Positions 1 to 64,000 of a stretch of DNA of 64,000 nucleotides are shown one piece after another. The notes beneath the pieces are model-generated. The model was not told the origin of the DNA. It made no database searches and saw only the letters and a list, made by a program, of their open reading frames with translations. Numbering within the stretch: the stretch's first letter is position 1; each line of letters starts with the position of its first letter. A program made the position numbers and the translations under genes. Origin of the DNA: Eledone cirrhosa (taxonomy: Eukaryota); NCBI GenBank assembly GCA_964016885.1, contig OZ024741.1, forward strand, positions 411,184,001 through 411,248,000, written 5' to 3'.

Positions 1-40
1 CCGCGATAGTTGAACCGCCAAGTAGCGAGGTATCACTGTA
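1..40. mobile_element. Terminus of a Tc1/mariner (pogo/Tigger-like) DNA transposon, truncated by the window edge, with flanking TA
   Basis: The reverse complement reads TA|CAGTGATACCTCGCTACTTGGCGGTTCAACTATCGCGG. This matches the CAGTNNNNCCTCG...CGCGG terminal pattern of pogo/Tigger-type TIRs, with TA (39-40) as target site. The partner TIR is not in the window. Confidence 0.55.
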
Positions 41-66
41 TATATGTTTAAATATATAGTGTAGCT

Positions 67-537
67 GTGATGTATCTCGCGAGTGAATCGAGACCTGTCA
101 CTGATTTTGGTGTCCCCACTGCCGATGTGAATGAGCAACGCTGCACTTGTGAATTGGGTCTTGATGTTGCAGGCAGTTCATATACTTACAATGATGCGGT
201 CCCACAAGCTTGTTCACATTCCTGTGCTAATAATCTAGATGGGCGTGGGCGTATTAAATTGGATGTGAAAACAGCTTACCGGATGCGGAATCGGGAGAAG
301 TTGAGACAAAAACAGGCCGATTATAGAGCTGTGAATTTTGCTAAATTAACACAAAAACAGGCCAAGTATAGATGTTCAAAACGGTATGAGTTGGCAAACA
401 AGCAGGCCAAGTATAGATCTGCAAATTCAGCTATTATATCTCAAAAGCAAGCCGAGCGTAGAGCTTCTAAACGTACCGAGTTGGCTAAAGAGCAGACCAA
501 GTACAGATCTGCAAATATCTTATTGCACAAACAATAA
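67..537 (+). other. Short ORF with six basic 15-aa repeats; probably a fragment of a transposon-encoded (possibly Helitron-like) protein
   Basis: Translation shows a 15-aa period: YRMRNREKLRQKQAD / YRAVNFAKLTQKQAK / YRCSKRYELANKQAK / YRSANSAIISQKQAE / RRASKRTELAKEQTK / YRSANILLHKQ (about 277-534). No catalytic motif is visible, so the family assignment is a guess. Confidence 0.35.
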
Positions 538-744
538 TTCTGCACAAATGTTGCTCCATTATTAGATCTAATGTTGCAACGATACAGTTAAATGTTGTCT
601 GTGTATTTTAAAAAAGATTTGCTTATAATCTTTTCAAATTTCATTACGCCAATGATTCAAGCTCAAATTGACATTATCTAAAAAATTGTATAAACAGCGG
701 TGGATTAGCAGTAGTGAACAGATAAATCAGTCAATTTATTAAGA

Positions 745-1401
745 TTGACTTGGCATCAATCAGCAAGACCTTCATTAGCTGCTCTCCAGCCATCTATTTA
801 AAGCTGTATACATCTATGGTACGAATACACTTGGAGTTCGCGTCATCAGTCTGGAACCTCTATCTTGCTCAGAACATTGACCTCCTGGAAACTGTTCAGA
901 GACATGCAACCAAGCGCATACCCTCCATCAGACACCTACCATACCCTGAATATTTTGCTTCCCTCTGGCAATGGACTTGGTAAACACCCACAAAGTTATT
1001 AACCATCCGACCAACAACAACCCCGAACACCTTTTTGATCTCCATGTGTCTAACACGTGGACATGCCTACAAAGTCAGAAAACAACACAGCTCCCATGAC
1101 TTTAGGAAATATTTCTTCATGCTCAGAGTTGCTGAAGGATGGAACAAACTTCCTGCATCAGTTGTTAGCTGATGACACACTGCATCCTTTAAAACCATCA
1201 TACATTCCGAAATACACCAAAACTACACCTGATGTCCCCCTTCCATACACATGCACATATGTGTATATCATGACTCATGCACTGTTCTTTTTTCATGACG
1301 TTTTTATATTACCCTATGTATTATATATGCACTTTTGATGAGTTGTAGTGCACCTCAGCATTGTACACAATATTTTCATTATTATTATCATTATTATTAT
1401 T
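745..1401 (+). mobile_element. 5'-truncated, decayed CR1-group non-LTR retrotransposon (C-terminus of ORF2, 3' UTR and microsatellite tail)
   Basis: LYTSMVRIHLEFASSVWNLYLAQNIDLLETVQRHATKRIPSIRHLPY (ORF 750-983) is followed by frameshifted MDLVNTHKVIN (from 971) and TRGHAYKVRKQHSSHDFRKYFFMLRVAEGWNKLPASVVS* (from 1053). These are the typical post-RT motifs of CR1-type ORF2 (LY..LVRP.LEY...VW.P, TRGH..K, R..FF..RV...WN.LP..VV). It ends in an (ATT)n run at 1378-1401. Confidence 0.88.
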
Positions 1402-1869
1402 ACACTCATTGATCCATTTTGCACTAACTCTGCATCAAGCACCCTCACCTAAATATTAACCAATCAAGGATCCAATACAGCTATCTGTTGGATGAGTATT
1501 GTATAGTGCCAAAAACGAAACCAATCAGTTTAGCAGAAAGTTTCCAGACAAGAAACACGCATATTTTGCTATCCTCAAACACGTTTACACATGGCATGAA
1601 ATATAACTAATCCGAGATGGCTAGGTTTCATCTTCTAACTGGATATACGAAATCCATTATGTCTTGACAACAACATGAGGTAACATTGTGTTATTCACAG
1701 ACACACTTTGTACACTGTTCCATATCAGAATGTATTTCCTTCGTCACATTCACAAACAGTATTGAAAATATGTTCTTCGGCAAATAAAAATGTTTTGTTC
1801 ATAATATTTCAACTAGCGATTGCTCTACTCCACGCACGACCACCATAAATTAATGACCAGCTCAACACA

Positions 1870-2043
1870 AGTATTGGTAGAGCGTCAGACACCATGCTTT
1901 GCAGTATTGTTATGGTCCTTTGCATTCTAAGTTCAAATCGTGCCGAGGTTAACTTCGACTTTCATACTTACTAATTCGATAAAATAAAGTACCAGTAATG
2001 GACTGCCGTAATGGATTTGTGCCGAAAAATAGAAACACTATTA
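1870..2043 (+). mobile_element. Diverged tRNA-derived SINE-like element
   Basis: A-box-like GGTAGAGCG (1876) and B-box GTTCAAATC (1931-1939), followed by GCCGAGGTTAACTT...CTTTCAT...TCGATAAAATAAAGTACCAGT...TTGTGCC...TAGAAA. This closely resembles an abundant octopus SINE as I recall it (not database-verified). Confidence 0.65.
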
Positions 2044-2593
2044 ATGTGCAATAAGAGCAAAATATAACGACATTGCTCAATTATTTTATCTAATGTTGTA
2101 ATAACACAAGGAAATGTTGTTTGTGTATTTTTTTTTATATTTGCTCATAGGCTTTTACAATTTCGCTCAGCCAACAACTATTAAAAAGTGAGTTGCTTAA
2201 GATAACAATTTAATCACAAATTGTTGCTATCTTTTAATACACTCCAACAAGTCATCAAATTATGTACAATAAAAACAAATCTTATTAATTTGCTCAGGGA
2301 ATATAAAGAAAATGTATATACACTGATAATTGCAATTGTATGTAAATATTTTGTTTTTGTATTGTTTATTTTATGTTTTCTATTATGTATAATATATTGA
2401 TTTAATATTGATTGTTTTTTGTAGTTGTTTATAATAAAAGTCTGAAAATATTTTTAGACATCTTACACTAATATTTATAAGATAATTTATAATAACAATT
2501 ACATAATCTAATTACATTACAACGATAATTTATTATTAATATATATCCTGTTTAACTAGAGTTATTACAAGCGTTGCCTTAAAAAAATATTAA

Positions 2594-3550
2594 ACTAGAC
2601 ATGAAAAATGCGCAAGCTCAAAAGTGCCACAGAATGTTATAATAAACCTTCAAAAGTGTGGGACTAGAGTTGTTGCTAAAAAATATTGTAATCATTATAT
2701 ATCGTACATTCTGTGGCATCCTTTATAAAAATAGCTTAAACCAACGAAGCCTTTATTTTTACGCTATTTCACTTAGTTAATTCTTAAAGTGTAACATATA
2801 AAAATAAATACATCTATGTTTAATGTAATAACAGCTATAAATAATTACGTAATATTATTATCATATACTCATAGTAACAAAATAATTGTGTTGAAAATTA
2901 ATATGATGCTTATATGAACGATCAAATCTATAATGATAATTTCTTAAATATACAAAAAGTAAAATAATTTAGTTATCTATTGTTACATTTTCATAGAACT
3001 ATAATATTAACAATCGTATTGCATTATCAAATTTTTATCACTACAAACTTTCATATTGGAATTACCTTAAGCCACTTATTATTACTTCGCTTTCGTACTT
3101 TTACAGCTGTAGATATTGCGCTGTATCTTATATCTAATATCAATATCTCATGGTAATTTGCATGCAGTGTAAAATAGGTTTATTAATAACTTTAATATGA
3201 AATGTATTATACAGGGCTGCGGAGTCGGCCAACAATTGACTGGCTCCAACTCAGGATCCGATACTCCATTATTTCCTAAATTTCAGCTCCGCAGCTCTGT
3301 TATTATATTAATTAATTTATTTTATAGTTGTAAATCATATTTTTATATGTTACACTCTAAGAATTAACTAAGTGAAATAGCGTAAAAATAAAGGCTTCGT
3401 TGGTTTAAGCTATTTTTATAAAGGATGCCACAGAATGTACGATATATAATGATTACAATATTTTTTAGCAACAACTCTAGTCCCACACTTTTGAAGGTTT
3501 ATTATAACATTCTGTGGCACTTTTGAGCTTGCGCATTTTTCATGTCTAGT
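2594..3550. mobile_element. 957-bp non-autonomous element with 213-bp terminal inverted repeats (foldback/Mutator-like architecture)
   Basis: 2594-2806 (ACTAGACATGAAAAATGCGCAAGCTCAAAAGTGCC...GTAACATATAAAAATA) is the reverse complement of 3338-3550, with one mismatch seen (CTTAAAGTG vs CTTAGAGTG). The interior is AT-rich and non-coding. No clear TSD. Confidence 0.8.
3212..3299. mobile_element. 88-bp hAT-like MITE nested inside the long-TIR element
   Basis: TIRs CAGGGCTGCGGAG (3212-3224) and CTCCGCAGCTCTG (3287-3299), 12/13 match. Flanked by an 8-bp direct repeat GTATTATA (3204-3211) / TTATTATA (3300-3307), 7/8 match. An 8-bp TSD with CAG ends is typical of hAT. Confidence 0.65.
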
Positions 3551-6500
3551 AATAATATATCTATAGTGATATAATAATATATCTACAGTGATATAATAAT
3601 ATATCTACAGTGATATAATAATATATCTACAGTGATATAATAATATATCTATAGTGACATAATAATATATCTACAGTGATATAATAATATATCTATAGCG
3701 ATATAATAATATATCTACAGTGATATAATAATATATCTACAGTGATAAAATAATATATCTACAGTGATATAATAATATATCTATAGTGATATAATAATAT
3801 ATCTATAGTGATATAATAATATATCTATAGTGATATAATAATATATCTATACTGATATAATAATATATCTACAGTGATATAATAATATATCTATAGTGAT
3901 ATAATAATATATCTATAGTGATATAATAATATATCTATAGTGATATAATAATATGTCTATAGTGATATAATAATATATCTATAGTAATATAATAATATAT
4001 CTATAGCGATATAATAATATATCTATAGCGATATAATAATGTATCTATAGTGATATAATAATATATCTATAGTGATATAACATATCTGTAGTGATAAAAT
4101 AATATATCTATAGTGATATACTATATCTACAGTGATATAATATATCTATAGTGATATAATACTATATCTATAGTGATATAATAATATATCTATAGTGATA
4201 TAATAACATATATCTATAGTCATATAATATATCTACAGTGATATAATATATCTACAGTGATATAATATATCTACAGTGATATAATAATATATCTATAGTG
4301 ATATATTAATATAGCTATAGTGATATAATATATCTATAGTGATATAATAATATATCTATAGTGATATAATAATATAGCTATAGTGATATAATAATATATC
4401 TATAGTGATATAATAATATAGCTATTGTGATATAATAATATATCTACAGTGATATAATAATATATCTATAGTAATATACTATATCTATAGCGATATAATA
4501 TATCTACAGTGATATAATAATATAATATATCTATAGTGATATAATATATCTATAGTGATATAATATATCTACGGTGATATAATAATATATCTGTAGTGAT
4601 ATAATAATATATCTATTGTGATATAATAATATATCTATAGTGATATAATAATATATCTATAGTGATATAATAACATATATCTACAGTGATATAATAATAT
4701 ATCTACAGTGATATAATAATATATCTATAGTGAAATAATAATATATCTATAGTGATATATCTAAAGTGATATAATATATCTACAGTGAAATAATATATCT
4801 ACAGTGATATAATAATATATCTATAGTGATATAATAATATATCTATAGTGATATAATAATATATCTACAGTAATATAATATATCTATAGTGATATAATAA
4901 TATATCTATAGTGATATAATAATATAGCTACAGTGATATAATAATATATCTATAGTGATATAATAATATAGCTATAGTGATATAATAATATATCTACATT
5001 GATATAATAATATATCTACAGTGATATAATAATATATCTATAGTGATATAATAACATATCTATAGTGATATAATAATATATCTATAGTGATGTAATATAT
5101 CTACATTGATATAATAGTATATCTACAGTGATATAATAATATATCTATAGTGATATAATAATATATCTATAGTGATATAATAATATATCTATAGTGATAT
5201 AATAATATATCTACAGTGATATAATATATTTACAGTGATATAATAATATATCTATAGTGATATAATAATATATCTATAGTGATATAATAATATATCTATA
5301 GTGATATAATAATATATCTATAGTGATATAATAATATATCTACAGTGATATAATAATATATCTATAGTGACATAATATATCTATACTGATACAATAATAT
5401 ATCTACAGTGATATAATAATATATCTATAGTGATATAATAATATATCTATAGCGATATAATAATATATCTATAGTGATATACTATATCTACAGTGATATA
5501 ATAATATATCTATTGTGATATATTATATCTACAGTGATATAATAATATATCTGTAGTGATATAATAATATATCTATAGTGATATACTATATCTACAGTGA
5601 TATAATATATCTATAGTGATATAATAATATATCTATCGCGATATAATAATATATCTATAGTGATATACTATATCTACAGTGATATAATATATCTATAGTG
5701 ATATAATAACATATATCTATAGTCATATAATATATCTACAGTTATATAATAATATATCTATAGTGAAATAATAATATATCTATAGTGATATATCTATAGT
5801 GATATAATATATCTACAGTGATATAATATATCTACAGTGATATAATAATATATCTATGGTGATATAATAATATATCTATACTGATATAACAATATATCTA
5901 TAGTGATATAATATATCTATAGTGATATAATAATATATCTATAGTGATGTAATATATCTACAGTGATATAATAGTATATCTACAGTCATATAATAATATA
6001 TCTATAGTGATATAATAATATAGCTATAGTGATATAATAATATATCTATAGTGATATAATAATATATCTACAGTGATATAATATATCTACAGTGATATAA
6101 TAATATATCTACAGTGATATAATAATATATCTATAGTGATATAATAATATATCTACAGTGATATAATAATATATCTACAGTGATATAATAATATATCTAC
6201 AGTGATATAATAATATATCTACAGTGATATAATAATATATCTATAGTGACATAATAATATATCTACAGTGATATAATAATATATCTATAGCGCTATAATA
6301 ATATATCTACAGTGATATAATAATATATCTACAGTGATATAATAATATATCTACAGTGATATAATAATATATCTATAGTGATATAATAATATATCTATAG
6401 TGATATAATAATATATCTATAGTGACATAATAATATATCTATAGTGATATAATAATATATCTATAGTGATATAATAATATATCTATAGTGATATAATAAT

Positions 6501-9500
6501 ATATCTATAGTGATATAATAATATATCTATAGCGATATAATAATATATCTATAGCGATATAATAATATATCTATAGTGATATACTATATCTACAGTGATA
6601 TAATAATATATCTATAGTGATATAATATATCTAGTGATATAATAATATATCTGTAGTGATAAAATAATATATCTATAGTGATATACTATATCTACAGTGA
6701 TATAATATATCGATAGTGATATAATACTATATCTATAATAATATATCTATAGTGATATAATAACATATATCTATAGTCATATAATATATCTACAGTGATA
6801 TAATATATCTACAGTGATATAATATATCTACAGTTATATAATAATATATCTATAGTGATATAATAATATATCTATAGTGATATAATAATATATCTACAGT
6901 CATATAATATATCTATAGTGATATAATAATATATCTACAGTGATATAATAATATATCTATAGTGATATAATAATATATCTACAGTGATATAATATATCTA
7001 TAGTGAAATAATAATATATCTACAGTGATATAATAATATATCTATAGTGATATAACAACATATCTATAGTGATATAATAATATATCTATAGTGATGTAAT
7101 ATATCTACATTGATATAATAGTATATCTACAGTGATATAATAATACATCTATAGTGATATAATAATATATCTATAGTGATATAATATATCTACAGTGATA
7201 TAATAATATATCTATAGTGATATAATAATATATCTATAGTGATATAATAATATATCTATAGCAATATAATAATATATCTATAGTGATATACTATATCTAC
7301 AGTGATATAATAATATATCTATTGTGATATAATATATCTACAGTGATATAATAATATATCTATAGTGATATAATAACATATATCTATAGTCATATAATAT
7401 ATCTACAGTGATATAATAATATATCTATAGTGATATAATAATATATCTATACTGATATAACAATATATCTATAGTGATATAATATATCTATAGTGATATA
7501 ACATATCTATAGTGATATAATAATATATCTATAGTGATGTAATATATCTACAGTGACATAATAGTATATCTACAGTCATATAATAATATATCTATAGTGA
7601 TATAATAATATATCTATAGTGATATAATAATATATCTATAGTGATATAATAATATATCTACAGTGATATAATATATCTACAGTGATATAATAATATATCT
7701 ACAGTGATATAATAATATATCTACAGTGATATAATAATATATCTATAGTGATATAATAATATATCTACAGTGATATAATAATATATCTACAGTGATAAAA
7801 TAATATATCTATAGTGATATAATAATATATCTATAGTGATATAATAATATATCTACAGTGATATAATAATATATCTATAGTGACATAATAATATATCTAT
7901 AGTGACATAATAATATATCTACAGTGATATAATAATATATCTATAGCGCTATAATAATATATCTACAGTGATATAATAATATATCTACAGTGATATAATA
8001 ATATATCTACAGTGATATAATAATATATCTATAGTGATATAATAATAGAACTATAGTGATATAATAATATATCTATAGTGATATACTAATATATCTATAG
8101 TGATATACTATATCTACAGTGATATAATATATCTATAGTGATATAATAATATATCTATAGTGATATAATAATATATCTATAGTGATATAATAACATATAT
8201 CTATAGTCATATAATATATCTACAGTGATATAATAATATATCTATAGTGATATAATAATATATCTATAGTGAAATAATAATATATCTATAGTGATATATC
8301 TATAGTGATATAATATATCTACAGTGATATAATATATCTACAGTGATATAATAATATAATATATCTATAGTGATATAATATATCTATATTGATATAATAT
8401 ATCTACGGTGATATAATAATATATCTGTAGTGATATAATAATATATCTATTGTGATATAATAATATATCTATAGTGATATAATAATATATCTATAGTGAT
8501 ATAATAACATATATCTACAGTGATATAATAATATATCTACAGTGATATAATAATATATCTATAGTGAAATAATAATATATCTATAGTGATATATCTAAAG
8601 TGATATAATATATCTACAGTGAAATAATATATCTACAGTGATATAATAATATATCTATAGTGATATAATAATATATCTACAGTAATATAATATATCTATA
8701 GTGATATAATAATATATCTATAGTGATATAATAATATAGCTACAGTGATATAATAATATATCTATAGTGATATAATAATATAGCTATAGTGATATAATAA
8801 TATATCTACATTGATATAATAATATATCTACAGTGATATAATGATATATCTATAGTAATATAATAACATATCTATAGTGATATAATAATATATCTATAGT
8901 GATGTAATATATCTACATTGATATAATAGTATATCTACAGTGATATAATAATATATCTACAGTGATATAATAATATATCTATAGTGATATAATAATATAT
9001 CTATAGTGATATAATAATATATCTACAGTGATATAATATATTTACAGTGATATAATAATATATCTATAGTGATATAATAATATATCTATAGTGATATAAT
9101 AATATATCTATAGTGATATAATAATATATCTACAGTGATATAATAATATATCTATAGTGACATAATATATCTATACTGATACAATAATATATCTACAGTG
9201 ATATAATAATATATCTATAGTGATATAATAATATATCTATAGTGATATACTATATCTACAGTGATATAATAATATATCTATTGTGATATATTATATCTAC
9301 AGTGATATAATAATATATCTGTAGTGATATAATAATATATCTATAGTGATATACTATATCTACAGTGATATAATATATCTATAGTGATATAATAATATAT
9401 CTATCGCGATATAATAATATATCTATAGTGATATAATAACATATATCTATAGTCATATAATATATCTACAGTGATATAATAATATATCTATAGTGAAATA

Positions 9501-12500
9501 ATAATATATCTATAGTGATATATCTATAGTGATATAATATATCTACAGTGATATAATATATCTACAGTGATATAATAATATATCTATGGTGATATAATAA
9601 TATATCTATACTGATATAACAATATATTTATAGTGATATAATATATCTATAGTGATATAACATATCTATAGTGATATAATAATATATCTATAGTGATGTA
9701 ATATATCTACAGTGATATAATAGTATATCTACAGTCATATAATAATATATCTATAGTGATATAATAATATAGCTATAGTGATATAATAATATATCTATAG
9801 TGATATAATAATATATCTACAGTGATATAATATATCTACAGTGATATAATAATATATCTACAGTGATATAATAATATATCTATAGTGATATAATAATATA
9901 TCTACAGTGATATAATAATATATCTACAGTGATATAATAATATATCTACAGTGATATAATAATATATCTACAGTGATATAATAATATATCTATAGTGACA
10001 TAATAATATATCTACAGTGATATAATAATATATCTATAGCGCTATAATAATATATCTACAGTGATATAATAATATATCTACAGTGATATAATAATATATC
10101 TACAGTGATATAATAATATATCTATAGTGATATAATAATATATCTATAGTGATATAATAATATATCTATAGTGACATAATAATATATCTATAGTGATATA
10201 ATAATATATCTATAGTGATATAATAATATATCTATAGTGATATAATAATATATCTATAGTGATATAATAATATATCTATAGCGATATAATAATATATCTA
10301 TAGCGATATAATAATATATCTATAGTGATATACTATATCTACAGTGATATAATAATATATCTATAGTGATATAATATATCTAGTGATATAATAATATATC
10401 TGTAGTGATAAAATAATATATCTATAGTGATATACTATATCTACAGTGATATAATATATCGATAGTGATATAATACTATATCTATAGTGATATAATAATA
10501 TATCTATAGTGATATAATAACATATATCTATAGTCATATAATATATCTACAGTGATATAATATATCTACAGTGATATAATATATCTACAGTTATATAATA
10601 ATATATCTATAGTGATATAATAATATATCTATAGTGATATAATAATATATCTACAGTCATATAATATATCTATAGTGATATAATAATATATCTACAGTGA
10701 TATAATAATATATCTATAGTGATATAATAATATATCTACAGTGATATAATATATCTATAGTGAAATAATAATATATCTACAGTGATATATTAATATATCT
10801 ATAGTGATATATTAATATATCTATAGTGATATAACAACATATCTATAGTGATATAATAATATATCTATAGTGATGTAATATATCTACATTGATATAATAG
10901 TATATCTACAGTGATATAATAATATATCTATAGTGATATAATAATATATCTATAGTGATATAATATATCTACAGTGATATAATAATATATCTATAGTGAT
11001 ATAATAATATATCTATAGTGATATAATAATATATCTATAGCAATATAATAATATATCTATAGTGATATACTATATCTACAGTGATATAATAATATATCTA
11101 TTGTGATATAATATATCTACAGTGATATAATAATATATCTATAGTGATATAATAACATATATCTATAGTCATATAATATATCTACAGTGATATAATAATA
11201 TATCTATAGTGATATAATAATATATCTATACTGATATAACAATATATCTATAGTGATATAATATATCTATAGTGATATAACATATCTATAGTGATATAAT
11301 AATATATCTATAGTGATGTAATATATCTACAGTGATATAATAGTATATCTACAGTCATATAATAATATATCTATAGTGATATAATAATATATCTATAGTG
11401 ATATAATAATATATCTATAGTGATATAATAATATATCTACAGTGATATAATATATCTACAGTGATATAATAATATATCTACAGTGATATAATAATATATC
11501 TACAGTGATATAATAATATATCTATAGTGATATAATAATATATCTACAGTGATATAATAATATATCTACAGTGATAAAATAATATATCTACAGTGATATA
11601 ATAATATATCTACAGTGATATAATAATATATCTATAGTGACATAATAATATATCTACAGTGATATAATAATATATCTATAGCGCTATAATAATATATCTA
11701 CAGTGATATAATAATATATCTACAGTGATATAATAATATATCTACAGTGATATAATAATATATCTATGGTGATATAATAATATAACTATAGTGATATAAT
11801 AATATATCTATAGTGATATACTAATATATCTATAGTGATATACTATATCTACAGTGATATAATATATCTATAGTGATATAATAATATATCTATAGTGATA
11901 TAATAATATATCTATAGTGATATAATAACATATATCTATAGTCATATAATATATCTACAGTGATATAATAATATATCTATAGTGATATAATAATATATCT
12001 ATAGTGAAATAATAATATATCTATAGTGTTATATCTATAGTGATATAATATATCTACAGTGATATAATATATCTACAGTGATATAATAATATAATATATC
12101 TATAGTGATATAATATATCTATATTGATATAGTATATCTACGGTGATATAATAATATATCTGTAGTGATATAATAATATATCTATTGTGATATAATAATA
12201 TATCTATAGTGATATAATAATATATCTATAGTGATATAATAACATATATCTACAGTGATATAATAATATATCTACAGTGATATAATAATATATCTATAGT
12301 GAAATAATAATATATCTATAGTGATATATCTAAAGTGATATAATATATCTACAGTGAAATAATATATCTACAGTGATATAATAATATATCTATAGTGATA
12401 TAATAATATATCTACAGTAATATAATATATCTATAGTGATATAATAATATATCTATAGTGATATAATAATATAGCTACAGTGATATAATAATATATCTAT

Positions 12501-15500
12501 AGTGATATAATAATATAGCTATAGTGATATAATAATATATCTACATTGATATAATAATATATCTACAGTGATATAATGATATATCTATAGTGATATAATA
12601 ACATATCTATAGTGATATAATAATATATCTATAGTGATGTAATATATCTACATTGATATAATAGTATATCTACAGTGATATAATAATATATCTACAGTGA
12701 TATAATAATATATCTATAGTGATATAATAATATATCTATAGTGATATAATAATATATCTACAGTGATATAATATATTTACAGTGATATAATAATATATCT
12801 ATAGTGATATAATAATATATCTATAGTGATATAATAATATATCTATAGTGATATAATAATATATCTACAGTGATATAATAATATATCTATAGTGACATAA
12901 TATATCTATACTGATACAATAATATATCTACAGTGATATAATAATATATCTATAGTGATATAATAATATATCTATAGCGATATAATAATATATCTATAGT
13001 GATATACTATATCTACAGTGATATAATAATATATCTATTGTGATATATTATATCTACAGTGATATAATAATATATCTGTAGTGATATAATAATATATCTA
13101 TAGTGATATACTATATCTACAGTGATATAATATATCTATAGTGATATAATAATATATCTATCGCGATATAATAATATATCTATAGTGATATAATAACATA
13201 TATCTATAGTCATATAATATATCTACAGTGATATAATAATATATCTATAGTGAAATAATAATATATCTATAGTGATATATCTATAGTGATATAATATATC
13301 TACAGTGATATAATATATCTACAGTGATATAATAATATATCTATGGTGATATAATAATATATCTATACTGATATAACAATATATCTATAGTGATATAATA
13401 TATCTATAGTGATATAACATATCTATAGTGATATAATAATATATCTATAGTTATGTAATATATCTACAGTGATATAATAGTATATCTACAGTCATATAAT
13501 AATATATCTATAGTGATATAATAATATATCTATAGTGATATAATAATATATCTATAGTGATATAATAATATATCTACAGTGATATAATATATCTACAGTG
13601 ATATAATAATATATCTACAGTGATATAATAATATATCTACAGTGATATAATAATATATCTATAGTGATATAATAATATATCTACAGTGATATAATAATAT
13701 ATCTACAGTGATATAATAATATATCTACAGTGATATAATAATATATCTACAGTGATATAATAATATATCTATAGTGACATAATAATATATCTATAGTGAT
13801 ATAATAATATATCTATAGTGATATAATAATATATCTATAGCGATATAATAATATATCTATAGCGATATAATAATATATCTATAGTGATATACTATATCTA
13901 CAGTGATATAATAATATATCTATAGTGATATAATATATCTAGTGATATAATAATATATCTATAGTGATATACTATATCTACAGTGATATAATATATCGAT
14001 AGTGATATAATACTATATCTATAGTGATATAATAATATATCTATAGTGATATAATATCATATCTATAGTCATATAATATATCTACAGTGATATAATATAT
14101 CTACAGTGATATAATATATCTACAGTGATATAATAATATATCTATAGTGATATAATAATATATCTATAGTGATATAATAATATATCTAAAGTGATATAAT
14201 ATATCTATAGTGATATAATAATATATCTACAGTGATATAATAATATATCTACAGTGATATAATAATATATCTATAGTGATATAATAACATATCTATAGTG
14301 ATATAATAATATATCTATAGTGATGTAATATATCTACATTGATATAATAGTATATCTACAGTGATATAATAATATATCTATAGTGATATAATAATATATC
14401 TATAGTGATATAATATATCTACAGTGATATAATAATATATCTATAGTGATATAATAATATATCTATAGTGATATAATAATATATCTATAGCAATATAATA
14501 ATATATCTATAGTGATATACTATATCTACAGTGATATAATAATATATCTATTGTGATATAATATATCTACAGTGATATAATAATATATCTATAGTGATAT
14601 AATAACATATATCTATAGTCATATAATATATCTACAGTGATATAATAATATATCTATAGTGATATAATAATATATCTATACTGATATAACAATATATCTA
14701 TAGTGATATAATATATCTATAGTGATATAATATATCTATAGTGATATAACATATCTATAGTGATATAATAATATATCTATAGTGATGTAATATATCTACA
14801 GTGATATAATAGTATATCTACAGTCATATAATAATATATCTATAGTGATATAATAATATATCTATAGTGATATAATAATATATCTATAGTGATATAATAA
14901 TATATCTACAGTGATATAATATATCTACAGTGATATAATAATATATCTACAGTGATATAATAATATATCTACAGTGATATAATAATATATCTATAGTGAT
15001 ATAATAATATATCTACAGTGATATAATAATATATCTACAGTGATATAATAATATATCTACAGTGATATAATAATATATCTACAGTAATATAATAATATAT
15101 CTATAGCGACATAATAATATATCTACAGTGATATAATAATATATCTATAGCGCTATAATAATATATCTACAGTGATATAATAATATATCTACAGTGATAT
15201 AATAATATATCTACAGTAATATAATAATATATCTATAGTGATATAATAATATATCTATAGTGATATAATAATATATCTATAGTGACATAATAATATATCT
15301 ATGCTGATATAATAATATATCTGCAGTGATGTAATAATATATCTATAGTGATATAATAATATATCTATAGTGATATAATAATATATCTATAGTGATATAA
15401 TAATATATCTATAGCGATATAATAGTATATCTATAGTGATATAATAATATATCTATAGTGATATACTATATCTACAGTGATATAATAATATATCTATAGT

Positions 15501-16905
15501 GATATAATATATCTAGTGATATAATAATATATCTGTAGTGATAAATAATATATCTATAGTGATATACTATATCTACAGTGATATAATATATCTATAGTGA
15601 TATAATACTATATCTATAGTGATATAATAATATATCTATAGTGATATAATAACATATATCTATAGTCATATAATATATCTATAGTGATATAATAATATAT
15701 TTATAGTGATATAATAATATATCTACAGTGATATAATATATCTATAGTGATATAATAATATATTTACAGTGATATAATAATATATCTATAGTGATATAAC
15801 AACATATCTATAGTGATATAATAATATATCTATAGTGATGTAATATATCTACATTGATATAATAGTATATCTACAGTGATATAATAATATATCTATAGTG
15901 ATATAATAATATATCTATAGTGATATAATAATATATCTATAGTGATATAATAATATGTCTACAGTGATATAATAATATATCTACAGTGATATAATAATAT
16001 ATCTATAGTGATATAATAATATATCTATAGCGATATAATAATATATCATTAGTGATATAATATATGTATAGTGATATAATATATCTACAGTGATATAATA
16101 ATATATCTATAGTGATATACTATATCTATAGTGATATAATATATCTACAGTGATATAATAATATATCTATAGTAATATAACATATCTATAGTGATATAAT
16201 ATATCTATAGTGATATAATATATCTACGGTGATATAATAATATTTCTGTAGTGAAATAATAATATATCTATAGTGATATAATAATATATCTATAGTGATA
16301 TAATAATATATATATAGTGATATAATAACATATATCTACAGTGATATAATAATATATCTACAGTGATATGATAATATATCTATAGTGAAATAATAATATA
16401 TCTATAGTGATATATCTATAGTGATATAAAATATCTACAGTGAAATAATATATCTACAGTGATATAATAATATATCTATAGTGATATAATAATATATCTA
16501 CAGTGATATAATATATCTATAGTGATATAATAATATATCTATAGTGATATAACAATATAGCTACAGTGATATAATAATATATCTATAGTGATATAATAAT
16601 ATATCTATAGCGATATAATAATATATCTATAGCGATATAATAATATATCTATAGTGATATACTATATCTACAGTGATATAATAATATATCAATAGTGATA
16701 TAATATATCTAGTGATATAATAATATATCATTAGTGATATAATATATCTATAGTGATATAATATATCTATAGTGATATAATATATCTACAGTGATATAAT
16801 AAAATATCTATCGTGATATAATAATATATCTATAGTGATATACTATATCTACAGTGATATAATAATATATCTATAGTGATATAATATATCTATAGTTATA
16901 TAATA
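3551..16905. repeat. Satellite 1 AAT-type domain 1 (22-bp ATATCTAYAGTGATATAATAAT with 19-bp variants), with ~3.75-kb higher-order repeat
   Basis: Rare variants recur at regular spacing: CTAAAG at 4761/8595/12330, TATCGCG ending at 5640/9408/13165, and the CGATAG variant at 6711/10460/13997. Confidence 0.93.
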
Positions 16906-16929
16906 TAGAAACATAGGATATAACACACA

Positions 16930-18292
16930 CCATCTCTACAGTGATATAACAACAACAAGATATCTACAGTGATATAACAACAACATATGTACAGTGATAT
17001 AACAACACCAACATATCTACAGTGATATAACAACAACAACATATCTACAGTGACATAACAACAACAACATATCTATAGTGATATAACAACAACATATCTA
17101 CAGTGATATAACAACACCAACATATCTACAGTGATATAACAACAACATATCTACAGTGATATAACAACACCAACATATCTACAGTGATATAACACCAACA
17201 TATCTACAGTGATATAACAAAACCAACATATCTACAGTGATATAACACCAACATATCTACAGTGATATAACAACACCAACATATCTACAGTGATATAACA
17301 ACAACAACATATCTACAGTGATATAACAACACCAACATATCTACAGTGATATAACAACAACAACATATCTACAGTGATATAACACCAACATATCTACAGT
17401 GATATAACAACAACAACATATCTACAGTGATATAACACCAACATATCTACAGTGATATAACAACATCATATCTACAGTGATATAACAACAACAACATATC
17501 TATAGTGATATAACAACAACATATCTATAGTGATATAACAACAACATATCTACAGTGATATAACAACACCAACATATCTACAGTGATACAACAACAACAA
17601 CAACAACATATCTACCGTGATATAACAACAACAACATATCTACAGTGATATAACAACACCAACATATCTACAGTGATATAACACCAACATATCTACAGTG
17701 ATATAACAACAACATATCTACAGTGATATAACAACACCAACATATCTACAGTGATATAACACCAACATATCTACAGTGATATAACACCAACATATCTACA
17801 GTGATATAACAACAACAACAACATATCTACAGTGATATAACAACAACATATCTACAGTGATATAACAACACCAACATATCTACAGTGATATAACAACACC
17901 AACATATCTACAGTGATATAACAACAACATATCTACAGTGATATAACAACAACAACATATCTACAGTGATATAACAACAACAACATATCTACAGTGATAT
18001 AACAACAACAACATATCTACAGTGATATAACACCAACATATCTACAGTGATATAACAACAACATATCTACAGTGATATAACAACAACAACATATCTACAG
18101 TGATATAACAACACCAACATATCTACAGTGATATAACAACAACAACAACATATCTACAGTGATATAACACAAATATATCTACAGTGATATAACAACAACA
18201 TATCTACAGTGATATAACACCAACATATCTACAGTGATATAACAACAACTACATATCTACAGTGATATAACAACAACATATCAACAGTGATA
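16930..18292. repeat. Satellite 1 AAC-type domain 1 (ATATCTACAGTGATAT + (AAC/ACC)n)
   Basis: Abrupt switch of the linker from AAT to AAC/ACC after a non-monomer junction sequence. Confidence 0.95.
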
Positions 18293-21200
18293 TAATAGTA
18301 TATCTACAGTGATATAATAATATATCTATAGTGATATAATTATATATCTACAGTGATATAATAATATATCTACAGTGATATAATAATATATCTATAGTGA
18401 TATAATAATATATCTACAGTGATATAATAATATATCTACAGTGATATAATAATATATCTACAGTGATATAATAATATATCTATAGTGACATAATAATATA
18501 TCTACAGTGATATAATAATATATCTATAGTGATATAATAATATATCTACAGTGATATAATAATATATCTATAGTGATATAATAATATATCTATAGTGATA
18601 TAATAATATATCTATAGTGATATAATAATATATCTACAGTGATATAATAATATATCTATAGTGATATAATAATATATATATAGTGATATATGATATATCT
18701 ATAGTGATATAATAATATATCTATAGTGATATAATAATATATCTATAGTGATATACTATATCTACAGTGATATAATATATCTATAGTGATATAATACTAT
18801 ATCTATAGTGATATAATAATATATCTATAGTGATATAATAATATATCTACAGTGATATAATATATCTATAGTGATATAATAATATATCTATAGTGATATA
18901 ATAATATAGCTACAGTGATATAATAATATATCTATAGTGATATAATAATATATCTATAGTGATATAATAATATATCTATAGCGATATAATGATATATCAT
19001 TAGTGATATAATATATATATATAGTGATATAATATATCTACAGTGATATAATAATATATCTATAGTGATATACTATATGTACAGTGATATAATATATCTA
19101 TAGTGATATAATAATATATCTATAGTGATATAATAATATATCTATTGTGATATAATATATCTACAGTGATATAATATATCTACAGTGATATAATAATATA
19201 TCTACAGTGATATAATAATATATCTAGTGATATAATAATATATCTATAGTAAAAAAACAATATATCTATAGTAATATAATATATCTATAGTGATATAAAA
19301 TATCTATAGTGATATAATAATATATCTGTAGTGATATAATAATATATCTATAGTGATATAATAATATATCTACAGTGATATAACATATCTATAGTGATGT
19401 AATAATATATCTATAGTGATATAATAATATAGCTACAGTGATATAATAATATATCTATAGTGATATAATAATATAGCTATAGTGATATAATAATATATCT
19501 ACATTGATATAATAATATATCTACAGTGATATAATAATATATCTATAGTGATATAATAATATATCTACAGTGATATAATATATCTATAGTGATATAATAA
19601 TATATCTACAGTGACATAATATATCTATAGTGACATAATAATATATCTACAGTGATATAATAATATATCTATAGCGATATAATAATATATCTACAGTGAT
19701 ATAATAATATATCTACAGTGATATAATAATATATCTACAGTGATATAATAATATATCTAGTGATATAATAATATATCTATAGTAATATAACAATATATCT
19801 ATAGTAATATAATATATCTATAGTGATATAATATATCTATAGTGATATAATAATATATCTGTAGTGATATAATAATATATCTATAGTGATATAATAATAT
19901 ATCTATAGTGATATAATAATATATCTATAGTGATATAATAACATATATCTACAGTGATATAATAATATATCTACAGTGATATAATAATATATCTATAGTG
20001 ATATAATAATATATCTATAGTGATATAATAATATATCTACAGTGATATAATATATCTATAGTGATGTAATAATATATCTATAGTGATATAATAATATAGC
20101 TACAGTGATATAATAATATATCTATAGTGATATAATAATATATCTACATTGATATAATAATATATCTACAGTGATATAATAATATATCTATAGTGATATA
20201 ATAATATATCTACAGTGATATAATATATCTATAGTGATATAATAATATATCTACAGTGACATAATATATCTATAGTGACATAATAATATATCTACAGTGA
20301 TATAATAATATATCTATAGCGATATAATAATATATCTACAGTGATATAATAATATATCTACAGTGATATAATAATATATCTACAGTGATATAATAATATA
20401 TCTATAGTGACATTATAATATATCTATACTGATATAATAATATAGATACAGTGATATAATAATATATCTATAGTGATATAATAATATATCTATAGTGATA
20501 TAATGATATATCTATGGTGATATAATAATATATCTATAGTGATATAATAATATATCTATAGTGATATACTATATCTACAGTGATATAATATATCTATAGT
20601 GATATAATACTATATCTATAGTGATATAATAATATATCTATAGTGATATAATAACATATATCTATAGTCATATAATATATCTACAGTGATATAATATATC
20701 TACAGTGATATAATATATCTACAATGATATAATAATATATCTATAGTGATATAATAATATATCTATAGTGATATAATAATATATCTACAGTGATATAACA
20801 TATCTATAGTGATATAATAATATATCTATAGTGATATAATAATATAGCTACAGTGATATAATAATACATCTATAGTGATATAATAATATATCTATAGCGA
20901 TATAATAATATATCATTAGTGATATAATATATGTATAGTAATATAATATATCTACAGTGATATAATAATATATCTATAGTGATATACTATATGTACAGTG
21001 ATATAATATATCTATAGTGATATAATAATATATCTATAGTGATATAATAATATATCTATAGTGATATAATATATCTACAGTGATATAATATATCTACAGT
21101 GATATAATAATATATCTACAGTGATATAATAATATATCTACAGTGATATAATAATATATCTACAGTGATATAATAATATATCTATAGTAATATAACAATA

Positions 21201-21625
21201 TATCTATAGTAATATAATATATCTATAGTGATATAATATATGTACGGTGATATAATAATATATCTGTAGTGATATAATAATATATCTATAGTGATATAAT
21301 AATATATCTATAGTGATATAATAATATTTCTATAGTGATATAATAACATATATCTACAGTGATATAATAATATATCTATAGTGAAATAATAATATATCTA
21401 TAGTGATATAATAATATATCTACAGTGATATAATAATATATCTATAGTGAAATAATAATATATCTATAGTGATATAATAATATATCTAGTGATATAATAA
21501 TATATCTATAGCGATATAATAATATATCATTAGTGATATAATATATCTACAGTGATATAATAAAATATCTATAGTGATATACTATATCTACAGTGATATA
21601 ATAATATATCTATAGTTATATAATA
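18293..21625. repeat. Satellite 1 AAT-type domain 2
   Basis: Return to AATAAT linkers and mixed TATAG/TACAG cores. Confidence 0.95.
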
Positions 21626-21649
21626 TAGAAACATAGCATATAACACACA

Positions 21650-24600
21650 CCATATCTACAGTGATATAACAACAACATATCTACAGTGACATAACAACAT
21701 ATCTACAGTGATATAACAACATATCTATAGTGATATAAAAACAATAACATATCTACAGTGATATAACAAGAACAACAACATATCTACAGTGATATAACAA
21801 CATATCTACAGTGATATAACAACAACATATCTACAGTGATATAACAACAACAACATATCTACAGTGATATAACAACAACAACATATCTACAGTGATATAA
21901 CAACACCAACATATCTACAGTGATATAACAACAACAACAACATATCTACAGTGATATAACAACAACAATAACATATCTACAGTGATATAACAAGAACACC
22001 AACATATCTACAGTGATATAACAACAACAACATATCTACAGTGATATAACAACACCAACATATCTACAGTGATATAACAACAACAACAACATATCTACAG
22101 TGATATAACAACAACAACAACATATCTACAGTGATATAACAACAACAACAACATATCTACAGTGATATAACAACAACAACAACATATCTACAGTGATATA
22201 ACAACAACAACAACATATCTACAGTGATATAACAACAACAACAACATATCTACAGTGATATAACAACAACAACAACATATCTACAGTGATATAACAACAA
22301 CAACACATCTACAGTGATATAACAACAACAACATATCTACAGTGATATAACAACAACAACATATCTACAGTGATATAACAACAACAACAACAACATATCT
22401 ACAGTGATATAACAACAACAACATATCTACAGTGATATAACAACACCAACATATCTACAGTGATATAACAACACCAACATATCTACAGTGATATAACAAC
22501 ACCAACATATCTACAGTGATATAACAACACCAACATATCTACAGTGATATAACAACACCAACATATCTACAGTGATATAACAACACCAACATATCTACAG
22601 CGATATAACAACACCGACATATCTACAGTGATATAACAACAACATATCTACAGTGATATAACAACACCAACATATCTACAGTGATATAACAACAACAACA
22701 TATCTACAGTGATATAACAACAACAACATATCTACAGTGATATAACAACAACAACAACAACATATCTACAGTGACATAACAACAACAACATATCTACAGT
22801 GATATAACAACAACAACATATTTACAGTGATATAACAACAACAACAACAACATATCTACAGTGATATAACAACAACATATCTACAGTGATATATAACAAC
22901 AACATATCTACAGTGATATAACAACACCAACATATCTACAGTGATATAACAACAACATATCTACAGTGACATAACAACAACAACTTATCTACAGTGATAT
23001 AACAACACCAAAATATCTACAGTGATATAACACCAACATATCTACAGTGATATAACAACAACAACAACATATCTACAGTGATATAACAACAACAACATAT
23101 CTACAGTGGTATAACAACAACAACATATTTACAGTGATATAACAACAACAACAACAACATATCTACAGTGACATAACAACAACAACATATCTACAGTGAT
23201 ATAACAACAACAACATATCTACAGTGATATAACAACAACGACAACATTACAGTGATATAACAACACCAACATATCTACAGTGATATAACAACAACAACAT
23301 ATCTACAGTGATATAACAACAACATATCTACAGTGATATAACAACAACATATCTACAGTGATATAACAACAACATATCTACAGTGATATAACACCAACAT
23401 ATCTACAGTGATATAACACCAACATATCTACAGTGATATAACACCGACATATCTACAGTGATATAACAACAACAACATATCTACAGTGATATAACAACAA
23501 CAACATATCTACAGTGATATAACAACAACACCAACAACATATCTACAGTAATATAACAACACCAACATATCTACAGTGATATAACAACAATAACATATCT
23601 ACAGTGATATAACAACAACAACAACATATCTACAGTGATATAACAACAACAACAACATATCTACAGTGATATAACACCAATATATCTACAGTGATATAAC
23701 AACAACATATCTACAGTGATATAACAACAACATATCTACAGTGATATAACAACACCAACATTACAGTGATATAACAACACCAACATATCTACAGTGATAT
23801 AACAACAACATATCTACAGTGATATAACAACAACATATCTACAGTGATATAACAACAACATATCTACAGTGATATAACAACACCAACATATCTACAGTGA
23901 TATAACACCAACATATCTACAGTGATATAACACCACCAACATATCTACAGTGATATAACACCAACATATCTACAGTGATATAACAACAACAACATATCTA
24001 CAGTGATATAACACCAACATATCTACAGTGATATAACAACAACAACATATCTACAGTGATATAACAACAACAACATATCTACAGTGATATAACAACAACA
24101 ACATATCTACAGTGATATAACAACAACAACATATCTACAGTGATATAACAACAACAACAACATATCTACAGTGATATAACAACAACACCAACATATCTAC
24201 AGTGATATAACAACAACATATCTACAGTGACATAACAACAACAACATATCTATAGTGATATAACAACACCAACATATCTACAGTGATATAACAACACCAA
24301 CATATCTACAGTGATATAACAACAACAACAACATATCTACAGTGATATAACAACACCAACATATCTACAGTGATATAACAACAACATATCTACAGTGATA
24401 TAACACCACCAACATATCTACAGTGATATAACAACAACACCAACATATCTACAGTGATATAACAACAACATATCTACAGTGATATAACAACAACATATCT
24501 ACAATGATATAACACCACCAACATATCTACAGTGATATAACAACAACACCAACATATCTACAGTGATATAACAACAACATATCTACAGTGATATAACAAC

Positions 24601-25935
24601 AACAACATATCTACAGTGATATAACAACACCAACATATCTACAGCGATATAACAACACCAACATATCTACAGTGATATAACAACAACATATCTACAGTGA
24701 TATAACAACAACAACATATCTACAGTGATATAACACCAACATATCTACAGTGATATAACAACACCAACATATCTACAGTGATATAACAACAACAACAACA
24801 TATCTACAGTGATATAACAACAACAACATATCTACAGTGATACAACAACAACAACAACAACAACATATCTACAGTGATATAACAACACCAACATATCTAC
24901 AGTGATATAACAACAACAACATATTTACAGTGATATAACAACAACAACATATCTACAGTGATATAACAACAACATATCTACAGTGATATAACAACAACAT
25001 ATCTACAGTGATATAACAACACCAACATATCTACAGTGATATAACAACAACAACAACATATCTACAGTGATATAACAACAACAACATATCTACAGTGATA
25101 TAACAGCAACATATCTACAGTGATATAACAACACCAACATATCTACAGTGATATAACAACAACATATCTACAGTGATATAACAACAACAACAACATATCT
25201 ACAGTGATATAACAACACCAACATATCTACAGTGATATAACAACAACAACAACATATCTACAGTGATATAACAACAACAACATATCTACAGTGATATAAC
25301 AGCAACATATCTACAGTGATATAACAACACCAACATATCTACAGTGATATAACAACAACATATCTACAGTGATATAACAACAACAACATATCTACAGTGA
25401 TATAACAACACCAACATATCTACAGTGATATAACAACACCAACATATCTACAGTGATATAACAACACCAACATATCTACAGTGATATAACAACAACATAT
25501 CTATAGTGATATAACAACAACAACATATCTACAGTGATATAACACCAACATATCTACAGTGATATAACACCAACATATCTACAGTGATATAACAACAACA
25601 ACAACATATCTACAGTGATATAACAACAACACCAACATATCTACAGTGATATAACAACAACATATCTACAGTGATATAACAACAACATATCTACAGTGAT
25701 ATAACAACAACATATCTACAGTGATATAACACCACCAACATATCTACAGTGATATAACAACAACACCAACATATCTACAGTGATATAACAACAACATATC
25801 TACAGTGATATAACATCATATCTACAGTGATATAACACCATATCTACAGTGATATAACAACAACATATCTACAGTGATATAACAACAACATATCTACAGT
25901 GATATAACAACAACAACATATCTACAGTGATATAA
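21650..25935. repeat. Satellite 1 AAC-type domain 2
   Basis: ATATCTACAGTGATAT followed by 1 to about 6 AAC/ACC triplets per monomer. Confidence 0.95.
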
Positions 25936-26615
25936 ACACCTTCTCCATAACTGTCCCCTTTAGTTATATAACAATGCAAAATATAACCTTTATAATAACT
26001 GACCCCTTAATAGAGAGGTGAGGAAGATAACTAAATACAGGGCAGTAGGGGCTTCACTAAGTATCCTTCTCGTGCTGTTCACCATTCAGACCTCAGGTGT
26101 TCTCTCTCAGCCACTGATTTTCACTACAAAATCAGGAAGACAGCTGCCTAAGGAAGAAAACTCATGAGGTAGGATGGTTGGTGCAGTGTGTGTCCCTGGC
26201 CATTCTCTGTGGCAATACCTTCAATATTTTGTCTACAGGGCACAGCTGAAACATACAGCTGAGAGTAAGGTATAGTCTGTCACTCCCTCACGACTTTCTC
26301 ATTTTTTCTTTTTTTTCTGTAGCCATTATCATTTCCTTATTGCACTCGTTGACTCTGTGGGAGATGTGGGATATAGTGGTAATGATGAAGGAGAGACTGC
26401 TAGAGAGAATTTGTCCATGGATCTCGGGAATTTTCCCCACCCTAGATAGATTGCCATTTATATTGTATAGATTATAAAAAATAAAAAGCAGTACAGTTAC
26501 CATCACATATTGTGTGAAACTGGTTTATAATAGGTATACGTATGTAAGAAAGGGATCTAAAGGTACTAAACCCACTGGAAATGGACCCTAATTCTACAAT
26601 ACAAAATACAAAATT

Positions 26616-26873
26616 AAAATGTTTATATTTATCTAAAAACCACCTTCAATCATAATTTTCTCAAAGAACCTTTATTAAGTTATGTTCCAAGCAGTGCGTA
26701 AATAAAAAAATTGAATTCCTCTAAATTCTTGATTATTTTCAAAAATATTGTAAAATCATAGGTAGTGTCTTTTATTAGAAATATGGTATTAAAAGGGTTA
26801 AAGTGTTTATATTTTAGCTAAAAACCATACAACATAATTTTATGGGAGAGCCTTTGTTAAGTTACATTCCAAA
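26616..26873. mobile_element. Decayed piggyBac-like MITE end (…AAAGGG|TTAA) plus an adjacent partial second copy
   Basis: GAAATATGGTATTAAAAGGG-TTAA ends at 26801, the CCC/GGG terminus and TTAA target of piggyBac-type elements. 26616-26690 is repeated in diverged form at 26801-26873 (TGTTTATATTT..CTAAAAACCA..CATAATTTT..CCTTT.TTAAGTTA..TTCCAA). It resembles a common octopus repeat from memory. Confidence 0.5.
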
Positions 26874-26958
26874 TATTACTAAAGCTCTCCAAATAGAATT
26901 TCAAATCAATGAAATATGACATATTTAAAATACAATTTAAAATATATATATAATAAAA

Positions 26959-26964
26959 ACTTAC
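26959..26964 (-). promoter_or_regulatory. 5' splice donor GTAAGT of the CDC23 exon
   Basis: The minus strand reads TTATATTT|GTAAGTTTTT, a perfect consensus. The TAA that ends the ORF-track ORF is part of this donor. Confidence 0.88.
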
Positions 26965-27073
26965 AAATATAAACAAAATCCATCGAGTTCCTTCTTTTGG
27001 TGCTTTTTTGATAATTCTGTCTTTAAAATTTTCACTCTTGCTAAATCATCATTTATAACTGAGGTCATACTAG
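26965..27073 (-). CDS. CDC23: Internal coding exon (109 bp, phase 1 to phase 2) of cell division cycle protein 23 / anaphase-promoting complex subunit 8
   Basis: Encodes xSMTSVINDDLARVKILKTELSKKHQKKELDGFCLY(L). This aligns to human CDC23 as recalled, LRELRVELSKKHQARELDGFGLYL(YGVVL), with ELSKKHQ..ELDGF.LYL identical. Bounded by CTAAT-GTCCTTTATTCCTACAG| and |GTAAGT. No other CDC23 exon was found in the window. Confidence 0.88.
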
Positions 27074-30000
27074 CTGTAGGAATAAAGGACATTAGCTTTA
27101 TAACTGGAGTCATACTAGCTGTAGGAATAAAGGACATTAGCTTTATAACTGGAGTCATACTAGCTGTAGGAATAAAGAGGACAGCTTTATAACTGGAGTC
27201 ATACTAGCTGTAGGAATAAAGAGGACAGCTTTATAACTGGGGTCATACTAGCTGTAGGAATAAAGAGGACAGCTATATAACTGGAGTCATACTAGCTGTA
27301 GGAATAAAGAGGACAGCTTTATAACTGGGGTCATACTAGTTGTAGGAATAAAGAGGACAGCTTTATAACTGGGGTCATACTAGCTGTAGGAATAAAGAGG
27401 ACAGCTTTATAACTGGGGTCATACTAGTTGTAGGAATAAAGAGGACAGCTTTATAACTGGGGTCATACTAGCTGTAGGAATAAAGAGGACAGCTTTATAA
27501 CTGGGGTCATACTAGCTGTAGGAATAAAGAGGACAGCTTTATAACTGGGGTCATAATAGCTGTAGGAATAAAGAGGACAGCTTTATAACTGGGGTCATAC
27601 TAGCTGTAGGAATAAAGAGGACAGCTTTATAACTGTGGTCATACTAGCTGTAGGAATAGAGAGGACAGCTTTATAACTGGGGTCATACTAGCTGTAGGAA
27701 TAAAGAGGACAGCTTTATAACTGGGGTCATACTAGCTGTAGGAATAAAGAGGACAGCTTTATAACTGGGGTCATACTATTTGTAGGAATAAAGAGGACAG
27801 CTTTATAACTGGAGTCATACTAGATGTAGGAATAAAGAGGACAGCTTTATAACTGGGGTCATACTAGTTGTAGGAATAAAGAGGACAGCTTTAAAACTGG
27901 GGTCATACTAGCTGTAGGAATAAAGAGGACAGCTTTCTAACTGGGGTCATACTGGGTGTAGGAATAAAGGACATTAGCTTTATAACTAGGGTCATACTAG
28001 CTATAGGAATAAAGAGGACAGCTTTATAACTGGGGTCATACTAGTTGTAGGAATAAAGAGGACAGCTTTATAACTGGGGTCATACTAGCTGTAGGAATAA
28101 AGAGGACAGCTTTATAACTGGGCTCATACTAGGTGTAGGAATAAAGAGGACAGCTTTATAACTGGGGTCATACTAGCTGTAGGAATAAAGAGGACAGCTT
28201 TATAACTGGGGTCATACTAGATGTAGGAATAAAGAGGACAGCTTTATAACTGGGGTCATACTAGCTGTAGGAATAAAGAGGACAGCTTTCTAACTGGGGT
28301 CATACTAGGTGTAGGAATAAAGAGGACAGCTTTATAACTGGGGTCATACTAGCTGTAGGAATAAAGAGGACAGCTTTATAACTGGGGTCATACTAGTTGT
28401 AGGAATAAAGAGGACAGCTTTAAAACTGGGGTCATACTAGCTGTAGGAATAAAGAGGACAGCTTTCTAACTGGGGTCATACTGGGTGTAGGAATAAAGAG
28501 GACAGCTTTATAACTGGGGTCATGCTAGCTGTAGGAATAAAGAGGACAGCTTTATAACTGGGGTTTTACTAGTTGTAGGAATAAAGGACATTAGCTTTAT
28601 ACCTGAGGTCATACTAGCTGTAGGAATAAAGAGGACAGCTTTATAACTGTGGTCATACTAGCTGTAGGAATAAAGAGGACAGCTTTATAACTGGGGTCAT
28701 ACTAGGTGTAGGAATAGAGAGGACAGCTTTATAACTGGGGTCATACTAGATGTAGGAATAAAGAGGACAGCTTTATAACTGGGGTCATATTAGTGTAGGA
28801 ATAGAGAGGACAGCTTTATAACTGGGGTCATACTAGCTGTAAAAATAAAGAGGACAGCTTTATAACTGGGGTCATACTAGTAGTAGGAATAGAGAGGACA
28901 GCTTTATAACTGGGGTCATACTAGCTGTAGGAATAAAGAGGACAGCTTTATAACTGGGGTCATACTAGTTGTAGGAATAAAGGACATTAGCTTTATAACT
29001 GGGGTCATACTAGATGTAGGAATAAAGAGGACAGCTTTATAACTGGGGTCATACTAGCTGTAGGAATAGAGAGGACAGCTTTATAACTGGGGTCATACTA
29101 GTTGTAGGAATAGAGAGGACAGCTTTATAACTGGGGTCATACTAGTTGTAGGAATAGAGAGGACAGCTTTATAACTGGGGTCATAATAGCTGTAGGAATA
29201 AAGGACATTAGCTTTATAACTGGGGTCATACTAGGTGTAGGAATAGAGAGGACAGCTCTATAACTGGGGTCATACTAGATGTAGGAATAAAGAGGACAGC
29301 TTTATAACTGGGGTCATACTAGCTGTAGGAATAAAGAGGACAGCTTTATAACTGGGGTCATACTAGTTGTAGGAATAGAGGGGACAGCTTTATAACTGGG
29401 GTCATAGTAGCTGTAGGAATAAAGAGGACAGCTTTATAACTGGGGTCATACTAGATGTAGGAATAAAGAGGACAGCTTTATAACTGGGGTCATACTAGTT
29501 GTAGGAATAGAGAGGACAGCTTTATAACTGGGGTCATACTAGCTGTAGGAATAAAGGACATTAGCTTTATAACTGGGGTCATACTAGCTGTAGGAATAAA
29601 GAGGACAGCTTTATAACTGGGGTCATACTAGCTGTAGGAATAAAGAGGACAGCTTTATAACTGGGGTCATACTAGCTGTAAGAATAAAGGGGACAGCTTT
29701 ATAACTGGGGTCATACTAGCTGTAGGAAGAAAGAGGACAGCTTTATAACTGGGGTCATAGTAGTGTAGGAATAGACAGGACAGCTTTATAACTGGGGTCA
29801 TAGTAGCTGTAAGAATAAAGAAGACAGATTTATAACTGGGGTCATACTAGCTGTAGGAATAAAGGACATTAGCTTTATAACTGGGGTCATACTAGCTGTA
29901 GGAATAAAGAGGACAGCTTTATAACTGGGGTCATAGTAGCTGTAGGAATAAAGAGGACAGCTTTATAACTTGGGTCATACTAGTGTAGGAATAGAGAGGA

Positions 30001-33000
30001 CAGCTTTATAACTGGGGTCATACTAGCTGTAGGAATAAAGAGGACAGCTTTCTAACTGGGGTCATACTGGGTGTAGGAATAAAGAGGACAGCTTTATAAC
30101 TGGGGTCATACTAGCTGTAGGAATAAAGAGGACAGCTTTATAACTGGGGTCATACTAGTTGTAGGAATAAAGGACATTAGCTTTATACCTGAGGTCATAC
30201 TAGCTGTAGGAATAAAGAGGACAGCTTTATAACTGTGGTCATACTAGCTGTAGGAATAAAGAGGACAGCTTAATAACTGGGGTCATACTAGCTGTAGGAA
30301 TAAAGAGGACAGCTTTCTAACTGGGGTCATACTAGATGTAGGAATAAAGAGGACAGCTTTATAACTGGGGTCATATTAGTGTAGGAATAAAGAGGACAGC
30401 TTTATAACTGGGGTCATACTAGTTGTAGGAATAAAGGACATTAGCTTTATACCTGAGGTCATACTAGCTGTAGGAATAAGGAGGACAGCTTTATAACTGG
30501 GGTCATACTAGTAGTAGGAATAGAGAGGACAGCTTTATAACTGGGGTCATACTAGCTGTAGGAATAAAGAGGACAGCTTTATAACTGGGGTCATACTAGT
30601 TGTAGGAATAAAGGACATTAGCTTTATAACTGGGGTCATACTAGATGTAGGAATAAAGAGGACAGCTTTATAACTGGGGTCATACTAGCTGTAGGAATAG
30701 AGAGGACAGCTTTATAACTGGGGTCATACTAGTTGTAGGAATAGAGAGGACAGCTTTATAACTGGGGTCATACTAGTTGTAGGAATAGAGAGGACAGCTT
30801 TATAACTGGGGTCATACTAGCTGTAGGAATAAAGGACATTAGCTTTATAACTGGGGTCATACTAGGTGTAGGAATAGAGAGGACAGCTTTATAACTGGGG
30901 TCATACTAGATGTAGGAATAAAGAGGACAGCTTTATAACTGGGGTCATACTAGCTGTAGGAATAAAGAGGACAGCTTTATAACTGGGGTCATACTAGTTG
31001 TAGGAATAGAGAGGACAGCTTTATAACTGGGGTCATAGTAGCTGTAGGAATAAAGAGGACAGCTTTATAACTGGGGTCATACTAGATGTAGGAATAAAGA
31101 GGACAGCTTTATAACTGGGGTCATACTAGTTGTAGGAATAGAGAGGACAGCTTTATAACTGGGGTCATACTAGCTGGAGGAATAAAGGACATTAGCTTTA
31201 TAACTGGGGTCATACTAGCTGTAGGAATAAAGAGGACAGCTTTATAACTGGGGTCATACTAGCTGTAGGAATAAAGAGGACAGATTTATAACTGGGGTCA
31301 TACTAGCTGTAAGAATAAAGAGGACAGCTTTATAAGTGGAGTCATACTAGGTGTAGGAATAAAGAGGACAGCTTTATAACTGGGGTCATACTAGCTGTAA
31401 GAATAAAGGGGACAGCTTTATAACTGGGGTCATACTAGCTGTAGGAAGAAAGAGGACAGCTTTATAACTGGGGTCATAGTAGTGTAGGAATAGACAGGAC
31501 AGCTTTATAACTGGGGTCATAGTAGCTGTAAGAATAAAGAGGACAGATTTATAACTGGGGTCATACTAGCTGTAGGAATAAAGGACATTAGCTTTATAAC
31601 TGGGGTCATACTAGCTGTAGGAATAAAGAGGACAGCTTTATAACTGGGGTCATAGTAGCTGTAGGAATAAAGAGGACAGCTTTATAACTTAGGTCATACT
31701 AGTGTAGGAATAGAGAGGACAGCTTTATAACTGGGGTCATACTAGCTGTAGGAATAAAGAGGACAGCTTTATAACTGGGGTCATACTAGCTGTAGGAATA
31801 AAGAGGACAGCTTTATAACTGGGGTCATACTAGTGTAGGAATAGAGAGGACAGCTTTATAACTGGGGTCATACTAGCTGTAGGAATAAAGAGGACAGCTT
31901 TATAACTGGGGTCATACTAGCTGTAGGAAGAAAGAGGACAGCTTTATTACTGGGGTCATACTAGTTGTAGGAATAAAGAGGACAGCTTTATAACTGGGGT
32001 CATACTAGTTGTAGGCATAAAGAGGACAGCTTTATAACTGGGGTCATACTAGTTGTAGGAATAAAGAGGACAGCTTTATAACTGGGGGTCATACTAGATG
32101 TAGGAATAAAGAGGACAGCTTTATAACTGGGGTCATACTAGCTGTAGGAATAAAGAGGACAGCTTTCTAACTGGGGTCATACTAGGTGTAGGAATAAAGA
32201 GGACAGCTTTATAACTGGGGTCATACTAGCTGTAGGAATAAAGAGGACAGCTTTATAACTGGGGTCATACTAGTTGTAGGAATAAAGAGGACAGATTTAT
32301 AACTGGGGTCATACTAGCTGTAGGAATAAAGAGGACAGCTTTCTAACTGAGCTCATACTAGGTGTAGGAATAAAGAGGACAGCTTTATAACTGGGGTCAT
32401 ACTAGGTGTAGGAATAAAGAGGACAGCTTTATAACTGGGGTCATACTAGTTGTAGGAATAAAGGACATTAGCTTTATACCTGAGGTCATACTAGCTATAG
32501 GAATAAAGAGGACAGCTTTATAACTGGGGTCATACTAGTTGTAGGAATAAAGAGGACAGCTTTATAACTGGGGTCATACTAGCTGTAGGAATAAAGAGGA
32601 CAGCTTTATAACTTGGGTCATACTAGTGTAGGAATAAAGGACATTAGCTTTATAACTGGGGTCATACTAGCTGTAGGAATAAAGAGGACAGCTTTATAAC
32701 TGGGGTCATAGTAGCTGTAGGAATAAAGAGGACAGCTTTATAACTTGGGTCATACTAGTGTAGGAATAGAGAGGACAGCTTTATAACTGGGGTCATACTA
32801 GCTGTAGGAATAAAGAGGACAGCTTTATAACTGGGGTCATACTAGCTGTAGGAATAAAGAGGACAGCTTTATAACTGGGGTCATACTAGTGTAGGAATAG
32901 AGAGGACAGCTTTATAACTGGGGTCATACTAGCTGTAGGAATAAAGAGGACAGCTTTATAACTGGGGTCATACTAGCTGTAGGAAGAAAGAGGACAGCTT

Positions 33001-36000
33001 TATTACTGGGGTCATACTAGTTGTAGGAATAAAGAGGACAGCTTTATAACTGGGGTCATACTAGTTGTAGGCATAAAGAGGACAGCTTTATAACTGGGGT
33101 CATACTAGTTGTAGGAATAAAGAGGACAGCTTTATAACTGGGGGTCATACTAGATGTAGGAATAAAGAGGACAGCTTTATAACTGGGGTCATACTAGCTG
33201 TAGGAATAAAGAGGACAGCTTTCTAACTGGGGTCATACTAGGTGTAGGAATAAAGAGGACAGCTTTATAACTGGGGTCATACTAGCTGTAGGAATAAAGA
33301 GGACAGCTTTATAACTGGGGTCATACTAGTTGTAGGAATAAAGAGGACAGATTTATAACTGGGGTCATACTAGCTGTAGGAATAAAGAGGACAGCTTTCT
33401 AACTGGGCTCATACTAGGTGTAGGAATAAAGAGGACAGCTTTATAACTGGGGTCATACTAGGTGTAGGAATAAAGAGGACAGCTTTATAACTGGGGTCAT
33501 ACTAGTTGTAGGAATAAAGGACATTAGCTTTATACCTGAGGTCATACTAGCTATAGGAATAAAGAGGACAGCTTTATAACTGGGGTCATACTAGTTGTAG
33601 GAATAAAGAGGACAGCTTTATAACTGGGGTCATACTAGCTGTAGGAATAAAGAGGACAGCTTTATAACTGGGCTCATACTAGGTGTAGGAATAAAGAGGA
33701 CAGCTTTATAACTGGGGTCATACTAGCTGTAGGAATAAAGAGGACAGCTTTATAACTGGGGTAATACTAGATGTAGGAATAAAGAGGACAGCTTTATAAC
33801 TGGGGTCATACTAGCTGTAGGAATAAAGAGGACAGCTTTCTAACTGGGGTCATACTAGGTGTAGGAATAAAGAGGACAGCTTTATAACTGGGGTCATACT
33901 AGCTGTAGGAATAAAGAGGACAGCTTTATAACTGGGGTCATACTAGTTGTAGGAATAAAGAGGACAGCTTTAAAACTGGGGTCATACTAGCTGTAGGAAT
34001 AAAGAGGACAGCTTTCTAACTGGGGTCATACTAGCTGTAGGAATAAAGAGGACAGCTTTATAACTGGGGTCATACTAGCTGTAGGAATAAAGAGGACAGC
34101 TTTCTAACTGGGGTCATACTAGGTGTAGGAATAAAGAGGACAGCTTTATAACTGGGGTCATACTAGCTGTAGGAATAAAGAGGACAGCTTTATAACTGGG
34201 GTCATACTAGCTGTAGGAATATAGAGGACAGCTTTATAACTGGGGTCATACTAGCTGTAGGAATAAAAAGGACAGCTTTATAACTGGGGTCATACTAGCT
34301 GTAGGCACAGGACAGCTTTATAACTGGGGTCATACTAGCTATAGGAAGAGGACAGCTTTATAACTGGGGTCATACTAGCTGTAGGAAGAGGACAGCTTTA
34401 TAACTGGGGTCATACTAGGTGTAGGAATAGAGAGGACAGCTTTATAACTGGGGTCATACTAGATGTAGGAATAAAGAGGACAGCTTTATAACTGGGGTCA
34501 TACTAGCTGTAGGAAGAAAGAGGACAGCTTTATAACTGGGGTCATAGTAGTGTAGGAATAGACAGGACAGCTTTATAACTGGGGTCATAGTAGCTGTAAG
34601 AATAAAGAGGACAGATTTATAACTGGGGTCATACTAGCTGTAGGAATAAAGGACATTAGCTTTATAACTGGGGTCATACTAGCTGTAGGAATAAAGAGGA
34701 CAGCTTTATAACTGGGGTCATAGTAGCTGTAGGAATAAAGAGGACAGCTTTATAACTTGGGTCATACTAGTGTAGGAATAGAGAGGACAGCTTTATAACT
34801 GGGGTCATACTAGCTGTAGGAATAAAGAGGACAGCTTTATAACTGGGGTCATACTAGCTGTAGGAATAAAGAGGACAGCTTTATAACTGGGGTAATACTA
34901 GCTGTAGGAATAAAGAGGACAGCTTTATAACTGGGGTCATACTAGCTGTAGGAAGAAAGAGGACAGCTTTATTACTGGGGTCATACTAGTTGTAGGAATA
35001 AAGAGGACAGCTTTATAACTGGGGTCATACTAGTTGTAGGCATAAAGAGGACAGCTTTATAACTGGGGTCATACTAGTTTTAGGAATAAAGAGGACAGCT
35101 TTATAACTGGGGTCATACTAGATGTAGGAATAAAGAGGACAGCTTTATAACTGGGGTCATACTAGCTGTAGGAATAAAGAGGACAGCTTTCTAACTGGGG
35201 TCATACTAGGTGTAGGAATAAAGAGGACAGCTTTATAACTGGGGTCATACTAGCTGTAGGAATAAAGAGGACAGCTTTATAACTGGGGTCATACTAGTTG
35301 TAGGAATAAAGAGGACAGATTTATAACTGGGGTCATACTAGCTGTAGGAATAAAGAGGACAGCTTTCTAACTGGGCTCATACTAGGTGTAGGAATAAAGA
35401 GGACAGCTTTATAACTGGGGTCATACTAGGTGTAGGAATAAAGAGGACAGCTTTATAACTGGGGTCATACTAGTTGTAGGAATAAAGGACATTAGCTTTA
35501 TACCTGAGGTCATACTAGCTATAGGAATAAAGAGGACAGCTTTATAACTGGGGTCATACTAGTTGTAGGAATAAAGAGGACAGCTTTATAACTGGGGTCA
35601 TACTAGCTGTAGGAATAAAGAGGACAGCTTTATAACTGGGCTCATACTAGGTGTAGGAATAAAGAGGACAGCTTTATAACTGGGGTCATACTAGCTGTAG
35701 GAATAAAGAGGACAGCTTTATAACTGGGGTCATACTAGATGTAGGAATAAAGAGGACAGCTTTATAACTGGGGTCATACTAGCTGTAGGAATAAAGAGGA
35801 CAGCTTTCTAACTGGGGTCATACTAGGTGTAGGAATAAAGAGGACAGCTTTATAACTGGGGTCATACTAGCTGTAGGAATAAAGAGGACAGCTTTATAAC
35901 TGGGGTCATACTAGTTGTAGGAATAAAGAGGACAGCTTTAAAACTGGGGTCATACTAGCTGTAGAAATAAAGAGGACAGCTTTCTAACTGGGGTCATACT

Positions 36001-39000
36001 GGGTGTAGGAATAAAGAGGACAGCTTTATCACTGGGGTCATGCTAGCTGTAGGAATAAAGAGGACAGCTTTATAACTGGGGTCATACTAGTTGTAGGAAT
36101 AAAGGACATTAGCTTTATACCTGAGGTCATACTAGCTGTAGGAATAAAGAGGACAGCTTTATAACTGTGGTCATACTAGCTGTAGGAATAAAGAGGACAG
36201 CTTTATAACTGGGGTCATACTAGGTGTAGGAATAAAGAGGGCAGCTTTATAACTGGGGTCATACTAGCTGTAGGAATACAGACAGCTTTATAACTGGGGT
36301 CATAGTAGCTGTAGGAATAGAGAGGACAGCTTTCTAACTGGGATCATACTAGTTGTAGGAATAAAGAGGACAGCTTTATAACTGGGGTCATACTAGCTGT
36401 AAGAATAAAGAGGACAGCTTTATAACTGGGGTCATGCTAGATGTAGGAATAGAGAGGACAGCTTTATAACTGGGGTCATACTAGCTGTAAGAATAAAGAG
36501 GACAGCTTTATAACTGAGGTCATACTAGCTGTAAGAATAAAGAGGACAGCTTTATAACTGGGGTCATACTAGCTGTAGGAATAAAGAGGACAGCTTTATA
36601 ACTGGGGTCATACTAGCTGTAGGAATAAAGAGGACAGCTTTATAACTGGGGTCATACTAGCTGTAGGAATAAAGAGGACAGCTTTATAACTGGGGTCATA
36701 CTAGTTGTAGGAATAAAGAGGACAGCTTTATAACTGGGGTCATACTAGCTGTAGGAATAAAGCGGACAGCTTTATAACTGGGGTCATACTAGCTGTAAGA
36801 ATAAAGAGGACAGCTTTATAACTGGGGTCATACTAGTTGTAGAAATAAAGAGAACAGCTTTATAACTGGGGTCATACTAGATGTAGGTATAAAGAGGACA
36901 GCTTTATAACTGGGGTCATACTAGTTGTAGGAATAAAGGGGACAGCTTTATAACTGGGGTCATACTAGTTGTAGGAATAAAGAGGACAGCTTTATAACTG
37001 GGGTCATACTAGGTGTAGGAATAAAGAGGACAGCTTTATAACTGTGGTCATACTAGCTGTAGGAATAAAGAGGACAGCTTTATAACTGAGGTCATACTAG
37101 CTGTAGTAATAAAGAGGACAGCTTTATAACTGGGGTCATACTAGCTGTAGGAATAAAGAGGACAGCTTTATAACTGGGGTCATACTAGCTGTAGGAAGAG
37201 GACAGCTTTATAACTGGGGTCATACTAGCTGTAGGAATAAAGAGGACAGCTTTATAACTGTGGTCATACAAGCTGTAGGAATAAAGAGGACAGCTTTATA
37301 ACTGGGGTCATACTAGCTGTAGGAATAAAGAAGACAGCTTTATAACTGGGGTCATAGTAGCTGTAGGAATAAAGAAGCTTTATAACTGGGGTCATACTAG
37401 CTGTAGGAATAAAGAGGACAGCTTTATAACTGGGGTCATACTAGCTGTAGGAATAAAGAGGACAGCTTTATAGCTGGGGTCATAGTAGCTGTAGGAATAA
37501 AGAGGACAGCTTTATAACTGGGGTCATAGTAGCTGTAAGAATAAAGAGGACAGCTTTATAACTGGGGTCATAGTAGCTGTAGGAATAAAGAGGACAGCTT
37601 TATAACTGGGGTCATACTAGTGTAGGAATATAAAGGACAGCTTTATAACTGGGGTCATACTAGCTGTAAGAATAAAGAGGACAGCTTTATAACTGCGGTC
37701 ATACTAGTTGTAGGAATAAAGAGGACAGCTTTATAACTGGGGTCATACTAGCTGTAGGAATAAAGAGGACAGCTTTATAACTGGGGTCATACTAGTTGTA
37801 GGAATAAAGAGGACAGCTTTATAACTGGGGTCATACTAGCTGTAGGAATAAAGAGGACAGCTTTATAACTGGGGTCATACTAGTTGTAGGAATAAAGAGG
37901 ACAGCTTTATAACTGGGGTCATACTAGCTGTAGGAATAAAGAGGACAGCTTTATAACTGGGGTCATACTAGTTGTAGGAATAAAGAGGACAGCTTTATAA
38001 CTGGAGTCATACTAGATGTAGGAATAAAGAGGACAGCTTTATAACTGGGGTCATACTAGCTGTAGGAATAAAGAGGACAGCTTTATAACTGGGCTCATAC
38101 TAGGTCTAGGAATAAAGAGGACAGCTTTATAACTGGGGTCATACTAGCTGTAGGAATAAAGAGGACAGCTTTATAACTGGGGTCATACTAGATGTAGGAA
38201 TAAAGAGGACAGCTTTATAACTGGGGTCATACTAGCTGTAGGAATAAAGAGGACAGCTTTCTAACTGGGGTCATACTAGGTGTAGGAATAAAGAGGACAG
38301 CTTTATAACTGGGGTCATACTAGCTGTAGGAATAAAGAGGACAGCTTTATAACTGGGGTCATACTAGTTGTAGGAATAAAGAGGACAGCTTTAAAACTGG
38401 GGTCATACTAGCTGTAGGAATAAAGAGGACAGCTTTCTAACTGGGGTCATACTGGGTGTAGGAATAAAGAGGACAGCTTTATAACTGGGGTCATGCTAGC
38501 TGTAGGAATAAAGAGGACAGCTTTATAACTGGGGTTTTACTAGTTGTAGGAATAAAGGACATTAGCTTTATACCTGAGGTCATACTAGGTGTAGGAATAG
38601 AGAGGACAGCTTTATAACTGGGGTCATACTAGATGTAGGAATAAAGAGGACAGCTTTATAACTGGGGTCATATTAGTGTAGGAATAGAGAGGACAGCTTT
38701 ATAACTGGGGTCATACTAGCTGTAAAAATAAAGAGGACAGCTTTATAACTGGGGTCATACTAGTAGTAGGAATAGAGAGGACAGCTTTATAACTGGGGTC
38801 ATACTAGCTGTAGGAATAAAGAGGACAGCTTTATAACTGGGGTCATACTAGTTGTAGGAATAAAGGACATTAGCTTTATAACTGGGGTCATACTAGCTGT
38901 AGGAATAAAGAGGACAGCTTTCTAACTGGGGTCATACTAGCTGTAGGAATAAAGAGGACAGCTTTATAACTGGGGTCATACTAGCTGTAGGAATAAAGAG

Positions 39001-42000
39001 GACAGCTTTCTAACTGGGGTCATACTAGGTGTAGGAATAAAGAGGACAGCTTTATAACTGGGGTCATACTAGCTGTAGGAATAAAGAGGACAGCTTTATA
39101 ACTGGGGTCATACTAGCTGTAGGAATATAGAGGACAGCTTTATAACTGGGGTCATACTAGCTGTAGGAATAAAAAGGACAGCTTTATAACTGGGGTCATA
39201 CTAGCTGTAGGCACAGGACAGCTTTATAACTGGGGTCATACTAGCTATAGGAAGAGGACAGCTTTATAACTGGGGTCATACTAGCTGTAGGAAGAGGACA
39301 GCTTTATAACTGGGGTCATACTAGGTGTAGGAATAGAGAGGACAGCTTTATAACTGGGGTCATACTAGATGTAGGAATAAAGAGGACAGCTTTATAACTG
39401 GGGTCATACTAGCTGTAGGAAGAAAGAGGACAGCTTTATAACTGGGGTCATAGTAGTGTAGGAATAGACAGGACAGCTTTATAACTGGGGTCATAGTAGC
39501 TGTAAGAATAAAGAGGACAGATTTATAACTGGGGTCATACTAGCTGTAGGAATAAAGGACATTAGCTTTATAACTGGGGTCATACTAGCTGTAGGAATAA
39601 AGAGGACAGCTTTATAACTGGGGTCATAGTAGCTGTAGGAATAAAGAGGACAGCTTTATAACTTGGGTCATACTAGTGTAGGAATAGAGAGGACAGCTTT
39701 ATAACTGGGGTCATACTAGCTGTAGGAATAAAGAGGACAGCTTTATAACTGGGGTCATACTAGCTGTAGGAATAAAGAGGACAGCTTTATAACTGGGGTA
39801 ATACTAGCTGTAGGAATAAAGAGGACAGCTTTATAACTGGGGTCATACTAGCTGTAGGAAGAAAGAGGACAGCTTTATTACTGGGGTCATACTAGTTGTA
39901 GGAATAAAGAGGACAGCTTTATAACTGGGGTCATACTAGTTGTAGGCATAAAGAGGACAGCTTTATAACTGGGGTCATACTAGTTTTAGGAATAAAGAGG
40001 ACAGCTTTATAACTGGGGTCATACTAGATGTAGGAATAAAGAGGACAGCTTTATAACTGGGGTCATACTAGCTGTAGGAATAAAGAGGACAGCTTTCTAA
40101 CTGGGGTCATACTAGGTGTAGGAATAAAGAGGACAGCTTTATAACTGGGGTCATACTAGCTGTAGGAATAAAGAGGACAGCTTTATAACTGGGGTCATAC
40201 TAGTTGTAGGAATAAAGAGGACAGATTTATAACTGGGGTCATACTAGCTGTAGGAATAAAGAGGACAGCTTTCTAACTGGGCTCATACTAGGTGTAGGAA
40301 TAAAGAGGACAGCTTTATAACTGGGGTCATACTAGGTGTAGGAATAAAGAGGACAGCTTTATAACTGGGGTCATACTAGTTGTAGGAATAAAGGACATTA
40401 GCTTTATACCTGAGGTCATACTAGCTATAGGAATAAAGAGGACAGCTTTATAACTGGGGTCATACTAGTTGTAGGAATAAAGAGGACAGCTTTATAACTG
40501 GGGTCATACTAGCTGTAGGAATAAAGAGGACAGCTTTATAACTGGGCTCATACTAGGTGTAGGAATAAAGAGGACAGCTTTATAACTGGGGTCATACTAG
40601 CTGTAGGAATAAAGAGGACAGCTTTATAACTGGGGTCATACTAGATGTAGGAATAAAGAGGACAGCTTTATAACTGGGGTCATACTAGCTGTAGGAATAA
40701 AGAGGACAGCTTTCTAACTGGGGTCATACTAGGTGTAGGAATAAAGAGGACAGCTTTATAACTGGGGTCATACTAGCTGTAGGAATAAAGAGGACAGCTT
40801 TATAACTGGGGTCATACTAGTTGTAGGAATAAAGAGGACAGCTTTAAAACTGGGGTCATACTAGCTGTAGAAATAAAGAGGACAGCTTTCTAACTGGGGT
40901 CATACTGGGTGTAGGAATAAAGAGGACAGCTTTATCACTGGGGTCATGCTAGCTGTAGGAATAAAGAGGACAGCTTTATAACTGGGGTCATACTAGTTGT
41001 AGGAATAAAGGACATTAGCTTTATACCTGAGGTCATACTAGCTGTAGGAATAAAGAGGACAGCTTTATAACTGTGGTCATACTAGCTGTAGGAATAAAGA
41101 GGACAGCTTTATAACTGGGGTCATACTAGGTGTAGGAATAAAGAGGGCAGCTTTATAACTGGGGTCATACTAGCTGTAGGAATACAGACAGCTTTATAAC
41201 TGGGGTCATAGTAGCTGTAGGAATAGAGAGGACAGCTTTCTAACTGGGATCATACTAGTTGTAGGAATAAAGAGGACAGCTTTATAACTGGGGTCATACT
41301 AGCTGTAAGAATAAAGAGGACAGCTTTATAACTGGGGTCATGCTAGATGTAGGAATAGAGAGGACAGCTTTATAACTGGGGTCATACTAGCTGTAAGAAT
41401 AAAGAGGACAGCTTTATAACTGAGGTCATACTAGCTGTAAGAATAAAGAGGACAGCTTTATAACTGGGGTCATACTAGCTGTAGGAATAAAGAGGACAGC
41501 TTTATAACTGGGGTCATACTAGCTGTAGGAATAAAGAGGACAGCTTTATAACTGGGGTCATACTAGCTGTAGGAATAAAGAGGACAGCTTTATAACTGGG
41601 GTCATACTAGTTGTAGGAATAAAGAGGACAGCTTTATAACTGGGGTCATACTAGCTGTAGGAATAAAGCGGACAGCTTTATAACTGGGGTCATACTAGCT
41701 GTAAGAATAAAGAGGACAGCTTTATAACTGGGGTCATACTAGTTGTAGAAATAAAGAGAACAGCTTTATAACTGGGGTCATACTAGATGTAGGTATAAAG
41801 AGGACAGCTTTATAACTGGGGTCATACTAGTTGTAGGAATAAAGGGGACAGCTTTATAACTGGGGTCATACTAGTTGTAGGAATAAAGAGGACAGCTTTA
41901 TAACTGGGGTCATACTAGGTGTAGGAATAAAGAGGACAGCTTTATAACTGTGGTCATACTAGCTGTAGGAATAAAGAGGACAGCTTTATAACTGAGGTCA

Positions 42001-45000
42001 TACTAGCTGTAGTAATAAAGAGGACAGCTTTATAACTGGGGTCATACTAGCTGTAGGAATAAAGAGGACAGCTTTATAACTGGGGTCATACTAGCTGTAG
42101 GAAGAGGACAGCTTTATAACTGGGGTCATACTAGCTGTAGGAATAAAGAGGACAGCTTTATAACTGTGGTCATACAAGCTGTAGGAATAAAGAGGACAGC
42201 TTTATAACTGGGGTCATACTAGCTGTAGGAATAAAGAAGACAGCTTTATAACTGGGGTCATAGTAGCTGTAGGAATAAAGAAGCTTTATAACTGGGGTCA
42301 TACTAGCTGTAGGAATAAAGAGGACAGCTTTATAACTGGGGTCATACTAGCTGTAGGAATAAAGAGGACAGCTTTATAGCTGGGGTCATAGTAGCTGTAG
42401 GAATAAAGAGGACAGCTTTATAACTGGGGTCATAGTAGCTGTAAGAATAAAGAGGACAGCTTTATAACTGGGGTCATAGTAGCTGTAGGAATAAAGAGGA
42501 CAGCTTTATAACTGGGGTCATACTAGTGTAGGAATATAAAGGACAGCTTTATAACTGGGGTCATACTAGCTGTAAGAATAAAGAGGACAGCTTTATAACT
42601 GCGGTCATACTAGTTGTAGGAATAAAGAGGACAGCTTTATAACTGGGGTCATACTAGCTGTAGGAATAAAGAGGACAGCTTTATAACTGGGGTCATACTA
42701 GTTGTAGGAATAAAGAGGACAGCTTTATAACTGGGGTCATACTAGCTGTAGGAATAAAGAGGACAGCTTTATAACTGGGGTCATACTAGTTGTAGGAATA
42801 AAGAGGACAGCTTTATAACTGGGGTCATACTAGCTGTAGGAATAAAGAGGACAGCTTTATAACTGGGGTCATACTAGTTGTAGGAATAAAGAGGACAGCT
42901 TTATAACTGGAGTCATACTAGATGTAGGAATAAAGAGGACAGCTTTATAACTGGGGTCATACTAGCTGTAGGAATAAAGAGGACAGCTTTATAACTGGGC
43001 TCATACTAGGTCTAGGAATAAAGAGGACAGCTTTATAACTGGGGTCATACTAGCTGTAGGAATAAAGAGGACAGCTTTATAACTGGGGTCATACTAGATG
43101 TAGGAATAAAGAGGACAGCTTTATAACTGGGGTCATACTAGCTGTAGGAATAAAGAGGACAGCTTTCTAACTGGGGTCATACTAGGTGTAGGAATAAAGA
43201 GGACAGCTTTATAACTGGGGTCATACTAGCTGTAGGAATAAAGAGGACAGCTTTATAACTGGGGTCATACTAGTTGTAGGAATAAAGAGGACAGCTTTAA
43301 AACTGGGGTCATACTAGCTGTAGGAATAAAGAGGACAGCTTTCTAACTGGGGTCATACTGGGTGTAGGAATAAAGAGGACAGCTTTATAACTGGGGTCAT
43401 GCTAGCTGTAGGAATAAAGAGGACAGCTTTATAACTGGGGTTTTACTAGTTGTAGGAATAAAGGACATTAGCTTTATACCTGAGGTCATACTAGGTGTAG
43501 GAATAGAGAGGACAGCTTTATAACTGGGGTCATACTAGATGTAGGAATAAAGAGGACAGCTTTATAACTGGGGTCATATTAGTGTAGGAATAGAGAGGAC
43601 AGCTTTATAACTGGGGTCATACTAGCTGTAAAAATAAAGAGGACAGCTTTATAACTGGGGTCATACTAGTAGTAGGAATAGAGAGGACAGCTTTATAACT
43701 GGGGTCATACTAGCTGTAGGAATAAAGAGGACAGCTTTATAACTGGGGTCATACTAGTTGTAGGAATAAAGGACATTAGCTTTATAACTGGGGTCATACT
43801 AGATGTAGGAATAAAGAGGACAGCTTTATAACTGGGGTCATACTAGCTGTAGGAATAGAGAGGACAGCTTTATAACTGGGGTCATACTAGTTGTAGGAAT
43901 AGAGAGGACAGCTTTATAACTGGGGTCATACTAGTTGTAGGAATAGAGAGGACAGCTTTATAACTGGGGTCATACTAGCTGTAGGAATAAAGGACATTAG
44001 CTTAATAACTGGGGTCATACTAGGTGTAGGAATAGAGAGGACAGCTTTATAACTGGGGTCATACTAGATGTAGGAATAAAGAGGACAGCTTTATAACTGG
44101 GGTCATACTAGCTGTAGGAATAAAGAGGACAGCTTTATAACTGGGGTCATACTAGTTGTAGGAATAGAGAGGACAGCTTTATAACTGGGGTCATAGTAGC
44201 TGTAGGAATAAAGAGGACAGCTTTATAACTGGGGTCATACTAGATGTAGGAATAAAGAGGACAGCTTTATAACTGGGGTCATACTAGTTGTAGGAATAGA
44301 GAGGACAGCTTTATAACTGGGGTCATACTAGCTGTAGGAATAAAGGACATTAGCTTTATAACTGGGGTCATACTAGCTGTAGGAATAAAGAGGACAGCTT
44401 TATAACTGGGGTCATACTAGCTGTAGGAATAAAGAGGACAGATTTATAACTGGGGTCATACTAGCTGTAAGAATAAAGAGGACAGCTTTATAAGTGGAGT
44501 CATACTAGGTGTAGGAATAAAGAGGACAGCTTTATAACTGGGGTCATACTAGCTGTAAGAATAAAGGGGACAGCTTTATAACTGGGGTCATACTAGCTGT
44601 AGGAAGAAAGAGGACAGCTTTATAACTGGGGTCATAGTAGTGTAGGAATAGACAGGACAGCTTTATAACTGGGGTCATAGTAGCTGTAAGAATAAAGAGG
44701 ACAGATTTATAACTGGGGTCATACTAGCTGTAGGAATAAAGGACATTAGCTTTATAACTGGGGTCATACTAGCTGTAGGAATAAAGAGGACAGCTTTATA
44801 ACTGGGGTCATAGTAGCTGTAGGAATAAAGAGGACAGCTTTATAACTTGGGTCATACTAGTGTAGGAATAGAGAGGACAGCTTTATAACTGGGGTCATAC
44901 TAGCTGTAGGAATAAAGAGGACAGCTTTCTAACTGGGGTCATACTGGGTGTAGGAATAAAGAGGACAGCTTTATAACTGGGGTCATACTAGTTGTAGGAA

Positions 45001-48000
45001 TAAAGGACATTAGCTTTATACCTGAGGTCATACTAGCTGTAGGAATAAAGAGGACAGCTTTATAACTGTGGTCATACTAGCTGTAGGAATAAAGAGGACA
45101 GCTTTATAACTGGGGTCATACTAGCTGTAGGAATAAAGAGGACAGCTTTCTAACTGGGGTCATACTAGATGTAGGAATAAAGAGGACAGCTTTATAACTG
45201 GGGTCATATTAGTGTAGGAATAAAGAGGACAGCTTTATAACTGGGGTCATACTAGTTGTAGGAATAAAGGACATTAGCTTTATACCTGAGGTCATACTAG
45301 CTGTAGGAATAAAGAGGACAGCTTTATAACTGGGGTCATACTAGTAGTAGGAATAGAGAGGACAGCTTTATAACTGGGGTCATACTAGCTGTAGGAATAA
45401 AGAGGACAGCTTTATAACTGGGGTCATACTAGTTGTAGGAATAAAGGACATTAGCTTTATAACTGGGGTCATACTAGATGTAGGAATAAAGAGGACAGCT
45501 TTATAACTGGGGTCATACTAGCTGTAGGAATAGAGAGGACAGCTTTATAACTGGGGTCATACTAGTTGTAGGAATAGAGAGGACAGCTTTATAACTGGGG
45601 TCATACTAGTTGTAGGAATAGAGAGGACAGCTTTATAACTGGGGTCATACTAGCTGTAGGAATAAAGGACATTAGCTTTATAACTGGGGTCATACTAGGT
45701 GTAGGAATAGAGAGGACAGCTTTATAACTGGGGTCATACTAGATGTAGGAATAAAGAGGACAGCTTTATAACTGGGGTCATACTAGCTGTAGGAATAAAG
45801 AGGACAGCTTTATAACTGGGGTCATACTAGTTGTAGGAATAGAGAGGACAGCTTTATAACTGGGGTCATAGTAGCTGTAGGAATAAAGAGGACAGCTTTA
45901 TAACTGGGGTCATACTAGATGTAGGAATAAAGAGGACAGCTTTATAACTGGGGTCATACTAGTTGTAGGAATAGAGAGGACAGCTTTATAACTGGGGTCA
46001 TACTAGCTGTAGGAATAAAGGACATTAGCTTTATAACTGGGGTCATACTAGCTGTAGGAATAAAGAGGACAGCTTTATAACTGGGGTCATACTAGCTGTA
46101 GGAATAAAGAGGACAGATTTATAACTGGGGTCATACTAGCTGTAAGAATAAAGAGGACAGCTTTATAAGTGGAGTCATACTAGGTGTAGGAATAAAGAGG
46201 ACAGCTTTATAACTGGGGTCATACTAGCTGTAAGAATAAAGGGGACAGCTTTATAACTGGGGTCATACTAGCTGTAGGAAGAAAGAGGACAGCTTTATAA
46301 CTGGGGTCATAGTAGTGTAGGAATAGACAGGACAGCTTTATAACTGGGGTCATAGTAGCTGTAAGAATAAAGAGGACAGATTTATAACTGGGGTCATACT
46401 AGCTGTAGGAATAAAGGACATTAGCTTTATAACTGGGGTCATACTAGCTGTAGGAATAAAGAGGACAGCTTTATAACTGGGGTCATAGTAGCTGTAGGAA
46501 TAAAGAGGACAGCTTTATAACTTGGGTCATACTAGTGTAGGAATAGAGAGGACAGCTTTATAACTGGGGTCAGACTAGCTGTAGGAATAAAGAGGACAGC
46601 TTTATAACTGGGGTCATACTAGCTGTAGGAATAAAGAGGACAGCTTTATAACTGGGGTCATACTAGTGTAGGAATAGAGAGGACAGCTTTATAACTGGGG
46701 TCATACTAGCTGTAGGAATAAAGAGGACAGCTTTATAACTGGGGTCATACTAGCTGTAGGAAGAAAGAGGACAGCTTTATTACTGGGGTCATACTAGTTG
46801 TAGGAATAAAGAGGACAGCTTTATAACTGGGGTCATACTAGTTGTAGGCATAAAGAGGACAGCTTTATAACTGGGGTCATACTAGTTGTAGGAATAAAGA
46901 GGACAGCTTTATAACTGGGGTCATACTAGATGTAGGAATAAAGAGGACAGCTTTATAACTGGGGTCATACTAGCTGTAGGAATAAAGAGGACAGCTTTCT
47001 AACTGGGGTCATACTAGGTGTAGGAATAAAGAGGACAGCTTTATAACTGGGGTCATACTAGCTGTAGGAATAAAGAGGACAGCTTTATAACTGGGGTCAT
47101 ACTAGTTGTAGGAATAAAGAGGACAGATTTATAACTGGGGTCATACTAGCTGTAGGAATAAAGAGGACAGCTTTCTAACTGGGCTCATACTAGGTGTAGG
47201 AATAAAGAGGACAGCTTTATAACTGGGGTCATACTAGGTGTAGGAATAAAGAGGACAGCTTTATAACTGGGGTCATACTAGTTGTAGGAATAAAGGACAT
47301 TAGCTTTATACCTGAGGTCATACTAGCTATAGGAATAAAGAGGACAGCTTTATAACTGGGGTCATACTAGTTGTAGGAATAAAGAGGACAGCTTTATAAC
47401 TGGGGTCATACTAGCTGTAGGAATAAAGAGGACAGCTTTATAACTGGGCTCATACTAGGTGTAGGAATAAAGAGGACAGCTTTATAACTGGGGTCATACT
47501 AGCTGTAGGAATAAAGAGGACAGCTTTATAACTGGGGTCATACTAGATGTAGGAATAAAGAGGACAGCTTTATAACTGGGGTCATACTAGCTGTAGGAAT
47601 AAAGAGGACAGCTTTCTAACTGGGGTCATACTAGGTGTAGGAATAAAGAGGACAGCTTTATAACTGGGGTCATACTAGCTGTAGGAATAAAGAGGACAGC
47701 TTTATAACTGGGGTCATACTAGTTGTAGGAATAAAGAGGACAGCTTTAAAACTGGGGTCATACTAGCTGTAGGAATAAAGAGGACAGCTTTCTAACTGGG
47801 GTCATACTAGCTGTAGGAAGAAGACAGCTTTATAACTGGGGTCATACTAGCTGTAGGAATAAAGAGGACAGCTTTATAACTGGGGTCATACTAGCTGTAG
47901 GAATAAAGAGGACAGCTTTATAACTGGGGTCATACTAGCTGTAGGCACAGGACAGCTTTATAACTGGGGTCATACTAGCTATAGGAAGAGGACAGCTTTA

Positions 48001-51000
48001 TAACTGGGGTCATACTAGCTGTAGGAAGAGGACAGCTTTATAACTGGGGTCATACTAGGTGTAGGAATAGAGAGGACAGCTTTATAACTGGGGTCATACT
48101 AGATGTAGGAATAAAGAGGACAGCTTTATAACTGGGGTCATAGTAGCTGTAGGAAGAAAGAGGACAGCTTTATAACTGGGGTCATAGTAGTGTAGGAATA
48201 GACAGGACAGCTTTATAACTGGGGTCATAGTAGCTGTAAGAATAAAGAGGACAGATTTATAACTGGGGTCATACTAGCTGTAGGAATAAAGGACATTAGC
48301 TTTATAACTGGGGTCATACTAGCTGTAGGAATAAAGAGGACAGCTTTATAACTGGGGTCATAGTAGCTGTAGGAATAAAGAGGACAGCTTTATAACTTGG
48401 GTCATACTAGTGTAGGAATAGAGAGGACAGCTTTATAACTGGGGTCATACTAGCTGTAGGAATAAAGAGGACAGCTTTATAACTGGGGTCATACTAGCTG
48501 TAGGAATAAAGAGGACAGCTTTATAACTGGGGTAATACTAGCTGTAGGAATAAAGAGGACAGCTTTATAACTGGGGTCATACTAGCTGTAGGAAGAAAGA
48601 GGACAGCTTTATTACTGGGGTCATACTAGTTGTAGGAATAAAGAGGACAGCTTTATAACTGGGGTCATACTAGTTGTAGGCATAAAGAGGACAGCTTTAT
48701 AACTGGGGTCATACTAGTTGTAGGAATAAAGAGGACAGCTTTATAACTGGGGTCATACTAGATGTAGGAATAAAGAGGACAGCTTTATAACTGGGGTCAT
48801 ACTAGCTGTAGGAATAAAGAGGACAGCTTTCTAACTGGGGTCATACTAGGTGTAGGAATAAAGAGGACAGCTTTATAACTGGGGTCATACTAGCTGTAGG
48901 AATAAAGAGGACAGCTTTATAACTGGGGTCATACTAGTTGTAGGAATAAAGAGGACAGATTTATAACTGGGGTCATACTAGCTGTAGGAATAAAGAGGAC
49001 AGCTTTCTAACTGGGCTCATACTAGGTGTAGGAATAAAGAGGACAGCTTTATAACTGGGGTCATACTAGGTGTAGGAATAAAGAGGACAGCTTTATAACT
49101 GGGGTCATACTAGTTGTAGGAATAAAGGACATTAGCTTTATACCTGAGGTCATACTAGCTATAGGAATAAAGAGGACAGCTTTATAACTGGGGTCATACT
49201 AGTTGTAGGAATAAAGAGGACAGCTTTATAACTGGGGTCATACTAGCTGTAGGAATAAAGAGGACAGCTTTATAACTGGGCTCATACTAGGTGTAGGAAT
49301 AAAGAGGACAGCTTTATAACTGGGGTCATACTAGCTGTAGGAATAAAGAGGACAGCTTTATAACTGGGGTCATACTAGATGTAGGAATAAAGAGGACAGC
49401 TTTATAACTGGGGTCATACTAGCTGTAGGAATAAAGAGGACAGCTTTCTAACTGGGGTCATACTAGGTGTAGGAATAAAGAGGACAGCTTTATAACTGGG
49501 GTCATACTAGCTGTAGGAATAAAGAGGACAGCTTTATAACTGGGGTCATACTAGTTGTAGGAATAAAGAGGACAGCTTTAAAACTGGGGTCATACTAGCT
49601 GTAGGAATAAAGAGGACAGCTTTCTAACTGGGGTCATACTGGGTGTAGGAATAAAGAGGACAGCTTTATCACTGGGGTCATGCTAGCTGTAGGAATAAAG
49701 AGGACAGCTTTATAACTGGGGTCATACTAGTTGTAGGAATAAAGGACATTAGCTTTATACCTGAGGTCATACTAGCTGTAGGAATAAAGAGGACAGCTTT
49801 ATAACTGTGGTCATACTAGCTGTAGGAATAAAGAGGACAGCTTTATAACTGGGGTCATACTAGGTGTAGGAATAAAGAGGGCAGCTTTATAACTGGGGTC
49901 ATACTAGCTGTAGGAATACAGACAGCTTTATAACTGGGGTCATAGTAGCTGTAGGAATAGAGAGGACAGCTTTCTAACTGGGATCATACTAGTTGTAGGA
50001 ATAAAGAGGACAGCTTTATAACTGGGGTCATACTAGCTGTAAGAATAAAGAGGACAGCTTTATAACTGGGGTCATGCTAGATGTAGGAATAGAGAGGACA
50101 GCTTTATAACTGGGGTCATACTAGCTGTAAGAATAAAGAGGACAGCTTTATAACTGAGGTCATACTAGCTGTAAGAATAAAGAGGACAGCTTTATAACTG
50201 GGGTCATACTAGCTGTAGGAATAAAGAGGACAGCTTTATAACTGGGGTCATACTAGCTGTAGGAATAAAGAGGACAGCTTTATAACTGGGGTCATACTAG
50301 CTGTAGGAATAAAGAGGACAGCTTTATAACTGGGGTCATACTAGTTGTAGGAATAAAGAGGACAGCTTTATAACTGGGGTCATACTAGCTGTAGGAATAA
50401 AGCGGACAGCTTTATAACTGGGGTCATACTAGCTGTAAGAATAAAGAGGACAGCTTTATAACTGGGGTCATACTAGTTGTAGAAATAAAGAGAACAGCTT
50501 TATAACTGGGGTCATACTAGATGTAGGTATAAAGAGGACAGCTTTATAACTGGGGTCATACTAGTTGTAGGAATAAAGGGGACAGCTTTATAACTGGGGT
50601 CATACTAGTTGTAGGAATAAAGAGAACAGCTTTATAACTGGGGTCATACTAGGTGTAGGAATAAAGAGGACAGCTTTATAACTGGGGTCATACTAGCTGT
50701 AGGAATAAAGAGGACAGCTTTATAACTGAGGTCATACTAGCTGTAGTAATAAAGAGGACAGCTTTATAACTGGGGTCATACTAGCTGTAGGAATAAAGAG
50801 GACAGCTTTATAACTGGGGTCATACTAGCTGTAGGAAGAGGACAGCTTTATAACTGGGGTCATACTAGCTGTAGGAATGAAGAGGACAGCTTTATAACTG
50901 TGGTCATACTAGCTGTAGGAATAAAGAGGACAGCTTTATAACTGGGGTCATACTAGCTGTAGGAATAAAGAAGACAGCTTTATAACTGGGGTCATAGTAG

Positions 51001-54000
51001 CTGTAGGAATAAAGAAGCTTTATAACTGGGGTCATACTAGCTGTAGGAATAAAGAGGACAGCTTTATAACTGGGGTCATACTAGCTGTAGGAATAAAGAG
51101 GACAGCTTTATAGCTGGGGTCATAGTAGCTGTAGGAATAAAGAGGACAGCTTTATAACTGGGGTCATAGTAGCTGTAAGAATAAAGAGGACAGCTTTATA
51201 ACTGGGGTCATAGTAGCTGTAGGAATAAAGAGGACAGCTTTATAACTGGGGTCATACTAGTGTAGGAATATAAAGGACAGCTTTATAACTGGGGTCATAC
51301 TAGCTGTAAGAATAAAGAGGACAGCTTTATAACTGCGGTCATACTAGTTGTAGGAATAAAGAGGACAGCTTTATAACTGGGGTCATACTAGTTGTAGGAA
51401 TAAAGAGGACAGCTTTATAACTGGGGTCATACTAGTTGTAGGAATAAAGAGGACAGCTTTATAACTGGGGTCATACTAGCTGTAGGAATAAAGAGGACAG
51501 CTTTATAACTGGGGTCATACTAGCTGTAGGAATAAAGAGGACAGCTTTCTAACTGGGGTCATACTGGGTGTAGGAATAAAGAGGACAGCTTTATCACTGG
51601 GGTCATGCTAGCTGTAGGAATAAAGAGGACAGCTTTATAACTGGGGTCATACTAGTTGTAGGAATAAAGGACATTAGCTTTATACCTGAGGTCATACTAG
51701 CTGTAGGAATAAAGAGGACAGCTTTATAACTGTGGTCATACTAGCTGTAGGAATAAAGAGGACAGCTTTATAACTGGGGTCATACTAGGTGTAGGAATAA
51801 AGAGGGCAGCTTTATAACTGGGGTCATACTAGCTGTAGGAATACAGACAGCTTTATAACTGGGGTCATAGTAGCTGTAGGAATAGAGAGGACAGCTTTCT
51901 AACTGGGATCATACTAGTTGTAGGAATAAAGAGGACAGCTTTATAACTGGGGTCATACTAGCTGTAAGAATAAAGAGGACAGCTTTATAACTGGGGTCAT
52001 GCTAGATGTAGGAATAGAGAGGACAGCTTTATAACTGGGGTCATACTAGCTGTAAGAATAAAGAGGACAGCTTTATAACTGAGGTCATACTAGCTGTAAG
52101 AATAAAGAGGACAGCTTTATAACTGGAGTCATACTAGCTGTAGGAATAAAGAGGACAGCTTTATAACTGGGGTCATACTAGCTGTAGGAATAAAGAGGAC
52201 AGCTTTATAACTGGGGTCATACTAGCTGTAGGAATAAAGAGGACAGCTTTATAACTGGGGTCATACTAGTTGTAGGAATAAAGAGGACAGCTTTATAACT
52301 GGGGTCATACTAGCTGTAGGAATAAAGCGGACAGCTTTATAACTGGGGTCATACTAGCTGTAAGAATAAAGAGGACAGCTTTATAACTGGGGTCATACTA
52401 GTTGTAGAAATAAAGAGAACAGCTTTATAACTGGGGTCATACTAGATGTAGGTATAAAGAGGACAGCTTTATAACTGGGGTCATACTAGTTGTAGGAATA
52501 AAGGGGACAGCTTTATAACTGGGGTCATACTAGTTGTAGGAATAAAGAGGACAGCTTTATAACTGGGGTCATACTAGGTGTAGGAATAAAGAGGACAGCT
52601 TTATAACTGGGGTCATACTAGCTGTAGGAATAAAGAGGACAGCTTTATAACTGAGGTCATACTAGCTGTAGTAATAAAGAGGACAGCTTTATAACTGGGG
52701 TCATACTAGCTGTAGGAATAAAGAGGACAGCTTTATAACTGGGGTCATACTAGCTGTAGGAAGAGGACAGCTTTATAACTGGGGTCATACTAGCTGTAGG
52801 AATAAAGAGGACAGCTTTATAACTGTGGTCATACTAGCTGTAGGAATAAAGAGGACAGCTTTATAACTGGGGTCATACTAGCTGTAGGAATAAAGAAGAC
52901 AGCTTTATAACTGGGGTCATAGTAGCTGTAGGAATAAAGAAGCTTTATAACTGGGGTCATACTAGCTGTAGGAATAAAGAGGACAGCTTTATAACTGGGG
53001 TCATACTAGCTGTAGGAATAAAGAGGACAGCTTTATAGCTGGGGTCATAGTAGCTGTAGGAATAAAGAGGACAGCTTTATAACTGGGGTCATAGTAGCTG
53101 TAAGAATAAAGAGGACAGCTTTATAACTGGGGTCATAGTAGCTGTAGGAATAAAGAGGACAGCTTTATAACTGGGGTCATACTAGTGTAGGAATATAAAG
53201 GACAGCTTTATAACTGGGGTCATACTAGCTGTAAGAATAAAGAGGACAGCTTTATAACTGCGGTCATACTAGTTGTAGGAATAAAGAGGACAGCTTTATA
53301 ACTGGGGTCATACTAGTTGTAGGAATAAAGAGGACAGCTTTATAACTGGGGTCATACTAGTTGTAGGAATAAAGAGGACAGCTTTATAACTGGGGTCATA
53401 CTAGCTGTAGGAATAAAGAGGACAGCTTTATAACTGGGGTCATAGTAGCTGTAGGAATAAAGAGGACAGCTTTATAACTGGGGTCATACTAGTGTAGGAA
53501 TAGAGAGGACAGCTTTATAACTGGGGTCATAGTAGCTGTAGGAATAAAGAGGACAGCTTTATAACTGGGGTCATACTAGCTGTAGGAATAAAGAGGACAG
53601 CTTTATAACTGGTGTCATACTAGCTGCAGGAATAAAGAGGACAGCATTATAACTGGGGTCATACTAGTGTAGGAATAGAGAGGACAGCTTTATAACTGGG
53701 GTCATACGAGCTGTAGGAATAAAGAGGACAGCTTTATAACTGGGGTCATACTAGCTGTAGGAAGAAAGAGGACAGCTTTATAACTGGGGTCATACTAGTT
53801 GTAGGAATAAAGAGGACAGCTTTATAACTGGGGTCATACTAGATGTAGGAATAAAGAGGACAGCTTTATAACTGGGGTCATACTAGGTGTAGGAATAAAG
53901 AGGACAGCTTTATAACTGGGGTCATACTAGGTGTAGGAATAAAGAGGACAGCTTTCTAACTGGGGTCATACTAGGTGTAGGAATAAAGAGGACAGCTTTA

Positions 54001-57000
54001 TAACTGGGGTCATACTAGCTGTAGGAATAAAGAGGACAGCTTTATAACTGGGGTCATACTAGTTGTAGGAATAAAGAGGACAGCCTTATAACTGGGGTCA
54101 TACTAGCTGTATGAATAAAGAGGACAGCTTTATAACTGGGGTCATACTAGTTGTAGGAATAAAGAACATTAGCTTTATACCTGAGGTCATACTAGCTGTA
54201 GGAATAAAGAGGACAGCTTTATAACTGGGGTCATACTAGTTGTAGGAAGAAAGAGGACAGCTTTATAACTGGGGTCATACTAGCTGTAGGAATAAAGAGG
54301 ACAGCTTTATAATTGGGGTCATACTAGCTGTAGGAATAAAGAGGACAGCTTTATAACTGAGTTCATACTAGCTGTAGGAATAAAGGACATTAGCTTTATA
54401 CCTGGGGTCATGCTAGCTGTAGGAAGAGGACAGCTTTATAACTGGGGTCATACTAGCTGTAGGAATAAAGAGGACAGCTTTCTAACTGGGGTCATACTAG
54501 GTGTAGGAATAAAGAGGAAAGCTTTATAACTGGGGTCATACTAGCTGTATGAATAAAGAGGACAGCTTTATAACTGGGGTCATACTAGTTGTAGGAATAA
54601 AGAGGACAGATTTATAACTGGGGTCATACTAGATGTAGGAATAAAGAGGACAGCTTTCTAACTGGGCTCATACTAGGTGTAGGAATAAAGAGGACAGCTT
54701 TATAACTGGGGTCATACTAGCTGTAGGAATAAAGAGGACAGCTTTATAACTGGGGTCATACTAGTTGTAGGAATAAAGGACATTAGTTTTATACCTGAGG
54801 ACATACTAGCTATAGGAATAAAGAGGACAGCTTTATAACTGTGGTCATACTAGCTGTAGGAATAAAGAGGACAGCTTTATAACTGGGGTCATACTAGCTG
54901 TAGGAAGAAAGAGGACAGCTTTATAACTGGGGTCATACTAGCTGTAGGAATAAAGAGGACAGCTTTATAACTGGGGTCATACTAGCTGTAGGAATAAAGA
55001 GGACAGCTTTATAACTGGGGTCATACTAGCTGTAGGAATAAAGAGGACAGCTTTATAACTGGGGTCATACTAGCTGTAGGAATAAAGAGGACAGCTTTAT
55101 AACTGGGGTCATACTAGCTGTAGGAATAAAGAGGACAGCTTTATAACTGTGGTCATACTAGCTGTAGGAATAAAGAGGACAGCTTTATAACTGGGGTCAT
55201 ACTAGGTGTAGGAATAAAGAGGGCAGCTTTATAACTGGGGTCATACCAGCTGTAGGAATAAAGACAGCTTTATAACTGGGGTCATAGTAGCTGTAGGAAT
55301 AGAGAGGACAGCTTTCTAACTGGGATCATACTAGTTGTAGGAATAAAGAGGACAGCTTTATAACTGGGGTCATACTAGCTGTAGGAATAAAGAGGATAGC
55401 TTTATAACTGAGGTCATACTAGCTGTAGGAATAAAGGACATTAGCTTTATACCTGGGGTCATGCTAGCTGTAGGAAGAGGACAGCTTTATAACTGGGGTC
55501 ATACTAGCTGTAGGAATAGAGAGGACAGCTTTCTAACTGGGATCATACTAGTTGTAGGAAGAAAGAGGACAGCTTTATAACTGGGGTCATACTAGCTGTA
55601 GGAATAAAGAGGACAGCTTTATAATTGGGGTCATACTAGCTGTAGGAATAAAGAGGACAGCTTTATAACTGAGTTCATACTAGCTGTAGGAATAAAGGAC
55701 ATTAGCTTTATACCTGGGGTCATGCTAGCTGTAGGAAGAGGACAGCTGTATAACTGGGGTCATACTAGCTGTAGGAATAAAGAGGACAGCTTTCTAACTG
55801 GGGTCATACTAGGTGTAGGAATAAAGAGGACAGCTTTATAACTGGGGTCATACTAGCTGTATGAATAAAGAGGACAGCGTTATAACTGGGGTCATACTAG
55901 TTGTAGGAATAAAGAGGACAGATTTATAACTGGGGTCATACTAGCTGTAGGAATAAAGAGGACAGCTTTCTAACTGGGCTCATACTAGGTGTAGGAATAA
56001 AGAGGACAGCTTTATAACTGGGGTCATACTAGCTGTAGGAATAAAGAGGACAGCTTTATAACTGGGGTCATACTAGTTGTAGGAATAAAGGACATTAGCT
56101 TTATACCTGAGGACATACTAGCTATAGGAATAAAGAGGACAGCTTTATAACTGTGGTCATACTAGCTGTAGGAATAAAGAGGACAGCTTTATAACTGGGG
56201 TCATACTAGCTGTAGGAATAAAGAGGACAGCTTTATAACTGGGGTCATACTAGCTGTAGGAATAAAGAGGACAGCTTTATAACTGGGGTCATACTAGCTG
56301 TAGGAATAAAGAGGACAGCTTTATAACTGGGGTCATACTAGCTGTAGGAATAAAGAGGACAGCTTTATAACTGGGGTCATACTAGCTGTAGGAATAAAGA
56401 GGACAGCTTTATAACTGGGGTCATACGAGCTGTAGGAATAGAGAGGACAGCTTTATAACTGGGGTCATACTAGTTGTAGGAATAAAGAGGACAGCTTTAT
56501 AACTGGGGTCATACTAGTTGTAGGAATAAAGAGGACAGCTTTATAACTGGGGTCATACTAGTTGTAGGAATAAAGAGGACAGCTTTATAACTGCGGTCAT
56601 ACTAGTTGTAGGAATAAAGAGGACAGCTTTATAACTGGGGTCATACTAGTTGTAGGAATAAAGAGGACAGCTTTATAACTGGGGTCATACTAGTTGTAGG
56701 AATAAAGAGGACAGCTTTATAACTGGGGTCATACTAGCTGTAGGAATAAAGAGGACAGCTTTATAACTGGGGTCATAGTAGCTGTAGGAATAAAGAGGAC
56801 AGATTTATAACTGGGGTCATACTAGTGTAGGAATAGAGAGGACAGCTTTATAACTGGGGTCATAGTAGCTGTAGGAATAAAGAGGACAGCTTTATAACTG
56901 GGGTCATACTAGCTGTAGGAATAAAGAGGACAGCTTTATAACTGGTGTCATACTAGCTGTAGGAATAAAGAGGACAGCATTATAACTGGGGTCATACTAG

Positions 57001-60000
57001 TGTAGGAATAGAGAGGACAGCTTTATAACTGGGGTCATACGAGCTGTAGGAATAAAGAGGACAGCTTTATAACTGGGGTCATACTAGCTGTAGGAAGAAA
57101 GAGGACAGCTTTATAATTGGGGTCATACTAGCTGTAGGAATAAAGAGGACAGCTTTATAACTGGGGTCATACTAGTTGTAGGAATAAAGAGGACAGCTTT
57201 ATAACTGGGGTCATACTAGCTGTATGAATAAAGAGGACAGCTTTATAACTGGGGTCATACTAGTTGTAGGAATAAAGAACATTAGCTTTATACCTGAGGT
57301 CATACTAGCTGTAGGAATAAAGAGGACAGCTTTATAACTGTGGTCATACTAGCTGTAGGAATAAAGAGGACAGCTTTATAACTGGGGTCATACTAGGTGT
57401 AGGAATAAAGAGGGCAGCTTTATAACTGGGGTCATACTAGCTGTAGGAATAAAGACAGCTTTATAACTGGGGTCATAGTAGCTGTAGGAATAGAGAGGAC
57501 AGCTTTCTAACTGGGATCATACTAGTTGTAGGAATAAAGAGGACAGCTTTATAACTGGGGTCATACTAGCTGTAGGAATAAAGAGGACAGCTTTATAACT
57601 GAGGTCATACTAGCTGTAGGAATAAAGGACATTAGCTTTATACCTGGGGTCATGCTAGCTGTAGGAAGAGGACAGCTTTATAACTGGGGTCATACTAGCT
57701 GTAGGAATAAAGAGGACAGCTTTATAACTGGGGTCATACTAGTTGTAGGAATAAAGAGGACAGATTTATAACTGGGGTCATACTAGCTGTAGGAATAAAG
57801 AGGACAGCTTTCTAACTGGGCTCATACTAGGTGTAGGAATAAAGAGGACAGCTTTATAACTGGGGTCATACTAGCTGTAAGAATAAAGAGGACAGCTTTA
57901 TAACTGGGGTCATACTAGTTGTAGAAATAAAGAGGACAGCTTTATAACTGGGGTCATACTAGATGTAGGTATAAAGAGGACAGCTTTATAAATGGGGTCA
58001 TACTAGGTGTAGGAATAAAGAGGACAGCTTTATAGCTGGGGTCATAGTAGCTGTAGGAATAAAGAGGACAGCTTTATAACTGGGGTCATAGTAGCTGTAA
58101 GAATAAAGAGGACAGCTTTATAACTGGGGTCATAGTAGCTGTAGGAATAAAGAGGACAGCTTTATAACTGGGGTCGTACTAGTGTAGGAATATAAAGGAC
58201 AGCTTTATAACTGGGGTCATACTAGCTGTAAGAATAAAGAGGACAGCTTTATAACTGCGGTCATACTAGTTGTAGGAATAAAGAGGACAGCTTTATAACT
58301 GGGGTCATACTAGTTGTAGGAATAAAGAGGACAGCTTTATAACTGGGGTCATACTAGTTGTAGGAATAAAGAGGACAGCTTTATAACTGGGGTCATACTA
58401 GCTGTAGGAATAAAGAGGACAGCTTTATAACTGGGGTCATAGTAGCTGTAGGAATAAAGAGGACAGATTTATAACTGGGGTCATACTAGTGTAGGAATAG
58501 AGAGGACAGCTTTATAACTGGGGTCATAGTAGCTGTAGGAATAAAGAGGACAGCTTTATAACTGGGGTCATACTAGCTGTAGGAATAAAGAGGACAGCTT
58601 TATAACTGGTGTCATACTAGCTGTAGGAATAAAGAGGACAGCATTATAACTGGGGTCATACTAGTGTAGGAATAGAGAGGACAGCTTTATAACTGGGGTC
58701 ATACGAGCTGTAGGAATAAAGAGGACAGCTTTATAACTGGGGTCATACTAGCTGTAGGAAGAAAGAGGACAGCTTTATAATTGGGGTCATACTAGCTGTA
58801 GGAATAAAGAGGACAGCTTTATAACTGGGGTCATACTAGTTGTAGGAATAAAGAGGACAGCTTTATAACTGGGGTCATACTAGCTGTATGAATAAAGAGG
58901 ACAGCTTTATAACTGGGGTCATACTAGTTGTAGGAATAAAGAACATTAGCTTTATACCTGAGGTCATACTAGCTGTAGGAATAAAGAGGACAGCTTTATA
59001 ACTGTGGTCATACTAGCTGTAGGAATAAAGAGGACAGCTTTATAACTGGGGTCATACTAGGTGTAGGAATAAAGAGGGCAGCTTTATAACTGGGGTCATA
59101 CTAGCTGTAGGAATAAAGACAGCTTTATAACTGGGGTCATAGTAGCTGTAGGAATAGAGAGGACAGCTTTCTAACTGGGATCATACTAGTTGTAGGAATA
59201 AAGAGGACAGCTTTATAACTGGGGTCATACTAGCTGTAGGAATAAAGAGGACAGCTTTATAACTGAGGTCATACTAGCTGTAGGAATAAAGGACATTAGC
59301 TTTATACCTGGGGTCATGCTAGCTGTAGGAAGAGGACAGCTTTATAACTGGGGTCATACTAGCTGTAGGAATAAAGAGGACAGCTTTATAACTGGGGTCA
59401 TACTAGTTGTAGGAATAAAGAGGACAGATTTATAACTGGGGTCATACTAGCTGTAGGAATAAAGAGGACAGCTTTCTAACTGGGCTCATACTAGGTGTAG
59501 GAATAAAGAGGACAGCTTTATAACTGGGGTAATACTAGCTGTAGGAATAAAGAGGACAGCTTTATAACTGGGGTCATACTAGTTGTAGGAATAAAGGACA
59601 TTAGCTTTATACCTGAGGTCATACTAGCTATAGGAATAAAGAGGACAGCTTTATAACTGTGGTCATACTAGCTGTAGGAATAAAGAGGACAGCTTTCTAA
59701 CTGGGGTCATACTAGTTGTAGGAATAAAGAGGACAGCTTTATAACTGGGGTCATACTAGCTGTAGGAATAAAGAGGACAGCTTTATAACTGGGCTCATAC
59801 TAGGTGTAGGAATAAAGAGGACAGCTTTATAACTGGGGTCATACTAGCTGTAGGAATAAAGAGGACAGCTTTATAACTGGGGTCATACTAGATGTAGGAA
59901 TAAAGAGGACAGCTTTATAACTGGGGTCATACTAGCTGTAGGAATAAAGAGGACAGCTTTCTAACTGGGGTCATACTAGGTGTAGCAATAAAGAGGACAG

Positions 60001-63000
60001 CTTTATAACTGGGGTCATACTAGCTGTAGGAATAAAGAGGACAGCTTTATAACTGGGGTCATACTAGTTGTAGGAATAAAGAGGACAGCTTTAAAACTGG
60101 GGTCATACCAGCTGTAGGAATAAAGAGGACAGCTTTCTAACTGGGGTCATACTAGGTGTAGGAATAAAGAGGACAGCTTTATAACTGGGGTCATGCTAGC
60201 TGTAGGAATAAAGAGGACAGCTTTATAACTGGGGTCATACTAGTTGTAGGAATAAAGGACATTAGCTTTATACCTGAGGTCATACTAGCTGTAGGAATAA
60301 AGAGGACAGCTTTATAACTGTGGTCATACTAGCTGTAGGAATAAAGAGGACAGCTTTATAACTGGGGTCATACTAGGTGTAGGAATAAAGAGGGCAGCTT
60401 TATAACTGGGGTCATACTAGCTGTAGGAATAAAGACAGCTTTATAACTGGGGTCATAGTAGCTGTAGGCATAGAGAGGACAGCTTTCTAACTGGGATCAT
60501 ACTAGTTGTAGGAATAAAGAGGACAGCTTTATAACTGGGGTCATACTAGCTGTAGGAATAAAGAGGACAGCTTTATAACTGAGGTCATACTAGCTGTAGG
60601 AATAAAGGACATTAGCTTTATACCTGGGGTCATGCTAGCTGTAGGAAGAGGACAGCTTTATAACTGGGGTCATACTAGCTGTAGGAATAAAGAGGACAGC
60701 TTTCTAACTGGGGTCATACTAGGTGTAGGAATAAAGAGGACAGCTTTATAACTGGGGTCATACTAGCTGTATGAATAAAGAGGACAGCTTTATAACTGGG
60801 GTCATACTAGTTGTAGGAATAAAGAGGACAGATTTATACCTGGGGTCATACTAGCTGTTGGAATAAAGAGGACAGCTTTCTAACTGGGCTCATACTAGGT
60901 GTAGGAATAAAGAGGACAGCTTTATAACTGGGGTCATACTAGCTGTAGGAATAAAGAGGACAGCTTTATAACTGGGGTCATACTAGTTGTAGGAATAAAG
61001 GACATTAGCTTTATACCTGAGGTCATACTAGCTATAGGAATAAAGAGGACAGCTTTATAACTGTGGTCATACTAGCTGTAGGAATAAAGAGGACAGCTTT
61101 CTAACTGGGGTCATACTAGTTGTAGGAATAAAGAGGACAGCTTTATAACTGGGGTCATACTAGCTGTAGGAATAAAGGACAGCTTTATAACTGGGCTCAT
61201 ACTAGGTGTAGGAATAAAGAGGACAGCTTTATAACTGGGGTCATACTAGCTGTAGGAATAAAGAGGACAGCTTTATAACTGGGGTCATACTAGATGTAGG
61301 AATAAAGAGGACAGCTTTATAACTGGGGTCATACTAGATGTAGGAATAAAGAGGACAGCTTTATAACTGGGGTCATACTAGCTGTAGGAATAAAGAGGAC
61401 AGCTTTCTAACTGGGGTCATACTAGGTGTAGGAATAAAGAGGACAGCTTTATAACTGGGGTCATACTAGCTGTAGGAATAAAGAGGACAGCTTTATAACT
61501 GGGGTCATACTAGTTGTAGCAATAAAGAGGACAGCTTTAAAACTGGGGTCATACTAGCTGTAGGAATAAAGAGGACAGCTTTCTAACTGGGGTCATACTA
61601 GGTGTAGGAATAAAGAGGACAGCTTTATAACTGGGGTCATGCTAGCTGTAGGAATAAAGAGGACAGCTTTATAACTGGGGTCATACTAGTTGTAGGAATA
61701 AAGGACATTAGCTTTATACCTGAGGTCATACTAGCTGTAGGAATAAAGAGGACAGCTTTATAACTGTGGTCATACTAGCTGTAGGAATAAAGAGGACAGC
61801 TTTATAACTGGGGTCATACTAGCTGTAGGAATAAAGAGGACAGCTTTATAACTGGAATCATACTAGTTGTAGGAATAAAGAGGACAGCTTTATAACTGGG
61901 GTCATACTAGCTGTAAGAATAAAGAGGACAGCTTTATAACTGGGGTCATGCTAGATGTAGGAATAGAGAGGACAGCTTTATAACTGGGGTCATACTAGCT
62001 GTAAGAATAAAGAGGACAGCTTTATAACTGGGGTCATACTAGCTGTAAGAATAAAGAGGACAGCTTTATAACTGAAGTCATACTAGCTGTAAGAATAAAG
62101 AGGACAGCTTTATAACTGGGGTCATACTAGCTGTAGGAATAAAGAGGACAGCTTTATAACTGGGGTCATACGAGCTGAAGGAATAGAGAGGACAGCTTTA
62201 TAACTGGGGTCATACTAGTTGTAGGAATAAAGAGGACAGCTTTATAACTGGGGTCATACTAGTTGTAGGAATAAAGAGGACAGCTTTATAACTGGGGTCA
62301 TACTAGTTGTAGGAATTAAGAGGACAGCTTTATAACTGGGGTCATACTAGCTGTAGGAATAAAGAGGACAGCTTTATTACTGGGGTCATACTAGCTGTAA
62401 GAATAAAGAGGACAGCTTTATAACTGGGGTCATACTAGTTGTAGAAATAAAGAGGACAGCTTTATAACTGGAGTCATACTAGATGTAGGTATAAAGAGGA
62501 CAGCTTTATAACTGGGGTCATACTAGTTGTAGGAATAAAGGGGACAGCTTTATAACTGGGGTCATACTAGTTGTAGGAATAAAGAGGACAGCTTTATAAC
62601 TGGGGTCATACTAGGTGTAGGAATAAAGAGGACAGCTTTATAACTGGGGTCATACTAGCTGTAGCAATAAAGAGGACAGCTTTATAACTGGGGTCATACT
62701 AGCTGTAGTAATAAAGAGGACAGCTTTATAACTGGGGTCATACTAGCTGTAGGAATAAAGAGGACAGCTTTATAACTGGGGTCATACTAGCTGTAGGAAG
62801 AGGACAGCTTTATAACTGGGGTCATACTAGCTGTAGGAATAAAGAGGACAGCTTTATAACTGTGGTCATACTAGCTGTAGGAATAAAGAGGACAGCTTTA
62901 TAACTGGGGTCATACTAGCTGTAGGAATAAAGAGGACAGCTTTATAACTGGGGTCATACTAGCTGTAGGAATAAAGAAGACATCTTTATAACTGGGGTCA

Positions 63001-64000
63001 TAGTAGCTGTAGGAATAAAGAAGAAAGCTTTATAACTGGGGTCATACTAGCTGTAGGAATAAAGAGGACAGCTTTATAACTGGTGTCATACTAGCTGTAG
63101 GAATAAAGAGGACAGCTTTATAACTGGGGTCATACTAGCTGTAGGAAGAGGACAGCTTTATAACTGGGGTCATACTAGCTGTAGGAATAAAGAGGACAGC
63201 TTTATAACTGTGGTCATACTAGCTGTAGGAATAAAGAGGACAGCTTTATAACTGGGGTCATACTAGCTGTAGGAATAAAGAGGACAGCTTTATAACTGGG
63301 GTCATACTAGCTGTAGGAATAAAGAAGACAGCTTTATAACTGGGGTCATAGTAGCTGTAGGAATAAAGAAGAAAGCTTTATAACTGGGGTCATACTAGCT
63401 GTAGGAATAAAGAGGACAGCTTTATAACTGGTGTCATACTAGCTGTAGGAATAAAGAGGACAGCATTATAACTGGGGTCATACTAGTGTAGGAATAGAGA
63501 GGACAGCTTTATAACTGGGGTCATACGAGCTGTAGGAATAAAGAGGACAGCTTTATAACTGGGGTCATACTAGCTGTAGGAAGAAAGAGGACAGCTTTAT
63601 AACTGGGGTCATACTAGCTGTAGGAATAAAGAGGACAGCTTTCTAACTGGGGTCATACTAGGTGTAGGAATAAAGAGGACAGCTTTATAACTGGGGTCAT
63701 GCTAGCTGTAGGAATAAAGAGGACAGCTTTATAACTGGGGTCATACTAGTTGTAGGAATAAAGGACATTAGCTTTATACCTGAGGTCATACTAGCTGTAG
63801 GAATAAAGAGGACAGCTTTATAACTGTGGTCATACTAGCTGTAGGAATAAAGAGGACAGCTTTATAACTGGGGTCATACTAGCTGTAGGAATAAAGAGGA
63901 CAGCTTTATAACTGGAATCATACTAGTTGTAGGAATAAAGAGGACAGCTTTATAACTGGGGTCATACTAGCTGTAAGAATAAAGAGGACAGCTTTATAAC
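27052..64000. repeat. Satellite 2: at least 37-kb intronic tandem array of a 44-bp monomer TTTATAACTGGGGTCATACTAGCTGTAGGAATAAAGAGGACAGC (45-bp minority variant ...AATAAAGGACATTAGC), about 840 copies, running off the window end
   Basis: Directly visible. The first 22 bp overlap the CDC23 exon. Contains kb-scale higher-order duplications. Confidence 0.98.
27074..27096 (-). promoter_or_regulatory. 3' splice acceptor with branch point and polypyrimidine tract (also part of the first satellite 2 monomer)
   Basis: Minus strand GCTAATGTCCTTTATTCCTACAG|CTAGT: CTAAT branch motif at 27095-27091, pyrimidine tract, CAG at 27076-27074. Confidence 0.82.

What the first reader, a model, noticed from the sequence alone, without database searches (positions are those of the whole stretch)
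27074..64000. The most polymorphic base of the monomer is exactly the G of the acceptor AG
Seen: at plus-strand TAG[C]TGTAGG all alternatives are common: TAGTTG (27339 and many more), TAGATG, TAGGTG and the deletion TAGTG. On the sense strand these turn CAG into CAA, CAT or CAC. Other positions vary much less and usually to a single base. Inference: decoy-killing mutations arose repeatedly and spread in the array, as expected if selection acts against cryptic acceptors. Caveats: by eye more than half the copies still keep CAG, and a second AG (CTAG) lies 4 nt downstream in most copies. That second AG is destroyed in the CATAGTAG variant.
Basis: partly seen in the sequence, partly recalled or inferred. 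Interest (0 to 1): 0.75.

Follow-up and report, generated by a model that had tools for sequence, protein, structure and literature searches.

The report
Four-allele splice base in octopus satellite
A 44-base piece spanning an intron end and exon start of an octopus-type cell-division gene (CDC23) is repeated about 900 times, and the G of its splice signal is changed in 41% of copies in four different ways, likely old variants carried along as the repeat grew rather than a purge of false splice sites, although selection on the folded RNA is not excluded.

Summary
Observation confirmed; cause unproven. The array (902 monomers, window 27052 to 2.6 kb past the window end) is the amplified 3' splice junction of a CDC23 exon on the minus strand. 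A spliced public contig uses only the last copy. The G of the acceptor AG is altered in 371 of 902 copies (all three substitutions plus deletion; next site about 11%), still 95 of 239 after collapsing higher-order repeats. It holds 4 of 11 common alleles but only 0-2 of 21-33 recent changes, so it is no current hotspot; 0 of 5863 neutral simulations gave this at that site. Plain decoy-killing fits poorly: the A of AG varies in 5 of 902, 889 keep an AG, the five decoys nearest the exon are intact, and four other acceptor-type arrays show no purge. A top site this variable is ordinary here (16 of 30 arrays). New: the monomer is a quasi-palindrome, and this G is predicted to be its most fold-critical base on the transcribed strand only. 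Best reading: tolerated 'mirage' repeat with old amplified variants (0.45); RNA-level selection 0.28. The scan had already noted such arrays in other genes of this genome.

The parts
27052..64000 (-). 44-bp satellite: last 22 nt of a CDC23 intron plus first 22 nt of the next exon, joined at a TAAA microhomology; 842 full monomers in the window, 902 in all (ends at L001:2625, window scale 66625)
27074..27075 (-). The used acceptor AG (G at 27074 = monomer position 23 of the last copy)
   Evidence: spliced contig of run X4 lies on 26965-27073 with 0 differences and continues into the upstream exon; in-frame join matches the octopus protein
26965..27073 (-). CDC23/APC8 coding exon, 109 nt
   Evidence: (human CDC23 152-173, E 0.0014)
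26959..26964 (-). Donor GTAAGT of that exon
   Evidence: sequence; X4 contig continues into the next CDC23 exon from 26965
27070..27072 (-). Second AG (TAG) 4 nt downstream of the acceptor, present in 818 of 902 monomers; its use would give an immediate stop (read from the sequence)
27074..27141 (-). Intron parts of the last two monomers: minority 45-nt type (56 of 902) with a CTAAT branch-point-like motif (27091-27095); acceptors 1 and 2 upstream stay in frame (+15, +30 aa), acceptor 3 onward hits a stop
27250..27274 (-). Example of the predicted 6-bp stem AGCUGU/ACAGCU (arms 27269-27274 and 27250-27255) that encloses the pyrimidine tract and pairs the acceptor AG; position 23 is its central G-C pair
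   Evidence: predicted only:
27340..27340 (+). First position-23 variant (T) counted from the exon, sixth decoy
3550..25935 (-). 22/28-bp satellite in the next CDC23 intron (part of a 77-kb array) whose unit matches that intron's own acceptor; served as a replicate, AG intact in 2482 of 2601 motif matches

Best explanation
This is a very large intron-exon junction satellite ('mirage') in CDC23 that the one spliced contig seen skips in favour of the last copy, and the four variants at the acceptor G are likely old changes that arose while the array was small and were carried to high frequency by block duplication, not a purge of decoy acceptors. Shown: origin from the junction, use of the last acceptor, four alleles at one base, faithful copying in higher-order repeats, no present-day hotspot, a C/non-C two-monomer rhythm. 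Inferred: an early C/T dimer set the deep split that most arrays here have; three further changes hit the same C:G pair, which belongs to the more mutable base class; the cell likely finds the true site because only it is followed by a full exon and donor, helped by a branch-point-like motif and a predicted open structure. The match with the AG would then be largely a coincidence picked out by a scan over many such arrays.
For: A top site at 36.7% substitution or more occurs in 16 of 30 unrelated arrays, and a second allele of 8% or more at the top site in 8 of 30. C/G sites are multi-allelic more often than A/T sites (29 of 516 against 9 of 713). An array 15 kb upstream of the CDC23 start codon, with no host gene found, shows a like pattern (C to A 27%, G 11%, T 2%). 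Lag-1 correlation -0.15 and lag-2 +0.29 show a dimer stage, and the G allele shares the T phase. A of AG altered in 5 of 902; 889 of 902 keep an AG; nearest five decoys intact; no trend along the array (32-53% per 60 monomers). Replicates keep their AG: 35 of 35 and 2482 of 2601 (CDC23 22-mer), 114 of 114 (35-mer at a fasciclin-domain exon), 48 of 48 (72-mer family in CDC23 introns), 8 of 8 (57-mer); a 41-mer has G 8.5% and A 7.1%, not its top sites.
Against: Neutral birth-death simulations matched for diversity gave three substitutions of 6% or more at any site in 10 of 5863 runs and at position 23 in 0. Shuffling allele frequencies within the array gives P about 0.006, the lowest of 30 arrays, and only 1 of the 29 others (a more diverged one) has a third allele of 6% or more. 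Common alleles are in excess over recent changes at this site. The same base is also the predicted keystone of the sense-strand RNA fold, a second coincidence. Two replicates (35-mer, 57-mer) are young and have little power.
Confidence: 0.45

Rival explanations
1. Selection on the transcript at a double-duty base: the sense RNA of the array is predicted to fold back on itself into long imperfect duplexes, and changing the G at -1 would break the strongest helix while also removing the CAG that the opened helix would expose. Such copies would have been favoured early, when each one mattered.
For: A consensus trimer folds far better than shuffles (z -4.17, 0 of 200). The three position-23 substitutions rank 1-3 (18 C) or 2-4 (37 C) of 132 in predicted destabilisation; the site ranks 1 of 44 on the transcribed strand and 19 of 44 on the other. 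This would explain the quiet A at -2, where one change keeps a wobble pair (rank 57-60) and the others cost less. Other positions of that stem vary little (mean 1.0% against 3.0%, P 0.035). Excess of common over recent alleles. The real acceptor ranks 3 of 531 in predicted AG accessibility.
Against: Found after the fact and predicted only. No link between fold effect and allele frequency at the other 43 sites (rho -0.03) or in 29 other arrays once base class is controlled (P 0.2-0.8). Stem-breaking alleles are not significantly tied to AG-dead copies (10 of 17 against 27 of 68, P 0.18). The TAG 4 nt downstream is predicted unpaired in consensus copies. It does not predict a second hit on an already altered copy. 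The variants weaken four-monomer folds only from -51.3 to -44.3 kcal/mol.
Confidence: 0.28
2. One reading: changes at the G were selected because they kill decoy acceptors that compete with the real one.
For: The site is a true acceptor G and decoys from the third onward lead to a premature stop. Four alleles, in excess over recent mutation. The A allele often lies next to other altered copies, as a new hit on an intact copy would. Monomers with the branch-point-like motif are altered somewhat more often (31 of 56; 8 of 14 collapsed columns).
Against: No independent change at the A (chance 0.014-0.13 for G:A rate ratios of 1-3). 358 of 371 altered copies keep a TAG behind the same pyrimidine tract; only 13 of 902 lose both. 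No enrichment beside the exon or at the 5' end. No such signal in four other acceptor-type arrays or at the GT of a 701-copy donor-like array.
Confidence: 0.14
3. Past site-specific mutagenesis: once alternate monomers differed at this base, out-of-register pairing made mismatches there, and faulty repair produced the further alleles and the deletion.
For: Dimer rhythm and G allele in the T phase. Among 18 arrays of matching diversity 5 have a second allele of 10% or more, against 1-8% of simulations. An excess of triallelic sites is reported in humans (seen only as cited in PMC7605211).
Against: No or few position-23 differences between duplicated blocks (0 of 21, 0 of 28, 2 of 33), although such pairing should mostly leave C/T conversions. 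Without this array the link between first and second allele at top sites is weak (4 of 29 against 1.6 expected, P 0.07 at the best threshold; none at two others).
Confidence: 0.13

Closest known systems
Amphioxus 'mirage' minisatellites (Adh3, globins BflGb6/BflGb9, troponin C, PGBD5); PMC3087553 and PMC3902484, passages read
   Same: Tandem copies of an intron 3' end plus exon start inside the intron; many but not all copies keep the splice signal; normal splicing seen; edge copies differ from the interior.
   Different: 902 copies and 39.6 kb with higher-order repeats against 3-6 copies for BflGb6; four alleles at the acceptor G and a fold-back monomer are not mentioned in the passages read. 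The original Adh3 paper and the supplements were not seen.
Exon stuttering on chicken dot chromosomes (PMC12954441; abstract and passages read)
   Same: Local expansion that copies an exon edge with its donor or acceptor through the neighbouring intron; several arrays in one gene.
   Different: 1-44 copies and at most 23.6 kb there; base-level variation among copies was not their aim; length variation between individuals was shown there and could not be tested here.
Excess of triallelic sites in humans (Hodgkinson and Eyre-Walker 2010; paper not held; seen only as cited in PMC7605211)
   Same: More alleles at one site than independent mutation predicts.
   Different: That concerns alleles in a population; here they are copies within one array. 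The heteroduplex mechanism is my recollection and inference, not read.
RNA structure hiding splice sites (for example PMC1935003, PMC4615370; search listing and start of abstract only)
   Same: A hairpin that pairs the acceptor is a known way to mask a site.
   Different: Known from single sites; here it is only predicted, and repeated about 500 times.

Membership tests
Mirage / exon-stuttering repeat | Unit spans an intron-exon boundary of the host gene | tested here: met
   22 nt intron + 22 nt exon of CDC23
Mirage / exon-stuttering repeat | Copies lie in the intron and the exon stays intact | tested here: met
   Open 109-nt exon, in frame with both neighbours
Mirage / exon-stuttering repeat | Normal mRNA is still made | tested here: met
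   One spliced contig (run X4, not on record as RNA) joins at the last acceptor; contigs drop rare forms
Mirage / exon-stuttering repeat | Many but not all copies keep the splice signal | tested here: met
   531 of 902 keep CAG
Mirage / exon-stuttering repeat | Copy number varies between haplotypes or individuals | not testable with these tools
   Only short contigs cover the array
Array purged of decoy acceptors by selection | Excess of common alleles over mutation supply at the splice signal | tested here: met
   4 of 11 against 0 of 21, 0 of 28, 2 of 33
Array purged of decoy acceptors by selection | Both invariant bases (A and G) are hit | tested here: not met
   A altered in 5 of 902, all on G-altered copies
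Array purged of decoy acceptors by selection | Altered copies lose every usable AG behind the pyrimidine tract | tested here: not met
   13 of 902 lose both AGs
Array purged of decoy acceptors by selection | Loss is concentrated where decoys compete most (next to the exon) | tested here: not met
   0 of the nearest 5, 2 of 10, 6 of 20 altered
Array purged of decoy acceptors by selection | Same signal in other acceptor arrays | tested here: not met
   Four arrays plus a dispersed family without it; two are young and weak tests
Array purged of decoy acceptors by selection | Intact decoys are used at a measurable rate, altered ones are not | not testable with these tools
   No raw RNA reads listed
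Point-mutation hotspot (active now) | Recent changes cluster at the site | tested here: not met
   0 of 20; 0 of 21, 0 of 28, 2 of 33
Recursive-splicing ratchet point | AG directly followed by GT | tested here: not met
   Junction reads CAG then CT

The most novel reading that the evidence does not exclude
A satellite's sequence evolution has been steered by RNA-level selection on its host pre-mRNA: out of 44 positions, all four possible changes at the one base that both forms the splice acceptor and locks a fold-back helix were driven to high frequency, while the true acceptor captured a stem-free, branch-point-bearing, in-frame unit. Such arrays would be natural mutagenesis screens of 3' splice-site and RNA-structure constraints.
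Probability: 0.28. Interest if true: 0.7.

Novelty: new variant of a known kind. Interest (0 to 1): 0.4.

Why it matters
Satellite variants are usually treated as neutral products of unequal exchange. If copies were favoured for what they do to the host transcript, this would be a countable case of splicing or RNA structure shaping a satellite, and hundreds of near-identical decoys in one intron would make a direct test of how a spliceosome picks one acceptor. If neutral, it still shows that an essential gene tolerates over 500 intact decoy acceptors in one intron, and it warns that a 40% top site is normal in these arrays.

Tried and rejected
Sequencing or assembly noise: rejected, alleles are copied exactly in duplicated blocks (for example 0 differences over 111 monomers, which may itself be very recent or an assembly duplicate), and short contigs of two organism labels lie on the monomer at hundreds of times the depth of the exon (depth is only a rough guide, and X1/X2 may be the assembly's own sample). 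AGCT motif hotspot: rejected, 2 of 20 AGCT C/G positions are highly variable and the second AGCT of this monomer is not. General link between fold and variation: not found. DNA-hairpin version: position 23 ranks only 8-14 (minus) and 21-100 (plus) of 132. The first simulation was mis-calibrated (52 matched runs) and was replaced. A first recent-change routine was too strict (1 event, at position 23; none in the 41-mer) and was replaced. No RNA holder listed; no X4 contig on the decoys, which shows nothing about rare use. Alleles at position 23 in organism B could not be read from its contigs. A host gene for the upstream 22-mer was not found (33 peptides), so its status is open. The 46-bp fasciclin, 39-bp NEDD4, 53-bp condensin and 41-bp PIK3R4 arrays named in earlier notes were not located. 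A genome-wide pattern search for tandem acceptors was not obtained, so the replicate set is small. MaxEntScan and SpliceAI were not available. Literature searches listed no report of a hypervariable acceptor base in a junction satellite; the library lacks most subscription journals.

Full report
What is there. From 27052 to the window end lies a 44-bp tandem array. The window sits about 5 Mb from the end of a 416-Mb contig of a 3.0-Gb genome. The array ends 2.6 kb beyond the window and holds 902 full monomers. On the minus strand the last monomer runs into a 109-nt exon (27073-26965) whose peptide matches human CDC23. The upstream exon, 0.6 kb beyond the far end of the array, matches Pfam ANAPC8 and is 95% identical to Octopus bimaculoides CDC23; the other coding exons were mapped with that protein. 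The monomer is the last 22 nt of the intron plus the first 22 nt of the exon, joined at a shared TAAA. A 1852-nt contig of run X4 lies on exactly 26965-27073 without differences, and its loose ends are the upstream and downstream exons. The run is not on record as RNA, but the joins make the contig a spliced transcript (inference). So the last copy is the used acceptor and the base in question is its G.

Observation. Position 23 reads C 531, T 182, G 94, A 57, deleted 38: 41.1% altered, against about 11% for the next site. After collapsing higher-order repeats it is 95 of 239 columns. The alleles are copied faithfully in long duplicated blocks, so they are real.

Is it more than chance? I profiled 39 arrays from the same chromosome end, dropped 9 as repeats of a family already counted, and kept 30, most as samples of 10 to 40 kb. 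The most variable site reaches this array's substitution level (36.7%) in 16 of 30, so the height alone is ordinary. The spread over alleles is not: a third substitution of 6% or more occurs in 2 of 30, and shuffling allele frequencies among slots gives P about 0.006 for this array, the lowest of the 30. In neutral duplication-deletion simulations matched for diversity, 10 of 5863 runs had such a site anywhere, none at position 23, while position 23 was the top site in 227. Real arrays are more often tri-allelic than these simulations (5 of 18 matched arrays, this one included, against 1-8%), so the simulated null is too strict. The scan also picked this case from many junction arrays in this genome (earlier notes).

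Not a present-day hotspot. Aligning duplicated blocks while ignoring position 23, recent changes are scattered: 0 of 20, and 0 of 21, 0 of 28 and 2 of 33 with looser chaining fall at position 23. Yet 4 of the 11 alleles at 4% or more are there (Fisher P 0.009, 0.004, 0.027). The variants are therefore old and were amplified.

Tests of decoy killing. (a) The A of AG is altered in 5 of 902, all on copies whose G is already altered; four successes at G and none at A has probability 0.014, 0.043 or 0.13 for rate ratios of 1, 1.6 or 3. (b) 358 of 371 altered copies keep a TAG 4 nt downstream; only 13 of 902 lose both, and second-AG loss is mostly on intact copies (71 of 531 against 13 of 371; 16 of 144 against 3 of 95 collapsed). 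(c) The five decoys nearest the exon are intact, and the altered share is flat along the array. (d) Altered and intact copies alternate (lag 2 +0.29), and the G allele lies in the T phase (P 0.007 on collapsed columns, which are not independent), whereas A and the deletion do not. (e) Replicates: the next CDC23 intron carries a 22-bp array matching its own acceptor, with AG in 35 of 35 copies beside the exon and 2482 of 2601 in the large block; a 35-bp array ending at a fasciclin-domain exon keeps AG in 114 of 114; a 57-mer keeps 8 of 8; a 694-copy 41-mer with an acceptor-like motif has G 8.5% and A 7.1%, below its top sites (52%, 31%); a donor-like array keeps GT in over 98% of 701 copies. 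For the last three I took gene and strand from earlier notes without checking. An array 15 kb upstream of the CDC23 start codon shows a similar three-allele site in an AGCT context, with no host gene found.

A new structural angle. The monomer is a quasi-palindrome. In the sense RNA, AGCUGU is predicted to pair with ACAGCU across the pyrimidine tract, so the acceptor AG is inside a 6-bp stem; a second helix lets neighbouring monomers fold back on each other (trimer z -4.17). The three position-23 substitutions are the most destabilising of 132 at 18 C and rank 2-4 at 37 C; the site ranks first on the transcribed strand and 19th on the other. The 5'-most copy lacks this stem (sequence), and the last two copies are a 45-nt minority type with a CTAAT motif that breaks it and keeps the frame; the real AG ranks 3 of 531 in predicted accessibility. 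Against making much of this: it was found after the fact; no relation holds at the other 43 sites or in 29 other arrays after controlling for base class; stem-breaking alleles are not significantly tied to AG-dead copies (P 0.18); and the downstream TAG is predicted unpaired in consensus copies.

How it most likely works. Shown: junction origin, correct splicing in one contig, four old alleles, block duplication. Inferred: a duplication at a short microhomology seeded the unit; an early C/T dimer gave the deep split typical of these arrays; three more changes hit the same C:G pair and rode later expansions; only the last acceptor has an exon and donor behind it, so decoys are likely ignored (exon definition, established knowledge, recalled). 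I put this at 0.45, RNA-level selection at the double-duty base at 0.28, plain decoy killing at 0.14 and past mismatch-driven mutagenesis at 0.13. The array is also present in a run with another organism label and 7 listed differences in exon and intron, so it is likely older than that split.

Comparison with what is known. It meets the features of amphioxus 'mirages' (PMC3087553, PMC3902484; passages) and chicken exon stuttering (PMC12954441; abstract and passages) that I could test, at far larger scale. The name and these papers came from earlier scan notes. My searches listed no report of a hypervariable acceptor base in such a repeat; supplements and the original Adh3 paper were not seen and could bear on this.

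Verdict. Real and statistically unusual at one base, in a known kind of repeat; the selective story as first written is only partly supported. New variant of a known kind, interest 0.4.

Noticed in passing
window 27074-27164: The two acceptors just upstream of the real one are 45 nt apart and in frame, so their use would add 15 or 30 residues rather than stop the protein; the real acceptor sits in the 6% minority unit with a CTAAT motif.
   Followed up: partly
window 3550-25935; L022:1648-2496: The next CDC23 intron (about 86 kb) is mostly a 22-bp satellite matching its own acceptor and exon start; a 38-copy block abuts the exon and is cut off from the 77-kb block by other DNA.
   Followed up: partly
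G000:C2 about 411022800-411023160 (window scale -161206 to -160836): A 91-bp unit holding an exon end and donor of CDC23 is repeated four times: a third junction repeat in the same gene.
   Followed up: no
L005:4590 to L008:1800 (window scale 108590-135800): 27-kb telomere-like 22-bp array, 1240 copies, whose only plus-strand C is changed to A 27%, G 11%, T 2%; no host gene found.
   Followed up: partly
L174:2319-6547: 35-bp array of about 115 copies built from the acceptor of a fasciclin-domain exon; each unit reads CAG then GTAA, like a recursive splice site, and every AG is intact.
   Followed up: partly
window 33970-43690 (monomers 158-380): A block of 111 monomers is duplicated in tandem with no difference: very recent or an assembly duplicate.
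   Followed up: no
window 26003-26477: Plus-strand stretch inside the CDC23 intron with acceptor- and donor-like signals and short open frames, one hydrophobic; no Pfam match above cut-off.
   Followed up: partly
L019-L020 region, window scale -66517 to -65848 and -61359 to -59826: A 26-bp array rich in CTAAC motifs lies just upstream of one CDC23 acceptor, and a (CTA/CCA)n tract fills most of another intron.
   Followed up: no
run X5 on window 27050-27170: In organism B contigs resembling the 45-nt type, and shorter units, reach high depth, whereas this type is a minority in organism A; its array make-up may differ.
   Followed up: no

What the first reader, a model, noticed from the sequence alone, without database searches (positions are those of the whole stretch)
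27074..27207. Branch-point-bearing 45-bp monomers sit next to the exon; the dominant 44-bp monomer has lost the branch point
Seen: the two exon-proximal units (27074-27118, 27119-27163) are 45 bp with CTAAT. From 27164 onward the majority type replaces GCTAATGTCCTTT with GCTGTCCTCTTT, with no CTAAT. CTAAT units recur only sporadically further into the array. Many of those have a broken AG (e.g. about 27955, 28573, 28979, 30169), though some are intact (about 29200, 29543, 29851). Inference: the ancestral fully functional unit is retained at the exon, while a disarmed derivative is the one that was free to expand.
Basis: partly seen in the sequence, partly recalled or inferred. Interest (0 to 1): 0.72.

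Follow-up and report, generated by a model that had tools for sequence, protein, structure and literature searches.

The report
Giant splice-acceptor repeat in octopod CDC23
A 45-base piece spanning the end of an intron and the start of an exon in an octopus-type cell-division gene (CDC23) is repeated about 900 times, mostly as a 44-base variant that has lost a likely branch-point motif, but exact copies of the real splice signal persist deep in the array, so it is likely a tolerated repeat of a known kind rather than a set of decoys disarmed by selection.

Summary
Observation confirmed. The window holds exon 4 of the only CDC23/APC8 gene of an octopod. Its upstream intron (40.1 kb) is a 902-unit array of the exon's own acceptor plus 22 exon bases. 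The two exon-proximal units are 45 bp with CTAAT; 843 units are a CTAAT-less 44-bp type.

The requested 2x2 shows naive depletion (25:34 vs 506:337, p=0.009). It vanishes on distinct units (p=0.77), because 27 of the 32 main broken CTAAT units are one amplified lineage. Against 'disarming': 23 decoys keep the genuine acceptor letter for letter, the nearest five keep AG, and the next intron's acceptor array keeps AG in 3188 of 3353 units. Most real acceptors of the gene lack CTRAY.

This is a very large 'mirage' (lancelet) or exon-stuttering (chicken) repeat, with ancestral units at both edges. The scan found this kind before in many other genes of this genome.

One unexplained point: the decoy -1 G is 41% changed, with all four alternative states common, seen at 0 of 2321 control positions. 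No RNA data; splicing is untested.

The parts
26965..27073 (-). CDC23/APC8 coding exon 4 (109 nt, phase 1 to phase 2)
   Evidence: PDB match to human CDC23 residues 152-173, E=0.0014; 97% identical to the O. bimaculoides protein over this exon; junction residues conserved in octopods
26959..26964 (-). Donor of exon 4 (GTAAGT)
   Evidence: sequence; exon mapping
27052..27096 (-). Unit 0: genuine acceptor (AG at 27075-27074, CTAAT at 27095-27091, putative branch A at -19) plus the first 22 exon bases; source of the array
   Evidence: use as the acceptor is inferred from orthologous proteins
27097..27141 (-). Unit 1: 45-bp decoy with CTAAT and intact AG; its use would add 45 nt in frame without a stop
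27142..27185 (-). Unit 2: first 44-bp unit (no CTAAT), AG intact; its use would add 90 nt in frame; from unit 3 on, use shifts the frame or brings stops
27052..64000 (-). 44/45-bp acceptor-junction minisatellite; 902 units in all, ending at window-equivalent 66625 and filling about 98% of the 40,138-nt intron 3; -1 G changed in about 41% of units
55401..55445 (-). Distal unit identical over 45 bp to the genuine unit 0 (others at 57592, 59256, 60572 and, past the window, 66232)
3550..25935 (-). Part of a second array (19-31 bp units) in intron 4 (86,641 nt) that runs into the acceptor of exon 5 and carries units with the exon-5 start; AG intact in 3188 of 3353 units

Best explanation
A 45-bp piece holding the acceptor and first 22 bases of exon 4 of an octopod CDC23 gene is repeated 902 times through the upstream intron, and the copies are likely tolerated passengers that the spliceosome likely skips because only the last acceptor lies near a donor. 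Shown: the unit's origin, the two unit types, 45-bp units at both ends and scattered inside, block duplications of up to 4.9 kb, and persistent exact acceptor copies. Inferred: an early unit lost AAT and gained 2 nt; the AAT loss also completes a predicted 6-bp hairpin with the acceptor, so it may have been templated by it. This 44-bp lineage then spread by ordinary unequal exchange, while boundary units escaped homogenisation and unit 0 is held by the exon. The deficit of CTAAT+AG units is inferred to be hitchhiking of one G>A lineage. The four-allele -1 G is most likely a DNA-level hot spot or chance, not splicing selection; its cause is not shown.
For: Gene and junction. Clonal structure: 27 of 32 CTAAT units with CAA share one upstream flank; the 2x2 on distinct units gives p=0.77; 111 consecutive units are duplicated at 34013/38919. 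Armed decoys persist: 23 with the exact 23-nt acceptor, including the nearest one and two near the far end; 889 of 902 units keep the -2/-1 AG or the +3/+4 AG. Broken AGs are not enriched near the exon: 5 of 5, 14 of 20 and 27 of 50 intact vs 531 of 902 overall. No GTRAG donor lies anywhere in the array. Other acceptor arrays keep AG: 3188 of 3353; 40 of 41, 24 of 24, 8 of 8 and, in an acceptor-like array not seen to abut an exon, 551 of 658. The -2 A is changed in only 5 of 902 units, all already broken at -1. Mirages are reported to splice normally, keep boundary units out of homogenisation and retain AG in many but not all repeats (PMC3087553). Identical F7 pseudo-donors are functional yet silent (PMC1557585 abstract).
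Against: The -1 G is the most variable position: 371 of 897 units changed (A 182, C 94, T 57, deletion 38). Four alternative states at 3% or more occur at 0 of 2321 positions in 53 control arrays, three or more at 9. Five of the 10 commonest variant alleles hit the G of an AG. The 2x2 keeps OR about 0.5 with p 0.02-0.05 when units are collapsed by neighbouring context rather than by sequence. The 44-bp change both removes CTAAT and is predicted to bury the AG in a stem (unpaired probability about 0 vs 0.86 at -2 for the real site), as disarming would predict. An AGCT hot spot did not replicate (2 of 8 vs 65 of 413, p=0.37), and the stem partner of -1 G is invariant (2 of 843), so no DNA mechanism is shown. 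Two earlier scan notes report acceptor arrays lacking AG throughout (not checked here). There is no RNA evidence for this species.
Confidence: 0.62

Rival explanations
1. Selection against working decoy acceptors: alleles carrying many armed acceptors mis-splice an essential gene, so variants that remove the branch motif, bury the AG in a hairpin or break the -1 G are the ones that expand.
For: 843 of 902 units lack CTAAT. The -1 G has four common alternative states, unmatched in 2321 control positions, and the next AG's G (+4) is also among the more variable sites at 8%. The 44-bp unit is predicted to pair the AG. Naive 2x2 OR 0.49, p=0.009.
Against: The -2 A is almost never hit, although A/T sites vary less in controls (3% or more variable: 25% of A/T vs 45% of G/C positions). 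The nearest decoys are armed, and exact acceptors were themselves multiplied. Replicate acceptor arrays keep AG. Breaking -1 G also opens the hairpin that would hide the site. Most real acceptors of this gene lack CTRAY.
Confidence: 0.2
2. Frame buffer: the two 45-bp units next to the exon are kept because slips to acceptors 1 and 2 add 15 or 30 residues in frame (harmless or used isoforms), whereas 44-bp units there would shift the frame.
For: Use of acceptor 1 or 2 gives +45 or +90 nt without stops; from acceptor 3 on there are frameshifts or stops. The three replicate arrays that abut exons with units of 48, 45 and 57 bp (all multiples of 3) keep AG almost fully.
Against: The edge effect alone predicts ancestral units at the boundary, and 45-bp armed units also sit near the far end (66232, 66493). 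The 22-bp exon-5 array is out of frame yet keeps AG. No transcript data.
Confidence: 0.12
3. The array is a functional splicing device (recursive steps or micro-exons) that helps remove a 40-kb intron.
For: 37 units carry CAG|GTATAA 15 nt after the acceptor position, 35 of them with an intact YAG, a possible 15-nt in-frame micro-exon or AG|GT site.
Against: No GTRAG in the array. The GT variant belongs to two or three amplified lineages. The 86.6-kb next intron and other introns hold unrelated arrays.
Confidence: 0.04

Closest known systems
Amphioxus 'mirage' minisatellites (Adh3, globins BflGb6/BflGb9, troponin C, PGBD5); PMC3087553 section 16 read, PMC3902484 one passage
   Same: Tandem copies of the 3' end of an intron plus the 5' part of the next exon; many but not all units keep AG; boundary units differ from the homogenised interior.
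   Different: 902 units over 39.6 kb vs 3-6 units for BflGb6; two adjacent introns both carry acceptor arrays; a four-allele polymorphism at the AG G; normal splicing was shown by RT-PCR in lancelet but is untested here.
Avian exon stuttering on dot chromosomes (Hron et al. 2026, PMC12954441; abstract, 12 passages and first part of the discussion read)
   Same: Local expansion of an exon edge with its splice site into the adjacent intron; each intron carries its own repeat.
   Different: 1-44 copies (median 4) and spans up to 23.6 kb there vs 902 copies and 39.6 kb here; a mollusc, with an array of about 40% GC; length variation between individuals untested here.
Human F7 intron 7 37-bp VNTR with pseudo-donors (PMC1557585; abstract and outline only)
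   Same: Repeat spans the exon-intron boundary, so the real site is flanked by identical decoys; there the decoys are functional yet not chosen.
   Different: Donor rather than acceptor; few copies; selection there is explained by scanning, which for acceptors is not tested here.

Membership tests
Mirage minisatellite | Tandem repeat whose unit spans an exon-intron boundary | tested here: met
   Unit = 23 nt acceptor + 22 nt exon start
Mirage minisatellite | Many but not all units keep the splice dinucleotide | tested here: met
   531 of 902 units keep AG
Mirage minisatellite | Concerted evolution inside, boundary units excluded from homogenisation | tested here: met
   45-bp armed units at indices 0, 1, 893 and 899 of 902, interior 93% 44-bp type, block duplications; 45-bp units also lie inside, so the contrast is not absolute
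Mirage minisatellite | Normal mRNA splicing despite the decoys | not testable with these tools
   No RNA holder listed; only orthologous proteins fix the junction
Mirage minisatellite | Length instability between haplotypes or in the soma | not testable with these tools
   One assembly; contigs of one sample do not span the array
Exon stuttering (avian) | Source lies at the border of the adjacent exon | tested here: met
Exon stuttering (avian) | Strictly local repeat, not dispersed | tested here: inconclusive
   Genome search not scored; the unit was not among the arrays listed from 120 sampled pieces; no look-alike in the scan index
Exon stuttering (avian) | GC-rich avian dot-chromosome location | tested here: not met
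   Octopod, about 5 Mb from the end of a 416-Mb contig, array about 40% GC
Recursive splice sites (features recalled) | AG|GT with a strong donor and acceptor, used in lariat or nascent RNA | tested here: inconclusive
   37 CAG|GTATAA units, no GTRAG; use not testable

The most novel reading that the evidence does not exclude
Selection on splicing fidelity sculpts the mutation spectrum of a satellite: the G of the decoy acceptor AG is the only position in 54 arrays examined with all four alternative states common, and the dominant unit both dropped the branch motif and hides its AG in a hairpin. Octopod mirages would then be natural saturation-mutagenesis experiments that record how decoy 3' splice sites are purged.
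Probability: 0.18. Interest if true: 0.68.

Novelty: new member of a known kind. Interest (0 to 1): 0.3.

Why it matters
An essential single-copy cell-cycle gene carries about 530 AG-intact look-alike acceptors before exon 4 and about 3,200 before exon 5, 23 of the former identical to the real site. It is therefore a strong natural test of how a 3' splice site is chosen in a giant intron. If the -1 G excess proves general across octopod mirages, it would be direct evidence that splicing shapes satellite evolution; on present evidence it is one locus. The repeat kind itself is published, and the scan has noted it in many other genes of this genome.

Tried and rejected
RNA: no RNA holder listed. 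Contigs of one DNA sample gave no variant table at -1; they show both unit types, with a 45-bp insertion at depth 152 vs about 2,000-3,000 for 44-bp pieces.

Search for the unit elsewhere in the genome was not scored. Pfam found nothing for the 35-aa exon.

AGCT as a general hot spot: suggestive in the first set (5 of 14 vs 67 of 418 G/C sites at least 10% variable, p=0.066), not replicated in the held-out set (2 of 8 vs 65 of 413, p=0.37), pooled p=0.052. Seven duplicate-family arrays were dropped before that count. Not established.

Hairpin-breaking as the cause of the -1 excess: the partner base is changed in 2 of 843; not supported. mRNA-templated conversion (the A and deletion alleles resemble the spliced junction): those units rarely carry the true-exon +12 allele (1 of 220); rejected.

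Replicate arrays named in earlier notes (fasciclin, NEDD4) were not found in the stretches fetched. Among 101 sampled Pfam exon matches (60, 41; some overlap), none clearly had a repeat spanning the acceptor; L072 and L075 were not resolved.

Six paper searches listed no paper on cephalopod mirages or on AG loss in such arrays; only listings and abstract starts were seen for most. The supplement of PMC3087553 (alignment of mirage units) was not opened and may bear on AG loss.

Full report
Host gene. The 35 codons after the array match human CDC23 residues 152-173 (E=0.0014). The upstream exon is 95% identical to Octopus bimaculoides CDC23, so the genome is an octopod's. Mapping with octopus proteins gives one CDC23 gene of 14 coding exons on the minus strand over about 256 kb, near one end of a 416-Mb contig. 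Exon 4 is window 27073-26965. Octopod orthologues read S-F-T-S-M across the junction, which fits a phase-1 donor at the end of exon 3 joined to the AG at 27075-27074. Actual use of this site in this species is inferred; no RNA holder was listed.

The array. Intron 3 is 40,138 nt, and 39.6 kb of it is a tandem repeat. The unit is 23 nt of the acceptor plus the first 22 nt of exon 4. Segmentation gives 902 units, 59 with CTAAT and 843 without. The 44-bp type arises from loss of AAT and gain of 2 nt. It keeps weaker nTnAY motifs at -27 and -36. ViennaRNA predicts that the AAT loss completes a 6-bp stem with the acceptor, so the AG is paired in 44-bp units but partly open at the real site.

CTAAT units: 25 AG-intact, 34 broken. 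Others: 506 intact, 337 broken. OR 0.49, p=0.009. The units are not independent. 32 of the 34 breaks are the same G>A, and 27 of those 32 share one diagnostic upstream flank. A block of 111 units is duplicated. On distinct unit sequences the table is 6:6 vs 73:58 (p=0.77); collapsed by neighbour context, p is 0.02-0.05. Unit type is also associated at p<0.05 with 4 of 6 common alleles unrelated to the -1 position, and the other three kinds of break are rarer in CTAAT units (2 of 59 vs 187 of 843). The depletion is therefore not distinguishable from hitchhiking.

Other tests of disarming. 23 decoys keep the genuine 23-nt acceptor, and five are identical to the real unit over 45 bp, 28-39 kb away. 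The nearest decoy is fully armed and the first five keep AG. Armed 45-bp units also stand near the far end, as expected if boundaries escape homogenisation, which PMC3087553 describes for lancelet mirages. Only 3 of the gene's 13 real acceptors have CTRAY with the A at -15 to -45; two more lie just outside at -14 (read from the printed sequence) and -47. The next intron (86,641 nt) holds a second array that runs into the exon-5 acceptor and includes units with the exon-5 start. It keeps AG in 3188 of 3353 units. Acceptor arrays in three other genes, located from earlier scan notes, keep AG in 40 of 41, 24 of 24 and 8 of 8 units, and an acceptor-like 41-bp array in 551 of 658. Armed acceptors can thus expand in this genome.

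What remains odd. The -1 G is changed in 371 of 897 units (A 182, C 94, T 57, deletion 38), while the median position varies 1.7%. In 53 control arrays (2321 positions), none has four alternative states at 3% or more and 9 have three; 28 of the 53 have some position at least 40% variable, so only the number of states is unusual. Against splicing selection: the -2 A is changed in 5 of 902 units, all already broken; 889 of 902 units keep one of two neighbouring AGs; broken units are not enriched near the exon; and replicates show nothing similar. DNA-level explanations I could test also failed: AGCT context did not replicate, the stem partner is invariant and mRNA-templated conversion is not supported. 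Intact and broken units alternate more than by chance (503 runs vs 438 expected, z=4.5). My split for the cause: DNA hot spot or structure 0.45, chance 0.3, splicing selection 0.25.

Likely working. From established knowledge of exon definition (recalled), an acceptor needs a donor within a few hundred bases. The array has no GTRAG, so only the first few decoys could compete. Use of decoys 1 and 2 would add 15 or 30 residues in frame; from decoy 3 on, use would shift the frame or bring stops. The array is most likely a tolerated passenger whose 44-bp lineage spread by ordinary repeat turnover.

Relation to known kinds. It meets the three sequence-level features of a mirage that could be tested; normal splicing and length instability could not be tested. 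It works like avian exon stuttering (1-44 copies, PMC12954441) but is not on a GC-rich dot chromosome. The mirage name and the papers came from earlier scan notes and were then read as stated under Closest known systems. Six searches listed no paper on cephalopod mirages. The scan has already noted many such arrays in this genome.

Verdict. Observation confirmed; interpretation partly supported (ancestral edge unit yes, selective disarming not shown); new, very large member of a known kind; interest 0.30.

Noticed in passing
window 3550-25935 and G000:C2:411124320-411209935: A second acceptor-abutting array (19-31 bp units, over 3,300 copies) fills most of the 86.6-kb intron 4. Its far-end units carry the exon-5 start, so two consecutive CDC23 acceptors seeded arrays.
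   Followed up: partly
G000:C2:411125168-411128918: A 3.75-kb non-repeat insertion interrupts the exon-5 array about 850 bp from the exon; it reads like an antisense LINE (recalled resemblance, not tested).
   Followed up: no
window 28596, 30182, 30446 and 34 more units: 37 units carry CAG|GTATAA 15 nt after the acceptor position, 35 directly before a CTAAT unit: possible 15-nt in-frame micro-exon or AG|GT site.
   Followed up: partly
G000:C2:411292590-411319800 (L021, L022, L095, L096): A 27-kb telomere-like 22-bp array upstream of CDC23, not abutting an exon, whose most variable base is also the G of AGCT (33-53% changed, two to three states).
   Followed up: partly
G000:C2:411051397-411117076: 49-bp (598 copies) and 48-bp (710 copies) arrays fill two further CDC23 introns, ending about 40 and 230 bases before acceptors; the 49-bp family recurs at L165.
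   Followed up: no
L325 (G000:C9, about 11567893-11568198): A 65-bp repeat of about 4.7 copies in the UBE3C-like gene contains what looks like an exon end plus donor: a possible donor mirage.
   Followed up: no
L171 (C2) and L218 (C28); L180 and window-equivalent 67707-69825: The same 64/65-bp and 37-bp satellite families occur at distant places, so some arrays in this genome are dispersed rather than local.
   Followed up: no
window about 800-1200, + strand: Broken reading frame resembling the C-terminal part of a CR1/L2-type reverse transcriptase (resemblance recalled, not searched).
   Followed up: no
P0002 residues 265-300: The O. bimaculoides CDC23 model appears to miss exon 7 and read through intron sequence, unlike P0009 and P0011.
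   Followed up: no
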